A stretch of 64,000 bases of DNA from Thermoplasmatales archaeon SW_10_69_26 (GCA_003009755.1 PXUB01000001.1:64001-128000), one strand, 5' to 3'; shown: positions 1 to 64,000, numbered from the stretch's first letter. Notes: generated by a model from the sequence alone, not told the origin. Made by a program: numbers and translations.

Positions 1-1
1 C

Positions 2-511
2 GTCGGGCAGAGCATGGGCGGCTGGGTCACGCAGTGGTTGTTGCACGAGCGTCCGGACCTGGCCGACGCGGCGCTTTTGGTGGCCCCGGCCGGCACCCGC
101 CTGGAGGGCTCCTACGACGCGGTCGGCCTCATGACGCCCCACGATGCGGAGGGCGCGCGGCGCTATCTGGAGGCGGTCTGGCACGAGGTCCCGCTGGCGG
201 CGCCGGCGGTGCTGGACCACATGTTGGAGCGGATGCACGACCCGGTCGTGCGCGGTTTCCTCGCCGAGACCGAGCACCGCCACACCGTGCCCGAGGAGGC
301 GCTGGCCGCCATCGACGTGCCGACGTTGGCTCTGTGGGGCAGCGACGACGGGCTGCTGGATGGCCGCACGCCGGCCTACCTCGCCCGGCAGTGGGGCGGG
401 CCCTTCGAGCGCACCTACCTGGCTCGCGCCGGCCACATGATCCACCAGGAGCGACCCCAGGCGGTCGAGGCCGCGGTCCGCCGCATGATGCGGGTCGCCG
501 AGCAGGTGTGA
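2..511 (+). CDS. alpha/beta hydrolase, 5'-truncated by window edge
   Basis: GQSMGG nucleophile elbow at window start; PTLALWGSDD and AGHMIHQE acid/His motifs. Confidence 0.85.
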   Translation, partial: VGQSMGGWVTQWLLHERPDLADAALLVAPAGTRLEGSYDAVGLMTPHDAEGARRYLEAVWHEVPLAAPAVLDHMLERMHDPVVRGFLAETEHRHTVPEEALAAIDVPTLALWGSDDGLLDGRTPAYLARQWGGPFERTYLARAGHMIHQERPQAVEAAVRRMMRVAEQV

Positions 512-596
512 GAGCCCTGTCAGCCTGCCGGCGTTCCAGGTGCAACGCGGCCCCTTCCTTTTTCAAGGGAAGCTTCGATGGGTCTCGCGAACAGCC

Positions 597-1334
597 ATGT
601 CCTTCAGGGCGGTATGCAAGGCCGACGTGGTCAAGTCGGTGATCGACAGCCTGTCCACACTCGTGGATGAGGCCAAGTTCCAGGTGGCGCCCGAAGGTCT
701 CGAGGTCCTCGCTGTGGACGCGGCGCACGTCGCGATGATCGACCTCAGCCTCTCGAAGGCCGCGTTCAAGAACTTCGAGGCCGACGAGATGGAGCTGGGG
801 ATCGACATCGACAAGCTCTCCGACGCGGTCCGGCTGGCCGGCGCCGACGACGAGGTCGAGATCGTGCTCGAGGACGAGGGCCTGCTGCGGCTCGAGATCG
901 GGAACCTGACCCGCCGCATGAGCCTCGTCGACACCAGCGGCATGACGGACCCCAAGATCCCCGACCTCGAGCTGCCCGCGATGATCAAGATGCCCGGCGC
1001 CGAGCTCGATCGCGGCATCAAGGCGGCCGAGGGCATCAGCGACCACGTGGCCCTGCACGCCACCGCCGGCGGCTTCGAGCTCTCCGCCGAGGGGGACATG
1101 GACTCCGTGAACCTGAACCTCGAGAAGGACACCCTCCTGGAGCACCGCGCCAGCGAGGAGGTTCGCTCCCTGTTCTCGCTGGATTACTTCTCGAACATGG
1201 TCAAGGTCGCCAAGGACGCGGGCACGGTGCAGCTCCGCCTCGGCAACGACTACCCGGTCCGGCTGGGCTTCGAGTTCGCCGACGGCGAAGGCGAGGTCAC
1301 CTACCTGCTTGCCCCGCGCATCGAGAGCGCCTAG
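597..1334 (+). CDS. pcn: DNA polymerase sliding clamp (PCNA)
   Basis: AVDAAHVAMIDL and C-terminal YLLAPRIE motifs, ~245 aa. Confidence 0.97.
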   Translation: MSFRAVCKADVVKSVIDSLSTLVDEAKFQVAPEGLEVLAVDAAHVAMIDLSLSKAAFKNFEADEMELGIDIDKLSDAVRLAGADDEVEIVLEDEGLLRLEIGNLTRRMSLVDTSGMTDPKIPDLELPAMIKMPGAELDRGIKAAEGISDHVALHATAGGFELSAEGDMDSVNLNLEKDTLLEHRASEEVRSLFSLDYFSNMVKVAKDAGTVQLRLGNDYPVRLGFEFADGEGEVTYLLAPRIESA

Positions 1335-1373
1335 ACCGCCGGACTCACCGGGCCTACCATCTCGCGGCCCTCT

Positions 1374-1497
1374 GAGCGTGTCGAGATCGAGGAGGCCGAA
1401 GCAGGAAACTCCCTGCGGGTTGTCGATGGACACTGCCCGAAGCAGAGATTCGGGCGTGCCTGCGATCGCCCGGACGGGCGAGATCTCACAGGCCGAC
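1374..1497. repeat. dispersed ~125 bp structured intergenic repeat, copy 1
   Basis: Matches reverse complement of 62061-62183 and partly 14644-14716 (GGGTTGTCGAyGGACAC...GGCGAGATCTCA). Confidence 0.8.
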
Positions 1498-1596
1498 GAC
1501 GGCCGAGCACCGGTCGGCAACGCAGACCGGCCCCGACGACTCGTGAGGCCGGAAGGCTCTTGAGGAAGCCGTCGCCTCTCCGTGTGAGGCTGTTCC

Positions 1597-3618
1597 ATGG
1601 TGAGGCGAGCTGCCGTCATCCTCTGCGCGCTGCTGACGATCGTTCCCTCGTTTGCCACCGTCCCTGGGAGTGCCCAGGCCGTCGAGGACCCGCCGGTCGG
1701 CGACGTCTTCGAGGCCGGTGCGGGCGAGGCCGAGATCACGCCCCCGATCGGGACGTCGATGTGGGGGTACACGGCTCGCGAGGGTCTGGTCTCCATCGGG
1801 GGCGACCTCTCCGAAAGCGAGTACCCGCGCTTCGTCGACCAGCGCGACGACGGCGCCGATCTCGACCTGTACGGGAAGACGTTCCTGAAGAGCGAGGGCG
1901 TGCACTCGCGCCTGTACAGCAAGGCGCACGTCTTCGACGACGGGGACACCCAGCTGGCGACCGCGTTCGTCGACCTCGGCGGCGTGCCCGGCGAGCTGCA
2001 CCAGGCCGTCGCCGACCGGCTGGCCGATCGAGGCATCCCCATCGATCGCTCCGAGCTTTTGATCAGCGCCTCGCACACCCACGGCGGACCCGGCGAGATC
2101 TTCCCCTACCAGGGGTACGCGCTGCTGGGGGGCGGCGAGCTCGATCCGCGCGTCTTCGGGCTCGTGGCCGACCAGATCACCGCCTCGGTCGTCGAGGCCT
2201 GGGAGGACAAGCAGCCCGCCGAGATCGCCGTCGGGCAGGTCGAGCTCGAGGACGCTACCACGAACCGCGCAGAGGCGGCCCACACCGAGGTCCACGACGA
2301 TCACGCCGGCGAGCCCCACGTCGACGAGACGGCGCGTGTGATCCGCGTGGACGCCAAGAGCGGCGAGCCGATCGGGATCGTCACCCAGTTCGCCGCCCAC
2401 GGGACCGTGGTCGGGGCCGACGACCTGTTCTTCACCGCCGACAACCAGGGCGTGGCCTACCGGCTGATCGAGCGCGGCGTGGCTGCACTCTCGCCGAGCG
2501 TGGACTCGACCGACGACGTGGTCGTCAGCTACCTCAACGGAGCCGAGGGCGACATCAGTCCCAACGGGAACGGCGACACGTTCTTCGCGCAGGTCGAGGA
2601 CGCCGGGCAGCGCCAGGCGGGCCCGATCCTGCAGGAGTGGCTGAGCCTCGACGGCGAGCTGACGAGCGACGTGGACCTCGACACGAGATCCACGTTCACC
2701 TGCTTTTGCGGGCAACAGGTCGACTACCGGGACGGCAGCGAGCGGTTGAGCCCGATCCCGATCCTCGGCGCCGGCGGCACCACGCCCGATCCGGTCCACG
2801 TCCCCGGGCACGGCAACAAGACGCCGCTGCTCGGCGGGCCGGGCCTGGTGCCCAACCTCGTGCGCCTGCAGGTGGTCGAGGTCTCGGCCGGCGAGGAAGA
2901 CCACCTGTTCGCCACGATGCCGGGCGAGCCCACGATGGCCGCCGGGCTCGCCATCGAGGAGGCCATCGCCAACCTCGACTCGGCCAGCGACGTCGACACG
3001 GTGGACGTCGTCGGCCTCGCCAACGACTACGTGTCGTACATGACGCGCGTGCCGGAGTACGAGGTCCAGGCCTACGAGGGCACGTTCACGCTGTACGGGC
3101 GGATGACGAACCCGATGTTCCGCCACACGCTCGTCGACGTGGCCGACAAGCTGTTGCGCGACGAGCCGGTGGACCCGGGATACGCGGGCCTCGTCGAGCA
3201 CCCGAACCTGCCCCTGACGTCCGTCGACCCGCTGTGTGAGCAGGCGGCCGACTCGCAGTGCGTGCCCACGGGTCAACCGCCGGCCCGAGTGCTGGCCCAG
3301 CCGGCCGACACCGCCACCGCGGGCGAGGTCGTCGAGTTTGCCTGGCTGGGCGGTCGGCCCGGCGTCGACCATCCGCTCGGCGAGCCGATGGTCGAGGTCG
3401 TCGACGACGAGGGCAACGTGCTCGTCGACGACGAGGGCTTCACGCTGCGTGTCTTCTACGACAAGGTCGAGGACGAGCACCGCTGGCGCGTCGAGTGGCC
3501 CGTCGACGAGACCACGCCCGAGGACACCTACACGATCCGGGTGGACGGCCAGTACGTCGACACGCCCGGCCACGTGGCCGCGTACAGCCACACCAGCCAG
3601 CCGGTCACCGTCTCGTAG
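1597..3618 (+). CDS. secreted neutral/alkaline ceramidase-family protein
   Basis: Signal peptide; GEAEITPP, ISASHTHGGP, FAAHGT, GAEGDISP, PGEPT, GLANDYVSY...YE motifs. Confidence 0.85.
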   Translation: MVRRAAVILCALLTIVPSFATVPGSAQAVEDPPVGDVFEAGAGEAEITPPIGTSMWGYTAREGLVSIGGDLSESEYPRFVDQRDDGADLDLYGKTFLKSEGVHSRLYSKAHVFDDGDTQLATAFVDLGGVPGELHQAVADRLADRGIPIDRSELLISASHTHGGPGEIFPYQGYALLGGGELDPRVFGLVADQITASVVEAWEDKQPAEIAVGQVELEDATTNRAEAAHTEVHDDHAGEPHVDETARVIRVDAKSGEPIGIVTQFAAHGTVVGADDLFFTADNQGVAYRLIERGVAALSPSVDSTDDVVVSYLNGAEGDISPNGNGDTFFAQVEDAGQRQAGPILQEWLSLDGELTSDVDLDTRSTFTCFCGQQVDYRDGSERLSPIPILGAGGTTPDPVHVPGHGNKTPLLGGPGLVPNLVRLQVVEVSAGEEDHLFATMPGEPTMAAGLAIEEAIANLDSASDVDTVDVVGLANDYVSYMTRVPEYEVQAYEGTFTLYGRMTNPMFRHTLVDVADKLLRDEPVDPGYAGLVEHPNLPLTSVDPLCEQAADSQCVPTGQPPARVLAQPADTATAGEVVEFAWLGGRPGVDHPLGEPMVEVVDDEGNVLVDDEGFTLRVFYDKVEDEHRWRVEWPVDETTPEDTYTIRVDGQYVDTPGHVAAYSHTSQPVTVS

Positions 3619-4788
3619 GTGGAGCCCGTGCGCGAGACGCTGCTCGCCGTCCTCGTCGCCTCGCTCGTGGTCGTCTCGGCCACGCCCGCGGCCAGCCTAC
3701 CGACCGACGGGGCCGACGATCGGACCTGGCTGGCCGGCGACTGGCACGTGCACACCAACGCCAGCCACGACGCCTGCGCAGCCCACAACGTGCCGCGTCT
3801 GCTGTCGGACCCCAGCGACGGGTGCGGGGACGGCCCGCACACCCTCTCGGCCGACGGCGCCACCCGCATGCGCCAGGCCGAGGCCCGCGGGTTGGACTAC
3901 CTGAGGATCACCGACCACAACACACTGGGCGGCCCCCTCCACGCGCAGGCCAACTACGAGGGCCCGGTCACGCTCGTGCCGGGCTACGAGCACTCGCTGC
4001 CGGACGCCCACGCCGGCGTCTCGTCGCTGAACCTCCTCGACCGCGGCATCTTCGAGGACCCCAGCGAGGCGAGCGCGATCGACCCCTGGATCGACGCGGT
4101 GCAAGGCGAGCCCGGCGGCCACGTCACCGCCAACCACCCGTTCAGCGGTGGATCCAGCGCCTGGACCGAGGGCCACAGCGATCCGGCCGCGTGGGACGCG
4201 ATCGAGATCTGGAACATCCACTGGCTGTGGCGCGACGAGGTCACCAACGGCTTCACCGACGCCAGCAACAACGAAGAGACGCTGGACTTCTGGACCCATC
4301 TCTTGAACCAGGGCCACGAGCTGCCGATCGTGGGCGCCTCGGACAACCACTGGCTAGCCACGACCGCCGTCCAGGGACCCGGCCAACCGACGACCTGGGT
4401 CAAGGCCACCGAGGACACCCCAACCGCGATCCTCGAGGCCGCCCGCGAGGGCCGCACGTACGTCACGTGGGACCCCGTCGGGCCGCGGGTCGCGCTCACC
4501 GCCGAGGGCCCCTCGGGCGAGGCGATCGTCGGCGACCACGTCCCGACCGGTGAGGAGATTACCTTCCGCGCCGAGGTGACGGCCGGCGCCGGCGAGCGCA
4601 TCCGCTTCGTCTCCTGCAACGGCCTCGAGCACGAGAGCCCGCCTGGGGCTCCCGTCGCCGAGGTCACGCTCACATTCGCGGAGGATTGCTGGATGCGCGT
4701 GGATCTCGTGACGGTGGACGATCTCGGCGGCAGCGGGCCCGACGACCTCGTCTATCGGGCGATCACGAGCCCGGTGTACGTGGGGTAG
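3619..4788 (+). CDS. secreted PHP-domain metallohydrolase (CehA/McbA-like)
   Basis: GDWHVHT, ITDHN, NHP, GASDNH motifs; abuts the ceramidase gene. Confidence 0.85.
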   Translation: MEPVRETLLAVLVASLVVVSATPAASLPTDGADDRTWLAGDWHVHTNASHDACAAHNVPRLLSDPSDGCGDGPHTLSADGATRMRQAEARGLDYLRITDHNTLGGPLHAQANYEGPVTLVPGYEHSLPDAHAGVSSLNLLDRGIFEDPSEASAIDPWIDAVQGEPGGHVTANHPFSGGSSAWTEGHSDPAAWDAIEIWNIHWLWRDEVTNGFTDASNNEETLDFWTHLLNQGHELPIVGASDNHWLATTAVQGPGQPTTWVKATEDTPTAILEAAREGRTYVTWDPVGPRVALTAEGPSGEAIVGDHVPTGEEITFRAEVTAGAGERIRFVSCNGLEHESPPGAPVAEVTLTFAEDCWMRVDLVTVDDLGGSGPDDLVYRAITSPVYVG

Positions 4789-4922
4789 GCGAGCGCGGTT
4801 GCCGACGAACCGGGTGGACGAGGTCGAGCACAAGCCGGCTCGGTCACCGCCGGGCAGAGCAAGAACAAAAAGGAGAGGGGCCGGCGGGGGTGCCGCTGCG
4901 GAGCCAGGTACCTCAGCGCCGC

Positions 4923-6053
4923 TCAGCCGCGGCGCACGCGAAGCGCCCCGACAGCGCCCACGCTACCGAGGGCCGCCATCGCGACCAGCGCCGGACTACC
5001 GAAGAACGGGATCGCCGTCACCTCAGCCGTCGGACAGTCCTCGGCCTCGCCGGCCTCGTTGGCCGCCGTGACCTCGTACGTGTACGTGGTCTCGGCCTCC
5101 GTCTCCGTGTCCGTGTAGCTGGTGGCGTTGACCTCGGCCACGTGCTGCATGTCGCCGTCCTCGGTGGCGCGGTAGACGTGGTAGCTGTCCGCGTCCGCGG
5201 AGGCGTTCCACGCGAGGGTCACGTCCTCGTTGCCGTGGGCTTGGGCGCGGAGGTTCTCCGGGCAGGCGGGAGTGTCGTCTTCCTGCTCCTCGACGAAGAC
5301 GGTCGCGTGGTCACAGGGGTAGCCGTAGTTGCGCGGTCCTTCGTTGAGCTGGGTCACGAAGTAGTGGTAGCCCTGGCCTTCCTCGACGGTTGTGTCGCGG
5401 TAGGAGGAGGCGTTCGGGTCCGGCCGCGCGATCTCCTGGAAGTCGCGCGTGCCCTCGGGGGCGCGCTCGACGATGTGCGTGTACTGGTGCTCGTCCTCGG
5501 AAGGCTCGCCGCTCCACTCGACGACGACGGTGCCGTTGTCCACGTGGGCCTCGACGGTGGACGGCGCCCGGCAGGCGTGCGGGTCGTCGCCCGGCAGCCA
5601 CCACTGGAAGTCCTCGCAGTGACTGTAGTCGACCTCGTGGATCTCGGTGCGGTGGTCCCCTTCCATGTAGGCTCGGAACCACTGCTCGCTCTCGCTGCCC
5701 GAGTGGTGGTGCCACTCGAAGGGCCCGGCCTCGAAGTCGTAGGTCCCGTTCTCGTTCTGGGTCCCGTTGACCTCGGTGAGCGTCATCCCGTGGATGTCAC
5801 GTCCGCCGGTGTCGTGGGTAATCCGGATGGTCGCATTCTCGTGGCTCATCCCGTGACCCTTCACCCAGAACTCGCATTGGAGATCGTCGGTGGGTGGCCC
5901 GTCCTCGCTGTCGTGGAACGTCACCTCCCCGTGTTCGTCGCTGGCGTGGGCGGCCCCGGTGTCGGCGATCGCGACCAGGCCTGCCAGGGCGGCGAGCGCG
6001 ATCAGGGTGAAGCCGGTGCCGCGGCGCAGCGTGCCGTTGTTTCGAGCGTTCAT
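4923..6053 (-). CDS. secreted fibronectin type III domain protein with C-terminal IPFF-TM-basic sorting signal
   Basis: Signal peptide; two FN3-like repeats (LAWNAS..SYHVYR..YTD..YTYEVTAAN); AIPFFG + hydrophobic helix + RVRRG. Confidence 0.8.
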   Translation of the reverse strand: MNARNNGTLRRGTGFTLIALAALAGLVAIADTGAAHASDEHGEVTFHDSEDGPPTDDLQCEFWVKGHGMSHENATIRITHDTGGRDIHGMTLTEVNGTQNENGTYDFEAGPFEWHHHSGSESEQWFRAYMEGDHRTEIHEVDYSHCEDFQWWLPGDDPHACRAPSTVEAHVDNGTVVVEWSGEPSEDEHQYTHIVERAPEGTRDFQEIARPDPNASSYRDTTVEEGQGYHYFVTQLNEGPRNYGYPCDHATVFVEEQEDDTPACPENLRAQAHGNEDVTLAWNASADADSYHVYRATEDGDMQHVAEVNATSYTDTETEAETTYTYEVTAANEAGEAEDCPTAEVTAIPFFGSPALVAMAALGSVGAVGALRVRRG

Positions 6054-6384
6054 CGTTTTCACCTGCACTTGAATCGTCCTTCGGCAGGTGGGATAAGGGA
6101 GCTGAGGGACACGACTCGGTGGGGCTTGCACGATGTTGAGAAGAAGGGGAAGATGGGACCCGGAGACGCCCTCAGGTGGGTGACCGTCATCGGACGGCCG
6201 GATCAAGCAGCCCAGAGAGAGGAGGGCTGGTTAAGGTGGTCAGTTCCACAGAGATGCGACGTCGACGTGGAGATTCCGGTCGTCTCCGTCCACGACGGCG
6301 TCGTTCGTGTAGCGGATCTCGAGGTTGTGATCTCCGCCAGATAGATCCACGGGCGTGGTGTAGGTTTGCCAGGTGTCGGTGAAG

Positions 6385-6655
6385 TGCTCAGCGCGGACCG
6401 GGACGAGCGGGTGGATCCGTCGATCCCGACCCCGGAGGGGAGCCGGTTGGCCGGGACGGCGGGGTTGCCGTCGACGACCAGAACCGAGGCCAGTGGTTCG
6501 AGAAGGTTTAACACCTCGCGGCTGCCTGCGGCGCTCGGAGGCGGGAGGCCATGCGAACGCAGTCCACGCTCGTCGTCGTGCTCGTTGCCGTGATCACCAC
6601 CACCGGGTTCGTGCCCGTGGGCAGTGCGATGGGCATGCACGATGCCGAGCCAAGC
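6385..6655 (+). repeat. duplicated promoter/5' region of the beta-helix genes
   Basis: 6445-6655 is nearly identical to ~12990-13200 (includes AGAAGGTTTAAC BRE/TATA-like box and GGAGG); 6385-6430 recurs at ~8920-8965. Confidence 0.8.
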
Positions 6656-7699
6656 ACCGGCGAGACCGTCCAGGCCGTCGAAGAGGAACCGTGCGTCCCC
6701 CACCCACCGATCCACATCGAGGGCAACGAGGACTTCCTCTCACCGGGAAGCGGCGTCATCGCGGGTGCAGGAACCGAACAAGCCCCTTACATCATCGCAG
6801 GCTGGTGCATCGACGGCGACGACGAGACCTGGGATGATGTTGATTTCGGAGCCGACCAACAAAGCGGCATCGTCATCGAGAACACCGATGCCCACGTCCT
6901 AATCGTCAGCAACACCATCACGAACCATGATTACCACGGTGTCCGGCTCAAGGGAGTCGAGAACGCTGAGCTTCGCAACAACACCATCACCAACAACGGC
7001 GACGACGGCGTGTACCTGTTCGAGTCCAGCGACAACAACGTGGTCGAGAACAACACCATCACCAACAACTACGACCACGGCGTGTTCCTGTCGGGGTCCA
7101 GCGACAACGTGGTGCGGGACAACACCATCACCGACAACCGCTACGACGGCGTGGACCTGAAGGGGTCCAGCGACAACAACGTGGTGGAGAACAACACCAT
7201 CACCGACAACCGCCTCGGCGTGTTCCTGGTGGGGTCCAGCGACAACGTGGTGCGGGACAACACCATCACCGACAACGACTACGACGGCGTGGAGCTGTTC
7301 AGGTCCGGCGACAACGTGGTGCGGGACAACGCCATCACCGACAACGACCGGTACGGGGTGGACCTGTTCGGGTCCAGCGACAACGTGGTGGAGGCCAACG
7401 TCCTCCAAGGCAACACCGTAGGCATCACGGTCACAGCGTTCTTCGGGGCCGCGCTGACCGGGACGATCGTCCACGACAACAACATCCACGACAACGACGA
7501 CTTCGGCCTCGAGGTCTCCGCCGGCGTCACCGTCCACGCCGAGAACAACTGGTGGGGCGCCGCCAACGGCCCATCTGGCGGCACCACCGACGCCTGCACC
7601 AGCACCACCGCCGACGGCAACGGCGACGCGATCTCGGGTGGCGACGTCTGCTTCGACCCGTGGCGAACCAGCCCGAACCCCGACGCCGGTGCCGGGTGA
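6551..7699 (+). CDS. secreted right-handed parallel beta-helix (NosD-like) protein, paralog 1
   Basis: Signal peptide; tandem 22-23 aa NNTITDN..GV.L..SSDNVV repeats; AENNWWG motif. Confidence 0.9.
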   Translation: MRTQSTLVVVLVAVITTTGFVPVGSAMGMHDAEPSTGETVQAVEEEPCVPHPPIHIEGNEDFLSPGSGVIAGAGTEQAPYIIAGWCIDGDDETWDDVDFGADQQSGIVIENTDAHVLIVSNTITNHDYHGVRLKGVENAELRNNTITNNGDDGVYLFESSDNNVVENNTITNNYDHGVFLSGSSDNVVRDNTITDNRYDGVDLKGSSDNNVVENNTITDNRLGVFLVGSSDNVVRDNTITDNDYDGVELFRSGDNVVRDNAITDNDRYGVDLFGSSDNVVEANVLQGNTVGITVTAFFGAALTGTIVHDNNIHDNDDFGLEVSAGVTVHAENNWWGAANGPSGGTTDACTSTTADGNGDAISGGDVCFDPWRTSPNPDAGAG

Positions 7700-7788
7700 C
7701 GCCGCGCCGCGGGGCTGAACGCGACGCCCAGCTCTCGGCGACGGCACGGGGCGTGGCCTTTGTATGCCGGTGTGCCCTACTCTCCCCC

Positions 7789-8205
7789 TTGCAGCCCGAG
7801 AGGCTGAGCCGCTACGCGGACAAGCTCGACCGCGCCCGCCAGCGATTGGGAGCCTTCGAGGCGTGGAAGCCAACCCCCGAGGGTCCGCTCAAGGATCGGC
7901 TGGCCGGCTACAAGGCTCTGCAGGAGGCCTCCCAGGCCCTGCTGGACACCGCCAGCATGCTGGCCAAGGACCTGGGGACCCCGCCGAAGGACAACCACGC
8001 GAACATCTCGATGCTCGAGGAGCACAACATCCTCTCCGAGGCCCCGGCCAGAGCGCTCCACGAGGTGGCCGGACTCCGCAACAGGCTCGTCCACGAGGAC
8101 AACGGACGCGACGACGAGATCGCGATCGACTCCGCGCGGCGGCTGGCTCCCGACCTCCGAAAGGCGTGCGAGGAGGTGCGATCGTGGCTCTCGAGGAACG
8201 GCTGA
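7789..8205 (+). CDS. HepT-like HEPN (DUF86) toxin
   Basis: GLRNRLVH R-x4-H motif; overlaps the downstream MNT gene; start uncertain (TTG). Confidence 0.8.
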   Translation: MQPERLSRYADKLDRARQRLGAFEAWKPTPEGPLKDRLAGYKALQEASQALLDTASMLAKDLGTPPKDNHANISMLEEHNILSEAPARALHEVAGLRNRLVHEDNGRDDEIAIDSARRLAPDLRKACEEVRSWLSRNG

Positions 8206-8603
8206 CCCGGCGCTTTGCACCGATGCGTGACGACGTGCTCGGCGTGATGCTGTGGGGATCGGCTGCCAGGGGCGAGGACGCGTTGACCCCCCAATCCGAC
8301 GTCGACGTGTGCCTCGTGGCAGGCCCCGACGCGGACCCTGTCGAGACGCTCAGACGGGCCTGGCGCACGGTCGACCTCGACGGGTTCGACCACCGCGTCG
8401 ACCTGCACGTCTTCGAGGAGCTGCCCCGCCACTTGCAGGGTGCCGTGATCGACGCCGACCACGTGCTCGTCACCCGGGACGAGCCCGCGCTGTACGAGTA
8501 CCTGTACCCCTACCGCAAGATGTGGGACGACCAGCGCCACCGCCACGAACTGACCCACGACGAGGCACTGGAGATCCTGCGCCGCGGGGGCGGTGAGGCC
8601 TGA
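8184..8603 (+). CDS. minimal nucleotidyltransferase (MNT) antitoxin
   Basis: LWGSAARGE...SDVDVC motif; GGAGGTG ribosome-binding site before GTG. Confidence 0.85.
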   Translation: MALEERLTRRFAPMRDDVLGVMLWGSAARGEDALTPQSDVDVCLVAGPDADPVETLRRAWRTVDLDGFDHRVDLHVFEELPRHLQGAVIDADHVLVTRDEPALYEYLYPYRKMWDDQRHRHELTHDEALEILRRGGGEA

Positions 8604-8659
8604 CCCGCTCGCGGTGACGCCAGCACCGAGCGAGATCGATCCGGCCCGCGAGGTCGAGG

Positions 8660-8801
8660 GGCCTCTGCCCGCACGATCGTCGCAGCGATCACCCGCCCTC
8701 GTCGTCGGACCTCGTCGATCCGGTCCTCGACCGCCGAGGACAGCCGCTCGCTGCCGACGACGTACCACACCAGCAGATGGTCGCGTATCCAGCACTTCCA
8801 T
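8660..8801 (-). pseudogene. frameshifted PIN-domain (VapC-like) remnant
   Basis: MEVLDT then, after a one-base shift, DHLLVWYVVGSERLSSAVEDRI, resembling a PIN N-terminus. Confidence 0.45.
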
Positions 8802-9273
8802 CTGGTCGAGCGCCGCGAGGAGGCCGACGAGCACGCATCCAGCAAGCCCGAGGACGTCTTCGCCGCGACGGGCCTGGCGGTTGACCCAGGCACGCACGGA
8901 GCCGCAGAAACCGATGGACGTGCCGAGCGCGGAGCGGGACGAGCGGGTGGATCCGTCGATCCCGGACGCGCCGACCGGTGGGCTGGGCGCCGGGCGTCCG
9001 GCGAGCCTGCGGTGAGCCCTCGGCTGGCTCGACCGGGGTGCACGCGGTTTCCGGACAACGCGTTCGCCCCGCGGGATGGCCGATCCCCCACGACGGCACC
9101 AAGGACACGCGCACGAATCCTTTCACCGAGGGAACCGACCTCGCCACCGATGCCGACGACCCCAACAAGCGGTGCCCCAGCTCGCCCGCAAACGACCCTG
9201 GTTGACCCGTCGCGGAGTAATTTGACCCCGCCCTGCACCTGTCGCTTACACGGGCGCGGTCGGCATCTCCTCG

Positions 9274-10062
9274 GTGATGCTGGACACCGCGCACGCGCGG
9301 TCGGAAACCTCGCCCGGTGACGTCACCCGGGCTCGCCCGGTCGACCCCTCGCGCGCAAACCGCGAGATGGCGCCCCGCCTGTCGTTCTCGGACGACGATA
9401 TGATCGACCCGATCCCGGTGCCCGAGGGCGAGGTCACGCTGGTCGAAGGGGTCTGCGGCACCGAACCGATGCGGCACCGCCTGGTCGTCGAGCAGGCCCG
9501 CGCGGGCCAGGCCACGATGCACGTGCTCGGCGGAGACCGATTGGACACAACCGGGCTGGCCCGGCGGGCGCAAGCCGACAACCTGGACCCAGGCTACGTG
9601 TTGCGGTCGAGCATCGTAGCGCGCGCGTTCACCGCCTACCAGTTGAGTGTGCTCGTCGAGGAGCGGCTGCCCCAAGCGTTGGCCCGCGTGGACCGGTTGT
9701 CGGTGGCGCTGGTCGTGGACCCGTTGCGGTTGTACACGGACGAGGACGTGCGCCGGGCCGAGGCCAAGCGCCTGGCCTCGCGCGCATTCGACGAGATCGC
9801 AACGACCGCCGAAACCAACAAACTGCCGGTCGTGCTCGTGCAACCGCCCCGCGCCGAGCGCCCCGAGCTGTTGGCGCAGGCGCGCGAGCTGGCGACAAAG
9901 CACGTGCTCGTGCAAGCCCAGGGCGAGGGCTCGGTGCAAAGCGGGCAACGCCGCCCCGAACTCGTGGTCACGTTGCCCGGCGAGGACCAGCGCCACCGCG
10001 TGCAGGATCCGCGACGACGCCAGGCGCGCTTGAACCGGTTCACAAGCGGGGGGACCGCGTAG
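9274..10062 (+). CDS. RadA/RecA-like (probably inactive) protein of the PolB2 operon
   Basis: VARAFTAYQL motif, degenerate P-loop, position upstream of the small gene and PolB2; start uncertain. Confidence 0.75.
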   Translation: MMLDTAHARSETSPGDVTRARPVDPSRANREMAPRLSFSDDDMIDPIPVPEGEVTLVEGVCGTEPMRHRLVVEQARAGQATMHVLGGDRLDTTGLARRAQADNLDPGYVLRSSIVARAFTAYQLSVLVEERLPQALARVDRLSVALVVDPLRLYTDEDVRRAEAKRLASRAFDEIATTAETNKLPVVLVQPPRAERPELLAQARELATKHVLVQAQGEGSVQSGQRRPELVVTLPGEDQRHRVQDPRRRQARLNRFTSGGTA

Positions 10063-10313
10063 TGGGGCGCACGTTGCCCACGTTCCGGGCGCTGCTGGAC
10101 CGGTTGGAGCGCGAGTGGTCGGACTACCGGCGCGTGCTGTCCGACGAGGAAAAGCGGCGCTGGGACGTACTGTGGCAGCAGGCCCGCCGGCACGCGAGCG
10201 CGAGCACGAACGCGGCGCCGCTGAACCCGATGGAGGCGGCCCTGCTGTCGATGCTGCTCGAGCAGGAGAAACGGCTGCAGGAACTGGAACGCGAGCTGGA
10301 TGCCAGGGACTGA
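10062..10313 (+). CDS. small helical PolB2-associated protein (arCOG07300-like)
   Basis: MGRT.PTFR...EW..YRR.L...ARRHA.A...P.EA.LLSMLLEQ signature. Confidence 0.85.
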   Translation: MGRTLPTFRALLDRLEREWSDYRRVLSDEEKRRWDVLWQQARRHASASTNAAPLNPMEAALLSMLLEQEKRLQELERELDARD

Positions 10314-10545
10314 GGCTCCGGGCCTCGACGGGCGCGAGTGGGCCCCATGGCGAGGTGTCCGGCGCTTGGTTCCCGGACGCGGTTGTCGGGCGTGCCCGCG
10401 GACGCGCTCGCAGCGCCCGCCCAGCGTCTGTTGCGCCGGGCCGGCTCCGGCACCGATGCGCCCGGCGAGGCGGCGTGACCCGGCCCGCGCGTAGTTTCGC
10501 CCATCTCTGACCGGCTGGTTTTCCCGGGACCGTGTCCAACGGGGG

Positions 10546-12897
10546 GTGCGATCCCGCGTGGACGCGTTCGTGCTCGACTGCCACCCGGACCCGGTCGCCA
10601 ACGAGATGGTGCTCTGGTTGAAAACCCGCGACACCGGGCAGGCGTTCTCGCGCCGCTACGACATGGCGGCCACGTTTTACGCGGCCCCGCGCGACGACGA
10701 GCAGGGGCTGGCGGACCTGGAGGCGATGCTGGACGAGGTGCCCCAGGTCACGCACGAGCGCGTCGAGCGCTTGCGATCGCTGGACACCAAGCCCAGCACG
10801 GTGCTCCAGGCGCGCGTTCATACCCTGGACACGTTTCACTCGCTGGCGCGCGCGGTGGACCGGTTGGGCGAGCACCGGGCCTACGATGTGTACGACGTGG
10901 ACTTGGGGCTCTCCCATCAGTTCCTGCTCGAGCACGAGCTGTTCCCGTTCGCGAACGTGCGCGTGGGCGACACCGTGGACGCGGTGGACGGGCAGTGGGA
11001 TTTATCCTACGAGCCGCCCGCGTTGTCGCGGGCCGAGCTCACCGCAACGACGAGCGCGCCCAGCGGCCGCGTGGACCGGCACGCGGACCCGATCGCTAAG
11101 GTGCGCCTGAGCACCGCAAGCGACGAGCGCGTGTTCGACGGACCCGAGAGCCGGATCCTGGCCGAGTTGAACGAGGCGTTGGCCACCGTGGACCCGGACG
11201 TGTTGCTCACCGAGCGCGGCGACCGGTTCCTGGTGCGCTACTTGCACCGCCGGGCGCGCGAGGCCGGCGTGGACCTGCAGTTGGGGCGGGCCCGCGACCC
11301 GGACGAGCCGTTGCGCTCGGGGTCCTCGTACTCCTCGTACGGGCAGATCAAGTACCAACCCCGGGTCGAGGTGCTGCACGGCCGGTTGCACGTGGACAAG
11401 CGCGACTCGTTCTTCTACGACGAGGCGGGCTTTTGGGGGTTGGTGGACCTGTCCCGGATCACGAGCACCCCGCTCCAGGAGCTGGCGCGCGTGGGCGCGG
11501 GCACGGCGGTGACGGCGATCCAGATCGACCGCGCCAAGCGTGAGGGCCGCCTGGTGCCCTGGAAGAAGAACTTCCCCGAGGAGCCGAAGACCGAGCACAC
11601 GCTGGTCAAGGCCGACCGAGGCGGGTTCATCTTCGACCCCGACGTGGGCGTGTTCGAGAACGTGGTCGAGCTGGACTTCGCGTCGATGTACCCGAACATC
11701 ATGGTCACGCGCAACGTGAGCCCGGAGACGATCCTGTGCGATTGCTGCGACCCCGACGACGAGGGGGTTCAACGGGTGCCCCAGGTCGGGTACCACACGT
11801 GCAAGGACAGCGGGTTCATCGGGCGCGCGCTCGAGCCGTTGATCGACCGGCGCGAGCGGTTCAAGCGGCTCCGCGGCGAGCACCCCGAGGAGAGGGACCG
11901 CTACCAGGCCGCCGTGGACGCGATCAAGTGGCTGGCCGTGTGCTCGTTCGGGTATCAAGGCTACAAGAACGCGCGTTTCGGCCGCATCGAGTGCCACGAG
12001 GCGATCTGCGCGTGGGGTCGCGAGATCCTGCTCACCTGCTCGGAGATCGCCCGCGAGGAGGGCTTCGAGATCGTGCACGGGATCGTGGACAGCGTCTGGG
12101 TGCAACCCGTGGAGGACTGGGCGGACCCCCAGCGCTTGGCCCGCCGGGTCACCGAGGCCCTCGACATCGAGCTCGAGGTCGAGGGCACCTACGATTGGAT
12201 CGTGTTCTTGCCCACGCGCTCCTACGCGTTGGGCCTGGAGCCGGAGGCCGAGGACGAGGTCGAGGCCGCCGGCGCCCTCAACCGTTTCTACGGGTGCTTC
12301 GCGACGCCGCCGGACGCGCCCTCGCGCAGCCAAGCCGGGCAAGAGGCGGACTATATCGAGCAGGGCCGGGTCAAGGTGCGCGGTGTCGAGTTGCGGCAGC
12401 GTTCGTGTCCGGGCGTGGTGCAGCGCGCCCAAGAGGTGGTGTTGCGCGAGCTGGCGCGGGCCCGCGACCGCGAGGGCTTCCGCGAGCGGTTGCCGCACGC
12501 CCTGGACCGCGTGGAACCCATGCTCGACGATCTCCGTGCCGGCCGCGTGGGCTCGGAGGACCTGACGATCACGAAGCGCGTCTCGCGCCGCGCGGAGGAC
12601 TACCGGTCCCGCACGGACACGTGGGCCGCGCTCTCCCAGCTCGAGCAAGCCGGCGTGGACGTGCCCCCGGGCGATTTCGTGCGGTTCGTGGTCACCGACG
12701 ACGACGCCACCGCGCCCGAGCACCGGCTCGTGGAGACCCGATGCATGGATGGCGAGCCCGACTACGATCACGACCACTACGAGACGCTGATCCTGCGCGG
12801 GCTCGAGTCCCTGTTGTTGCCGCTGGGCTGGGATCAAGAACGCCTGGGGGACCGGTTCGCGCGCGTCGACGAGCCCACACTGTGGCGGTTCGCGTGA
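10546..12897 (+). CDS. polB2: family B DNA polymerase, PolB2 group
   Basis: LDFASMYPNIM, KWLAVCSFGYQGY, and HGIVDS in place of YGDTDS, as typical of PolB2; KVRGVELR. Confidence 0.92.
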   Translation: MRSRVDAFVLDCHPDPVANEMVLWLKTRDTGQAFSRRYDMAATFYAAPRDDEQGLADLEAMLDEVPQVTHERVERLRSLDTKPSTVLQARVHTLDTFHSLARAVDRLGEHRAYDVYDVDLGLSHQFLLEHELFPFANVRVGDTVDAVDGQWDLSYEPPALSRAELTATTSAPSGRVDRHADPIAKVRLSTASDERVFDGPESRILAELNEALATVDPDVLLTERGDRFLVRYLHRRAREAGVDLQLGRARDPDEPLRSGSSYSSYGQIKYQPRVEVLHGRLHVDKRDSFFYDEAGFWGLVDLSRITSTPLQELARVGAGTAVTAIQIDRAKREGRLVPWKKNFPEEPKTEHTLVKADRGGFIFDPDVGVFENVVELDFASMYPNIMVTRNVSPETILCDCCDPDDEGVQRVPQVGYHTCKDSGFIGRALEPLIDRRERFKRLRGEHPEERDRYQAAVDAIKWLAVCSFGYQGYKNARFGRIECHEAICAWGREILLTCSEIAREEGFEIVHGIVDSVWVQPVEDWADPQRLARRVTEALDIELEVEGTYDWIVFLPTRSYALGLEPEAEDEVEAAGALNRFYGCFATPPDAPSRSQAGQEADYIEQGRVKVRGVELRQRSCPGVVQRAQEVVLRELARARDREGFRERLPHALDRVEPMLDDLRAGRVGSEDLTITKRVSRRAEDYRSRTDTWAALSQLEQAGVDVPPGDFVRFVVTDDDATAPEHRLVETRCMDGEPDYDHDHYETLILRGLESLLLPLGWDQERLGDRFARVDEPTLWRFA

Positions 12898-13094
12898 TGG
12901 GGCGGCTGGCGCTTGGGGCGTGGCATCGGGTTGGGATCGGTTCCGACGGGTTGTGCAGGTCGTGGACCTCGGAGACGTGCCGTGGCACGGTTCGCGGGGC
13001 CGGCGGGGTCGCCATCGACGACCGGAACCGAGGCCAGTGGTCCGAGAAGGTTTAACATCTCGTGGCTGCCTGCGGCGCTCGGAGGAGGGAGGCC

Positions 13095-14216
13095 ATGCGA
13101 CCACAGTCCACGCTCGTCGTCGCGCTCGTCGCCGTGATCACCACCACCGGGTTCGTGCCCGTGGGCAGTGCGATGGGCATGCACGATGCCGAGCCAACCA
13201 GCGACGAGCGCCACGAGGTCCTGGACCCGGCACCGGTCTCTACTGTCGAAGCGGCGGATTGCGTCCCCCACCCACCGATCCGGATCACCGAGAACCAGGG
13301 CCCCGACGGGTTCATCCTCGGCCACGAACCGGCCACCGGCGAACCCATCTATCGACCCGGTAGCGGCGTCACGGCCGGCGAGGGCACCGAGGAGGACCCC
13401 TACGTGATCTCGGGTTGGTGCATCGAGGACTCCCCCATCAGCGAGGTCACCAACCGCCTCTTGGGGATCGAGATCCGTGGAACGAGCGCGCACGTTGTCA
13501 TCCAAGACAACGTCATCACAGGACACGATCGCGGTGGGATGAAGCTGGATGGAGCCGAGACCGTAACCATCCACAACAACACCATCACCGACAACGGCCG
13601 GGGCGGCCTGATCCTGTCGGGGTCCAGCCCCTACGTGGTGCAGGACAACACCCTCACCGACAACGACCGGTACGGCGTGGTCCTGTACGGGACCAGCGAC
13701 AGCGTGGTGCAGGACAACACCCTCACCGAGAACGACGACGCCGTGGTCCTGTTCAGGTCCAGCCACAGCGTGGTGCAGGACAACACCCTCACCGAGAACG
13801 ACGACGGCGTCGTCCTGTCGGGGTCCAACGACAACGCGGTGCGGGACAACACCATCACCGACAACGCCGACGGCGTGGAGCTGTTCAGGTCCAGCAACAA
13901 CGCGGTGCGCGCCAACACCGTCACCGACAACGGCGACGACGGCGTGGTCCTGTTCGAGCTTAGCGACAACAACGTGGTGGAGAACAACAACATCCACGAC
14001 AACACCGGCGCCGGCCTCCTCGCCGAGGACCTCTCCGAGCCCGTGGACGCCACCGACAACTGGTGGGGCCACGACACCGGCCCCAGCGGCGGCGAAACCG
14101 ACGCCTGCACCGACACCACCGCCGACGGGCAAGGCGACGCGATCACGACAAGCAACGCCGAGGTGTGCTTTGCCCCGTGGCGAACCAGCCCGAACCCCGA
14201 CGCGGGCGCGGGCTGA
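13095..14216 (+). CDS. secreted right-handed parallel beta-helix protein, paralog 2
   Basis: Near-identical N- and C-termini to 6551-7699; DNTLTEN/DNTITDN repeats; DATDNWWG. Confidence 0.9.
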   Translation: MRPQSTLVVALVAVITTTGFVPVGSAMGMHDAEPTSDERHEVLDPAPVSTVEAADCVPHPPIRITENQGPDGFILGHEPATGEPIYRPGSGVTAGEGTEEDPYVISGWCIEDSPISEVTNRLLGIEIRGTSAHVVIQDNVITGHDRGGMKLDGAETVTIHNNTITDNGRGGLILSGSSPYVVQDNTLTDNDRYGVVLYGTSDSVVQDNTLTENDDAVVLFRSSHSVVQDNTLTENDDGVVLSGSNDNAVRDNTITDNADGVELFRSSNNAVRANTVTDNGDDGVVLFELSDNNVVENNNIHDNTGAGLLAEDLSEPVDATDNWWGHDTGPSGGETDACTDTTADGQGDAITTSNAEVCFAPWRTSPNPDAGAG

Positions 14217-14450
14217 GTGCGCCCACAAGCGTGTCCCCCGCGCGTTCGATTCCAACCCGCCCTACCGTGACAGGTGGCCAGCGCGGGGTGCCGACGCTGG
14301 TTTTCGGGGGTCGCGCAGCCGCGAGCCCTAGACTGCCGGCTGTGCTTGGGTTAAGCTCTCGCTCGGCCTCAGGCGGTGAAAGCGCGGAGCCGAGACGAAG
14401 GAGTAGCCGGAGGCTACTTCGATGTCCGCCGCCTGAGGGCGGCCCCGCCG

Positions 14451-14768
14451 TGAGGGGGGTCACGGAGACCGCTCCCCCTCGATTTGGTGAACATTTCCTG
14501 GCCACCCGCTCGGATGGGGAAACCGTGAGACCGGAAATGTTCTGGTGCGCCGGTCTGCGGCGGGCAATCTTGCTGTACGAATCGAAGATGCGCAGCCGAG
14601 ATCGGTCCGGACGGCGGACCGATGCTCGGCCGTTGTCGCCCCCGTGAGATCTCGCCCGCCCGGGCGATCTTAGCCGCGACCGGATCCCTGATCCGGGCCG
14701 TGTCCGTCGACAACCCGACTGAGGGGGGTCGCAGCCACCGCTCCCCCTCGATTTGATGAAAATTTCCT
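14451..14768. repeat. two copies of a ~48 bp hairpin repeat (14451-14499, 14720-14768) bracketing a copy of the 125 bp family (14644-14716)
   Basis: TGAGGGGGGTC...ACCGCTCCCCCTCGATTTG.TGAA.ATTTCCT occurs twice. Confidence 0.75.
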
Positions 14769-14836
14769 CTCCGACCGCGGGCCTGCAACCACCGGAGGCG
14801 GCAGTCTAGCTCGGTACGTCTCGCCCCGAGGCCCCT

Positions 14837-15157
14837 TCACCGGTCGGTCCCGCGGCCGAAGAACTGCCCCAGCAGCTCGGCCTGGTCGTCCTCGTAGGGA
14901 TCGCGGACGAGCCGGACCTCGGTCCCCTCCGAGACGGGGTGCCGCACGCGGACCTCGGCCTCCTGCCCCTCGTCGGCCGACTCGACCGGTTCGCGGTTCT
15001 GCCGCAGGGCGGTGACCGCCTCCTCGAAGTCGGCGTCCGTCCCCTGGAAGTGGACGACGTCACCCAGCTCGAGGTGGCCCTTGTCCACACGCACGTTCGC
15101 CATCTGCGTCTCCGGCGAGTAGGATCGCACCGTGCCGACGTGCTCCTCAGGTTGCAT
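14837..15157 (-). CDS. small beta-barrel protein (translation-factor-like / U32 C-terminal-like)
   Basis: VGTVRSY...LELGDVVHFQG..DFEEAV..L......VESADEGQE pattern. Confidence 0.7.
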   Translation of the reverse strand: MQPEEHVGTVRSYSPETQMANVRVDKGHLELGDVVHFQGTDADFEEAVTALRQNREPVESADEGQEAEVRVRHPVSEGTEVRLVRDPYEDDQAELLGQFFGRGTDR

Positions 15158-15267
15158 ACCCCGCCCTTTCATGCCAACCCCTGTCAAGGGTTCCTCAGCG
15201 GGTCCTTGCCGGTCCCAGGGCCGCCTTGAACGACAGGCTTTTGTCCACCCGATCCGCCTCGTGGGCG

Positions 15268-16332
15268 ATGGCGTCGCTGGGCGAACGGCTCGCCGAGGCC
15301 CGCAAGGCCGGACATCAACTGGCGCGGGCGCCCGAGCGTCGCAAGGTGGCCGTGGCCGCCTTCGTGGACGAGCTGGCCCCCGCGGACCGGCCCTCACTGT
15401 TCCCGGACGCGCGCTCGGTCGCCGCCTTCGAGGACCCCATCGGCACGATCACCGCCACCCGCGAGACCGCCCCTGGCCGGCAGACGGTGGACGTGCGGGT
15501 GCCGGCGGGGCTCGTGCTCGCCGATGCGCCAGCCGTGGATCTGATCGCGGCCGCGATCGCCGCCGGCGACGCCCTCGCCCTGACCGGCGCCGACGACCGC
15601 CTGGCGTTGGCCCGCCAGGCCCTGGAGACCGCCGGCCTCCCAGTGCAGGCCTTGCTCGCCCTCGAGACGGGCGAGGGCGAGGAGGCCGGCGCCCACGCCG
15701 ATCGGGTGATCGGCGGGCCCTCGCCCTCCAGAGATCGGACCGGCGCCTGCCACGTGTTCGTGGACGGAGCCGCCGACGTCGACGAGGCGCTGGCCGTGTG
15801 CCGGGAGGCCCTCACCGGCGAACCGCAGGCCGTGCAGGCGGACACCGTGCTGGTTCACGAAGCCCTGGAAGGGGCGTTGTTGCCTGCGCTGGGCGAGGCG
15901 TTGGCCGAGACGGGGATCGAGCCCGTGGCCGGCGAGGTGGCTCGCCGACGGCTCTCCCGTGCCCGCCCCGCCGAGCGAGCCACCTGGTTGGGCCGGTCGG
16001 GATCGAGGGCTGTCGGTGTCCGGGTCGTGGGCTCGGTGACCGAGGCGCTGGCGCACGTTCACGCTCACGGCTCGGGCCGTTCGGAGGCGATCGTCACCGC
16101 CGAACCGAGCGCAGCCGAGTCCTTCCTCTTGGGCGCCGAGGCCGAGCACGCGGTCCTCAACGGGCCGACGACGCTGGGCGCCCAACCGCGGCCGCCGAGG
16201 GACACCGTGGAGCCGGATGCGGTGGACGTGGAGGCGCTCACCGCGACCCGGAGCCTCCACCTGCCGGCGCCCGAGGAGGCCCCGGCGGCGACGCTGGCCG
16301 AGCGACTCGATCGAGCGCTGAGGCCGCGGTGA
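15268..16332 (+). CDS. divergent gamma-glutamyl phosphate reductase (ProA)-like protein
   Basis: GACHVFVDGAAD, VLVHEA, EALAHVHAHGSGRSEAIVT motifs; catalytic Cys region altered. Confidence 0.7.
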   Translation: MASLGERLAEARKAGHQLARAPERRKVAVAAFVDELAPADRPSLFPDARSVAAFEDPIGTITATRETAPGRQTVDVRVPAGLVLADAPAVDLIAAAIAAGDALALTGADDRLALARQALETAGLPVQALLALETGEGEEAGAHADRVIGGPSPSRDRTGACHVFVDGAADVDEALAVCREALTGEPQAVQADTVLVHEALEGALLPALGEALAETGIEPVAGEVARRRLSRARPAERATWLGRSGSRAVGVRVVGSVTEALAHVHAHGSGRSEAIVTAEPSAAESFLLGAEAEHAVLNGPTTLGAQPRPPRDTVEPDAVDVEALTATRSLHLPAPEEAPAATLAERLDRALRPR

Positions 16333-16881
16333 TCACCGGGGATCGATGCCGAGGCTCTCGAGGGCCTCCTCGGCGAGCTGTTCGCCCTCGTCGACGGGGG
16401 CGCTCATCGGTTCCCCGCCCGCTCGGGCCTCGAGATCCGGTTCCCGCATGACGCCAGCCCGCCCCTGGACGACGAGCCCGAAGGCCGGCCACCGCAACCG
16501 GGCCCCCTGGGAGTGGGCGTCCACGTCTGGGTCGGCCGGCACGGTCTCGGCGAAGGCCTGCAACCCCCGAGCCATGCGCCAGGCGCTGTGCAGGGCGAAC
16601 GCGACCAGCGTGAGAGCTACGACGAGGCCCAGCTGGAAGGCCAGCGTCATGCCCGTGATGCGCGCCCCGGCGACGATCGGCACCCCGAAGGCTGCCGCCA
16701 GGCCGAGACCTCGCAGGCTGCTGCGCGCCGCCAGGGACCAAGCGCTGGGCACGCGACGGGATGGCTCCCCGGTCAGCAAAAGCGTTGCGGCCGACCGGGG
16801 AAACAGGGCAACACTCACGAGCCCCGGTCGGGTAAGCCTGTGCCCGTGAGTATGCCTGCCTGTCACCGGCTTGGGGCCCAC
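16333..16881 (-). CDS. hypothetical membrane protein
   Basis: Two hydrophobic segments, acidic C-terminus; start uncertain. Confidence 0.5.
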   Translation of the reverse strand: MGPKPVTGRHTHGHRLTRPGLVSVALFPRSAATLLLTGEPSRRVPSAWSLAARSSLRGLGLAAAFGVPIVAGARITGMTLAFQLGLVVALTLVAFALHSAWRMARGLQAFAETVPADPDVDAHSQGARLRWPAFGLVVQGRAGVMREPDLEARAGGEPMSAPVDEGEQLAEEALESLGIDPR

Positions 16882-16898
16882 GGGAGGTCCCGGCGTTG

Positions 16899-17603
16899 GT
16901 GAGCGATCGCCTCCTGTTCGCGTTGGCGGTGGGGCTGGGCTCGTTCCTGGGCCCGATCCTGTTCGCCGCGTGGGTCCGCAACCAGGAACGCTACCACCGG
17001 GAACCCTGGACGCGGGTTGGCTTGGCCTTCGCCTGGGGAGCCACCGGGGCCGTCGTGATGGCGATCGTGTTGAGCCTGCTGGTCACCGCCAGCGCCGTGC
17101 CCCAACCGATCGGCGTCTCCTCGGCGCTGTTCGGCGCCGTGATCGTGGCCCCGATCGTCGAGGAGGCGACCAAGGGCCTGGGTCTGCGATGGGTGAAAGA
17201 CGAGCACGTGGAGCTGGAGGACGGGCTCGTGTACGGGGCCGCCGCCGGCCTGGGGTTCTCGGCGACCGAGAACATCGTGTACGGCGTCAGCGCCTACCTG
17301 CAGGGCGGCCTGCCCTCGGTGTTGTGGACGGTCGGGTTGCGCACGTTCACCTCCTCGCTGTTGCACGCCTCCGCCTCGGCCCTGATCGGGTACGCGTTGT
17401 GGCGTCGCCGCGCCGGCGCCGGCGGGGTCGGGCTCGGCGTCGCCGGGTTCTACGGCGCCGCCGTCCTGCTCCATAGCATGTTCAACGTCGCGGCCAGCGC
17501 GCAGCTCGTGATCACGTTCGTGGCCGGGCTGGCGCTCGCGATCGGCGGCTTCTCGTGGGTCCGCCGACGGGTGCGCGAGCTCGACCGCTCGCCGCCCTTC
17601 TGA
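16899..17603 (+). CDS. PrsW-family intramembrane metalloprotease
   Basis: APIVEEATK, GLGFSATEN, LLHA and LLHSMFN motifs. Confidence 0.9.
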   Translation: MSDRLLFALAVGLGSFLGPILFAAWVRNQERYHREPWTRVGLAFAWGATGAVVMAIVLSLLVTASAVPQPIGVSSALFGAVIVAPIVEEATKGLGLRWVKDEHVELEDGLVYGAAAGLGFSATENIVYGVSAYLQGGLPSVLWTVGLRTFTSSLLHASASALIGYALWRRRAGAGGVGLGVAGFYGAAVLLHSMFNVAASAQLVITFVAGLALAIGGFSWVRRRVRELDRSPPF

Positions 17604-17610
17604 CGTCGGC

Positions 17611-18978
17611 TCACCCTTGGGCTGGGTCGACCTGGCCGTACCAGATCGTGGGCACGTCGGTCGTCGTGTCGGTCCACGTCACGTGGGAGACGCCATCGGC
17701 GTCCACGTCGACCTCGAAGAAGTCCAGCAGCCGACGCTCGTCGCTTCGGCCCTCGAGCACGCAGCCCAGCCCGCCCACGCAGATCGGGCCCTCGTGGTTG
17801 GGCTCGTCGGTGATGCGCGTGACCTCGGCCTGCTCCAGCGTCGAGCCGTTGACCTCGAACTGGAAGCTGGCGTGCATCGGGTACCACTCGCCATCCTGCT
17901 CGCCGGGGGCCGCCTTGCCGCGGGCTTCGTACCAGACGACGGACACGGTCCCGTCCTCGTTGGCGCTCGTCCACGGGAACACCGCCGTGCTGTTCGTCGA
18001 CGACAACGTCACGGGTTCGCTCCAGGTTTCCCCGCCGTCGGTGGTGGTCATCGCCTCGACGCGGGCGGTCCCGTCGAGGGCCTCGCTGTAGACGAACGTC
18101 CACTGGCCCTCGCCGGCGGTGGACAGGCTGGGGAACACGTTGGCCGCGGGCCCGTCGGCGTCGGGCGCGTCGGTCCGCGTCCAATCCATCGCCTCGCCGG
18201 TCGGCGAGGTGAGCACGCTCAGGTTCGCGCCGTCCTCGCCACCGATGCAGGGGATGACCAGCTCGTCGCCGGGATCCAGGGCCGGGTCGGCCTGGCTGCA
18301 GCTCGGGATCGAGACGTCCTGGAGGAACGTCTGGCCGCCGTCGACGCTGCGGGCGACGCGGTAGCCGGTGCTCGTCTGCAGGTACTTGACGTACACCTCG
18401 TCCTCCCCGGCACCGGTGATCCACGGGCGATCGGTGCCGGGAAGGCCGGCCGCGCTCTGGGCGGCCAGCCACGTCTCGCCGCCGTCGTCGCTGGCGGAGA
18501 CGCCGTTGGAGGCCAGCATCGAGAGGTCGACGAAGTAGGCGCGCCCGCCCTCGTCCTGCGAGAGGTCGCCCTCGACGCCGGGCACGGCGTTCCGGTAGGG
18601 CGTGTACTCGTCACTGGGACCGGGCGTGTCGATGTCGACCAGATCCCAGCGTTCCCCGTCGTCGGTGGATCGCCAGATGTAGGATTGACCGAAGTGGCCG
18701 GGCGCGTCGGTGGGATCCTCGATGTAGCGCGAGAACCCGCCGGCGCCGGTGATCAACAGCGTGCCGTCGTCGAGCGCGAGGATCGAGGGCTCACCCGACC
18801 AGCGATCCTCGACCTGGACGACCCGCTCCACGGTCTCGGACACGTTCGGCAGGCCCGCCCGCTCCTCGACGTCCTCGGCGGACTGGGCGTCGAGATCCTC
18901 CCCATCCCCGCCGGTGCCAAGGCACCCGGCGAGCACGGCCAACAGCGCCACTCCCAAGATCGACCAGCGACGGTGCAC
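17611..18978 (-). CDS. lipoprotein with BNR/Asp-box repeats (sialidase-like propeller)
   Basis: LAGC lipobox; STDDGERW, SDDGGETW, SVDGGQTF, TTDGGETW Asp-boxes. Confidence 0.85.
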   Translation of the reverse strand: MHRRWSILGVALLAVLAGCLGTGGDGEDLDAQSAEDVEERAGLPNVSETVERVVQVEDRWSGEPSILALDDGTLLITGAGGFSRYIEDPTDAPGHFGQSYIWRSTDDGERWDLVDIDTPGPSDEYTPYRNAVPGVEGDLSQDEGGRAYFVDLSMLASNGVSASDDGGETWLAAQSAAGLPGTDRPWITGAGEDEVYVKYLQTSTGYRVARSVDGGQTFLQDVSIPSCSQADPALDPGDELVIPCIGGEDGANLSVLTSPTGEAMDWTRTDAPDADGPAANVFPSLSTAGEGQWTFVYSEALDGTARVEAMTTTDGGETWSEPVTLSSTNSTAVFPWTSANEDGTVSVVWYEARGKAAPGEQDGEWYPMHASFQFEVNGSTLEQAEVTRITDEPNHEGPICVGGLGCVLEGRSDERRLLDFFEVDVDADGVSHVTWTDTTTDVPTIWYGQVDPAQG

Positions 18979-19095
18979 GGGCCCCGAGGCGATCTGGCAC
19001 GGCAAAACCGTTGGGGTGCCACGGGCGAGGGCGGCCCCGCGGGACGAGATGCGAAGGCCCAAGATCCAGGCCGTTACTCGTCGGGCTGGCTCAGG

Positions 19096-20817
19096 ATGTC
19101 GGCGCCAGGAAGCGACGAGGCGGACGTCCACGAACGGCTCGACCGCATGGAGCAGCGCATCGACCGGCTCGAGCGGGCGATCCGGCAGCTCGCCGAGCAC
19201 CAACGCAGCGAGCCCTCCGCCGACGACGAGGAGGACGAGGCTCGCACGTTCTCGCCGACCGAGGACCCCTCCGCCAGCCCGGCCAGCCCCGAACCCAGCC
19301 CCGCCGGCAACCGCTCGGCCGGGCTCGAGCAACGCATCGGCGCCGACCTGCTCGCCAAGGCCGGCGTGCTCGTCCTCGTGCTCGGGTTGGCCTTCTTCGT
19401 CGCCTGGGCGATCGAGTCCGGCCTGATCGGGCTGAAGACGCGCATCGTGCTCGGCGTCCTCGGCGGCCTGGGCGTCGCCGGCGCCGCCTACCCCTTCCAC
19501 GACTCGGCCCGCTACGGCCGGTTGGCCCAGGTGCTCGCCGGCGGCGGCTTCGGGCTGGCCTACTTCAGCCTCTTCGCCGCCCACCACTTCCCCGACTACC
19601 AGGCCGCCATCGGCATCGGCTTCTGGACCGACACCATCCTGTTGACGATCGTCGCCGCCGCGGCCGCCGGCTACGGGCTCAAGATCGCCTCGCCGGCCTT
19701 CCTGCTCGAGGCGCTCGCGCTCGGCGTCACCACCTCGTTCCTCGCGCTCGACCTCACCGCGTTCACGCTCGCCTACGCCACCGCGATCGGGCTCGGCGTC
19801 GCCCTCGCCGCCGCGCGCCTGCGCGCCCCGCGCGTCGCGGCCCTGTCCCTCACCACGATCTACGGGCACGGCCTCGTCACGCACCTCGCCGGCGAATCCC
19901 CCCGCCTCGTGCTCGGCGCGCTCGCCGTCGACGCCGCCCTCGTCGGCCTCTTCGCCCTGCTCGTCCCCGAGGACCTCTCGATCGAGCCGGGCCCCGACCT
20001 CGCCGACCCGGCCGTCCTGTACGCCGCGAACGCCGCCGCCTTGATCGTCGTCGGCACGATCGTCGCCGAGACCGGCGACGTGCTCGCCGACGGCGTCTTC
20101 CCCCTGCTGGCCGGCGTCGCGCTCGGGCTCGCTGGCCTACCGGCTCGGCTGCGATCCCCGCGCCTGACCGCCGTCTCGCTGGTCGCCGGCCTCGCCAGCC
20201 TGCTGACCGGCGCCTGGTTCGCCTTGACGCCCGTCACCGTGCTCTACGCCTGGGCCGGCACCCTGCTGGCGCTGGCGCTGCTCGCCGGCCTCGTCGACCA
20301 CGAGCTGCTCGACCGCGTCGTGCACGCGATGGGCATCCTCGTCGCCCTCGGCACGTGGAACGGCTTCCCAGCGATCGAGGCGGGCGGCGAACGCGTCGCC
20401 GTGCTCGGGCTCCTCACGCTGGCCTTCGCCGTCGCCTTCCTCGCGCTGAAGACCGCTCGCGACACCGAGCCGACCCCGACACCCACGCGGCTGCACCTCG
20501 CCGCCGCCACGGCCGCGCTCGGCGCCCTGCTCCTGGTCGAGCTCGACGCCTGGCGGTCGACCGTCGCACTCGGCGGCGCCGGCATCCTCGCCCTGCTGGC
20601 CGGCTTCCTCGTCGACTGGGCCGAGCCGCGGTGGGCCGGCCTGGGCCTGTTCGGGCTCGGCCTGCTGAAGGCCTTCGCCGTCGACGTCTGGGACCTCGAT
20701 CCCGCCCTCCGCGTCGTCGCGTTCGTCGGGCTCGGCCTCGCCCTCGTGGCCGGCGCCTTCGCCTACGCCCGCTTCCTCGACCCGAGCCCTCCCGACGGGC
20801 CCGAGGGATCGGCTTAG
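19096..20817 (+). CDS. DUF2339-like polytopic membrane protein
   Basis: N-terminal coiled coil, LEQRIG..LLAKAGV motif, many TM helices, C-terminal K...VD...L....RV..F.GLG. Confidence 0.8.
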   Translation: MSAPGSDEADVHERLDRMEQRIDRLERAIRQLAEHQRSEPSADDEEDEARTFSPTEDPSASPASPEPSPAGNRSAGLEQRIGADLLAKAGVLVLVLGLAFFVAWAIESGLIGLKTRIVLGVLGGLGVAGAAYPFHDSARYGRLAQVLAGGGFGLAYFSLFAAHHFPDYQAAIGIGFWTDTILLTIVAAAAAGYGLKIASPAFLLEALALGVTTSFLALDLTAFTLAYATAIGLGVALAAARLRAPRVAALSLTTIYGHGLVTHLAGESPRLVLGALAVDAALVGLFALLVPEDLSIEPGPDLADPAVLYAANAAALIVVGTIVAETGDVLADGVFPLLAGVALGLAGLPARLRSPRLTAVSLVAGLASLLTGAWFALTPVTVLYAWAGTLLALALLAGLVDHELLDRVVHAMGILVALGTWNGFPAIEAGGERVAVLGLLTLAFAVAFLALKTARDTEPTPTPTRLHLAAATAALGALLLVELDAWRSTVALGGAGILALLAGFLVDWAEPRWAGLGLFGLGLLKAFAVDVWDLDPALRVVAFVGLGLALVAGAFAYARFLDPSPPDGPEGSA

Positions 20818-20829
20818 GTCCCTCCTCGG

Positions 20830-20992
20830 GCTGTCTCGTTAAGCAGGGGCCGCGAAGGGCACGAAGGATCGCCAAGGCCACGAAGGGCCTGTGGCTCGCC
20901 GGCCGGGCGGCGTTGTCACGGCAGCTGCTCCCCGTTGTGCCCTGGCGTCCCCTCGCGTCCTTGGTGGTCCCCCCGTTTCTTATCCTTACAGC
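20830..20992. mobile_element. ~163 bp MITE-like palindromic element, copy 1
   Basis: Near-identical to 63485-63646; imperfect terminal IRs GCTGTCTCGTTAAG / CTTATCCTTACAGC. Confidence 0.7.
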
Positions 20993-21044
20993 GCGGCCCC
21001 TCCTCCAGGGTAACCCTTTCAAATAGGGGCGCGTTCCCGCAACC

Positions 21045-22298
21045 ATGCCCGAGGAGCCCTCCTTCGACCGCGTCGAGGTGCCTGCCGGTTCGCGGATCAC
21101 TTACGAGGACGGCGAGCTCGACGTCCCCGAGGACCCGATCATCCCCGTCATCTACGGCGACGGGATCGGCAAAGACGTCGCGCCCGCCATGCGCAAGGTG
21201 CTGGACGAAGCCGCGCAGGCCACCGGCCGCGAGATCAACTGGATGCGGCTGTACGCCGGCGAGAGCGCCCGCGAGGCCTACGACGAGAACCTGCCCCAGG
21301 AGACCGTCGACGCGATCCGACACTTCCGCGTCGCGATCAAGGGCCCGCTCACGACGCCCGTCGGCGCCGGGTTCCGCTCCTTGAACGTCGCGCTGCGCAA
21401 GAAGCTCGACCTGTACGCGAACGTGCGCCCGACCTACCACCTCGAGGGCATCCCCTCGCCGATGAAGAACCCCGAGCAGATGGACATGATCACGTTCCGG
21501 GAGAACACCGAGGACGTGTACGCCGGCATCGAGTGGGAAGCCGGCAGCGACGAGGTCGACGAGGTGAAGCGGTTCCTCGTCGAGGAGATGGACGTCGGGG
21601 ACTCCATCCACGATGGGCCCGTCGGCATCGGCGTCAAGCCGATCACCGAGTTCGGCACCAAGCGGCTGGTCCGCCAGGCGATCGACTACGCCCTCGAGAA
21701 CGACCGCGACACGGTCACGCTCGTCCACAAGGGCAACATCATGAAGTTCACCGAGGGCGCCTTCCGCGACTGGGGCTACGAGGTCGCCAACGAGGAGTAC
21801 GGCGACGAGGTCATCACCGAGGACACGCTGTGGGAGGAGCGCGACGGCGAGCTGCCGGAGGACGCCGTCGTCGTCAACGACCGCATCGCCGACAACATGC
21901 TCCAGCAGTTGCTCACCCGCACCGACCAGTACGACGTGCTGGCGATGCCCAACCTCAACGGCGATTACCTGTCCGACTCCGCCGGCGGCCAGATCGGCGG
22001 CCTCGGCATCGCGCCCGGCGCCAACCTCGGCGACGGCCGCGTGCTCGCCGAGCCCGTCCACGGCTCCGCGCCCAAGTACGAGGGCCAGGACAAGGTCAAC
22101 CCGAGCGCGTTGATGCTCTCCGGCGTCCTCATGCTCGAGCAGATCGGTTGGGACGACGCCGCCAAGCTGGTGCGCGACGCCGTCGAGGCCCAGATCAGCT
22201 CGGGCCGGGTCACCTACGACATCCACCGCAACATCGAGGGCGGCACCAAGCTCGCCACGAGCGAGTTCGCCGACGAGGTCGCCAAGCGGATCTCGTAG
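21045..22298 (+). CDS. icd: NADP-dependent isocitrate dehydrogenase
   Basis: GDGIG, IKGPLTTPVG.GFRSLNV, TLVHKGNIMKFTEG, NLNGDYLSD, EPVHGSAPKY. Confidence 0.97.
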   Translation: MPEEPSFDRVEVPAGSRITYEDGELDVPEDPIIPVIYGDGIGKDVAPAMRKVLDEAAQATGREINWMRLYAGESAREAYDENLPQETVDAIRHFRVAIKGPLTTPVGAGFRSLNVALRKKLDLYANVRPTYHLEGIPSPMKNPEQMDMITFRENTEDVYAGIEWEAGSDEVDEVKRFLVEEMDVGDSIHDGPVGIGVKPITEFGTKRLVRQAIDYALENDRDTVTLVHKGNIMKFTEGAFRDWGYEVANEEYGDEVITEDTLWEERDGELPEDAVVVNDRIADNMLQQLLTRTDQYDVLAMPNLNGDYLSDSAGGQIGGLGIAPGANLGDGRVLAEPVHGSAPKYEGQDKVNPSALMLSGVLMLEQIGWDDAAKLVRDAVEAQISSGRVTYDIHRNIEGGTKLATSEFADEVAKRIS

Positions 22299-22438
22299 AG
22301 CACGCATCGACGGGCCTGGGGGATCGGCTATCCGCGGGCCGTCCAGGCTGGCCCGAAAAGAGGCCCCCTGGGCCCCGCTCGTCGACCGCGTCTGCTGTCG
22401 GGGAAGGCGTTTAGGACCACCGTCGGCCTGCGAGGCTC

Positions 22439-23074
22439 ATGCCCACGTTCCACGGCGACGGGCCCCTCTCCGTCGTCGGCATCCCCGGCAGCCTGCGCGA
22501 CCCCAGCTACACCCGCTTCACCGTTCGCTTGGCCCTCGCCGGCGCCGAGGAGGCCGGCGCCCGGACCCACCTGGCCGACCTGCGCGAGTACGAGCTCCCC
22601 TACTGCGACGGCTCCCAAGAGCAGGGCGAGGTCGGTGACGTCGCCAAGTTGCGTGAGGAGGTGCGCGAGGCCGAGGGCATCGTGCTCGGCACGCCCGAAT
22701 ACCATGGCGGCTACTCCGGCGTGCTGAAGAACGCGCTCGACCTGATGGGCTTCGACGAGTTCGAGGGCAAGATGATCGGCCTCGTCGGCGTCAGCGGCGG
22801 CCGGATGGGCGGCTTCGGCGCCATGAACGCGCTGCGCGAGGTCGGCCGCGCCCTGCACGCCTGGGTCGTCCCCACGCAGACCTCGATCCCGAAGGCGTGG
22901 AGCGTCTACGACGACGAGACCGGCGAGATCGACGACGAGGAACTCGGCCAGCGCGTGCGCGAGGTCGGCGAGGAGGTCGTCCGCTACGCGAACCTCCACG
23001 AGGCCGAGGACAAGCTCGACTTCCTGCGCACGTGGGAGTGCGCCACCGAGAACCCCGGCGCCGAGGCGCGCTGA
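22439..23074 (+). CDS. NADPH-dependent FMN reductase
   Basis: GSLR..SYT, TPEYHGGYSGVLKNALD, SGGRMGG. Confidence 0.92.
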   Translation: MPTFHGDGPLSVVGIPGSLRDPSYTRFTVRLALAGAEEAGARTHLADLREYELPYCDGSQEQGEVGDVAKLREEVREAEGIVLGTPEYHGGYSGVLKNALDLMGFDEFEGKMIGLVGVSGGRMGGFGAMNALREVGRALHAWVVPTQTSIPKAWSVYDDETGEIDDEELGQRVREVGEEVVRYANLHEAEDKLDFLRTWECATENPGAEAR

Positions 23075-23288
23075 GCGCTCGCCCGGCCGACGAGCGAGGT
23101 CCCCGGGCGGGCTCGCGCCGGACCGAAGGCGCTTTGGGCCCCCCACCCACGGTGAGGGTCGAGTGGACCTCCCCGACCTCGTCTCCGACCTCAGCAGCGA
23201 CGAGGAGGCGGGCAGGGCTGCCGCCTGGAAGGAGGAACGATTCGACGAGATCGTCGCGGAGAACCTCGAGATCGCGGCAGCGGTCCCT

Positions 23289-23519
23289 GATCCGTCCCCC
23301 TCTCCCGCGGATCACGCACGGCTCGTGCCGCATCAGACCCAGCCGTCCTAATCCGGGAGAGGGGACAGCTGACGCTATTCCCCTGTCAGGATCTTGGATC
23401 AGTCCCCTCTCCCAGGGATCACGGACGACCGTGCTGCGGTGTCTGCGGTCGTCCTAATCCGGGAGAGGGGACAGCTGACGCTACTCCCCTGTCAGGATCT
23501 TGGATCAGTCCCCTCTCCC
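23289..23519. repeat. tRNA-Tyr 3'-end palindromic tandem units (~106 bp period)
   Basis: 70 bp near-identical copies at 23344-23413 and 23450-23519 plus a partial copy at ~23289; arms are AATCCGGGAGAGGGGAC and its reverse complement. Confidence 0.85.
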
Positions 23520-23623
23520 GGATTCGAACCGGGGACATCCTGCTCTCTGCAGCGCCTGTCGGGTGCTCACCCGAGAGTGTTCTTCTACAGGCAGGCGCTC
23601 CGGCCAGTCTGAGCTAAGAGGGG
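23509..23623 (-). tRNA. tRNA-Tyr(GTA) with ~40 nt intron at the canonical position
   Basis: Acceptor CCCCTCT/AGAGGGG, anticodon stem CCTGC/GCAGG with GTA, T-arm CCCGG TTCGAAT CCGGG. Confidence 0.92.
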
Positions 23624-23785
23624 AGCGCCAGGCGATTCCAGAACCTGTACTTCAGCGTTCCGGCCCCGGCCGGGAGCGGACGTCGCGAACACCTGCCCCG
23701 AGCCCGGCAACTACAAGGTAGGCGAGGTTTTCATCGCCGCCGCGGTCGGCGCAGCGTTCCGCGGACCGCGTGCGGAGGACGACGC

Positions 23786-24163
23786 TTGCCCGACGACACC
23801 GTCACCGAGCCCGAGGAGCCCATCGTCGACGAGGACAAGGTCCAGGACCTGCGTTCCCTGCTCGGCGACGGCCCCGAAGGTGTCGACGGTCTGATCGACA
23901 CGTTCGTCGACCGCATCCCCGAGGTCATCGAGGACCTCGAACAGGCCGCCAGCAACGGCGACCTCGAGGAGGTCGGCAACCTCGCCCACAAGGTGAAGGG
24001 CGAATCCGCCACGCTGGGCGCCAAGCGGCTCTCGGAGCTGGCCAAGCGCATCGAGGGGCAGGCCCGCAACGACGAGCTGGCGGACCCCGAAGCGGCGGTC
24101 CAACTGCTGATCGACGCCTACGCGGAGACCGAGGACGCCTACGCGGCGCGGCGCAAGGATTAG
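23786..24163 (+). CDS. Hpt (histidine phosphotransfer) domain protein
   Basis: AHKVKGESATLGA..LS.LA..IE motif. Confidence 0.9.
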   Translation: MPDDTVTEPEEPIVDEDKVQDLRSLLGDGPEGVDGLIDTFVDRIPEVIEDLEQAASNGDLEEVGNLAHKVKGESATLGAKRLSELAKRIEGQARNDELADPEAAVQLLIDAYAETEDAYAARRKD

Positions 24164-24562
24164 CTACTTGATCCGGCCCGAGCTGCCCTCCTCTCGCCGG
24201 AGCAAGCGGATCAGCTCCTCGACGTCCGAGGAGTGGATCGGCTTCTGCAGGAAGTCGAAAGCCCCCTTCATGATCATCTCGCGCACACGGGGATCGTCCT
24301 CCATCAGGCCCGTGATGACGACGACGCGCGTGTCGGGGTCCTCGTTGAACATGACCTGAGCCGTCTGATCGCCGTCCACGTCGGGCAGCATGATATCCAG
24401 CAGGACGATGTCGGGTTTCTCCGCTCGGAAGACCTCGAGCGCCTCCTCCGAGCTCTCCGCCGTCAGGATCCGCTCATCCCGGTCCGTGAACCGCCGAAGC
24501 ATCTTCTCCAACGTCTGGCGGATGACGGACGAGTTGTCGACGATCAGGTACGTGCGGCTCAT
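24164..24562 (-). CDS. stand-alone response regulator receiver protein
   Basis: LIVDNS, PDIVLLDIMLPDVDG, GAFDFLQKP. Confidence 0.92.
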   Translation of the reverse strand: MSRTYLIVDNSSVIRQTLEKMLRRFTDRDERILTAESSEEALEVFRAEKPDIVLLDIMLPDVDGDQTAQVMFNEDPDTRVVVITGLMEDDPRVREMIMKGAFDFLQKPIHSSDVEELIRLLRREEGSSGRIK

Positions 24563-24652
24563 CGTTGGCGCTCGCGAGCGGTCCCCCCAGACCCATCTCG
24601 GTCCTCAACGTATAAGTTCCTGGCGTTTCCCCCTGCCGCGAAGGTCAGCCTC

Positions 24653-26110
24653 TCAGAACAGCGTCTCCTGCTTGCGGTGCTCCTCGCCGGGGATATCGAC
24701 CGGATACCGACCGGTGAGGCATCCGGTGCAAAGGCTGCCCTCGGGCTTCCCGATCGCTCGCTTGAGACCCGGGATCGAGACGTAGGCGAGGGAGTCGGCA
24801 CCGATCGTGTCGCGGATCTCCTCGACGGACTTGTCGGCCGCGATGAGCTCCTCGCGCGTCTTCATGTCGATGCCGAGGTAACAGGGCGCCTGGATCGGCG
24901 GGCACCCGATACGGACGTGGACCTCCTCGGCGCCGGCCTCGCGCAGCATGTCGGTGAGCTGGCCCATCGTCGTGCCGCGCACGATCGAGTCGTCGACGAG
25001 CACGACCCGGTTGCCCTCGACGACGCTCTGGACCGGGTTGAGCTTGATGTTGACGCCGCTGGCGCGCTCCTCCTGGCTGGGCATGATGAACGTGCGGTGC
25101 ACGTAGCGGTTCTTCATCAGGCCCTCCGCCATCGGGAGATCGAGCTGCCGGGCGAACCCGAGCGCGTGCGATCGACCGCTGTCCGGCACGGGCACGACGA
25201 TGTCGGCGTCCACCGGGCTCTCGTTGGCCAGCTGCTCGCCGATGCCGACGCGCACGTCGTAGACCTCGCGGTCGTCGATGCGGCTGTCGGCGCGCGAGAA
25301 GTACACGTACTCGAACTGGCAGTGCGCCAGGTCGGCGCTTTGCGCGTTCGTCATGTGGCCCTCGTAGCCGCCGGGCGTGATCTCGACGATCTCCCCCGGC
25401 TTCACGTCGCGGATCGGCTCGCCGCCCAGGGCCTCGATGGCGACGGTCTCGCTGGCGACGGCGTAGCCGCCGACCTCGCTCTCGGAGCCGTTCTGACCGC
25501 CGTAGGCGGCCGGCAGCTTGCCAAGCGCCAACGGCTTGATGCCGCGCGGGTCACGGACCGCGAGGATCCGTTCGCCGACGACGAGCACGAGGCTGTAGGC
25601 GCCCACGATCTGCCGCATGACGCGACGCATCGCGCGCACCGGGGACTTCGCGTCGGAGAGCTCGTTGGCGAACAGGCGGACGATGACCTCGCTGTCGTTG
25701 TCCGTGATGAACGCCCAGCCGCTCTCCTGGAGATCCTCGCGGATCCCGTCGGCGTTCACGATCTCGCCGTTGTGGCCGAGCGCGATCGAGCCCTCGGCGC
25801 TGGAGACGCACACCGGGTGCGCGTTCTCGAGCCGCGAGGTGCCGGCCGTCGAGTAGCGGGTGTGGCCGAGCCCGACGCGGCCCGTCAGCTGCTCGAGCTC
25901 CTTGGCCTGGAAGATGTTCTCGACGAGGCCCATGCCTTTGATCGTCTGCAGACCGTCGTCGAAGGTCGCGATCCCGGCCGACTCCTGTCCACGGTGCTGG
26001 ATCGCGCGCATCGCCTGGTAGAGGGCGGGCGCAACGTCCCGCTCCGCGGCGATGCCAGCGACCCCGCACTTGTCCTGCGCGAGCCCGGAGCGGTCCGGGA
26101 GACCATCCAT
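24653..26110 (-). CDS. purF: amidophosphoribosyltransferase
   Basis: KCGVAG, QHRGQESAG, GHTRYST, VPDSG, LVDDSIVRGTT. Confidence 0.97.
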   Translation of the reverse strand: MDGLPDRSGLAQDKCGVAGIAAERDVAPALYQAMRAIQHRGQESAGIATFDDGLQTIKGMGLVENIFQAKELEQLTGRVGLGHTRYSTAGTSRLENAHPVCVSSAEGSIALGHNGEIVNADGIREDLQESGWAFITDNDSEVIVRLFANELSDAKSPVRAMRRVMRQIVGAYSLVLVVGERILAVRDPRGIKPLALGKLPAAYGGQNGSESEVGGYAVASETVAIEALGGEPIRDVKPGEIVEITPGGYEGHMTNAQSADLAHCQFEYVYFSRADSRIDDREVYDVRVGIGEQLANESPVDADIVVPVPDSGRSHALGFARQLDLPMAEGLMKNRYVHRTFIMPSQEERASGVNIKLNPVQSVVEGNRVVLVDDSIVRGTTMGQLTDMLREAGAEEVHVRIGCPPIQAPCYLGIDMKTREELIAADKSVEEIRDTIGADSLAYVSIPGLKRAIGKPEGSLCTGCLTGRYPVDIPGEEHRKQETLF

Positions 26111-26231
26111 GACGGGCGAGTCATGGGTCGCTGCGGTACTTCAACGTTTGCTTCCGCACCGTCGAGCACCGGACAGGGGATCTCCAGCCGGCGCCCTGGG
26201 ACCGGTCGGCGAACCCCCTCGCGATCGAGCC

Positions 26232-26621
26232 TCACACGGTGGATTGGTCGAGGACCCGGCGGGCCTCGGCGTTGTCGTCGGTGATCAACACGAAGTTGCC
26301 TTGCTTCCCGTACGTCGTGCCGAAGCAGCTCTCGATGTTGATGCCCGCCTTCGCCAAGCGTCGACAGACGTCGGCGAAAGCGTGTCGGTCGTTCGACAGC
26401 GTCATCACGTGCACGTCCTCGCGCGTGCCCGCGAAGCCGGCCTCCTCGAGCACCTCGAGGCATCGGTCGCCGTCGCTGACGAGGAACTGCGCCTCGCCCT
26501 CGCGGCCTTTGGGGACCACGTTGACGCCCTCCACCTGCACCCCGCGCTCGGCCAAGATGCCCGTCAGCTTGGCCATCGCCCCCGGCTCGTCGGGGATCAC
26601 GGATCGGATCACGTCCGCCAT
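26232..26621 (-). CDS. tandem ACT-domain protein
   Basis: PDEPGAMAKLTGILAERGVQV and LAKAGINIE ACT repeats. Confidence 0.8.
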   Translation of the reverse strand: MADVIRSVIPDEPGAMAKLTGILAERGVQVEGVNVVPKGREGEAQFLVSDGDRCLEVLEEAGFAGTREDVHVMTLSNDRHAFADVCRRLAKAGINIESCFGTTYGKQGNFVLITDDNAEARRVLDQSTV

Positions 26622-26697
26622 CGGGTTGCTCAGATGTTCGGCCGACCGCATAAGGACTAGGGAAGGGCCGGGGATCGCTGCCGCCTGACCGACCCCC

Positions 26698-26999
26698 CGG
26701 TCGGCCGTCCGATCGAAGACGTCGTCGTGCTACATCGACTCCAACGCTCGGTCGAGGTCCGTCGTGAGATCGACTGGAACCCCCACCCCGAGCATCGGCT
26801 CCCCACGGTGGGCCCCGCAGCAACGATGCTCGGGATCCGGCCGAAGCAGAGCTTAGGCCTCCCGCTGGCGTCGGCCCTGCGGGCAGCGACGCCAGCGACA
26901 CGGACGGCCTCGACGGTGGGCACGGTCGGCCGTCCTATCGAAGACGTCGTCGTGCTACATCGACTCCAACGCTTGGTCGAGGTCCGTCTCGAGATCGAC
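26698..26999. repeat. 77 bp direct repeat of the PLP-enzyme gene 3' end (26698-26774, 26923-26999)
   Basis: CGGTCGGCCGTCC.ATCGAAGACGTCGTCGTGCTACATCGACTCCAACGCT.GGTCGAGGTCCGTC..GAGATCGAC twice, 225 bp apart. Confidence 0.85.
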
Positions 27000-28130
27000 G
27001 ACGTCTTCGATCCCGACGCTCAACCGGATCAAGCCGTCGGCGATGCCGGCCTCGCGGCGTTCCTCGTCGGAGAGCGGCGCGTGCGTCATGCTGGCCGGGT
27101 GCTGGATGAGGGTCTCGACGCCGCCCAGGGACACGCCCAGGGTGGCGACCTCGGTCGATTCGAGGGCGCGGCGGCCGGCCTCGACGCCGCCGTCGACCTC
27201 GAAGGACACGATCGCGCCGAAGCCGTCCATCTGGCGGGCGGCCACGTCGTGGCCGGGGTGGGTCTCGAGGCTGGGGTGGTAGACCTCGGTGACGAGCGGA
27301 TGGTCGTCGAGGAAGGCGGCCAGCTGGCGTGCGGTCTCGTTCTGGCGTTGCACGCGCAGCTCGAGGGTCTTCATGCCGCGGTGGGCGAGGAAGGCGTCGT
27401 TGGGCGCCAGCGATGGGCCCAGCATCTTGTACGTCGTCCACATCGACTCGATCGTGTCCCGATCGGCGACGATGGCGCCGGCGGTCACGTCGCTGTGGCC
27501 GGCGAGGAACTTCGTGCCGGAGTGGAGGACGACGTCGGCGCCCAGCTCGAGCGGGCGCTGGTTGACGGGGCTGGCGAACGTGTTGTCGACGAACACCGGC
27601 ACGTCCCTCTCGTGCGCGATGTCGCTGATCGCCTCGACGTCGGCGACCTGCAGCAAGGGGTTGGAGGGGGTCTCGAGGTAGACGAGGGAGGTGTCCTCGG
27701 TGATCTCGTCGGCGAACCGGTCGACGTCGGTGCCGGGCAGGAACGTCGTCTCGACCCCGTAGTCCGGCAGCAGGCGGGCCATCATCTCTTGCGTGGCGCT
27801 GTAGAGGCTGTTCTGCGCCACGATGCGCTCGCCCTCGCGCGCCTGGTCGATCAAGGCGGTCGCGATGGCGCCCATGCCGGAGCTGGCGGCCAGCGCGGCT
27901 TCGCCGCTCTCGACGTCGGCCAGGGCCTCCTCGAAGCGGGCCACGGTCGGGTTACCCCATCGCGCGTAGAACTCCTCGGGGCGCTTGGCTTGGGCGAACG
28001 CGGCGCCCTGTTCGGCGCTCTCGAGGCTCCAGGTGGCCGATTGCTCGATCGAGAGGCCAAGCCCGTCGTGATCTTCCTCGGAGGCGGTGGCTTCGAGGAA
28101 CGCGGTGGCGCGTTGCCGGTCCCCGCTCAC
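26955..28130 (-). CDS. PLP-dependent Cys/Met metabolism enzyme (cystathionine gamma-synthase/lyase family)
   Basis: YARWGNPT, SSGMGAI, ETPSNP, DNTFASP, HSGTKFLAGHSD, SLGGVETL. Confidence 0.93.
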   Translation of the reverse strand: MSGDRQRATAFLEATASEEDHDGLGLSIEQSATWSLESAEQGAAFAQAKRPEEFYARWGNPTVARFEEALADVESGEAALAASSGMGAIATALIDQAREGERIVAQNSLYSATQEMMARLLPDYGVETTFLPGTDVDRFADEITEDTSLVYLETPSNPLLQVADVEAISDIAHERDVPVFVDNTFASPVNQRPLELGADVVLHSGTKFLAGHSDVTAGAIVADRDTIESMWTTYKMLGPSLAPNDAFLAHRGMKTLELRVQRQNETARQLAAFLDDHPLVTEVYHPSLETHPGHDVAARQMDGFGAIVSFEVDGGVEAGRRALESTEVATLGVSLGGVETLIQHPASMTHAPLSDEERREAGIADGLIRLSVGIEDVVDLETDLDQALESM

Positions 28131-28894
28131 GGGCGATCCCTCCGGGGGCCGGTCTCGTGGCGGTCGAGCACGGCGTCCACCTGCTCGTGCAGGATCTCCG
28201 GGTCGGGCACGTCGACGTCGTCGAAGCCGGCCGAGCGCTCGGGTTGGCCATCCAGGTCCGGATGGCCGGGCACGAGGTCCCCGCCGGTCGGCGGCGCCGG
28301 GCCGGGCGCCCTCACGGTGGGGCGCACGCGGTGGCGAGGGTCGTCGTCGGTCTCCGTCGAGGGCGCAGGGCGAGCGGGCACGCGGCGACCCGCGTCGGTC
28401 CCTCGCGGCGGGCGGTCCCTGGTCTCGGCGGGTCGGCCGGTCTCGGCGGACACGGGCGCCGGCTGCGGCGCGGGCTCGGCCGGCTCGTCCGCGTCGATCG
28501 CCGGCTCGAGCTCGTCGGTCGCCACCTCGTCGGCCCCCTCGGTCTCGTCGAGGCTCTCCGGTTGGGGGTTCTCGGTCTCGTCGGCATCGTCGTCGCCGAG
28601 CCCGATGCGGCGCCGGAGCCGAGCCAGCAAGCCATCGTCGGCCTCGTCGACCTCCTCGGCGTTCTCGGCCGTGGCGGGGCTCTCGTCGGCGTCGGGGGCT
28701 TGCCCGGGGTCGAAGCGGTCGACGAGCTCGTCCACCACGCTTCCGCCGGACGAGCCGGTCGCCGATCCCGAGCGGCCCCGGGTGGGGACCATCGGGGTCG
28801 GCGGCGGAGCCGTCCGTGGGCCGGCGTCTGGTGTGCTCGTCGGCTGAGCCTGGCTGTCGTCGACCGTCGGCCGCGAGGCCGCATCCTCGACCAT
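28127..28894 (-). CDS. hypothetical acidic low-complexity protein
   Basis: Overlaps the downstream gene start; D/E/P-rich. Confidence 0.6.
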   Translation of the reverse strand: MVEDAASRPTVDDSQAQPTSTPDAGPRTAPPPTPMVPTRGRSGSATGSSGGSVVDELVDRFDPGQAPDADESPATAENAEEVDEADDGLLARLRRRIGLGDDDADETENPQPESLDETEGADEVATDELEPAIDADEPAEPAPQPAPVSAETGRPAETRDRPPRGTDAGRRVPARPAPSTETDDDPRHRVRPTVRAPGPAPPTGGDLVPGHPDLDGQPERSAGFDDVDVPDPEILHEQVDAVLDRHETGPRRDRP

Positions 28895-28943
28895 CGGCCG
28901 GCCAACCGCGTCCCGCCAGGTAAAGGCTTCCGGGCGCGGCAGG

Positions 28944-29756
28944 TCAGCCGTCGGTCAACAGCTTGCGGGCCTCGCGCCAGTCGCCCTTGCGCGGCTCGGT
29001 GCGGTCCTGGTCGGCGTAGAAGGCCTCGACGAGGACGCGATCGACGTCGGCCTCGCGCGTGGCTTCCAGGATCGCGTCGAGGTCGGCCTCGCCGGCGCCC
29101 GGCATCAGGTGATCGCGGATGCCGGCCTCGGTCTCGACGAGGTCCATGACGTGGGTGAGCTGCCAGGGATCGCCCAGCGCGTGGCCCCAGGTGTCCAGGT
29201 CCCAGCGGTTGCCGTCGCGGTGGGCCTGGATGGCCGCGTGGCCGGGGTCCAGGCAGAAGCCGACCTCGGTGAGCGGGTCGAGGAACGCGGCGACCTCTTG
29301 GGGGGTGCCCATCGGGGAGCCGGTGTTCTCGACGATGACGTCGACCTCGTCGCCGGCGCTGCGCGCCAGCGCTTGCAAGCTGGCGTGGGCGGTCTGCAGG
29401 CCCTCCTCGAGCACCTCGCGGCGCGGGTAGCCGCGGAAGTCGGGGGCCTCGACGTGGAACACGATGTAGCTGGCCTCGGCGGTGCGGGCGATCGCCAGGC
29501 AATCCTGGGCGATCTCGCGAGCGGCCCGCGCCAGCGGCTCGCGGGGATGAGCCAAGGCCTGGGTCCGCCAGGGGGCGTGGATGCCCAGCCCGACACCCAG
29601 CTCGTCGCAGGTGTCGGCCAGGTCCGTCGGGTCGAGCCCGTCCGGCCAGGGTGCATCGAGGGAGAGTTCGACGAAGTCGTAGCCCGTCTCGGCCGCCAGC
29701 TCGAGCCCCTGGCGGGGCTGGCCGGCACCGATCCACCACGGCAAACCGAGCTGCAC
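28944..29756 (-). CDS. sugar phosphate isomerase/epimerase (AP endonuclease 2 TIM barrel)
   Basis: GYDFVEL, IHAPW, IVENT, CLDPGHA, DHL.PG.G. Confidence 0.85.
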   Translation of the reverse strand: MQLGLPWWIGAGQPRQGLELAAETGYDFVELSLDAPWPDGLDPTDLADTCDELGVGLGIHAPWRTQALAHPREPLARAAREIAQDCLAIARTAEASYIVFHVEAPDFRGYPRREVLEEGLQTAHASLQALARSAGDEVDVIVENTGSPMGTPQEVAAFLDPLTEVGFCLDPGHAAIQAHRDGNRWDLDTWGHALGDPWQLTHVMDLVETEAGIRDHLMPGAGEADLDAILEATREADVDRVLVEAFYADQDRTEPRKGDWREARKLLTDG

Positions 29757-29902
29757 ACCTCACGAACGCGGACGTGCGTGAAAAGCCAACGGGTGGGGAG
29801 GGGGGCCATAGGGAAGCTCAGCGCTTCGCCCGTCAATCATCCACAACGCGGATGTGAATCTTCTCGAAGGGACGCTTTTACCTCTGTATGTTCTAGATTC
29901 GA

Positions 29903-30097
29903 ATGGGAAAACGAACGGTGGATCGGAGAGTTACTTTCGGGACCCTACTGGGTTTGGCGCTGATCGTGGCCGCTCTTCCCGCCGGCCTGGCAGACGCACT
30001 GACGTGCTCGACCAGCATGCCAGGATGCGAAATGGATCTCCTTCCATCCACAGGCACCGTAGAATCGGAGGTTCGCGTAGACCGGTATCGGGATTGA
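29903..30097 (+). CDS. small secreted hypothetical protein or gene fragment
   Basis: Signal-peptide-like N-terminus. Confidence 0.35.
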   Translation: MGKRTVDRRVTFGTLLGLALIVAALPAGLADALTCSTSMPGCEMDLLPSTGTVESEVRVDRYRD

Positions 30098-30180
30098 CCG
30101 GCGAAACAGACTGACGTAAGAGGGGGCGGGCCCCCCACTTAGACCCTCCAAAGATAGCCCACATCACTGGAAGACGGATC

Positions 30181-31443
30181 ATGTCATCGCCGCGAACTGT
30201 CGTGTTCCTGGCCGTATTCAGCCTCACCCTGGGTTCGATCATCCCCACCGCGATCGCGGTGAACCCGACGGACGACGATGCCGGATCTGGAGGCGATGCA
30301 GGCGATCGACCTGAGGCCGCGACCCGCATCCAGCCTGGCGTCTACGAGGGGGAGACGAGCCCACCGATGGACGAGTACGATTGGTACGAGTTCCACGCCG
30401 AACGAGGGGAGGGGCTGACGATCCAAGCCTCGAACTTGGCGAGCAGTCAACGATTGTCTCTCTACGATCCCAGCGGAACTGAGAGGGTTGAGCTCTCCAG
30501 GTTCGACAGCACCCGGACGATCACCGTCCACGAGGCGGGCGTCTGGCAGGTCGAGATCCGTCAGAGCCGGTACAGCCTCAGCCCTCCGAGCGAGTACGCG
30601 TTCTCGGTCCGCTTGGAACCGCAGGAGGCCTTCGCGGTCGGGGAGGAGCTTCCCGGCGGTAGCGTCGTGGAAGCCTCGGTGGATCGACCGGCCTCGATGA
30701 ACCTGCAGGCGTTCGCGTGCGCTCGGCAAGGCCCAGGCGTCGGCCCCGAGAGCGCCGGCTACCAGTTCTCCGTGAACGCCACTGTCGACGGACAAACAGG
30801 CACCCTCATGCTCATCGGGTTCATCGGTTCGTCTGGCACAGACGAGGCGGTGTTCGTGGACGGTCCCCTCGCAGGGAGCATAGAGCTCCCTCTCGAGGTT
30901 GATCTGGACCGCTTCGGCCACTGCATCGGGGTCATATTCAGCGGGGATGTGGATCGCGCTCTCGTGCGGGGAGGGGTCTTCGCTCTCCACGCCGACACCG
31001 ACTCGATCCTCTCCTTCGGCACCAACCGGACCGCCGAAACCCGGTCGTTCGCGACCGACGAGGTCGTCCGCTGGGACGGAGCCTCCAACAGCACCCGGGT
31101 CCGCGGCCCTGGCGTGAACGTAGCCGACGACCGTTCCACCGAGCGAGCTCTCCCGGAGGGCTTCTTCGGTCGCTTCTCCACCTACGGCTCGGGGGGTTGG
31201 GTCGAGACACCCGACGGTTCACGGATCCAGATCGATGAAGGGGAAGGCGGGATCGCGTTGGCTTCGCAGCCGTCGGGGGAATGGCGGTTCCACGTCGATC
31301 GGTCCGTCTCGGTCGTTGCTGCCGACCGCTCCTACCTGATCGGTGCCCGATTGCCAGCACTGGGTCTTGCCGAGCCTGTCACCGTCCTCACCGAGCCAGA
31401 CCCCTGCCCCAGCGCCGAATGCCGGTTGACGATAGGGATCTGA
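30181..31443 (+). CDS. secreted protein with pre-peptidase (PPC)-like N-terminal domain
   Basis: Signal peptide; DDAGSGGDAGD, DEYDWYEF, LSLYDPSG. Confidence 0.7.
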   Translation: MSSPRTVVFLAVFSLTLGSIIPTAIAVNPTDDDAGSGGDAGDRPEAATRIQPGVYEGETSPPMDEYDWYEFHAERGEGLTIQASNLASSQRLSLYDPSGTERVELSRFDSTRTITVHEAGVWQVEIRQSRYSLSPPSEYAFSVRLEPQEAFAVGEELPGGSVVEASVDRPASMNLQAFACARQGPGVGPESAGYQFSVNATVDGQTGTLMLIGFIGSSGTDEAVFVDGPLAGSIELPLEVDLDRFGHCIGVIFSGDVDRALVRGGVFALHADTDSILSFGTNRTAETRSFATDEVVRWDGASNSTRVRGPGVNVADDRSTERALPEGFFGRFSTYGSGGWVETPDGSRIQIDEGEGGIALASQPSGEWRFHVDRSVSVVAADRSYLIGARLPALGLAEPVTVLTEPDPCPSAECRLTIGI

Positions 31444-31473
31444 GTCGGGCTCGTTCGCCGGGCAGTCGGCCCG

Positions 31474-32184
31474 CTATTCCTCGTCGACCTCGACGGGGAC
31501 GCCTTGCACCTTGGCGCCGGCGGGCACGTGGCCGTCTTTCGGGACGACGCTGCCGGCCCCGACGACGGCGCCCTCGCCGATGTGGGCGCCGGGGAACACG
31601 ATGGCGCCCTCGCCGATCGCAGCGCCGTCCTCGATCACGACCTCGTCGATGTAGAGGTCGTTGCCTTGACCGGCGTGGGCCATGACGACGGCGCTGCCGC
31701 CGATCACGACGCCGTCACCGATGGTGAGCAGATTGAGGTCGTACACCTGGGGCGTGTTGATGACGACGCCCTTGCCGACCTCGGCCCCCATCGCTCGATA
31801 GAACAGGATGTTGAACCGCGTGGTGCGGGTGAAGGGCAAGAACAGGTAGCGGGCGATCATCACGAGCAGGTTGTAGATGAAGAACTTCGTGACGGCCCAC
31901 GAGCGCAGGTCCCTCTCGCCCTCGGGGACCGAGATCCGGAAGACGTTGCGGACGAGCGCGATCGTCGTCAACAGGACAAGGCCCCACGCGATGAAGGTGA
32001 GGAAGCCGAGACCGCCGACGGCCGCGCCTCGGGCGATCGGGTGCAGACCGGTGACCCAGCCCCACCACCAGCTGGCCAGCGGCCACACGACGGCGGTGGC
32101 TGCCCCGATGACGAGCGCCGAGATGCCGTAGCCGAGCATCGCCGGCGTGTTGTACATGACGACCTTGTTCAGGCGCCGCAGCAA
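31474..32184 (-). CDS. membrane-anchored hexapeptide-repeat acyltransferase
   Basis: N-terminal TM helices; IGDGVVIG, IEDGAAIG, IGEGAVVGAGSVV repeats. Confidence 0.85.
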   Translation of the reverse strand: MLRRLNKVVMYNTPAMLGYGISALVIGAATAVVWPLASWWWGWVTGLHPIARGAAVGGLGFLTFIAWGLVLLTTIALVRNVFRISVPEGERDLRSWAVTKFFIYNLLVMIARYLFLPFTRTTRFNILFYRAMGAEVGKGVVINTPQVYDLNLLTIGDGVVIGGSAVVMAHAGQGNDLYIDEVVIEDGAAIGEGAIVFPGAHIGEGAVVGAGSVVPKDGHVPAGAKVQGVPVEVDEE

Positions 32185-32264
32185 CGCGCCGGCCAGCCTG
32201 GCTTGCCCGGAAAAGGTTAGCCCGTCCCCGTCAGCGTTTTCCGGTCGAGCCCGGTGCAGGGCCC

Positions 32265-33113
32265 GTGTCCGAGCGCCCGATCGACCTGCAGACGCACTCC
32301 GTGCACTCGGATGGCACGCTCACGCCGACCGAGATCGTCGAACGCGCCGCCGAGACGGACCTGGCCGCCGTCGCGCTCACCGACCACGACACGACCAGCG
32401 GCTTGGAGGCCTTCGAGCAGGCGGGCGAGGATCGCGACGTCGAGACGGTGCCGGGCGTCGAGCTGTCGGCCCGCGTCGGTCGTCAGGACGTCGACATCCT
32501 CGGCTACTTCGTCGACCCGGACGACGAGACCTTGCAGGAGGTCATGGAGAAGGCTCGTCGGTTCCGGCGCGAGCGGGCGCCCGAGATGATCGAGCGGTTG
32601 GCGGAGGTGGGCGCGCCGATCGAGATCGAGGCCGTCGAGGAGCACGCCGGCGAGGCCGCGATCGGTCGCCCGCACATCGCGCAAGCCCTCGTCGATGCGG
32701 GCCACGTCGACGACGTGGACGAGGCCTTCGCCGAGCTGATCGGCGAGGAGCAGCCCGGCTGTGTACCCAAGGAGCGGCTGGATCCGCCCGAGGCGATCGG
32801 CGCGATCCACTCGGCGCATGGCGTGGCCGTGCTGGCGCATCCCTCGCACATCCACCCGGCCGCGTTCGGGCGCATCCTCGAGGTCCTGTTCGAGGCGGGG
32901 GTCGACGGGATCGAGGTCTGGCACAGCGACCACGACCGCAACCACGAGCAGTTCTTCGGCCAGCAGGCCGCCAAGCACGGGCTCGTCAAGACCGGCGGCT
33001 CGGACTTCCACGGCGACAACAAGCCCGACATCGCGCTCGGCGAGGGCCGCGGCGACCTGGGCGTGCCCTACGAGTCGCTGGAACGACTGCGCCAGCGCGC
33101 GGGTTCGGAGTGA
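32265..33113 (+). CDS. PHP-domain phosphoesterase (TrpH/YciV-like)
   Basis: DLQTHSVHSDG, ALTDHDT, GRPHIA, LAHP, TGGSDFHG. Confidence 0.9.
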   Translation: MSERPIDLQTHSVHSDGTLTPTEIVERAAETDLAAVALTDHDTTSGLEAFEQAGEDRDVETVPGVELSARVGRQDVDILGYFVDPDDETLQEVMEKARRFRRERAPEMIERLAEVGAPIEIEAVEEHAGEAAIGRPHIAQALVDAGHVDDVDEAFAELIGEEQPGCVPKERLDPPEAIGAIHSAHGVAVLAHPSHIHPAAFGRILEVLFEAGVDGIEVWHSDHDRNHEQFFGQQAAKHGLVKTGGSDFHGDNKPDIALGEGRGDLGVPYESLERLRQRAGSE

Positions 33114-33117
33114 GGGC

Positions 33118-34074
33118 TCAGATCACTTCCTCGGCCATCCACTCGGCCGTGGTGCGCACGGCCTCGTCGCTGGTGAGCTCGGGCTCCCAGCCGAGCTTCT
33201 CGAGCGTGGGGATGGCCAACCGCATCTTCTTGACGTCGCCCTTCCATCCGCCGCCGCCCTCGACGCCGCCGGTGTACTCGTAGTCGACGTCCTCGAGGCC
33301 CATCGCCTCGCACACGAGGTCGGCGATGTCGGTGACGCTGGTCCAGGACTCGGTCCCGACGTTGACGATCTCGGCCCGCTCTCGGCCCTCCCACGCCTGG
33401 AGGGCGAACACGGCGTCGACCATGTCGTCGATGTGGCAGTAGGATTTCTCCTGGCTGCCGTCGCCGAGGATCTCGAGCGTCGTCGGGTCGTCCTCGAGCT
33501 TGTGCACGAAGTCGTAGACGACGCCGTGCGTGAGGCGGGGGCCGAGGATGTTGGCGAACCGGTAGACGATCGCGTCGAAGTCGAAGGTGTGGGCGTGCCC
33601 GCTGACGATCGCCTCACCGGCGAGCTTGGAGGCGCCGTACGTGCTGATCGGCTTCATCGGGCCGTAGTCCTCGGGTGTCGGGAACTGCTCGACCTCGCCG
33701 TACACCGTCGAGGTGCTCATGAACAACAGCTCGTCCACGGCGTCGGTGGTGCGGCAGGCCTCGACGACGTTCTGCGTCGTCGCCACGTTCTCCTCGAAGT
33801 GGCGTTGGGCGTGCTTGTGACCGACGCGGACGTCGGGATCGGCGGCGCAGTGGACGACCAGGTCGCAGCCCTCACTGGCGGCCCGGACGCGGTCGGCCTC
33901 GCGGAGGTCGGCCTCGACGAGATCGATCTCGCCCTTCGGCAGGAAGTCGCGGCGGCCGCTGGAGAAGTTGTCGTAGACGACGACCTCCGTGCCCCGGTCC
34001 AACAGCTCGTCGACGAGGTGGCTGCCGATGAAACCGGCGCCCCCGGTCACGAGCGCTCGCTCGGTGGAGCTCAT
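33118..34074 (-). CDS. NAD-dependent sugar epimerase/dehydratase
   Basis: VTGGAGFIGSH, STSTVYG, YGASK. Confidence 0.93.
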   Translation of the reverse strand: MSSTERALVTGGAGFIGSHLVDELLDRGTEVVVYDNFSSGRRDFLPKGEIDLVEADLREADRVRAASEGCDLVVHCAADPDVRVGHKHAQRHFEENVATTQNVVEACRTTDAVDELLFMSTSTVYGEVEQFPTPEDYGPMKPISTYGASKLAGEAIVSGHAHTFDFDAIVYRFANILGPRLTHGVVYDFVHKLEDDPTTLEILGDGSQEKSYCHIDDMVDAVFALQAWEGRERAEIVNVGTESWTSVTDIADLVCEAMGLEDVDYEYTGGVEGGGGWKGDVKKMRLAIPTLEKLGWEPELTSDEAVRTTAEWMAEEVI

Positions 34075-34739
34075 CTGTGGATCCTCCGCGTCAACAGGAC
34101 GGCGAACACGGCTGAAGCTATAAGAACCAGGGAAGCCCGAAGAACGACATCGAGGCCGAAGACGAACACGGCGGCGCGGATCGCGCCGGCGGCGTAGGCC
34201 CAGGCGAACGAGGCCGTGAGCGCGCCGAGCATGATCGCCAGCCACGCGCGCTGGGCGGGCATCCCGACGAGACGGCCCAGCGTGATGCCGGCGACGGCGC
34301 CCGAGCCCTGCATCGGGAAGAAGACGAACAGGATCAGGCCCAGGAACGCCGAGCGGTCGACGATCGGCTGCTCCTCCATCCAGGCTTGCCCTCTCTCCAT
34401 GAGCCGCTCGACGAGCTCGCCGACGAGCGGGATGCCGGTGATGAAGTCCCAGTTCCACGCCATCAGCCAGCCGACCGTCATGTCGATGCCGGCGATGTAG
34501 GTCGCGACGAGGAACGGCGAGAACCCGGCCGCGACGGCGGCGGGGATGACGGTCTCCTTGCCGGCGGGTGGCACCATGTAGGTGACCACCAGGCCGTAGA
34601 ACTCGGCCCCGCGGTAGGGGAAGACGACGAGGACGGAGGCGATCAGGCCGACGACGGCGGCCAGGGGCAACGCCAGCCGCAGCACGACACCGGTCCGCCC
34701 GCGCAGGACGCTGGGGAACTCGGTGACCTCGGTGCTCAC
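34071..34739 (-). CDS. small multidrug export-like membrane protein (COG2426-like)
   Basis: PPAGKETVIP, FVFFPMQGSGAVAG motifs; multiple TM helices. Confidence 0.75.
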   Translation of the reverse strand: MSTEVTEFPSVLRGRTGVVLRLALPLAAVVGLIASVLVVFPYRGAEFYGLVVTYMVPPAGKETVIPAAVAAGFSPFLVATYIAGIDMTVGWLMAWNWDFITGIPLVGELVERLMERGQAWMEEQPIVDRSAFLGLILFVFFPMQGSGAVAGITLGRLVGMPAQRAWLAIMLGALTASFAWAYAAGAIRAAVFVFGLDVVLRASLVLIASAVFAVLLTRRIHR

Positions 34740-35266
34740 GGTGAGGCCCCGTCGAAGTCGGCGACGATCATCACGTGGTCCTCGTGGTGGGGATCCAGGC
34801 TGACGATCTCCCGCACGGCGGCCTCCTCGGCGACGCGCTCGCGGGCCCGATCGAACACCTGCTCGGGCGGTCGGTCGACGGCGATCGAGCGAGCCTTGAC
34901 GGCCAGGTAGCCGCGCTCCGGTTGGAAGCGGTCGGCGTTGTCGAGGAAGATCTCGACCTGGTCCGGCTGGGCGACGTCCTGGACCAACAGCCCGAGCTCG
35001 GGCACCAGGGGGCCGTAGGCCTCGGGCTGGCGGGCGTCACCGACGACGGGGACGAGGTCGGCCTGGGCTTTCGCGCGCTCGACGAGGCGCAGGCCGGCGA
35101 CCGGGCTCTTCTCCACGGCGAGCACGGAGGTGGCTTGGCGAGCGATCGCGGCGGCGCGTTCGCCGCCGGCCGCGCCGAGGTAGACGACGGCCTCGCCCTC
35201 GGGGGTGAAGCCCTCGCCGCCGGCGTCCTCGTAGGCGGCCAGCTTGCCGACCGTGGCCCGGCTCAC
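34736..35266 (-). CDS. flpA: fibrillarin-like rRNA 2'-O-methyltransferase, N-terminally short
   Basis: YLGAA, AVE.SP, GDAR.P..Y, QDVAQPDQ, KARSI, LDP...DH; directly downstream of nop5. Confidence 0.85.
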   Translation of the reverse strand: MSRATVGKLAAYEDAGGEGFTPEGEAVVYLGAAGGERAAAIARQATSVLAVEKSPVAGLRLVERAKAQADLVPVVGDARQPEAYGPLVPELGLLVQDVAQPDQVEIFLDNADRFQPERGYLAVKARSIAVDRPPEQVFDRARERVAEEAAVREIVSLDPHHEDHVMIVADFDGASP

Positions 35267-36315
35267 CGGTCCGACCCCCGCATCGCTCGTCGGCGCCCGA
35301 CGCGCTGGATCTCGTCGACGCGGGCTTGCAGGTCGGCCTCGAGCTCGCCGGCGATGTCGTTGCCGGTCAACGCGTCGGCTCGGGCCGCGATCGCGACCTT
35401 GGCCGCCATCGCCCGCGCGATCGATCCGCGGTCGTCGGGGTGGGCCTCGTGGATCATCGGGTGCCGGAAGATGACGCCGTGCTTGGGCGGGGGGGCGTCC
35501 TCGGTGAGGTGCTGGAACACGGCGCGCTCGGCACCGAGCATCTGGATCGTGCTCGCCGGTTGCTTGGCCAACTCCTCGAGGCCGCCGGCGTGCTGGATCA
35601 GGCGGGCGGCGATCGCCGGCGTCGTGAGCTGGGCGATGTTCGGCGCCATCTCGCGGGCGAGCTCGGTGACGAACCGTTCCAGCGGTTCGCGGGCCTGGGC
35701 CTGTTGCACGATGCTGGCGGCCAGGCCCTCCAGGGCGCGCATCTCGTTCGGGTCCAGGGCCGAGCCCATGCCGGGATCGACGTCGAGGGCGCGGGCGATC
35801 GCCTCGCGGTCGTCGTGGCGGGCGACCAGGCGCGCCAGCTCGACGCCGTCGTCGACCTCGTCGACGAGGGCGGGCGCGTGCAGCCGGAACCACGAGGTCA
35901 ACCGCTCGATCATGCGGTTCTCGATCTCGTGGGTCTCGTCGAGGTAAGCCACCGCTTGCACGAGGTGGCGGCCCTCCGCGGACAGCTGGGCCTCGATCGC
36001 GGCCTCGGCGCGGTCGATCGCGGCCTCCTGGCGGAGGGCGGGATCGAGGTCGTGGTCGGCGGGTCGTTGGCGGGCCCGCGGGACCGGGCCCTCCATCGTG
36101 GCGGCGTGGGTCAGCAGGCGCTCGTCGGCGACCCGCACGTCCTCGACGCCGTCGAGCATCTGGCGCTCTTCGTCGAGCAGCTGACCGGTTGCGACCGCTT
36201 CGAGCCGTCGGGCGATGGCCTCGGCTCGCGCCGGGAAAAGCTCCCGGTCGACGAGGTCGTCGTCCTCGTAGAGGAAGACGCCGAACCACTGGGTGGCCAG
36301 GGCCCGCGAGACCAT
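35263..36315 (-). CDS. nop5: C/D box RNP protein Nop5
   Basis: APNI..L......ARLI..AGGL..LA..PASTIQMLGAE, PPKHGVIF.HP, RG.IAR..A.K..IAAR.D. Confidence 0.93.
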   Translation of the reverse strand: MVSRALATQWFGVFLYEDDDLVDRELFPARAEAIARRLEAVATGQLLDEERQMLDGVEDVRVADERLLTHAATMEGPVPRARQRPADHDLDPALRQEAAIDRAEAAIEAQLSAEGRHLVQAVAYLDETHEIENRMIERLTSWFRLHAPALVDEVDDGVELARLVARHDDREAIARALDVDPGMGSALDPNEMRALEGLAASIVQQAQAREPLERFVTELAREMAPNIAQLTTPAIAARLIQHAGGLEELAKQPASTIQMLGAERAVFQHLTEDAPPPKHGVIFRHPMIHEAHPDDRGSIARAMAAKVAIAARADALTGNDIAGELEADLQARVDEIQRVGRRRAMRGSDR

Positions 36316-36788
36316 CGAGGCGTCGAGAACCCGCGCGTGGCTTAAGGCTTCTCGTGACGGACGTCCTCCCCGAGGCGCGGAGCGGGATCGCTGGGGTTCG
36401 ACCAGCGGTTGCGGTCCGGCGGTCTGCACGCCGAGGATGCCTTCGCTGTCCTGCTGGACGCCGGCCACGCAGAGGCGGCCCCTGGGGGTCGTGGACGACG
36501 TCCAGGTGGTCGTTGGTCCCGCAGCGGGCAGGGAGCCCGCGCTGGCGTCGGCCCGGTGATCGCCGCCGGTGGCGTTCACCGTGCCCTCCAAGCCGTCGAC
36601 GCGCAGAGGCTCGGCGCCGGCGAGCCCGGCCGAGAGGCTCGCCGCCGACGACGAGCACCAGCCCTGCACGGTGACGTTGCCCGGCGGACGATCGCGGCGC
36701 GCCGTCGCGAGCGGTCCGCTGAGCTCGTCGAACCCGCCGGCCTCGCCACGTCGTTGCGAGATGCGAGACTACGAGTAGGGGACCCGCG

Positions 36789-37871
36789 TTGGCGGCCCGC
36801 GTGTACGGGGCGCTGAAACCGCTGTTGTTCCGCGTGGACCCCGAGCGCACTCACGGGTGGGCCTTGTCCTACCTGTCGATGGTGCAGCGGTCGGGGTGGC
36901 TGCGGGGCTCGATCGCCCGGCGCCGGCCGGACCCGAACCCGCGGCTGAGCGTCTCCGCGATGGGGATCCAGTTCCCGGCCCCTCTCGGGTTGGCGGCCGG
37001 GTTCGACAAGGACGCCGAGGCCCACAATGCGCTGCTGGCTCACGGCTTCGGTCACGTCGAGGTCGGCACGGTCACCCCCGAGCCCCAGGATGGCAACCCG
37101 CGCCCCCGCGTCCAGCGGTTCCCAGACCATCGGGCCCTCGTCAACTGGCTGGGCTTCCCGAACGACGGCCAGCAGACGGTGGCCGATCGGCTGGAGGAGC
37201 ACCCGCCGGAGGGGGTCGTGGGCGTCAACGTCGGGCCCAACAAGGACTCGACGGGCGAGGCGGCGCTGGCCGACTACGAGGATGCCGCCGCGCGGCTGGC
37301 TCGCTACGCCGCCTACCTGACGGTGAACGTCTCGAGCCCGAACACGCCGGGCCTGCGCTCGTTGCAGGAGCCCGAGCAGGTGGCCGAGCTCGTCGCGCGC
37401 GTGCTGGACGCTCTGGACGAGGCCGGGCATCCGCGGCCCGTGCTGTTGAAGATCCACCCCGACGCCGGCGGCGCCGAGACCCGACAGGCGGCCGAGGTCG
37501 CGGTGGATGCCGGCGCCAGCGGGATCGTGGCCGTGAACACCACCTCGGAGAAGCCCGAGGGCCTGGGCGACCCCGACCAGGGCGGCCTCTCCGGATCGCC
37601 GCTGAGCGGGCGCGCGACGCAGGTCGTCGAGCAGGTGTACGAGGCCGTCGGCGAGGAGGTCCCGATCGTCGGGGTCGGCGGCGTCGAGACCGGCGAGGAC
37701 GCCCTCGACAAGATCCGTCACGGCGCGACGCTCGTCCAGGCCTACACCGGGTTCGTGTTCCGCGGCCCGCGGTTCCCGGGCCTGGTGCACGAGGAGATGC
37801 TGGCGACGATGGACGATCTGGGCGTCGACCACGTCACCGATCTCGTGGGTGAGGCCGTGGACGGCGATTGA
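36789..37871 (+). CDS. pyrD: quinone-dependent dihydroorotate dehydrogenase
   Basis: GLAAGFDK, GTVTP..Q.GNP.PR, NVSSPNTPGLR, GGLSG. Confidence 0.95.
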   Translation: MAARVYGALKPLLFRVDPERTHGWALSYLSMVQRSGWLRGSIARRRPDPNPRLSVSAMGIQFPAPLGLAAGFDKDAEAHNALLAHGFGHVEVGTVTPEPQDGNPRPRVQRFPDHRALVNWLGFPNDGQQTVADRLEEHPPEGVVGVNVGPNKDSTGEAALADYEDAAARLARYAAYLTVNVSSPNTPGLRSLQEPEQVAELVARVLDALDEAGHPRPVLLKIHPDAGGAETRQAAEVAVDAGASGIVAVNTTSEKPEGLGDPDQGGLSGSPLSGRATQVVEQVYEAVGEEVPIVGVGGVETGEDALDKIRHGATLVQAYTGFVFRGPRFPGLVHEEMLATMDDLGVDHVTDLVGEAVDGD

Positions 37872-37964
37872 TGCCGCCAGCCCCCGTGAGTCGGCGGTTC
37901 ATACCAACCCGCCGCTTGCGAAAGGGTTAACCCAGGGCCCTGTTATCGCTGGGGCGGTGTCCCG

Positions 37965-38198
37965 GTGGCGGTGGGTTTCGTCCTGATCCACGCGAACACG
38001 GGTGAGGAGCACGATGTCTACAACGTCCTGCTGGACGTTCCAGAGATCATCGAGCTTCACCCGCTGTTCGGCGAGTACGACCTGATCGGCAAGGTCGAGG
38101 CGTCCGACTACGATACCCTCGGCCAGGTGATCACGTCCGAGATCCGTTCGGTCGACGGCGTGGAGGACACGAAGACCCTCACAGGGACCCGCTTCTAG
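37965..38198 (+). CDS. Lrp/AsnC ligand-binding domain protein
   Basis: GFVLI...G.E, LFGEYDLI, IRSVDGVEDTKTL. Confidence 0.85.
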   Translation: MAVGFVLIHANTGEEHDVYNVLLDVPEIIELHPLFGEYDLIGKVEASDYDTLGQVITSEIRSVDGVEDTKTLTGTRF

Positions 38199-38209
38199 GA
38201 GGGATCGCG

Positions 38210-38512
38210 TTGACGTTGCCCGTGTTCGGGAGCATCACGCTGGCCAGCTTCGCCTTGTTCACGCTGGGCTCCGGCCTGTTCACCGCCTACTTCGGCGCGG
38301 GCAAGTCCCGACGGATCGGGTTCGGCCTGGCCGTGTTCGGCCTGCTGGCCGCGCTCGTGTTCGTCGTCATCTCGTTCTCCCTGTTCCCGGACGTCATGGA
38401 GAGCCCCTGGAGCCTCGACGACATCCTCGTCGGGCTCGCGGGCGTCGCCGGCGCGATCGTCGGCGGCCTCGTCGGCCTGCTCGCCTTCCTCGGGAGCATC
38501 GTGCGCGCCTGA
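38210..38512 (+). CDS. hypothetical membrane protein
   Basis: GLFTAYFGAGKSR.IG; three TM helices. Confidence 0.75.
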   Translation: MTLPVFGSITLASFALFTLGSGLFTAYFGAGKSRRIGFGLAVFGLLAALVFVVISFSLFPDVMESPWSLDDILVGLAGVAGAIVGGLVGLLAFLGSIVRA

Positions 38513-38626
38513 TCGACCGGCCGGGCACGCATGTCTGTCCAAGGTTGGGTTCTTCATGCAGCACGGGGCAAGCCCGGCGCGGTGGTCCTCGTGCCCGAGC
38601 ATACCTCCGGCTGGGCCCTGTTCCGC

Positions 38627-38986
38627 ATGGAGAGCCTCTCGTGGTTGAACATGGCGATCTCCGTCGTCCTGTTGGCCAGCGCAGCGCTCGTCACGCTGCC
38701 CGCCTGGACGTTCTGGACGACGGTCGTCGTGGCGGCCACGGTGATCGTGTTGGAGATCTTCGACGAGTGGGCCGAGCGCCACGACCTGGCCGAGGAGGTC
38801 GTGGGCCCGGAGAGCGTCGTGCTCGTCGCCGGGCTGTGGTTGACCGGAACCGTGCTCGTCACCGGCGGCCCAGCCTGGTTCGTGGCCCTCGCCGCGATCG
38901 GGGGCGCGGTGATCGCCGCAGGCGCCGCGATGAACGCGATCGAGTCCTATCGCCTGGATCCGACCACACGGGGTGAGGAACCGTGA
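38627..38986 (+). CDS. hypothetical membrane protein
   Basis: Four hydrophobic segments; start uncertain. Confidence 0.6.
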   Translation: MESLSWLNMAISVVLLASAALVTLPAWTFWTTVVVAATVIVLEIFDEWAERHDLAEEVVGPESVVLVAGLWLTGTVLVTGGPAWFVALAAIGGAVIAAGAAMNAIESYRLDPTTRGEEP

Positions 38987-39097
38987 GACGACAACCGCCA
39001 AGACGCCGAGAACGTCGGGCTCTGGCCGCCGCACCGGCGATGGGTGCTTCGTCCGAATCCTTAAGGGCTCCAAGGTGTACCTGTGGGTGTGGGTAAG

Positions 39098-39586
39098 ATG
39101 GGAGACGACCCCGTGCGCTGCGAGATCGAGAACGTGGTCATGAGCACCCAGGGCCCGGTCGTCCTCCTGACGCCCGAGACGCAACCGAACCGGGTGCTCC
39201 CGATCTTCATCGACCACAGCCAGGCGTTCAACATCCAGACGGCGCTGAAGGGCCAGGTCCCGCCCCGACCGATGACCCACGACCTGATGAACCACGTCCT
39301 CCAGGAGCTGGGCGGGGTCGTCGAGAAGATCGTCGTCGAGGAGCTGACCCAGTCGACCTTCTTCGCCTCCCTGTTCATCGAGGTGGAGACGGACGGCGAG
39401 CAGGACCTGCACAAGTTCGACGCTCGCCCCAGCGACGGGCTGGCCTTGGCCGTGCGCGCCCACGCTCCCATCTACGTGCGCGGCGAGGTGCTCGACGATG
39501 CCACGATCAGCCGGGCCGACATCGAGGGCGAGTCCCTGAAGGTCGAGGAGACCGACGAGGACATCGACCTCGGCGTCGAGCCCTGA
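39098..39586 (+). CDS. bifunctional nuclease family protein (DUF151)
   Basis: LPIFI, PRPMTHDL, DARPSDGLALA. Confidence 0.92.
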   Translation: MGDDPVRCEIENVVMSTQGPVVLLTPETQPNRVLPIFIDHSQAFNIQTALKGQVPPRPMTHDLMNHVLQELGGVVEKIVVEELTQSTFFASLFIEVETDGEQDLHKFDARPSDGLALAVRAHAPIYVRGEVLDDATISRADIEGESLKVEETDEDIDLGVEP

Positions 39587-39669
39587 CCCGATCGCCAACG
39601 GCTCGCGCGCCTCCCCGGCCGCCGTTGGGAACCTTCATTAGGCCCTTCCAAATACTCGGCTGTCCCGTC

Positions 39670-39753
39670 GCCGAGGTCGCCTAGCCTGGTAGGGCGCAGC
39701 ATTGGAAATGCTGTGGGCTTCCACCCACGGGCGTTCAAATCGCCCCCTCGGCG
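39670..39753 (+). tRNA. tRNA-Ser(GGA)
   Basis: Acceptor GCCGAGG/CCTCGGC, anticodon stem CAGCA/TGCTG with GGA, long variable arm, GGGCG TTCAAAT CGCCC. Confidence 0.95.
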
Positions 39754-39820
39754 CTTCTCGCGGCCACGCGCCGCCTCGCCGAACCGAACACCTTATCCGC
39801 GAGCAGCCGATGGTGGGTCG

Positions 39821-40222
39821 ATGGACGGCCGAACGGCCCTCGGCCTCGCCGCGAGCCTCCTCTTCCTGCTCGCCGGATGCGCCAGCAGCCCGGCCAGCTC
39901 GACGGCCGACGAGCGGTTGACCATCGAGCCTATCGCGCCGGAGGACACCGATCTCCGCCTCGACGAGGGCGAGACCGTGACCTTCGTGGCGACGTGCGAT
40001 TCCCCCGGGCCCACCAAGAACGTGGTCGTCGAGTGGGAGCACGCGATCCGCGACGAGCGCGTCGCGGAGGACAAGCAGGATCTCACGACTTCCGCCAACG
40101 AGAGCGCGTTCACCGTCAGCTTCGAGGAGACCGCCGACCAGCTCGTGACCGCCGTCTGCACGACCGACGACGACCGGACGCAGCCCCGCGTCTGGAACGT
40201 GACCGTGCGCGCGGACGGCTAA
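39821..40222 (+). CDS. hypothetical lipoprotein
   Basis: LLAGC lipobox. Confidence 0.7.
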   Translation: MDGRTALGLAASLLFLLAGCASSPASSTADERLTIEPIAPEDTDLRLDEGETVTFVATCDSPGPTKNVVVEWEHAIRDERVAEDKQDLTTSANESAFTVSFEETADQLVTAVCTTDDDRTQPRVWNVTVRADG

Positions 40223-40258
40223 CCCACGACGCAACGGCACCGCCCGAGACCGAATCCG

Positions 40259-40576
40259 TCAGCTGCCCGTCAGATGCAGGCCCACGATCCCCACGAGGAT
40301 CGTCGCGATGAAGCCCAACCGGGCCAAGCCGGGCGGCTCGTCGAAGAGCACGATGCCGACGAGCGCGGTCCCGACGGCGCCGATCCCGGTCCACACCGCG
40401 TAGGCGGTGCCGAGCGGGATGCGTTCGACCGCTTGCGCGAGCAGGACCATGCTCACCGCGAGCGCGGCCAGGGTCGCGATCGACGAGACCAGCCGCGAGA
40501 ACCCCTCCGAGTACTTCAGACCGACCGCCCAGCCGACCTCGAACAGGCCGGCGACGATCAACCGCGCCCAGGCCAA
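40259..40576 (-). CDS. sugE: SMR-family exporter (SugE/Gdx-like)
   Basis: MAW..L..AGLFEVGWAVGLKYSEGF, PLGTAYAVWTGIG. Confidence 0.88.
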   Translation of the reverse strand: MAWARLIVAGLFEVGWAVGLKYSEGFSRLVSSIATLAALAVSMVLLAQAVERIPLGTAYAVWTGIGAVGTALVGIVLFDEPPGLARLGFIATILVGIVGLHLTGS

Positions 40577-40701
40577 CGGACCACCTCACGAGAACCGAGC
40601 ATCGTCCCACCGACGGCGGAGCCCGCTTAAAGGGGTCGGCCCCGGCGGGCGCGACGGTGCCCAACGCCAGGTTCTTGCCGGGACGCCGGGCACGCACGAG
40701 C

Positions 40702-41031
40702 ATGCCCTACCGCTTCGTCCGCGCCGAGCCCAAGCCGGAGGAGCTGGCCGAGCTCAAACGCCGGCTCGACCAGAAGGAGATCGAAGCGATCCGCCCGTTC
40801 GGCCCCGCGATGACCAAGTCCCTCGAGCAGGCCCGCCTGGACCCGGAGACCGGCGAGGCGGTCTGGGTGGAGGAAGACCACTGCACGCCGCCGCTGGCCA
40901 CGGAACGCGAGATCCTCGAGGACTACTTCCAGCAGATCACCGTGGAAGAGGAGGACGTCGACCGGGCCGGCGGCTGGCGACGCATCGAGGAGCTGCCGTC
41001 GATGTGGGTCGAGATGGGGGTGGAAGGGTGA
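40702..41031 (+). CDS. hypothetical protein
   Basis: Acidic ORF with typical codon usage (RPFG, WVEEDHCTPPLA). Confidence 0.7.
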   Translation: MPYRFVRAEPKPEELAELKRRLDQKEIEAIRPFGPAMTKSLEQARLDPETGEAVWVEEDHCTPPLATEREILEDYFQQITVEEEDVDRAGGWRRIEELPSMWVEMGVEG

Positions 41032-41046
41032 GCGCGAGCCCTCGCC

Positions 41047-41919
41047 CTAGCGTCGGTCTCCACGGCCTCGTCCCGCGATCCACGCTGCGACCGGGAGCGC
41101 GATCGGCGCGACAGACGTGATGGGAACGCTCGCTAGGCCTCCTGCATCCCCGTTCCCGTCGTCGGCCTCCTCGACGCCGCCGCCGTGGTGGTCCCCCTCG
41201 GCCCCGTGGTCGTGATCGTGGCCGTCCCCGCCCGAGCTCGGGCTGGTTCCCCCCAGCGACAGCTCGGCGTCCTCGACCTGGGCGACGATCGCTTCCCGAC
41301 CCTCCGGTGTGCCGAAGGCGTGTTCGCTCACCCGGATGGCCGCGTCTGCGGTGTCCGCCCGGGGCTGCACCGATAGCGTCGCCAGGTGCGTCCCGCCGAA
41401 GGCCTTCGTTCCGTTCGACGCGAGCGTGATCTCCCCCTCGTCCCGTTCGACGCTCGCGTTGGCCTCGGCCCACACCGTCTCGACGTCGGTCACGTTTACC
41501 TTGGTGGCGTTGAAGCGGAGGACGACACGGTAGCGATCGATGCCTTCGAGGCCCATGTTGGTCAACCCGACGGGCACCTCCTCGGTGCCTGCGCCATCCC
41601 ACTCGGTGTCGCGCACGGTGAACCGGAGCCCGTATCCGATCTTCGCGCTCTTATGCATCTCCGTCACCGCGTCCTCGATCGCGCCTCCGAGGTCGTCGGC
41701 GGTCCCGTTCTCGAGGGTTCGGAGGACGGTCGCGAAGGCGCGGTCGGTCGGGCGGGTTCCCCGGTCGCCGTGGCGCAGGAAGTTCACCCGGTGGTTCCGG
41801 TGGTGCTGTTCGGTGTCCTCGAGCAGCTTCTCGGACCTGTCGGGCTCGGTGTCCATCGTCCGCAGCGCGATGAACAGCGGGCTCTCGATCGAGGCGACGA
41901 TCCCGCTCACAGCACTCAC
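41047..41919 (-). CDS. hypothetical surface protein with His-rich linker and C-terminal anchor
   Basis: GHDHDHG..GDHHG linker then hydrophobic segment + Arg-rich tail; 5' end may be frameshifted. Confidence 0.55.
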   Translation of the reverse strand: MSAVSGIVASIESPLFIALRTMDTEPDRSEKLLEDTEQHHRNHRVNFLRHGDRGTRPTDRAFATVLRTLENGTADDLGGAIEDAVTEMHKSAKIGYGLRFTVRDTEWDGAGTEEVPVGLTNMGLEGIDRYRVVLRFNATKVNVTDVETVWAEANASVERDEGEITLASNGTKAFGGTHLATLSVQPRADTADAAIRVSEHAFGTPEGREAIVAQVEDAELSLGGTSPSSGGDGHDHDHGAEGDHHGGGVEEADDGNGDAGGLASVPITSVAPIALPVAAWIAGRGRGDRR

Positions 41920-42087
41920 CGCCCAGCGACGCGGACGGATTCACGGCCTTCGTCACCCCTCCACAACGACGGCGGCGACCGCCAGCAGGCCGAGATCGAC
42001 TGCCTCGGGTGCCTTTGAGCACTCGCGGGGCGACCAGCCCTCGAAGCCTAAAGACCAAGGAGGCCCAGCCGAACCGGGAGGCCGAGC

Positions 42088-43569
42088 ATGGACGTCGAAG
42101 CCGCGCTGGCCGTGGCCTTGGCCCTGGCCGCGGTCCCCGCCCTCGCCCTCCCCGGCGGCGCTGCCGAGCAAGGGGTCGACGCGTCCGCGGACGTCCCACC
42201 CCAACCCCACGGGCCGATCCAGGGGGACGCCGAGTTCGAGCTCCCCACCGCCGTCAACGGGGTCCGCTCCGGCAGCGGGACCGCCGAGGATCCCTACGTG
42301 ATCAGCGACTGGGTGATCGCGCCGTCGACGACGTTCGCGATCCGCATCTTCGACACGGACGCGCACGTTCGCATCGACACGATCCTCGTCCGCGGACAGG
42401 GCTGCCCGACCGACTCCGGAGCCACGTGCGACCTGACGGGGCTGGACCTCCGGGGAGCCGACAACGTCACCGTCGAGGACGTGCGCGTGCTGGGGGCCGG
42501 GCGCGGCCTGCACGCGACCGACGTCGAGCACCTGACGATCCGACGCTCGGCCTTCGGTCTCGCGACGGAGACGCCGTTCGTCGTCACGAGCGAGGGCCTC
42601 GACATCCACTTCAGCCGGGACGTCGAGGTGGCGAACGTGACGAGCGTGGCGGTCTTCCCGCTCGTCCTCACGCGCTCCGAGAACGCCACGTTCCACGATG
42701 TGACGCTGCTCGGCGATCCCGCGGCGGCCGAGTCGCTGGCCACCACGTTCGATCCCGCCGTCACCGGGGACGACGCCCGCAACGTGTCCTTCGTCCGGAC
42801 GGACGTGGTCGACGTCAACGCGTTCCTCGGCGGCGAGCGGGGCGACACCGAGTTCGTCCACAGCCGCTTCCTCCGCGGAGCCGGCCACGGCTTCAGCGAG
42901 GGATCCAACGACGCTACCTTCGATTCCCTGTTCGTGTGCGGCTCGACGTTCCGCGACGTCCCCGACGAGGCGCTCGACGTCTCGGACGTCGAGAACCTGA
43001 CGATCGAGGGCAACGTGTTCACGAACAACACCGACGCCGTCACCACGAGCCTCGCGGACGAGAACGTGACCGTCGTCAGGAACCGGGTGGAGAACCAGTC
43101 GAGCACCGGGTTGGCGATCGGCGGTCACGACATCACGGTCCACAACAACTCGCTCGCGAACAACGGGGGGCGTGGGTTCCTCGAAGGTCACGACCTCTCC
43201 CCGACCGACGCCGACAACCCCACGGACGCGCGGTTCAACTGGTGGGGCCACGAGGACGGCCCGAACGTGACCGTGTCCGGCAGCGACGAGATCCTCAACC
43301 CGAGCCCCGGCGACCAGCTCGTCGTCGACGCGGTGGACGAGGTCGACTGGAGCGACTGGCTGAGCCAGCCCCCCGAGGTGGGGCCCGACGCCGTCGACTG
43401 CGGCGTCCCCGCGGGCGAGCCCGGCGCCGATCGCGGACCCGACCTGGACGTCGCCTTCCAGGCGGAGCTCGCGATCGAGGTCACGGTCGACGAACAGCTC
43501 GGCCCCACGCACGTCCGAGCCGAAGCCGAGGCCGTCGGCGAGACGGCTCTCGACGCCGACGCAGGCTAG
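42088..43569 (+). CDS. secreted beta-helix protein, paralog 3
   Basis: Signal peptide; GSGTAEDPYVISDW and DARFNWWG..DGP shared with paralogs 1 and 2. Confidence 0.85.
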   Translation: MDVEAALAVALALAAVPALALPGGAAEQGVDASADVPPQPHGPIQGDAEFELPTAVNGVRSGSGTAEDPYVISDWVIAPSTTFAIRIFDTDAHVRIDTILVRGQGCPTDSGATCDLTGLDLRGADNVTVEDVRVLGAGRGLHATDVEHLTIRRSAFGLATETPFVVTSEGLDIHFSRDVEVANVTSVAVFPLVLTRSENATFHDVTLLGDPAAAESLATTFDPAVTGDDARNVSFVRTDVVDVNAFLGGERGDTEFVHSRFLRGAGHGFSEGSNDATFDSLFVCGSTFRDVPDEALDVSDVENLTIEGNVFTNNTDAVTTSLADENVTVVRNRVENQSSTGLAIGGHDITVHNNSLANNGGRGFLEGHDLSPTDADNPTDARFNWWGHEDGPNVTVSGSDEILNPSPGDQLVVDAVDEVDWSDWLSQPPEVGPDAVDCGVPAGEPGADRGPDLDVAFQAELAIEVTVDEQLGPTHVRAEAEAVGETALDADAG

Positions 43570-43599
43570 GCCGCTCGCGGCGGGGGACCGGGCGAGCGC

Positions 43600-43716
43600 T
43601 GGGAACCTCGGGATGCAGAGGTCCGAGGCATCGATGCAGAACGAGGACCTCTGCCAACGACGGGAACACGAGGCCTGCAGATACCGTGGAAAGAGGCCGA
43701 GTGGTCCCGTCGGGAC
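43600..43716. repeat. 102 bp tRNA-Glu 3'-end-bounded unit (att-like), distal copy
   Basis: Near-identical to 50140-50256 and similar to 50467-50581; ends in TGGTCCCGTCGGGA. Confidence 0.85.
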
Positions 43717-43994
43717 TTAGACCCTCTCGAGGAAATCGGGGCGAGCCAGATTCTGAGGCTCGTGGCTCGGAATGCAGGGTTCTCGCTAGCGCCCTCGCGG
43801 GCGCCTCCCTCTTCTTTTTCTCTTTCACTCCCCAGCCGCGAGGCTCGCCAGCTGCGCGACCAGCTGATCGAGGCGGCCGAGGACCCGCACCTGGAGGCCC
43901 TCGACGTCGAACCGGGGTGGCTGATCGCGTTCGCCGCCCACCTGACGGCTCACCTGGAGGGGTGGATATCACGGTGACTCCTCCTTCCGCGGGG

Positions 43995-44369
43995 TCACTC
44001 GAGCATCGCCGCGATGCGGTCCACGAACCCCCGAGCGTCCTCGAGGACGCCGCGGGCCTCGTCCTTCGAGATCCCCGGCTCGGGCTCGTAGTCGCTGACC
44101 TGACGCTTCTGCATCGTCGTCGACAGCAACCGGCCCATCTCGCCGGGCAGCGGTCCGTCCTGCACGAACCGCTTGCCGAACTCGGTGATGACCCCGCGAT
44201 GGGTGGAGGCGTCGACGCCTTCCTCGAGGAGAGCCGCCTCGGCGACGAAGAACATCGCGTAGTAGGCACGCGAGACGCAGGACTCGGGGTCCCCGTTGTC
44301 CAAGAGCAAACCGGCGCTGTCCAGGTAACGACCCGCGCGATCGAGCAGGGCCTCGACCTCGCCGGTCAT
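43995..44369 (-). CDS. HEPN domain protein
   Basis: SRAYYAMF, THRGVI..FG, RQVSDY. Confidence 0.9.
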   Translation of the reverse strand: MTGEVEALLDRAGRYLDSAGLLLDNGDPESCVSRAYYAMFFVAEAALLEEGVDASTHRGVITEFGKRFVQDGPLPGEMGRLLSTTMQKRQVSDYEPEPGISKDEARGVLEDARGFVDRIAAMLE

Positions 44370-44686
44370 GCGGGCACGCCCTCGCGGCGGACGTTGCGAA
44401 GTAGGGGGCTGTTGCCTTGCTCGAAGTCCGGCTTGGCTACGGGGACGACGGACAGGAGCACCTCGTGCTCCATGTCGATCTGCCAGGTGAGCTCGCCCAT
44501 CCGGTCGATCTCCTCGAACCGGTCGACCGGGCCCTCGAGGACGACCATCAGGTCCACGTCCGAGGCGTCGGTCGCCTCGCCGCGGGCTTGCGAGCCGAAG
44601 AGGAGCACCTGGTGCAGGCGGTCGCCGTACAGCTCCTGGGCCCTCTGCTTGAAGGCCTCGACGGCCGATCGGGTCGCCTCGTCCAC
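44366..44686 (-). CDS. minimal nucleotidyltransferase (MNT)
   Basis: LFGSQARGEA...SDVDLMVV; overlaps the HEPN start. Confidence 0.9.
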   Translation of the reverse strand: MDEATRSAVEAFKQRAQELYGDRLHQVLLFGSQARGEATDASDVDLMVVLEGPVDRFEEIDRMGELTWQIDMEHEVLLSVVPVAKPDFEQGNSPLLRNVRREGVPA

Positions 44687-44749
44687 GGCAGGCCCTGGTA
44701 GGCGCTCTACGTCCTTTAGGTTCTCGCTTCCGGCCGCCCGCTGAGCACC

Positions 44750-44846
44750 GTCAACCTCCAGTGAACACCATGTCAACCCGCCCGCGCCTCCTGGATCAGC
44801 CCCTTGCCGTTGACGAGGTTGACACCAACGTCGACCCGGCGTTGAC
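44750..44846. promoter_or_regulatory. phased GTYRAC box cluster (operator/iteron-like)
   Basis: GTCAAC/GTGAAC/GTCAAC at 44750, 44761, 44772; GTTGAC/GTCGAC at 44809, 44818, 44830, 44841. Confidence 0.5.
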
Positions 44847-44867
44847 ATCGCCCCGGGAGGGAATCCT

Positions 44868-45685
44868 GTGAGCTCGGTTTCCGAGCTGACCGACGCCCAG
44901 CAGCGGGTCATCGAGCGCCTCTACGAGGGCAAGTACGCGGCCGCGATCGCCGACGAGGTCAACGTCACCCGGCAGGCGGTCAGCAAGCACGTTCGCAAGC
45001 TCGAGGAGAAGGGGCTGATCACCGAGCACGCGGGCGAGACCGCCTTCTACCGCCGCTCGCTCGGACAGGGCACCTCGTTCAAGATCTACGGCCTCACCGA
45101 CGCCGGCCTCCAGGCCCTCCGCGAGGCCCAGGGCCTGGGGCCAGGGGAGACGCCGCGGACGCCGTCAACGGGGTTGACGGAGCCTCCACCGGGGCAGTAT
45201 GAGGACGTCAACGAGCCAGCCGTCCACAACGCGCCAGCCGAGCGTGGGCCGCGGGTCGAGGTGCACAACTATCGAAGTCAAGATCCCGATCGAGGACGAC
45301 CAAGCCAAGCTCTGGCTACCCAACGAAGCCGAGCTCAACAACTGGACCCGCCGCTGGGACGAGAACGTCCACGGCGTCTTCCTCGAAGCCACCACCCGAC
45401 ACCTGCTGCGCGCCGGCGCCGAGGCCCGCTCGGTCGAGATCGCCGAGGGGCTGGTGCTCCGGAAGCTCGTCAAAGCGATCGAGCTGCTCGAGGACGCCTA
45501 CGGGCTCGAGTTGGGCGCGCCCGAGTTCCGCTGCACCTACGAGCCCGGCAAGGGCAAGGTCGGTGTCACCGGCCACCCGCTGGCCGAAGGCCGCGGCCAC
45601 GACGAAGGGGGGCTGGCGACGATCGACGACACGCCCGAGCCCGACACGATCCACGCGACCGACGACCCGGCGGACGTCGACCACG
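44868..45685 (+). pseudogene. winged-helix protein of mobile-element type, frameshifted (~45270) and 3'-truncated
   Basis: IADEVNVTRQAVSKHVRKLEEKGLI HTH; continues EVHNY / EVKIPIEDD in another frame. Confidence 0.6.
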
Positions 45686-45870
45686 TCGTGGCAGTCAACA
45701 TCGTCGGGCCCGTCCGCGCACCCCCACCAGTTGTGCCGCGCGTCGACGGTCGTGTCGGTGTTCTCGACCTCGAGCCCAATCCCGCCGGTGTCCTCGAAGT
45801 TCGTCTGCCGCACGGTCACGTTCTGGGTCAGCTCGACGTGCATGCCGGCGTCGGTGTAGTTGGTCACGTC
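45680..45870 (-). pseudogene. C-terminal fragment of a fourth beta-helix gene
   Basis: NVTVRQTNFED..GIGLEVEN....VDARHNWWGCADGPDD. Confidence 0.65.
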
Positions 45871-46035
45871 GTTGTGCTGCCAGGTGGGGTCGTTGCGCTT
45901 GTAGCGTCCAAGCCGATGTCGGCGCTCAGGCCGACGGCAATATCCCTAAGCCGGTCTGTATCCCTGGGGGTCACGCCGAGCTCGGGTTCACCTGGACGGC
46001 TGGGTGACGGGGAGGTCTATCGCCTCCGCTCGCCG

Positions 46036-46590
46036 TCAGAGCCGGCTTCTCCCAAGAAGCGCCCCAACGAAGGCGACGATAAGGAGGAGAGACCCCGGTG
46101 CAGGCGATGCTTTCTCCCCCTCTGGGAACTCGCCACCGTCACCGATCGAACCTTTGTCGTTCTCTTCGTATGGGGGCGTACCCTCGCTGCGGTTGTACTG
46201 GGGGACAGTAAGGCTCCCCTCTTCGCCTCGATCCCGATGGTCTCCCTCGTCACACCAGAACACGTATTCCCCTGGCTGCTCGAGGTGAACCGTCATGGCT
46301 GCCTCCTCGCCCGGCGGGACGGCATCCCCATCCCCGCTCACGCAGTTGATTGTACCGTTGATCTCCATGCAGAGGTCGTGACCGACGGAGCCCTGGTCGT
46401 TGTCTAGGAGGACCGTCACGTTCCCCTTACCCACCTTCTCGCCAGGAGGGTTGAAGCAGTAGGTGTCCCCATCCGGGCAGCCCTCCTCGCGAACCTCGAA
46501 GGCCTGTGTCTCCTCCGCCAGAAGTGACGGGGACGCGAGCGACGCCATCAGAAGGGCGGAGAGGATCACCCGCGTCGTGTCGCCAGCCAT
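46036..46590 (-). CDS. secreted cupredoxin-domain protein with C-terminal anchor
   Basis: GHDL, PGEYVFWCD.GDHR..G..G.LTV; SPAPG + TM helix. Confidence 0.75.
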   Translation of the reverse strand: MAGDTTRVILSALLMASLASPSLLAEETQAFEVREEGCPDGDTYCFNPPGEKVGKGNVTVLLDNDQGSVGHDLCMEINGTINCVSGDGDAVPPGEEAAMTVHLEQPGEYVFWCDEGDHRDRGEEGSLTVPQYNRSEGTPPYEENDKGSIGDGGEFPEGEKASPAPGSLLLIVAFVGALLGRSRL

Positions 46591-46741
46591 GAGCAATGCT
46601 ACCCGATGACGACGGAAAAGACGTGGGGAAGGATACGGCCTCTACCGACCAGATTTGAATGTCCTCGAAGTTTCTCTACAATCGATTCTGGTATTCTGTA
46701 CAAGGAAGGTCAAGGGTCCAGGCGCAATTTTTTCCCTCCTT

Positions 46742-48181
46742 ATGGAAAGGAACAATCGAGCAGAGACCGTCCGAGGAACCGTAGGCCTGGCGTTTGTGAT
46801 CCTGCTTGCAGGGGTCGGCCCCTCGGCGATCGCCACCGGGGCTGTCGACCAGATCGATGAACGGTGCCCAGAGACCATCGGAGAAAGCGGTCCGGACCCA
46901 GTATCACGCTGCTCGGCCGAGGACAAGGTGATCTCCGACCGATGCATGCATATCGCCATGGAGGGGGCACAGCTTGACGCAGCCGTTGACTGTGGCGGGT
47001 TCCCGCCGGGAGAAAGCGACCCCTGCGTCAGGGTAGAGGAGGGCCCGCCACCGAGCGTGGCCGTGAACACGGACCTCGGGGCCAACGGGACGGACGCCGC
47101 CAACGTCACCGACAACAGTTCAGTCCAAGCGGGGTCTGGAGGAGCCGGCGGAGATGTTCTCCTGGATCTCGCGGATCCCCACGTCATCCTCATCACCGAC
47201 ACAGCCCAAGTGGCGACGGGGTCAGGCGGCGCCGGTGGCGATGTCAATGTGACTCGCGAGAACCGTACCACGGATACGATCAACGGAACGGCAGGACCCG
47301 GTGGCGACGGAGGGAAATTGGGGATTCTCGCCGAGGCTAACATCAACGGGAATCTCTCAGTCGGCGATGGGGGCGACGGAGGCTCGGCCTACGTGGAACA
47401 CGTCGATGGTCCCTCCGTCAGTCACGGCGGAGACGGCGGTCGACCGGGTCTCCTAGGTCTCCCGACGGCCTACGACGCCGAGAGCCTCCACGAAGCTGGA
47501 CAGCTGGAGGGAGCCAACTCTGGCGACGGCGGCGGAGCCTCCTCGACCTCCCTTTGTGCTCTCGAAACGAATGGTAGTCCTTACTGTGATGGCTCGGGCG
47601 ATACGGATACCAGCACGGACAACGAGGATGGAAGAGACGGGGCGGACGCCAGTGGCCCCGGTAATGCCGGCGGCGACGGCGCAGCCGGCGCCGACGCCTA
47701 CGCCGAGGGTGGTGACGGTGGCCCTAGATGCGTGCTCGTAGATCCCCCAGACCCCTACGAATGCGTTGCCATCACCGGTGGCAACGGCGGCAATGCCATC
47801 GCAGTTGCCGGGGAAGGAGGCCTCGGTGGAAACGGCGGCGACGGTGTGCACAACTCCACCGAGAAAGCGATTCATGGCGGGGACGGTGGAGCAGGCGGTA
47901 CGGGAGGGACGGCCGAGGCTTACGCCGGAAGCGCCGGATGCGCGACGGTCGGTGACCGTTGCGGACAGCCGGGCCATGCGAAGGCCCGGAGCGACGGTGG
48001 GGACGGAGGCATCCCCGGCGGCTCGGGGTGGACCGAAAACCTCTCCCAGACAATCGAAGATAAATGCTCCTCAAACAGCCACGACCTCTGCTGGGAGCCC
48101 ACACGTCCAAAGATGCCTGTGGACACGTCGGCATCGCTGCGAAGGGGGAAATCCAGGGACTATGATTGCCGAGAGCGATGA
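46742..48181 (+). CDS. secreted Gly-rich (PGRS-like GGxGG) Cys-containing protein
   Basis: Signal peptide; repeated GGDGG/GGNGG/GGAGG; possible frameshift near 48120 extending to 48281. Confidence 0.7.
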   Translation: MERNNRAETVRGTVGLAFVILLAGVGPSAIATGAVDQIDERCPETIGESGPDPVSRCSAEDKVISDRCMHIAMEGAQLDAAVDCGGFPPGESDPCVRVEEGPPPSVAVNTDLGANGTDAANVTDNSSVQAGSGGAGGDVLLDLADPHVILITDTAQVATGSGGAGGDVNVTRENRTTDTINGTAGPGGDGGKLGILAEANINGNLSVGDGGDGGSAYVEHVDGPSVSHGGDGGRPGLLGLPTAYDAESLHEAGQLEGANSGDGGGASSTSLCALETNGSPYCDGSGDTDTSTDNEDGRDGADASGPGNAGGDGAAGADAYAEGGDGGPRCVLVDPPDPYECVAITGGNGGNAIAVAGEGGLGGNGGDGVHNSTEKAIHGGDGGAGGTGGTAEAYAGSAGCATVGDRCGQPGHAKARSDGGDGGIPGGSGWTENLSQTIEDKCSSNSHDLCWEPTRPKMPVDTSASLRRGKSRDYDCRER

Positions 48182-48296
48182 TCCGGACAATGAACAGACG
48201 TATCCACGACCGGGGGACGATGGGAGCACTCCATCGTACGATACGGGTTGTGACCACGACAGCCAACATAGCCATATCTGAAGGAGTGCGACAGCC

Positions 48297-48989
48297 ATGA
48301 AACGGAACATCCCGAGAACTGCCATCGTCGGGCTAGGTTCCATTTTGATGCTGACCTTCGCGGCCATACCATCTCTCGCGTCGGACGCTAATCCGCCGGA
48401 CGTGGAGATCGAAGACCGCGTGACCTGGTTCCCTAATGCCCATCACCTTGGCTTCCAAGCCCACGCCGAGGCGTGCGACGAGCGTTCGACTGTACGTCTA
48501 TCTTTGACAATCAAGGAGGTTGGGTCGGCGTCCGAAACCGGGAACTCCCCCTGTTTGGAGGTTTCCGAGACGTTCACCCTCCCCAGCCCGGGAGATCACA
48601 AGGCCAAGGCAGAAGCCCAGGATGATCACGGGAACGAGGCCCGAAATGAAGGAAAAGTGACCTCGAGGATTGTCCCCTTCGATACGGGGTCTGTGCCCGG
48701 TTACCCCCCGCTCGAGGAAATCCGAGAAACGGAGCTCGGTCCGCGTGTCACCATCGAGACGCTGAACGACGCCGGGGGCACAGTGAAGCGCTACGAGGTC
48801 TCTTCGCAGGGGGCCGTCCTGATGAGCACCATGGCCGATGCCGTTCCCGAGGACGGAGACTTCACGACTCGCGCCGTCCTTGACCGTCCTGTTGGATGGG
48901 CCGACGTCCACGTGGACGGTGACGTTACGTGGTCCGGTTTGATTTACCAGTCGTCGGAGGAATGGTGGCATTTCCGCGCTCTCAAGTAA
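48297..48989 (+). CDS. secreted hypothetical protein
   Basis: Signal peptide; GAAGGAG ribosome-binding site. Confidence 0.7.
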   Translation: MKRNIPRTAIVGLGSILMLTFAAIPSLASDANPPDVEIEDRVTWFPNAHHLGFQAHAEACDERSTVRLSLTIKEVGSASETGNSPCLEVSETFTLPSPGDHKAKAEAQDDHGNEARNEGKVTSRIVPFDTGSVPGYPPLEEIRETELGPRVTIETLNDAGGTVKRYEVSSQGAVLMSTMADAVPEDGDFTTRAVLDRPVGWADVHVDGDVTWSGLIYQSSEEWWHFRALK

Positions 48990-50139
48990 TCGTCTCGTGG
49001 TGACCGAGGCAGGGTCGACGGCGAAGCGGAGCAGGCTGCATCCGGCTTGAGCCCGGCGGCCATCTGCATCGACAGCAATGGCCCCGGCGTTCGCCGCTGG
49101 CCACCTCGCCGACGTAGCGCTCGACCGAGATCCCTCTCGTGATACGTCTCCGGGTAGCCCGGGATCCAGCCGTCGGTGACGAGCGCCTCCAGCCCCAACC
49201 GTGACGAGATCCCGCCTCCCACGGGGCGATCATCGTCTTCGACGAACCGACGAGCTCGCTGTCGGGGACCGATCGGGGTGGGCGTGCAGGTGGTAGGCCC
49301 GCCAGGCCGTCCGCGAGGCGTCGGCGAACACCGTCTCGCTGAGCGCCACGATGCCCTCCACGTCCCTGCGGACGGCGGTCCCGCCCCGTGGATGGACCAT
49401 CGCGCCGGGCAATCCTGCGCGAGCGGGAGCGCCTTCCGCCGTGTGGCATCCACGCCAGACGTTAAGACCATCTCTCCACAACGTTAGAGCCTCCGCGGGC
49501 TGACCAGCGATTACCCCGACGTGACCACCGGCGGTAGAGCTAGGGTTTTTCCTCGCGGCCACGCACCCACCGATAGAGGATCCACGCGGAGACTCCCAAC
49601 AGCAGGGCCACGACGAGAGCGATGATCAGTGAGGCGATCTCCACCTGGCGGAGCCCGAACATGGTCAGATGTTTTAGAACTGCTTGTTGTATGTATTATT
49701 CTAATGGGTGCGGGACCAGGCATTCGCCTGGCTGCAGGCCAGATCCGTCGGCGACCTGCTAACAACTCCGGAGACTTTTCTGTTTGAGGATGTCAAAGGG
49801 AGATGGGCTTACCCGCACATCCTCGACGAGGGCCGGGACCTAGAGTGCCATTACGTGATCACGGACGAGCCCACCGAAGGCGGCGTCACGTGGAACGACC
49901 AACCCAGCGGCGACGACCTGAACCTGCAGGACACGACGGCCACGAGAACGTGAACACCACCAAGAAAAACTACGAGAACGAAGCCCGGTACCCCCAGAAC
50001 CTGTATGGAGACCGCTGGCTGTTGCGAGCGCTCGAGGACTCGCTGGCGGTCTCGAGGCTCGGACGGACCCTCGCTGGCGCTTCGGCTCCGTCGAGCTTCT
50101 CGACGGCTGCGCCGCCGTGGGGGATCAGCCGTCGAGAAG

Positions 50140-50583
50140 TGGTCCCGTCGGGACGCAGAGATCCGAGGCATCGATGCAGAACGAGGACCTCTGCCGACGA
50201 CGGGAGCACGAGGCCTGCAGATACCGTGGAAAGAGGCCGAGTGGTCCCCTCGGGATTCTCGTACGAACCTCGCTTCGCTCGGTTCGGACGGCTCGCAAGC
50301 CCTTCCCGCTTGCTCGTAACCTGTGGTTCAAATCCCTCGGTCCCACTTCCTCTGGATGGTGGGCGAGAAGCCGCCCGTCGGGATCTCAAGACGTGGCGGA
50401 GACCGGGCACGTCTTGAGAGACGACGGGACCACGAGCGAACGTGGCCACAGGAGAAGGTGAGCGAGTGGTCCCGTCGGGATGCAGAGGGCCGAGACGACG
50501 ATGCAGAACGAGGACCTCTGCAAACGACGGAGACCCGAGGCCTGGAGATACCGGAGAAAGAGGCCGAGTGGTCCCGTCGGGGA
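50140..50583. repeat. cluster of tRNA-Glu 3'-end-bounded palindromic units / att remnants
   Basis: TGGTCCCGTCGGGA-like copies at 50140, 50242, 50374, 50467, 50569 with antisense copies and hairpins between them. Confidence 0.85.
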
Positions 50584-51103
50584 CTATCCTCCATACCGGG
50601 AGGGGCTGGAGCCAAAACCGCCCCCGGTTTTGACGGTTTCCGGCTTGGACCCTGATACGTGGACGGCGAACCCGTCCGCGTCTCCCTCTTTCTCCATTTC
50701 AGACCCCCCACCTTCTCCGACCCCGACGACGAGCCGAGCGTGCCGCAGCGCCCTCCGAGGGGCGACCGGCGATCAGGTCGGGCGGCCCATCATGGTCCCG
50801 CCCGAGCGACAGCGAGGGCGGGGCCTTGATGAGCGCCGGCCGATGCTCCGCCAGCCCCGAGGGGAAGCGAAGGCACGCGAGGCAGGAGGAGCGGGGAGCG
50901 GCCCCGACGGCGAGCCGAGACGCCGTAGCGACCCTCCGAGGCTCGCCCGCCAACCGTCAACCTCACCCGCCAACTTCCCCCACAAGCAGACTCGGGAACG
51001 GGCCGTCGAAGGCGGGTGCGGAGAAACCTGGAAACCAGCCACGCACTCTTGTCTAGTAGACGGAAGCGCACGCACGGGCCGCCCCTATGGGGCGGCCCGC
51101 TCG

Positions 51104-52105
51104 GTGTATCCTGCCCCTACGGTGGACTACGATGCAGCCCCACCCTCCACAGACGAGGCCCAGCATCCGCCCGCCGTCTTCGCCACCCTTCCCGGCCAAG
51201 CCGACGAATGCGGCGAGAGCGAGTGCGGCAACGTCATCGGAGCCGAAGCCTGCTCCCATGCCGAGCACAACCCTGAGGACCACGACCTTCGGCTATTCTA
51301 TCAGACCTGCGAAGGCCGCACCTGTCCCCAGGGATTCGAGGACTGGATTAACGACCGCGCCGACAAAGCCCTCCACCGGCTCGTTGACGGAAAGAAGGCC
51401 TACGCTGAGGAAGGCAAGAACCTCGGCCCGGTCAAGCACGTAATCTTCTCCCCACCCCCGGAGGAGACCGACGCCTATCGAAACGAGGATGGCTACGGCC
51501 AGCTCGTCCGCGATGCCTACGAGCACGCCCGCGAGGCCGGTATGGATGGGGGCGTGGCTATCCCGCACCTCTGGCGGCTCTCAGACGACCTCAAAGCCTG
51601 CCTGCGAGACGAAGGCTATGGAATCGGTGAGGAGAACGGCGGCCTCTGGCAAGGCGTCCACGACGACGCACTCGGCCTCGGCCATTGGCGAACCTACGTC
51701 ACCTTCAGCCCCCACGTTCACCTCCTCGGTACCGGCTACCTGGAAAACGCCCGAGAGTTCAACGACCGAACGGGCTGGGTCTACCACAACAAGGGAAAGC
51801 GTCCCTCGCCGGGCTCGGTCCATTCCACGGCCGCCTACATCCTCAGCCATGCCGCCCTTGTGGACGGCAGCCGCGCCCTCCGCTGGTGGGGTGTCTTCTC
51901 CTACAACAAGCTCGCCAAGGTCGAAGAACTCGTCCGCCGAGAGCCGAAGACATGCGAATGCGGCGAGCCGATCTATGAGTACCCGACCACCAAGGACGGT
52001 ACCCGCGTCGGCTGGGAGCATCGGGGCTCTCCAGCAGAACGGGTGGAGAAGACCGTTCTCTATCGGGTCGTGGGCAAGCCTCCGCCGGGGGGAGTGCAGT
52101 GTTAG
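51104..52105 (+). CDS. rolling-circle replication initiator (HUH endonuclease)
   Basis: Cys cluster, KHVIFSPP, GGVAIPH.WR, FSPHVHLLG (HUH), AAYILSH; start uncertain (frame open from 50480). Confidence 0.8.
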   Translation: MYPAPTVDYDAAPPSTDEAQHPPAVFATLPGQADECGESECGNVIGAEACSHAEHNPEDHDLRLFYQTCEGRTCPQGFEDWINDRADKALHRLVDGKKAYAEEGKNLGPVKHVIFSPPPEETDAYRNEDGYGQLVRDAYEHAREAGMDGGVAIPHLWRLSDDLKACLRDEGYGIGEENGGLWQGVHDDALGLGHWRTYVTFSPHVHLLGTGYLENAREFNDRTGWVYHNKGKRPSPGSVHSTAAYILSHAALVDGSRALRWWGVFSYNKLAKVEELVRREPKTCECGEPIYEYPTTKDGTRVGWEHRGSPAERVEKTVLYRVVGKPPPGGVQC

Positions 52106-52292
52106 AGGTGGAGTGCGAGCGATGTGGCCATACGTGGATGGAACACGGAGTGGCCCAATGGGAATGTCCGCGATGCGGGAGCCTTTACGGTCGGTGGCCC
52201 GCAAACCGCGACTAGCCGCCCAACACCCGTTCGATAAGTAATCGTCCCGTCCGAGGATACCGCCTTCTCTCATCGGGAACGAAGATGAAGCG

Positions 52293-53405
52293 ATGGACGG
52301 CGTTCCGCGACCGGAGTCCCGGCTTGTTTCGCCTCCGACGGAGGGGAAACTACAATTTAGCTGGGCTGCTTTAGACCCGGACGCGGAGACTGAGGGAGCG
52401 GCTGTGGAAGATGGTTTCGAATATCCGGGCTATCTGCTGTTCAACGAGATTGTACATGTCCAGGAAATCGGCTTCGATGGCCCGCAGACGATAGGAGAGG
52501 AGCTTTCGACTTTCGGAGACGGGACCCCCACCAATCCATCGAAGGGGTTTCGGCAGCTTGATCTGAGTGAGGAGGTCGACGTGCGGGTATTCGAGACTGA
52601 GAGCTTCGCCCCTGTCGTCGAAGATATGCAATCCTTCGAGTATATAGCAGAAGATTACGGTACCCAAATGGAGTTCGTGACAGGCGAGGGGGACCGCCAA
52701 CAGGGACGCCCCAGAAGCTTGGACCGAGCCCATATCCATTGGCATTGGCCCGACTACTTCTTCGTCCAAGGGTCACAATCTGTTGCCGAAGCTGCAGCAG
52801 AGGAGATAGTTTCAGAGCTGGACTTGGACAGCGCAGATGTTCAGCGTTTCACCTTTGACAACGATTTCTTCTTATGGATGTACAAGAAGAATCACGACGG
52901 AGACCCCCTTTCTGAATCACTGGATCTGCTCAAGTGGACTGACGCGGAAGCGACGGGCGATCTTCCCTACCTCGGGAGTTCGACAGAAGTCCAGGAGTCA
53001 GAGGACGTTGGGCGTTCTATACCCATCCTCGTCGCGGTCCTACGGAATATGGACCTAGCCTCGCTGGAGGGAATCTTCGAGGTAGGCTCGTACGCGATGA
53101 CAGCTAGCATCGGAAGCCAAGGCAAAGTCCACGTTAAATCCGAGCAGACTGTGCAGAAAGCGTCCAATATCGCTCGGGTCTTTCTGTCAAATCTTTTCCT
53201 CCACGAACTTACCAACCTCTACGAGAACTGGAAAACTCTAGATCCTGAGGAGAAATACCCTCATCCCTCCTTCTTCTCTAGCCTCTGGGATAATGCCTCT
53301 GAACAAGGCGCCAACCTTGACATGGACTTCGACAGAGTCGTCGAGGAATACGCTGCGAAGCGTGGAGAGAGCGCAGAAGACTATGACTTCGATTTCGGTA
53401 ACTAG
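52293..53405 (+). CDS. hypothetical protein (island cargo gene 1)
   Basis: 370 aa acidic low-GC ORF, first of a tightly packed run. Confidence 0.8.
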   Translation: MDGVPRPESRLVSPPTEGKLQFSWAALDPDAETEGAAVEDGFEYPGYLLFNEIVHVQEIGFDGPQTIGEELSTFGDGTPTNPSKGFRQLDLSEEVDVRVFETESFAPVVEDMQSFEYIAEDYGTQMEFVTGEGDRQQGRPRSLDRAHIHWHWPDYFFVQGSQSVAEAAAEEIVSELDLDSADVQRFTFDNDFFLWMYKKNHDGDPLSESLDLLKWTDAEATGDLPYLGSSTEVQESEDVGRSIPILVAVLRNMDLASLEGIFEVGSYAMTASIGSQGKVHVKSEQTVQKASNIARVFLSNLFLHELTNLYENWKTLDPEEKYPHPSFFSSLWDNASEQGANLDMDFDRVVEEYAAKRGESAEDYDFDFGN

Positions 53406-53416
53406 GGGTGTGAGAT

Positions 53417-54043
53417 GTGCTGAAAGCCTTGAGAAAAGTGGAAGGCGCCTCCGGCACCCACCCCAGAAGCCAAAACACAGAAAGCCTGCGGCTAGAGCTC
53501 CGCGACGAATGGCGCCTGAATCAAGCGGCCCTTGATGACTATCCATTTCTTGATCAGTTAGTGCTGGAGGGACGGTATGAGTATTCAAAAGATCCGACCT
53601 GGGGATCACCGGAGCACGTCGATGGTTCCTTCCAACTCCGGACGGCCTCTGGCCTCCTTCTGATAGAGATCAGCGCAGATCGCCCATCCCCGACGGAGCT
53701 CGCGAAGGAATTCGATAAGGCTATCGATTCGGGCTTGCGTGTGAGCAGGGACTTCGTACCCTCTCGCGGGAAAGTGTGGTCTTTCGTTGATCAGGCGGAT
53801 AGCGTTCTGAGTCTCCGGGCTCGAGACGAGACAGGACAGGTACGGAATCTTGCGGAAGTACATGACGCACAAAACCCCAGAGAATGGACCGTAGAACACG
53901 CGAGCTTGAAGTTCGGTTATGGTGGCGGATTCTTCCTCGATTTCGAGCGAGACTCAATCTCCATATACGGAGTCGATGAGGGGGATGAGGAGCCAGCGAT
54001 AGAAACTCTGGAAGTTGCCTTTTTGACAGGGATTTGGGACTAG
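53417..54043 (+). CDS. hypothetical protein (island cargo gene 2)
   Basis: 208 aa, 11 bp after gene 1. Confidence 0.75.
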   Translation: MLKALRKVEGASGTHPRSQNTESLRLELRDEWRLNQAALDDYPFLDQLVLEGRYEYSKDPTWGSPEHVDGSFQLRTASGLLLIEISADRPSPTELAKEFDKAIDSGLRVSRDFVPSRGKVWSFVDQADSVLSLRARDETGQVRNLAEVHDAQNPREWTVEHASLKFGYGGGFFLDFERDSISIYGVDEGDEEPAIETLEVAFLTGIWD

Positions 54044-54054
54044 GGGGTCCTGGG

Positions 54055-54630
54055 GTGTCCACAGAGAGAATCAAAATATTTTGGAACAGAGCCCGGGAGT
54101 GGAGATGGTTTGGCTTCTTCACTTATGCGTCCACATTCCCTTGGATCGGCAGCTCATTCTTCCAGTCCTTTTCAACCGAGTGGTTTCTAATTGTCGGAGC
54201 AGCCCTTCTCACTCATGTTTTCCCTCTAGTCTGGGTGGGACTGACGCAGAGGCCGTTTTATCTAAAGGTCGATTGGGTCCCCTTAGACGATGAGGGCGTA
54301 GCTTGGCGGAGGAAGTCGTCAGGGATCGTAGCGATGGAAAATGGATCTGGCGCCATCCAGGTCTTCTTTGAGGTAATTGAAGGTGCGGAGGATATCGAGG
54401 TCTCTGTGGACGCTGATACGCCTTACTATGCGAGCCCTAACCAGCCTCCTGCACCCCTTCGCTGGAGAGATGGCACGCTCTTGTTGGAAGATGGAGACTT
54501 GGAGAATAGGGAGTTCTACGTCAAGATAGAGCTCGTCCAGGATAGTGCTCTGGCTGGCGGAATGGACCATGAAGTCTATCTCCAGGATGAGCGGTCAGGG
54601 AAGGAGCTGTTGAGGGTACCCATCAATTAG
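54055..54630 (+). CDS. hypothetical protein with two N-terminal TM helices (island cargo gene 3)
   Basis: Hydrophobic WFGFFTY... and WFLIVGAALL... segments followed by a beta-rich domain. Confidence 0.7.
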   Translation: MSTERIKIFWNRAREWRWFGFFTYASTFPWIGSSFFQSFSTEWFLIVGAALLTHVFPLVWVGLTQRPFYLKVDWVPLDDEGVAWRRKSSGIVAMENGSGAIQVFFEVIEGAEDIEVSVDADTPYYASPNQPPAPLRWRDGTLLLEDGDLENREFYVKIELVQDSALAGGMDHEVYLQDERSGKELLRVPIN

Positions 54631-54761
54631 GCTTCCGGAGGGCCAACCGGGGAGTCTTCCGGTCTCTCCGGCAACGATGAGGTCCTTCTTCACGGTGAAG
54701 GGAGTATCCTCTTAGGCAGGGAACTGGTTGCTCTACTCACTCCGACTGAGCGAGGGGATGG

Positions 54762-56159
54762 ATGATGGCGCTCCAAGAACCGATTCCCGGGCCAGATAGC
54801 GGAAAGCGGAACAAGCTCCTAGACCGGGACCGGGAGATACACGATTGGTATCGGTTCGTATTGGGGTATCCGCCCCACCTTGTCCGCCTCTACCTCGATA
54901 GGTTGGAAGCTGAACCCGGTGAAGACAGGGTACTTGATCCATTCTCGGGTACGGCCACAACACCCGTCGAAGCCCGGAAGAACGGCTTTTCGACCATCGG
55001 TGTTGACGCAAATCCGATAACTAGCTTGGCCACCCGCGTCAAGCTTCGATGGGGGTTGGATACGGACGACCTCATAGAACAGCTTGCCTCGATCATAGAT
55101 GACGCCGCTGGCCGTCTCCTTGCTCACGATCTCGACCCGCTTGTAGACGGAGGCTTCCAAACTCGTCTTGAGGACAAGGCGTTTGAAGGAGACATACCCG
55201 ATCTCGGCGCCCTAACCTCCGGCGCGGCCCCTTCTGAGCCAGTCAACGTTGATGTTATCCTCTCGGAGAGCGCCAAGAAACTCATTCCGAAAGGGTTCAT
55301 CAGCGAGAAGCCCCTCAAACGAGTTCTCGCACTCCGGCTGGCAATAGAGGAGAATACCGAGGTCATCGAACGAGAGGAGTTCTTCTTCCTAGCCCTATCG
55401 AACACAGTCGTTTCCACGGCAGGTAACCTCGGCTTCGGGCCAGAAGTATATCGAAAGAGCCCGAAAGAGGATGCTGGAGTGTTGTCGGATTTCTTCGGCG
55501 TATCGGCCCAAATGATCCACGATCTAACCCGAGTCCAGAATCAAGGGGATCTGCCGTCCGCCTGGACTCGTTCCGGGGACGCTCGGACAATGGATTGTTT
55601 AGAGGGTCTCCCACCCAGCGATCTGATTATCACTTCACCGCCTTATCCGAACGAGAAGGACTACACGCGGAGTACTCGCCTGGAAACCGTCTTGCTCGGG
55701 CTCGTGGAGGAGCAGTCGGATGTTCAAGACATCAAGAGGTCACTGCTCGTCAGCAACTCCCGGAATTGCTACGTTGATGTAGATGATGGGAAGCATATCG
55801 AGGACATAGACGAGATTACCTCCCTCGCGGACAGGATTGAAGAAAAGCGGATTGAACTTGGCAAGGATTCAGGGTTCGAGAAAAAGTACCACGAGATAGT
55901 TAGGCATTATTTCGGCGGTATGTACCTGCATTTCGAGTCCTTGAAGGACCACCTTAACCCCGGTGCGAAGCTCGCGTATGTCGTCGGAGATCAACAGTCC
56001 TATTTCCGCATCAATATCCCAACGGCGGACCTTCTGGAGAAAGTTGGTAAGAAGGCGGGATACCAGCCTCTCGATACAGAGCTATGGCGCGAGAGGTTTG
56101 CTACGGAAACCGAAAAGACGATTGATGAAAACGTGCTCCTCCTGGAGTACCCAGGATAG
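54762..56159 (+). CDS. amino (N4C/N6A) DNA methyltransferase
   Basis: HDWYRF, VLDPFSGTATT (motif I), IITSPPY (motif IV). Confidence 0.92.
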   Translation: MMALQEPIPGPDSGKRNKLLDRDREIHDWYRFVLGYPPHLVRLYLDRLEAEPGEDRVLDPFSGTATTPVEARKNGFSTIGVDANPITSLATRVKLRWGLDTDDLIEQLASIIDDAAGRLLAHDLDPLVDGGFQTRLEDKAFEGDIPDLGALTSGAAPSEPVNVDVILSESAKKLIPKGFISEKPLKRVLALRLAIEENTEVIEREEFFFLALSNTVVSTAGNLGFGPEVYRKSPKEDAGVLSDFFGVSAQMIHDLTRVQNQGDLPSAWTRSGDARTMDCLEGLPPSDLIITSPPYPNEKDYTRSTRLETVLLGLVEEQSDVQDIKRSLLVSNSRNCYVDVDDGKHIEDIDEITSLADRIEEKRIELGKDSGFEKKYHEIVRHYFGGMYLHFESLKDHLNPGAKLAYVVGDQQSYFRINIPTADLLEKVGKKAGYQPLDTELWRERFATETEKTIDENVLLLEYPG

Positions 56160-56164
56160 TCCAG

Positions 56165-56977
56165 ATGTCTGAGGATGAAGCGACCGTCGAAATAGCCGGG
56201 TCAGAGATTCGCCTGACTCAGTTCTCAGACTACGAGCAAGTTCTCCTCGCTGTCTTTGCGGAGCACTACGAGGAAGGCGATGAGGAGATTGAGTTCGAGA
56301 AGGATGAGTTCGCCGACGCCGCAGATGATCTGGGTCTGAGAATAAGGAACATCCCGGACGTGGTCTACGCTTTCCGATCCCGTAGGCCTCTGCCAGACCC
56401 AATCACGACCATTGGAGATTGGATAATCCAGCCGGCAGGCAAGGGGTCATACAAATTCCAATTGCTACAGAGCGCCCCTCAGTTCGATTTGAACTTTGAG
56501 GCGTATCAGCCGATTGAAATCTATAACTCGGTTCCGGAGGTAGTTCAAAAATTCCTTCGGGACGATGAGCAGTCTCTACTCACTACCATCCTATACAACA
56601 GAGTCATCGATATTTTCACAGGGCTAACCTGCTTCCATATCCAGAACCACTATCGGGCCAGCGTCCCAGGCACCGGCCAAGTCGAGCTCGACTCTTTTTA
56701 CGTTGGCGTGGACGACAAGGGAGAACTTTACGCGATCCCTATCGAGGCGAAAGGTGCAGCGGAATCCGAGAAAATCGGGCGGGTGCAAGTAGCACACATG
56801 TCGGAACTCGCACAACAAGATTTCCCTAACTTAGACCGCCGGATTCTCGCCATCAAAGAATTGGAAGATGGGACGATCTGTGCCGTCGAGTTCTCAGAAG
56901 GCGATTCGCCGGACGATTACAAAGTGAGACAAGTCCGGCGATTCGATCTAATACGAGAAGACCGCACTCGTCCGTAG
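56165..56977 (+). CDS. type II restriction endonuclease (PD-(D/E)xK)
   Basis: QVELDSFYVG...IPIEAK; immediately downstream of the methyltransferase. Confidence 0.8.
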   Translation: MSEDEATVEIAGSEIRLTQFSDYEQVLLAVFAEHYEEGDEEIEFEKDEFADAADDLGLRIRNIPDVVYAFRSRRPLPDPITTIGDWIIQPAGKGSYKFQLLQSAPQFDLNFEAYQPIEIYNSVPEVVQKFLRDDEQSLLTTILYNRVIDIFTGLTCFHIQNHYRASVPGTGQVELDSFYVGVDDKGELYAIPIEAKGAAESEKIGRVQVAHMSELAQQDFPNLDRRILAIKELEDGTICAVEFSEGDSPDDYKVRQVRRFDLIREDRTRP

Positions 56978-56981
56978 AAGG

Positions 56982-57635
56982 CTAGTCCGCCTTGTCCGGT
57001 CTGGTCCTTTTCTTTTCCTCCTCATCCAGGAGGTTGGGAGGATGATGACCTCGCTGGAGAGGGTAGGGCCAGGGATCGGGCGGAGTCCAGACATTCGCGC
57101 AGGCAGGGCACGCCCAATCGAGCCCAACCCGCCAATCAGCAATCTTCAACGCAAGGTCGTGGTGCTCCTCTGCCTCTCCTTCTTCGACCGGCTTCCTGGC
57201 TCGCGGGCTCAGGTACCAGTCCGGGATTTCCCTCTCAGGAATCCGCTTTGGTAGAGGATAAGGGTCAATCAGGTACCAAGTCCCGCACTCGGTACATCTC
57301 ACCCGTTGTTGAGGCTGGACGCACTCAGCGTTTTCGCACCGCCCGGACCCTTCCTGGATCGAGTCGGCGCAAGCGACACAGTATCTCGCCTGACTGAGAG
57401 AGACATAGCCCCCAGCCCCAGGGGAGTGAATAACACGATATTCTTTCTTCAGTTCCCTCAGAGCACGGTTTTGCGTTCCGGACGGCTCTCCGCTGAACAG
57501 CTCTCGCTTGGAAGCGGGGCCATCCTCTAATTCCGTGAGGACTGCCTCTTTCTCCTCCTCTTGTCGACTCTTTGCCACCTCAGACTCCCCTCCTTGGACC
57601 CGCTCGCCCTTCTTCTTGGACCCATTCGGGCCCAT
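56982..57635 (-). CDS. HTH and zinc-finger protein
   Basis: N-terminal HTH-like region; CxxC pairs CVAC, CENAEC, CTEC, CPAC. Confidence 0.6.
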   Translation of the reverse strand: MGPNGSKKKGERVQGGESEVAKSRQEEEKEAVLTELEDGPASKRELFSGEPSGTQNRALRELKKEYRVIHSPGAGGYVSLSQARYCVACADSIQEGSGRCENAECVQPQQRVRCTECGTWYLIDPYPLPKRIPEREIPDWYLSPRARKPVEEGEAEEHHDLALKIADWRVGLDWACPACANVWTPPDPWPYPLQRGHHPPNLLDEEEKKRTRPDKAD

Positions 57636-57889
57636 TGACGGCTCCGCCTACTGATGTGCTAGGGCGAGAATGAGAGCGTGCTTCGCTGGCCCGGGCGGTT
57701 CCCCTCCCGACCCGGGCCGGCGGGGCCACCTTAAGCATGTCCGCTGAGAAGCCATCCGCCCCAGGCTCGAAAGGGTTTCCCCCTGGATCACTCGCCGTCT
57801 CCCCCTCACGGAACGGGGAAAGCTCCAACTCACCGTCTCCTCCTGCGGCCCGTGGAGGTGAACGCCCAACACCACACACGGGCACACCG

Positions 57890-58953
57890 ATGGCCGAACC
57901 CTGGCAAAACGAACACAACGCCAGGGTCCAAGCGATACTTGAGCGAAGCAACACGGCAGAGTTCGATCCGACCCGAGAGGGCTGGAAGCAATGGATGAAG
58001 GAGGACCGTGGACTGGCGACGAAGACCCGGGCCAGCTACATTCGGAGCCTCGACCGACTCGAACGGAACGGAGTCCTGACGGATGGCTCGGTCGGGGATT
58101 TCGTCTTGACCGCCCGGGAGCACTTCTTCCACCGCCGAGACGTGGAGGAGCGCCAGCGACCACTTTGAAGAACGACCTGAAGGCGATCAAGTGCTATGGC
58201 GATTATCTCGGCGTCCCCCGGAAACTTTGGCCGAAACAGCCCACGGTCAAGCAGAAGACCACCAAGCTACCCAGCCCCGAAGCCGTCCGCCACCTCCTGA
58301 CCGACAACTACCGGGAGGACTCGACCCGCAACGAGCTCGTTCTGACTGTCATGCGGGTCATGTTCGGGCTAGGACTCAGACCCAAGGAGGCCTACGAACT
58401 CCGGCTCCAACACTTCTACCCGGAGGACCACCTCCTCCGAGTCCCGAGCGTAAAGAACTCGGCGGACGGAACAGAACCGCTCATCATCGAACCGGAATGG
58501 CTCTGCTGTGGAACCACCCGGCCCAGCCTGCTGAACTGGGTCGAGCACCACCGACCGAAGCTCGACCCTACGACGGACGCCATGTTCCCGCACTTCGAAG
58601 GCGGGGACTGGCCCTCCGCCGAGGCCTTCTGGCAATACATCAAGCGCCCGGTGAAGAAGGTCTACCCGGGCTACTGGAACCGCCTCGGCCGCAAGTGGTC
58701 CGTCAACGCTCGCCTGATCGAGAGCAAGCAAGGCAGCCGGTACGACTGGAGGGGCGTGGCCAAGTTTCATCGACACACTACCGACACGTCAGTTCGGAAC
58801 TACGAGCAGTCGGTGGAACTCCACGAGAAGCTGTACGGCGACAACTGGATCACACGCGCCTTCCAGAAGCTCCCGGGCGAGGAAACCGAGCCTCGCTGGG
58901 GGGTTTTGGACCCGTCCTCTTCTGGGGAGTACGATGGTCCCGTCGGGATTTGA
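57890..58953 (+). pseudogene. tyrosine recombinase/integrase with frameshift near 58150
   Basis: RGLATKTRASY N-domain in one frame; GLRPKE, SVKN, RLGRK, HRH, VRNY in the next; stop lies inside the tRNA-Glu antisense. Confidence 0.85.
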
Positions 58954-59009
58954 ACCCGAGTGGTCGCCTCGAGAGGGCGAAATGATTGGCCGGACTACAC
59001 CACGGGACC
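58935..59009 (-). tRNA. tRNA-Glu(CTC)
   Basis: Acceptor GGTCCCG/CGGGACC, anticodon stem TCGCC/GGCGA with CTC, TCGGG TTCAAAT CCCGA. Confidence 0.95.
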
Positions 59010-59204
59010 GTTCCGGCTTGCGCCGTGAGCCCAGCAACCCCATCAGCATCAAAAAGGTTGCGGGCGGCGCTTGCGACGCCTTGTCGCATCCGCCTTCCCC
59101 CTCGATCCACGCTCTCGGCTGGAGCCGCTGCTCTTCGCGTTCTTCCTGCACGAAACCTTGACCAAGCCCCACGTAGTGACCCCGCCGCCGCTTACGTGCG
59201 GGCT

Positions 59205-59697
59205 GCGGGGGTAGCCTAGCCAGGTCATTCGAACGGATCGGAGATCCGTCCTCTCCCGGGATCCGCGCGAGTCGCCGTCGGTTCCCGGGATTCGCACGGA
59301 CCTCGCACCGTCGTCGGTTCGTACTCGCCCGAGAAGGCAAGCTTCTCGGGCATCCGTACGGCCAAGGCCGTACTCGCTCGGAACCGAAACACGGTTCCTC
59401 GCGGAAACCTTGACCTGGAGGCGACCTCCATCGGCACAAGTCTGCGGAGGTAGCCTAGCCAGGTCATTCGTACGAACCGTTCATCCCTGCCGGTTCGTAC
59501 TCGCCCGAGAAGGCAAGCTTCTCGGACAGGAAACCTTGACCTGGCAGGCTCCCTCATTGCCACGAGGTCTGCGGAGGTAGCCTAGCCAGGTCATTCGCAC
59601 GAACCGCGCGATCGCTACCGGTTCGTACTCGCCCGAGAAGACGAGCTTCTCGGGCAGGAAACCTTGACCTGGAAGCTACCTCCATCCCACGGTATCC
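59205..59697 (+). repeat. tandem units starting with the first 23 nt of tRNA-Ser(TGA)
   Basis: GCGGAGGTAGCCTAGCCAGGTCA at 59205, 59444, 59571 (127 bp period to 59698); each unit ends with antisense CCTTGACCTGG...CCTC. Confidence 0.9.
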
Positions 59698-59781
59698 GCG
59701 GAGGTAGCCTAGCCAGGTCAAGGCGCCGGTCTTGAAAACCGGTGGGCCTAGCCCACGGGAGTTCAAATCTCCCCCTCCGCG
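59698..59781 (+). tRNA. tRNA-Ser(TGA)
   Basis: Acceptor GCGGAGG/CCTCCGC, CCGGT CT TGA AA ACCGG, variable arm TGGGC/GCCCA, GGGAG TTCAAAT CTCCC. Confidence 0.95.
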
Positions 59782-59792
59782 CTTCTCCAGGG

Positions 59793-59989
59793 CAAGGCGC
59801 CGGTCCCGCAGGACGCCCGTCAGGGCGTCCGAGGTGCGGACGAACCGACGATTGGAGGGTTCGTCCAGCATTGAAAACCGGTGGGCTTAGCCCACGGGAG
59901 TTCGAATTCCGGGACCGAGCCTGCCGGCGCCTCGGCCCCGCAAGAGCACGGATCTGTGATCCGTGCGAATCTCCCCCTCCGCGCTTCTC
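59793..59989 (+). pseudogene. second tRNA-Ser(TGA) copy (from D-loop to 3' end) with two ~65 nt hairpin insertions
   Basis: CAAGGCGCCGGTC [insert] TTGAAAACCGGTGGGCTTAGCCCACGGGAGTTCGAAT [insert] CTCCCCCTCCGCGCTTCTC. Confidence 0.8.
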
Positions 59990-60028
59990 TTCCCCGACGA
60001 GCCATCTGGCTCTCCAGCCCCCACCCCT

Positions 60029-61553
60029 TCACAACCGCCGTTCGCCCAACCCGTCGACTGCCGGGCCATCAACGACCTCACCTTCGGGCCCGAAGCGGGA
60101 GCCGTGGCACGGTCAGTCGAAGGTCTCGTCGCTGGCGTTCCACTCGACCTCGCAGCCCATGTGTGTACAGATGGCGCTGTTGGCGTGGAGGCCGCCCTCC
60201 TCGTCGCGGTAGGCGGCGACGGGTTCGCCTTCGTAGCGGATGATCTCGCCTTCCCTGGGCTCGAGGTCGATCTCGGTGGCTTTGCCGTAGCGGCGGATGC
60301 GGTCCGCGACGAACTCCTTGGCGGCGTGGGCGTTGTGGGAGAGGACCGAGCTGAGCGAGGTCCCCTGGGCGGGCGGGGTCGAAGGCGGCCAGCTCCTCGG
60401 GCGGGTCGGCAGGGCCTCGGCCAGCATGCGGCCGGCGGCGATCCCGTTCGTCATGCCCCAGCCACCGAACCCCGTCGCGGCGTAGACGTTGTCGGCGCCG
60501 GGACCGACGGGCCCGACGAAGGGCATCTCGTCCAGGGAGACGAAGTCCTGGGTGGACCAGCGGTACTCGATGGTGTCGACGTCGAAGCGCTGGCGGACGG
60601 TCTGTTCGAGCTGCTCGTAGCGGTCGGCTTCGTCGGCTTCGCCGGTCCGGTGGTTCTGCCCGGTGAACAGGACCAACTCCTCCTGGCGGCCGGCTCGCGG
60701 GCGGATCGAGAAGATCGGGGAGGCGTCGTGGTAGTGCGTGCCCTCGGGTTCCTCGCCGTTCAGGCGCGCGGCGAGCACGTAGGATTTCGTCGGGTCGCAC
60801 GCGCGCGAAGTAGCCGGCGCGGTCGACGATCGGGAAGTGCGTGGCGAGGACGACCTGGTCGGCGGTGACCTCGTGGGATTCGGTCTCGATGCGGCAGGGG
60901 TCGCCCTCGTGGACGTCCTTGACGCGGGCTCGCCCGTGCACGGCGTTGGCGCCACCGTTGAGGGCCTCGGCGAGGGCCAGCAGGTAGCGGCGGGGATGGA
61001 ACAGCGCCTGGTCGTCGAAGCGGACGGCTCCCGCGACGTCGACGGGCACTGGCACGTCGTCGACGAAGCGGGCGGGCAGGCCCAGCTCCTGGGCGGCCTC
61101 GACCTCGGCGTGGATCTCGTCGACGCGGTCCTCGTCCTCGACGTAGGTGTAGGCGGGGGCTCGATGGAAGTTGCACGCGACGCCGTCGGTCTCGACGCGG
61201 TCGGCGACGACCTCGATCGCGGCCTCGTTGGCGTCGGCGCAGCGTTGGGCCCTCGTCGGCCCGTGGCGATCGAGCAGCGTGTCGTAGATGAGGCCGTGCT
61301 GGCTCGTGAGCTTGGCGGTCGTGTGGCCGGTGACGCCTTCGAGGATGCGGTTGGCCTCGAGCAGGGCGACGTTGTGGCCGGCCTCGCTGAGCTCGTCGGC
61401 GGCCACGATGCCGGCGACGCCAGCGCCGACGATCGCGGTGTCGACGGCAATGTCGCCGGGGAGGACGGGCGCCCTCGTGCTGGAGGTCTCCTCGATCCAC
61501 AGGGACTCGTGCTCGCTGGGCAGGGTCGCCAGCTTTTCGGGGGCGCGCGCCAT
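60029..61553 (-). pseudogene. FAD-dependent oxidoreductase with C-terminal Rieske domain, disrupted
   Basis: IVGAGVAG, GVTGHTTAKL, ATGFGGWGMTNG, CTHMGC; frameshifts near 60790 and 60400 and TGA in D*PCHGSRF. Confidence 0.85.
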
Positions 61554-61698
61554 GGTTCGCCTGGACCTCGGGGCTCGGGGAGGGAGCCCAGGGGTAAGCG
61601 AGGTGTCCAGCGCGGCCTGACCGCAGGCAACGGAGCCTTGGTCGCCAAGCGCGGGCGAGCCCGAAGGCCCTTGACAACCGTCGGGCCTGCCGGGATCG

Positions 61699-61977
61699 AT
61701 GCACGCCGAGTTCCTCGCACGCCGGGAAGAGGGTTGGACGTGGTTGGACGATCGCGTGCCGGTCGAGGCGGCCTTCGACGAGGTTGGCGCAGCGGTGGAC
61801 GCCGGGATCGAGGCGATGGAGGTCGAGGTCGAGGAGGATCGGCTCAGCCGGCAGGAGGCGGCCGAGCTGGCGGCCGATGCTCGCTTCGAGCTGGGCAGCA
61901 ACGAGCACCATCTCGGCGGGCAGGACTCGGCCGCGATCGAGGCGTTGGCAGCCTTCGAGGACGAGCTGCGGGCCTGA
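61699..61977 (+). CDS. hypothetical acidic protein
   Basis: 92 aa ORF with typical composition. Confidence 0.5.
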   Translation: MHAEFLARREEGWTWLDDRVPVEAAFDEVGAAVDAGIEAMEVEVEEDRLSRQEAAELAADARFELGSNEHHLGGQDSAAIEALAAFEDELRA

Positions 61978-62060
61978 CTCCACGGCCGGACGTGATCGGG
62001 GGACCCTCTCGTCGCCCTCGGGAGGGGAAACCGCGGAGCCCAGAGGATGGCCCATCCCGT

Positions 62061-62183
62061 GTCGGCCGCTGAGATCTCGCCGGTTCGGACGATCTCAGGC
62101 ACGCCCGACTCTCTGCTTCGGGCAGTGTCCGTCGACAACCCTCGAGGGTTGCCTTGCTCGGCCTCCGCGAGCCTGACACGCTG
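62061..62183. repeat. dispersed ~125 bp structured repeat, inverted copy
   Basis: Reverse complement of 1374-1497. Confidence 0.8.
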
Positions 62184-62277
62184 CCTCGCAGGAGCCCGCC
62201 GGGGCTCGCAGGCTCGGGAGACCGTACCTTGTCTCCCGAGACCGGCGCGAGCGGTTCGGCAACCCCCGTCCGGCAGG

Positions 62278-63432
62278 CTAGCCGTCCGTGCGGAACGTCA
62301 GCTCGTCGGCGAGCTTGCTCGCGCGGTTCAGAAGGCGGTCGACGACGGCTTCCTGCGGGCCGCTGATCGTGAAGTGCCCCATCTTGCGGAGCGGGCGGAC
62401 CTCGCGTTTGCCGTACCAGTGCATCGCGGCTCGGTCGCTGGCGAGCACGGCCTCCGAGCCCTGGAGGTTGGCCGGCTGGGGTTCGTCGACGTCGCCGAGG
62501 ATGTTGGCGGAGACGGTGGGGGCGCGCAGCTCGGTCGAGCCCGTCGGGGCGCCGAGCACGGCGCGGACGTGTTGCTCGAACTGGCTGGTCGAGGCGCCCT
62601 CGATCGTCCAGTGGCCGCTGTTGTGGGGGCGGGGCGCGATCTCGTTGAGGAGGATCTCGCCCTCGCGCTCGAACAGCTCGATGCCGTACACGCCGCGGCC
62701 CTCGAGCTCGTCGAGGACGTCCACGGCGACCTCGCGGGCCTGCTCGCGGATGTCCTGCCGGGTCCGGGCGGGCGAGACGGTGCGGCGCAGGATCTCTTCC
62801 TCGTGGATCGTCTCGGTGACGGGGAAGGCGTCGATCTCCTCGCGTCCGACGCAGCCGATGACGGACAGCTCGCGGTCGAAGTCGACGAAGGCTTCGACCA
62901 TCGCGTCGCCGCCGACGGCCGCGAAGGCCGCCTCGACGTCGTCGGGGCCGTGGATCGGCGCGTTGCCGCGTCCGTCGTAGCCGCCGGTCCGGGCTTTCAG
63001 CATCGCGGGGTAGCCCAGCTCGTCGAGCGCCGAGCCCAGCTCGTCCACGGAGCCGGCCTCGCGGAACGCGGGGCAGGGGACGCCGGCGGCCCGCATGTGG
63101 CGTTTCTGGACGAGCTTGTCCTCGATCAGGCGCAGCGTGTCCGGCGACGGGTGCACGGGGACGCCGGCCTCGGCGGCGGCCGTCTCGAGCCCATCGGGGT
63201 CGGCCAGTTCGATCTCGAAGGTGAGGGCGTCCGAGCGGTCGGCGAGCTCGGCCAGGGCCTCGGGGTCGTCGAAGTCGGCCACGATCTGGTCGGCCACGCG
63301 CGAGGCGGGCGCCTCGGGCGTGGGGTCGAGCACGACGACGTCGACGCCGAGCGGCGAGGCGGCTTCGCCGAGCATACGGCCCAGCTGGCCGCCACCGACG
63401 ACGCCGAGCGTCTGGCCCTCCAGGGCAGGCAT
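62278..63432 (-). CDS. purK: N5-carboxyaminoimidazole ribonucleotide synthase
   Basis: GGGQLGRM, DKLVQK, GGYDGRGN, NEIAPRPHNSGH, SQFEQHVRA, YGK..RPLRKMGH. Confidence 0.96.
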   Translation of the reverse strand: MPALEGQTLGVVGGGQLGRMLGEAASPLGVDVVVLDPTPEAPASRVADQIVADFDDPEALAELADRSDALTFEIELADPDGLETAAAEAGVPVHPSPDTLRLIEDKLVQKRHMRAAGVPCPAFREAGSVDELGSALDELGYPAMLKARTGGYDGRGNAPIHGPDDVEAAFAAVGGDAMVEAFVDFDRELSVIGCVGREEIDAFPVTETIHEEEILRRTVSPARTRQDIREQAREVAVDVLDELEGRGVYGIELFEREGEILLNEIAPRPHNSGHWTIEGASTSQFEQHVRAVLGAPTGSTELRAPTVSANILGDVDEPQPANLQGSEAVLASDRAAMHWYGKREVRPLRKMGHFTISGPQEAVVDRLLNRASKLADELTFRTDG

Positions 63433-63484
63433 GGGCGTCGATGAACGCGGTCCCCTTATCAACGTAGCGGGAGGGCGGAGAGCG

Positions 63485-63646
63485 GCTGTCTCGTTAAGCA
63501 GGGGCCGCGAAGGACACGAAGGATCGCCGAGGCCACGAAGGGCCTGTGACTCGCCGCCGGGCGGCGTTGTCACGGCAGCTGCTCCCCGTTGTGCCCTGGC
63601 GTCCCCTCGCGTACTTGGTGGTCCCCCCGTTTCTTATCCTTGCAGC
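63485..63646. mobile_element. ~163 bp MITE-like palindromic element, copy 2
   Basis: Near-identical to 20830-20992. Confidence 0.7.
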
Positions 63647-63729
63647 GCGGGGCGGAGAGCAGGGGATGGCGGGGAGCCCTCACACAGAGGCACGGAGGCA
63701 CAGAGGATGCGGAGAGTCGGAGGGCACGC

Positions 63730-64000
63730 TCAGGCCTCCTGGCTCGTGGGGTATGGCAGCTCGAGATCGGCCAGCACGTTCTCGATCTCGTCGCGGTCGT
63801 CCTCGAGCCAGGGCGGCAGGACGAGGCGTTCGCCGAGGCTCTCGAGCGGTTCGTCGGCGGTGAAGCCGGGCTCCTCGGTGGCGAGCTCGAACAGGACGCC
63901 GCCGGGTTCGCGGAAGTACACCGACCTGAACCAGAACCGGTCGATGACGTCGGTGGGGTTGAGGCCGTGGTCGGCGACGGCCTCGCGCAGGCGCTTCTCG
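63730..64000 (-). CDS. ring-cleaving dioxygenase / VOC family (MhqO-like), 5' part outside window
   Basis: [28 protein letters not shown]...LGE.L.LPPWLE. Confidence 0.9.

What the first reader, a model, noticed from the sequence alone, without database searches (positions are those of the whole stretch)
23289..59989. Shared architecture at three tRNA loci: tRNA-end-anchored palindromic mini-units with swappable hairpin modules
Seen: three unrelated tRNA genes (Tyr at 23.5 kb, Glu at 58.9 kb with its att copies, Ser-TGA at 59.7 kb) each have tandem non-coding units with periods of 106, 102 and 127 bp. All follow one grammar: copy of that tRNA's own end + 1-6 short hairpins + antisense copy of the same end + linker. 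The tRNA-derived arms are locus-specific, but an internal module is shared across loci: GTACGAACC-N11-13-GGTTCG occurs in Ser units (59470, ~59597, ~59838) and in a Glu unit (50260). Inference: this may be a non-autonomous element or copying mechanism that builds inverted copies of whichever tRNA it lands beside. Possible roles are regulatory anti-tRNA RNAs, decoys for tRNA-targeting nucleases (two HEPN/MNT pairs lie in this window), or spare/decoy att sites. Similar tRNA-adjacent palindromes may exist in haloarchaea, so novelty needs checking.
Basis: partly seen in the sequence, partly recalled or inferred. Interest (0 to 1): 0.85.

Follow-up and report, generated by a model that had tools for sequence, protein, structure and literature searches.

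The report
Archaeal tRNA-linked structured repeat units
Next to many tRNA genes of this salt-crust archaeon sit short folded repeat units built from a forward and a backward copy of that tRNA's own tail, and they match the little-studied "tRNA-linked repeats" known from E. coli since 1978, whose function is still unknown.

Summary
Tyr, Glu and Ser-TGA loci carry units made of an inverted copy (X') and a direct copy (X) of the tRNA's own end, enclosing 1-6 hairpins. The same grammar occurs genome-wide: 13 of 59 tRNA calls have exact copies of both kinds of 11 nt or more, against 0 of 2592 mismatched control pairs. A covariance model finds units in related archaea, always with arms matching the local tRNA. 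An exact core motif finds the same architecture beside tRNAs in many bacteria. The closest known thing is the E. coli tRNA-linked repeat family (TLR; RtT/RttR, rrA/B/F). The E. coli tyrT repeats show the same grammar and are hit by the model built from archaeal units alone. So this is a new variant of a known but unexplained kind, not a new category, and the organism is not a classical haloarchaeon. Best reading: fold-back copies of the tRNA's 3' third with hairpin modules at the T-loop position. They multiply by recombination between tRNA-end copies, and I infer they are co-transcribed and trimmed like tRNAs. The end copies also lie where integrative elements join. Population contigs show unit, module and island gain or loss. 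Function remains unknown.

The parts
23508..23623 (-). tRNA-Tyr(GTA) with a 40-nt intron. Its last ~17-22 nt (T loop to discriminator) are the X sequence copied in the units.
   Evidence: ARAGORN with introns, (C1 87508-87623); sequence
23402..23472 (-). Tyr unit 1: inverted copy X' (17 nt), one hairpin, direct copy X (12 nt). It is preceded by the 35-nt spacer s1 (23473-23507).
   Evidence: fold -49.5 kcal/mol
23297..23366 (-). Tyr unit 2, same grammar with a different hairpin sequence. It abuts the stop codon of the neighbouring ORF.
58935..59009 (-). tRNA-Glu(CTC). Its 3' 15 nt are the repeat shared by the two ends of the integrated element.
50467..58934 (.). Integrated element of 8468 bp with low G+C. 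It separates tRNA-Glu from its unit array and carries one extra unit at its distal end (50482-50582).
   Evidence: A contig of run X3 joins 50466 to 58935 with 15 shared letters, which is the empty site. G+C is 0.52-0.61 at 52-58 kb.
57991..58953 (+). Tyrosine-recombinase-like ORF. Its last codons are read from the complement of the tRNA-Glu 3' end.
   Evidence: Pfam Phage_integrase, E 7e-4, 19.8 bits, below the 27.1-bit cut-off. A homologue (37% identity, E 7e-36) lies beside tRNA-Phe on contig C19.
50138..50481 (-). Original downstream array of tRNA-Glu. Direct end copies lie at 50143-50157, 50243-50257 and 50467-50481; inverted copies at 50197-50210 and 50422-50436. It includes a type-1 unit at 50242-50340 and a unit at 50382-50480.
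   Evidence: R1 gives 54.6 bits, E 9.5e-12, for 50242-50340(-)
59698..59782 (+). tRNA-Ser(TGA). Its 5' 23 nt anchor the upstream units; positions 22-85 are copied downstream.
59190..59697 (-). Mirror-image array built on the 5' end of tRNA-Ser, with three to four units of about 127 nt. Each has an antisense copy, a linker, a sense copy of tRNA positions 1-23 and two hairpins. The module order and the better fold are on the minus strand.
   Evidence: TRF period 127; R1 hits at 59451-59546(-), 59578-59674(-) and 59212-59307(-); strand energies; a contig of run X2 skips 126 nt between 59402 and 59529
59787..59989 (+). Partial copy of tRNA-Ser (positions 22-85). Hairpin modules are inserted at the anticodon-loop position (59806-59870) and at the T-loop position (59908-59967, flanked by CGAAT on both sides).
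   Evidence: A contig of run X4 runs on from 59907 with letters that fit 59968 onward, i.e. without the T-loop module (table 7).

Best explanation
These are archaeal counterparts of the tRNA-linked repeats (TLRs) of E. coli.

Anatomy. Each unit is a fold-back copy of the tRNA's 3' third. It starts with an antisense copy (X') of the T arm and acceptor 3' strand. A short turn and the 5' half of the T arm follow. One to six hairpin modules sit at the T-loop position. The unit ends with a sense copy (X) running from the T loop to the discriminator. Folded as one strand, X' and X form a 9-12-bp closing helix that imitates the stacked acceptor and T stems of the neighbouring tRNA.

Shown here:
- the grammar, and its spread over at least 20 tRNA genes of this genome;
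- the local match of the arms in relatives and in bacteria;
- conservation of structure with little conservation of sequence;
- gain or loss of units, modules and an island in related populations;
- an empty and a filled orthologous site in Sphingobacterium.

Inferred:
- Units multiply and move by recombination between the X copies. This gives tandem arrays and also carries a unit, with a foreign spacer, to another gene for the same tRNA.
- Hairpin modules are exchanged between units through the conserved T-loop flanks.
- The units are transcribed with the tRNA. Because each ends in a tRNA-like terminal helix, they are cut out and stabilised by the tRNA end-processing enzymes, as reported for E. 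coli RttR and RrB.
- They are most likely tolerated hitch-hikers. Their X copies also serve as extra attachment sites for integrative elements.
For: Grammar and statistics.

Structure. 24 consensus pairs were found in 18 units, and 18 of the 24 show changes on both sides. Every one of the 26 units extracted folds into a closing stem plus hairpins.

Same family across taxa.
- Model R1, built from archaeal units only, hits 48 places in the own genome at E<=0.1.
- It hits 3 of 5 other genomes of the family, 5 of 20 others in the class and 7 of 150 others in a phylum sample.
- In 9 of 12 relatives' loci read, the unit sits downstream of a tRNA with arms matching that tRNA.
- The exact core motif occurs at 57 loci of the species-genome collection, mostly bacterial. 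Of these, 35 lie 29-143 nt downstream of a same-strand tRNA, and 29 of those 35 have a direct copy of that tRNA's end of 11 nt or more.

Link to TLRs.
- PMC8144298 (passages read) reports 22 TLRs at ten E. coli loci, one to five per locus. Each ends with 18-19 bp identical to the 3' end of the upstream tRNA or rRNA, and no function is known.
- The same paper reports that RrB is transcribed by terminator read-through and ends just after the repeated sequence.
- The E. coli tyrT/tyrV region shows X' GGGGAAGGAT, then GAGAAGC...AAGGTTCGA, then hairpins, then AATCC plus X.
- R1 hits all 4 E. coli units at 24.8-27.8 bits, E 7e-5 to 4e-4.
- rttR is an annotated ncRNA in RefSeq.

Mobility and recombination.
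- In the Sphingobacterium tRNA-Pro locus, L109 is empty and L121 is filled. The insert brings the terminator of another tRNA-Pro locus, while the native terminator follows the distal X.
- Bodies at a tRNA-Ser and a tRNA-Asp of one genome are 83.6% identical over 116 nt, with arms specific to each tRNA.
- Contigs of related populations skip one 126-nt Ser unit, the 8468-bp island and the 60-nt T-loop module.

Strand.
- The fold of the strand co-oriented with the tRNA is more stable in 20 of 24 archaeal units (Wilcoxon p=0.0014), with 56 G-U pairs against 35.
- The same holds in 19 of 25 bacterial units (p=0.0098).
- Spacers between tRNA and unit are as short as 9-13 nt (Val-TAC, Glu-TTC, Leu-TAG), which leaves no room for a promoter.
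Against: - No RNA data exist for this organism, so transcription and processing are inferred from E. coli only.
- The Ser-TGA array is built on the tRNA's 5' end and is oriented opposite to tRNA-Ser. This fits a strand-blind DNA process better than a co-transcript.
- Bacterial units lie beyond an intrinsic terminator.
- G-U pairs show no strand bias in the bacterial set, 73 against 69. Units within each set are related, so the p-values overstate.
- Rfam's RtT model (RF00391) hits the E. coli units at 133-137 bits but none of the archaeal loci tested at E<=1 or E<=0.1. Common descent is therefore not shown; the likeness could come from the universal T-arm sequence.
- How X' and X come to match a new tRNA is unexplained.
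- The 5S rRNA gene of this genome has no such unit, unlike three E. coli rrn operons.
Confidence: 0.55

Rival explanations
1. A purely DNA-level mobile element. Each unit would be a miniature integrative cassette whose attachment site is a folded hairpin (X, spacer, X'), recombined with the tRNA's X as single-stranded DNA, in the manner of integron attC sites or the CTX phage attP. Any RNA would be incidental.
For: The order X-s1-X'-body-X is what a single strand exchange between a hairpin attP and the tRNA would leave. The filled Sphingobacterium site carries a foreign terminator. The Ser-TGA array is mirror-symmetric. Structure is conserved while sequence is not. Arrays are tandem. The end copies lie at island junctions.
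Against: No recombinase is linked to the units. The core motif gave 0 hits in 2.9 million viral contigs. No larger parent element was found at 3 loci read out to 7-20 kb. No Y1 transposase is found in this 95%-complete genome. The two real island junctions have no X' beside them. The model also predicts the body between X' and the T-arm half, whereas it lies after the T-arm half.
Confidence: 0.22
2. Passive scars. The X copies would be leftover att sites of past integrative elements, and an unrelated REP-like hairpin family would simply tend to land there.
For: tRNA fragments left by integration are well known (PMC9897764, abstract read; PMC4383910, search listing only). An island and an integrase-like C-terminal remnant (E 8e-6) flank the Glu array. 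Hairpin doublets also occur away from tRNAs: 22 of 52 R2 hits.
Against: Scars do not explain the inverted copy at a fixed place in 16 of 59 tRNA calls, against 15 of 2592 controls. They do not explain the conserved core shared with bacteria, nor the persistence of a unit at tRNA-Gln(CTG) in three genera.
Confidence: 0.1
3. Host-beneficial RNAs: anti-tRNA regulators, decoys for toxins that attack tRNA acceptor ends, or deliberate decoy att sites.
For: The closing helix imitates the acceptor and T stems. Two HEPN/MNT pairs lie in the window. The E. coli RrA/B/F repeats bind Hfq and CsrA in vitro (PMC8144298, abstract and passages).
Against: No co-occurrence or neighbourhood link to any toxin was tested or seen. 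X' is held in the closing stem and is not free to pair with tRNA. In the one case seen, the island joined at the tRNA itself and not at a distal copy. The source read states that TLRs have no known function.
Confidence: 0.08
4. Disrupted tRNA genes: multi-intron, split or permuted archaeal tRNA genes whose hairpin inserts are introns.
For: Modules sit at the D-loop, anticodon-loop, variable-loop and T-loop positions of tRNA-like copies, where non-canonical archaeal introns are known (from general knowledge; PMC4033280 seen only in the search listing).
Against: The same architecture occurs in bacteria, which lack the splicing endonuclease. Most units lack tRNA positions 1-48. The one full-length copy has an implausible anticodon loop. 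An intact tRNA gene always stands beside the units.
Confidence: 0.03

Closest known systems
E. coli tRNA-linked repeats (TLRs): the 178-bp tyrT repeats / RtT-RttR (Rfam RF00391) and rrA/rrB/rrF
   Same: They lie directly downstream of a tRNA or rRNA gene, one to five in tandem, and each ends with 18-19 nt identical to the 3' end of the upstream gene (PMC8144298). The tyrT units also have the inverted copy, the GGAT-GAGAA...GGTTCGA core and inner hairpins. The archaeal model R1 hits them.
   Different: The host is an archaeon. At least 20 tRNA genes are affected, against ten loci in E. coli. The hairpin modules are diverse and exchangeable, and they also invade loops of partial tRNA copies. One array is a mirror image built on a tRNA 5' end. 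There is no unit at the 5S rRNA gene. Rfam RtT gives no match. Whether the inverted copy was described before I could not check: Egan and Landy 1978, Rudd 1999 and Bosl and Kersten 1991 are not held.
Displaced tRNA fragments (attL/attR) of tRNA-targeting integrative elements
   Same: They are direct copies of the tRNA 3' end starting in or near the T loop. One such pair flanks an 8468-bp island here, and an empty site exists in a related population.
   Different: The units are about 100 nt, carry no genes, add an inverted copy and a conserved fold, and recur in tandem. The true island junctions lack X'.
REP/BIME, and the PATE, MITE and SMR small repeats of Haloquadratum
   Same: They are short non-coding hairpin clusters joined by fixed linkers and dispersed in intergenic DNA. 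The inner A-GAGAG-B-CGAA doublet behaves this way. The categories are described in PMC3119063 (passages read).
   Different: The outer arms are copied from the local tRNA instead of being family-wide terminal repeats. The doublets are strongly enriched near tRNAs: 30 of 52 hits lie in roughly 3% of the genome. No Y1 transposase is found.
Integron attC sites and the CTX phage hairpin attP
   Same: Their fold is conserved while their sequence is not, they are imperfect palindromes with a variable branched tip, and they form arrays next to a fixed primary site. This comparison rests on general knowledge.
   Different: No integron integrase or Xer dependence was tested. The arms equal a tRNA end. 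The units also occur in archaea.

Membership tests
tRNA-linked repeats (TLR, E. coli) | Lies immediately downstream of a tRNA or rRNA gene of the same operon | tested here: met
   Units start 9-100 nt after the tRNA on the same strand at Tyr and at 12 or more other tRNAs. Exception: the Ser-TGA array lies upstream and is inverted.
tRNA-linked repeats (TLR, E. coli) | The last 18-19 bp are identical to the 3' end of the upstream gene | tested here: met
   Direct copies of 11-19 nt that end at the discriminator are present at 21 of 59 tRNA calls, against 34 of 2592 control pairs.
tRNA-linked repeats (TLR, E. coli) | One to five tandem copies per locus | tested here: met
   One to three or four units per locus: Tyr 2, Arg-TCG 3, Ser-TGA 3-4.
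tRNA-linked repeats (TLR, E. coli) | Transcribed with the operon and processed into a discrete RNA (RttR, RrB) | not testable with these tools
   No RNA run is listed for this sequence. The only indirect sign is the strand bias of the folds.
tRNA-linked repeats (TLR, E. coli) | Likeness in sequence and structure to the E. coli units | tested here: inconclusive
   R1 hits all 4 tyrT/V units at 24.8-27.8 bits and the core motif is shared. Rfam RF00391 does not hit the archaeal loci.
MITE | Family-wide terminal inverted repeats related to a parent transposon, plus target-site duplication | tested here: not met
   The arms differ at each tRNA and equal the local tRNA end. No parent element was found.
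PATE / REP mobilised by a Y1 (IS200/IS605 or RAYT) transposase | A Y1 transposase gene present in the genome | tested here: not met
   PF01797 gives 0 matches in the own genome, which is 95% complete.
Integrative element (genomic island) | An integrase gene and cargo between direct repeats of the tRNA end | tested here: not met
   This holds for the 8468-bp island but not for the units of about 100 nt, which encode nothing.
Archaeal intron-containing or split tRNA gene | A complete tRNA is restored after removal of inserts bounded by bulge-helix-bulge motifs | tested here: not met
   Most units lack tRNA positions 1-48. The same units occur in bacteria. Bulge-helix-bulge motifs were not searched for.

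The most novel reading that the evidence does not exclude
tRNA-linked repeats would be one ancient or repeatedly transferred class shared by bacteria and archaea. They would be small structured elements that tag themselves with the 'top half' (acceptor and T helix) of whatever tRNA they sit beside. Both arms would be templated from that tRNA's 3' third by a still unknown copying or recombination mechanism that works on either end and either strand of a tRNA gene. The units would use the tRNA end-processing and CCA machinery, or folded-DNA recombination, to persist and spread.
Probability: 0.25. Interest if true: 0.85.

Novelty: new variant of a known kind. Interest (0 to 1): 0.6.

Why it matters
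TLRs have stood in the E. coli map since 1978 with no known function, and the text I could search treats them as an E. coli feature. This window shows three things. The same architecture fills the flanks of about half the tRNA genes of an uncultured archaeon. It recurs beside tRNAs in Bacteroidota, Proteobacteria, Verrucomicrobiota and Patescibacteria. A single structural model links these cases. That turns an E. coli oddity into a comparative problem: many independent copies, with empty and filled sites, from which the mechanism of arm matching and the function can be worked out. It also matters for annotation. The units create tRNA fragments and pseudo-tRNAs, and extra island attachment sites, which tRNA and island finders will misread.

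Tried and rejected
- RNA evidence: no RNA holder is listed for window 58900-60000.
- Rfam: nothing but tRNAs in the window at gathering scores. Nothing on six unit-bearing loci at E<=0.1, nor on three more archaeal loci at E<=1.
- Viral contigs: 0 matches to the core motif.
- Larger parent element: three bacterial loci without a distal copy, read out to 7-20 kb, hold only truncated units.
- My own hairpin-doublet scan was too permissive to be of use (38868 hairpins). It was replaced by model R2.
- Position of T-rich trailers. They follow the tRNA directly in 5 of 21 loci with direct copies and follow the last copy in 7 of 21. In loci without copies they follow the tRNA in 13 of 38. This does not discriminate.
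- 5S rRNA: no unit downstream.
- Mobilome preprint 10.1101/2024.07.17.603846 (passages read): it reports raised coverage at tyrT-rttR, which its authors ascribe to RNA/DNA hybrids and not to circles.
- Prior description: searches. Apart from PMC8144298, none of the listings, abstracts and passages I read described the units in archaea or outside E. coli. 'tRNA-linked repeat' occurred in 2 of the papers listed. Supplements were not opened.
- Considered and set aside: hammerhead-like core, kink-turn, group II intron fragments, retron ncRNA, casposon ends and tRNA-primed reverse transcription. No defining feature of any of these was seen in the sequences. None was tested formally.

Full report
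**1. What is in the window**

ARAGORN and Rfam find tRNA-Ser(GGA) at 39670-39754, tRNA-Glu(CTC) at 58935-59009 (-) and tRNA-Ser(TGA) at 59698-59782 (+). With introns allowed, a tRNA-Tyr with a 40-nt intron appears at 23508-23623 (-).

- Tyr. Downstream lie two units 106 nt apart. A 70-nt repeat is 99% identical, and there are 12-22-nt inverted copies of the tRNA's 3' end.
- Glu. Four direct and three inverted copies of the tRNA's 3' end lie 8.4 kb away, at 50138-50582.
- Ser-TGA. A 127-nt tandem array lies upstream. It holds four copies of tRNA positions 1-23, each preceded by an antisense copy. Downstream is a partial tRNA copy (positions 22-85) broken by two hairpin inserts.

**2. The pattern is genome-wide**

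The window is part of a 2.8-Mb, 49-contig assembly with about 69% G+C.

- Of 59 filtered tRNA calls, 16 have an inverted copy of 11 nt or more of their own last 26 nt within 400 nt downstream. 21 have a direct copy within 600 nt, and 13 have both.
- Of 2592 control pairs (another tRNA's end against this flank), 15, 34 and 0 do. Some ARAGORN calls are false, so the true share is higher.
- The order is constant: tRNA, spacer s1 (9-100 nt), inverted copy X', hairpins, direct copy X. In arrays, s1 follows again.
- X runs from the T loop to the discriminator. X' follows the local T-loop variant (TTCGAAT or TTCAAAT), so it is copied from the local gene.

**3. Anatomy**

All 26 extracted units fold into a closing stem (X' with X) around a small hairpin, a hairpin A of about 11 bp, the linker GAGAG, a hairpin B of 7-9 bp and the tail CGAAATCC.

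- In an alignment of 18 units, 18 of 24 consensus pairs show changes on both sides. For the closing stem this merely reflects the different tRNAs. For A and B it is real.
- A second body type, with one or two other hairpins, occurs at Tyr, at the Gly tRNAs and at Leu-CAA.
- The A-B doublet is itself a dispersed repeat. Model R2 finds 52 copies at E<=0.01, with only 150 of 7510 candidates scored. 30 of them lie within 800 nt of a tRNA, and at least three more lie beside displaced tRNA-end copies.
- Doublets also sit inside partial tRNA copies, at the D-loop, anticodon-loop, variable-loop and T-loop positions, in either orientation.

**4. Relatives**

Model R1 hits 3 of 5 other genomes of the family, 5 of 20 others in the class and 7 of 150 others in a sample of the phylum. 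Many of these genomes are incomplete, so misses do not show absence.

- In 9 of 12 loci read, the unit follows a tRNA and its arms match that tRNA. One locus is degenerate and two do not fit.
- tRNA-Tyr of two genomes of another genus carries units whose arms follow their own acceptor sequence.
- At tRNA-Gln(CTG), three genera keep a unit in the same place. Between G002 and G003 the spacer is 77% identical but the body only 56%, and both bodies still fold.

**5. Bacteria and the known family**

The exact motif GGATGAGAACC-N2-6-GGTTCGATC occurs at 57 loci of the species-genome collection. These include many Sphingobacterium, Gammaproteobacteria, Akkermansia, Longimicrobiales, Patescibacteria and one record titled an uncultured Thermoplasmatales archaeon.

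- 35 of the 57 lie 29-143 nt downstream of a same-strand tRNA. 29 of those 35 have a direct copy of that tRNA's end, and up to four units stand in tandem.
- A literature search led to the E. coli tRNA-linked repeats (PMC8144298; passages read). The paper reports 22 at ten loci, one to five per locus. Each ends with 18-19 bp of the upstream tRNA or rRNA 3' end. They were first seen in 1978 and have 'no known function'.
- According to the same paper, the rrn members are transcribed by read-through and end just after the repeat.
- The tyrT/tyrV region of K-12 shows the same grammar, including X' and the core. R1 hits all four of its units.
- Rfam's RtT model hits those four at 133-137 bits but none of the archaeal or other bacterial loci tested.

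**6. Evidence that units are gained, lost and moved**

- In Sphingobacterium, an orthologous tRNA-Pro locus is empty in L109 and filled in L121. The insert brings the terminator of another tRNA-Pro locus, then X', core and body. The native terminator follows the distal X.
- In one genome record, the bodies at tRNA-Ser and tRNA-Asp are 83.6% identical over 116 nt, while both arms follow the local tRNA.
- Contigs of halite metagenomes related to this genome show three variants. One lacks the 8468-bp island, joining tRNA-Glu directly to its unit array with 15 shared letters. One lacks a single 126-nt Ser unit. One runs on past 59907 as if the 60-nt T-loop module were absent; that module is flanked by CGAAT on both sides.
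- The island carries a weak tyrosine-recombinase ORF that overlaps the tRNA end. A homologue lies beside tRNA-Phe.
- A 30-residue integrase-like remnant lies next to the far end of the Glu array.

**7. RNA or DNA?**

For RNA:
- the E. coli precedents;
- spacers too short for a promoter;
- folds of the strand co-oriented with the tRNA are more stable in 20 of 24 archaeal and 19 of 25 bacterial units.

Against RNA:
- the units in each set are related, so the tests overstate;
- G-U pairs are biased only in the archaeal set (56 against 35, compared with 73 against 69 in the bacterial set);
- bacterial units lie beyond a terminator;
- the Ser-TGA array is a mirror image on the other strand;
- no RNA data exist for this organism.

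I read the units as DNA repeats that spread by recombination at X and are expressed as processed by-products of tRNA transcription. How the arms come to match a new tRNA is open.

**8. Verdict**

The thing belongs with a described but unexplained family, so it is a new variant of a known kind. The host is an uncultured archaeon from halite, not a shown haloarchaeon.

**9. Limits**

- The assembly is a draft.
- E-values of my models are rough.
- The motif scan sees one subtype only.
- The key early papers on the E. coli repeats could not be read.

Noticed in passing
window 50467-58934: Low-G+C island (0.52-0.61) integrated at tRNA-Glu. It holds a weak integrase ORF (57991-58953) and an ORF with a partial DNA-methylase match (54762-56159); most of its ORFs have no Pfam match. 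It is absent from a related population (run X3).
   Followed up: partly
window 7813-8438 (+) and 43995-44911 (-): Two HEPN/nucleotidyltransferase pairs: HepT-like with NTP_transf_2 at 7.8-8.4 kb, and HEPN (PF05168) with NTP_transf_2 at 44.0-44.9 kb. No link to the repeat units was seen.
   Followed up: partly
window 6978-7390 and 13576-13953: Tandem repeats of 69/138 nt and 66 nt with related consensus sequences (ACAACACC.TCACCGACAAC...), scores 429-562. They probably encode repeats of two related proteins.
   Followed up: no
G000 contig C29 55061-55480 (outside the window): A full-length tRNA-Leu-like copy upstream of tRNA-Leu(TAA). Its anticodon loop is altered, and it has two hairpins inserted in the variable arm and four in the T loop.
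   Followed up: partly
window 42009-44744 (+): A 911-residue ORF with no Pfam match at E<=0.001.
   Followed up: no
G000 contig C48 7858-8015 (outside the window): tRNA-Asn is followed directly by an A-GAG-B hairpin doublet with no inverted or direct end copy. This is a variant of the grammar.
   Followed up: no
L113 (Sphingobacterium relative, downstream of the tRNA-Pro unit): A run of GGTTGGTTGAAAGTGGTTTA-like short tandem repeats follows the unit.
   Followed up: no
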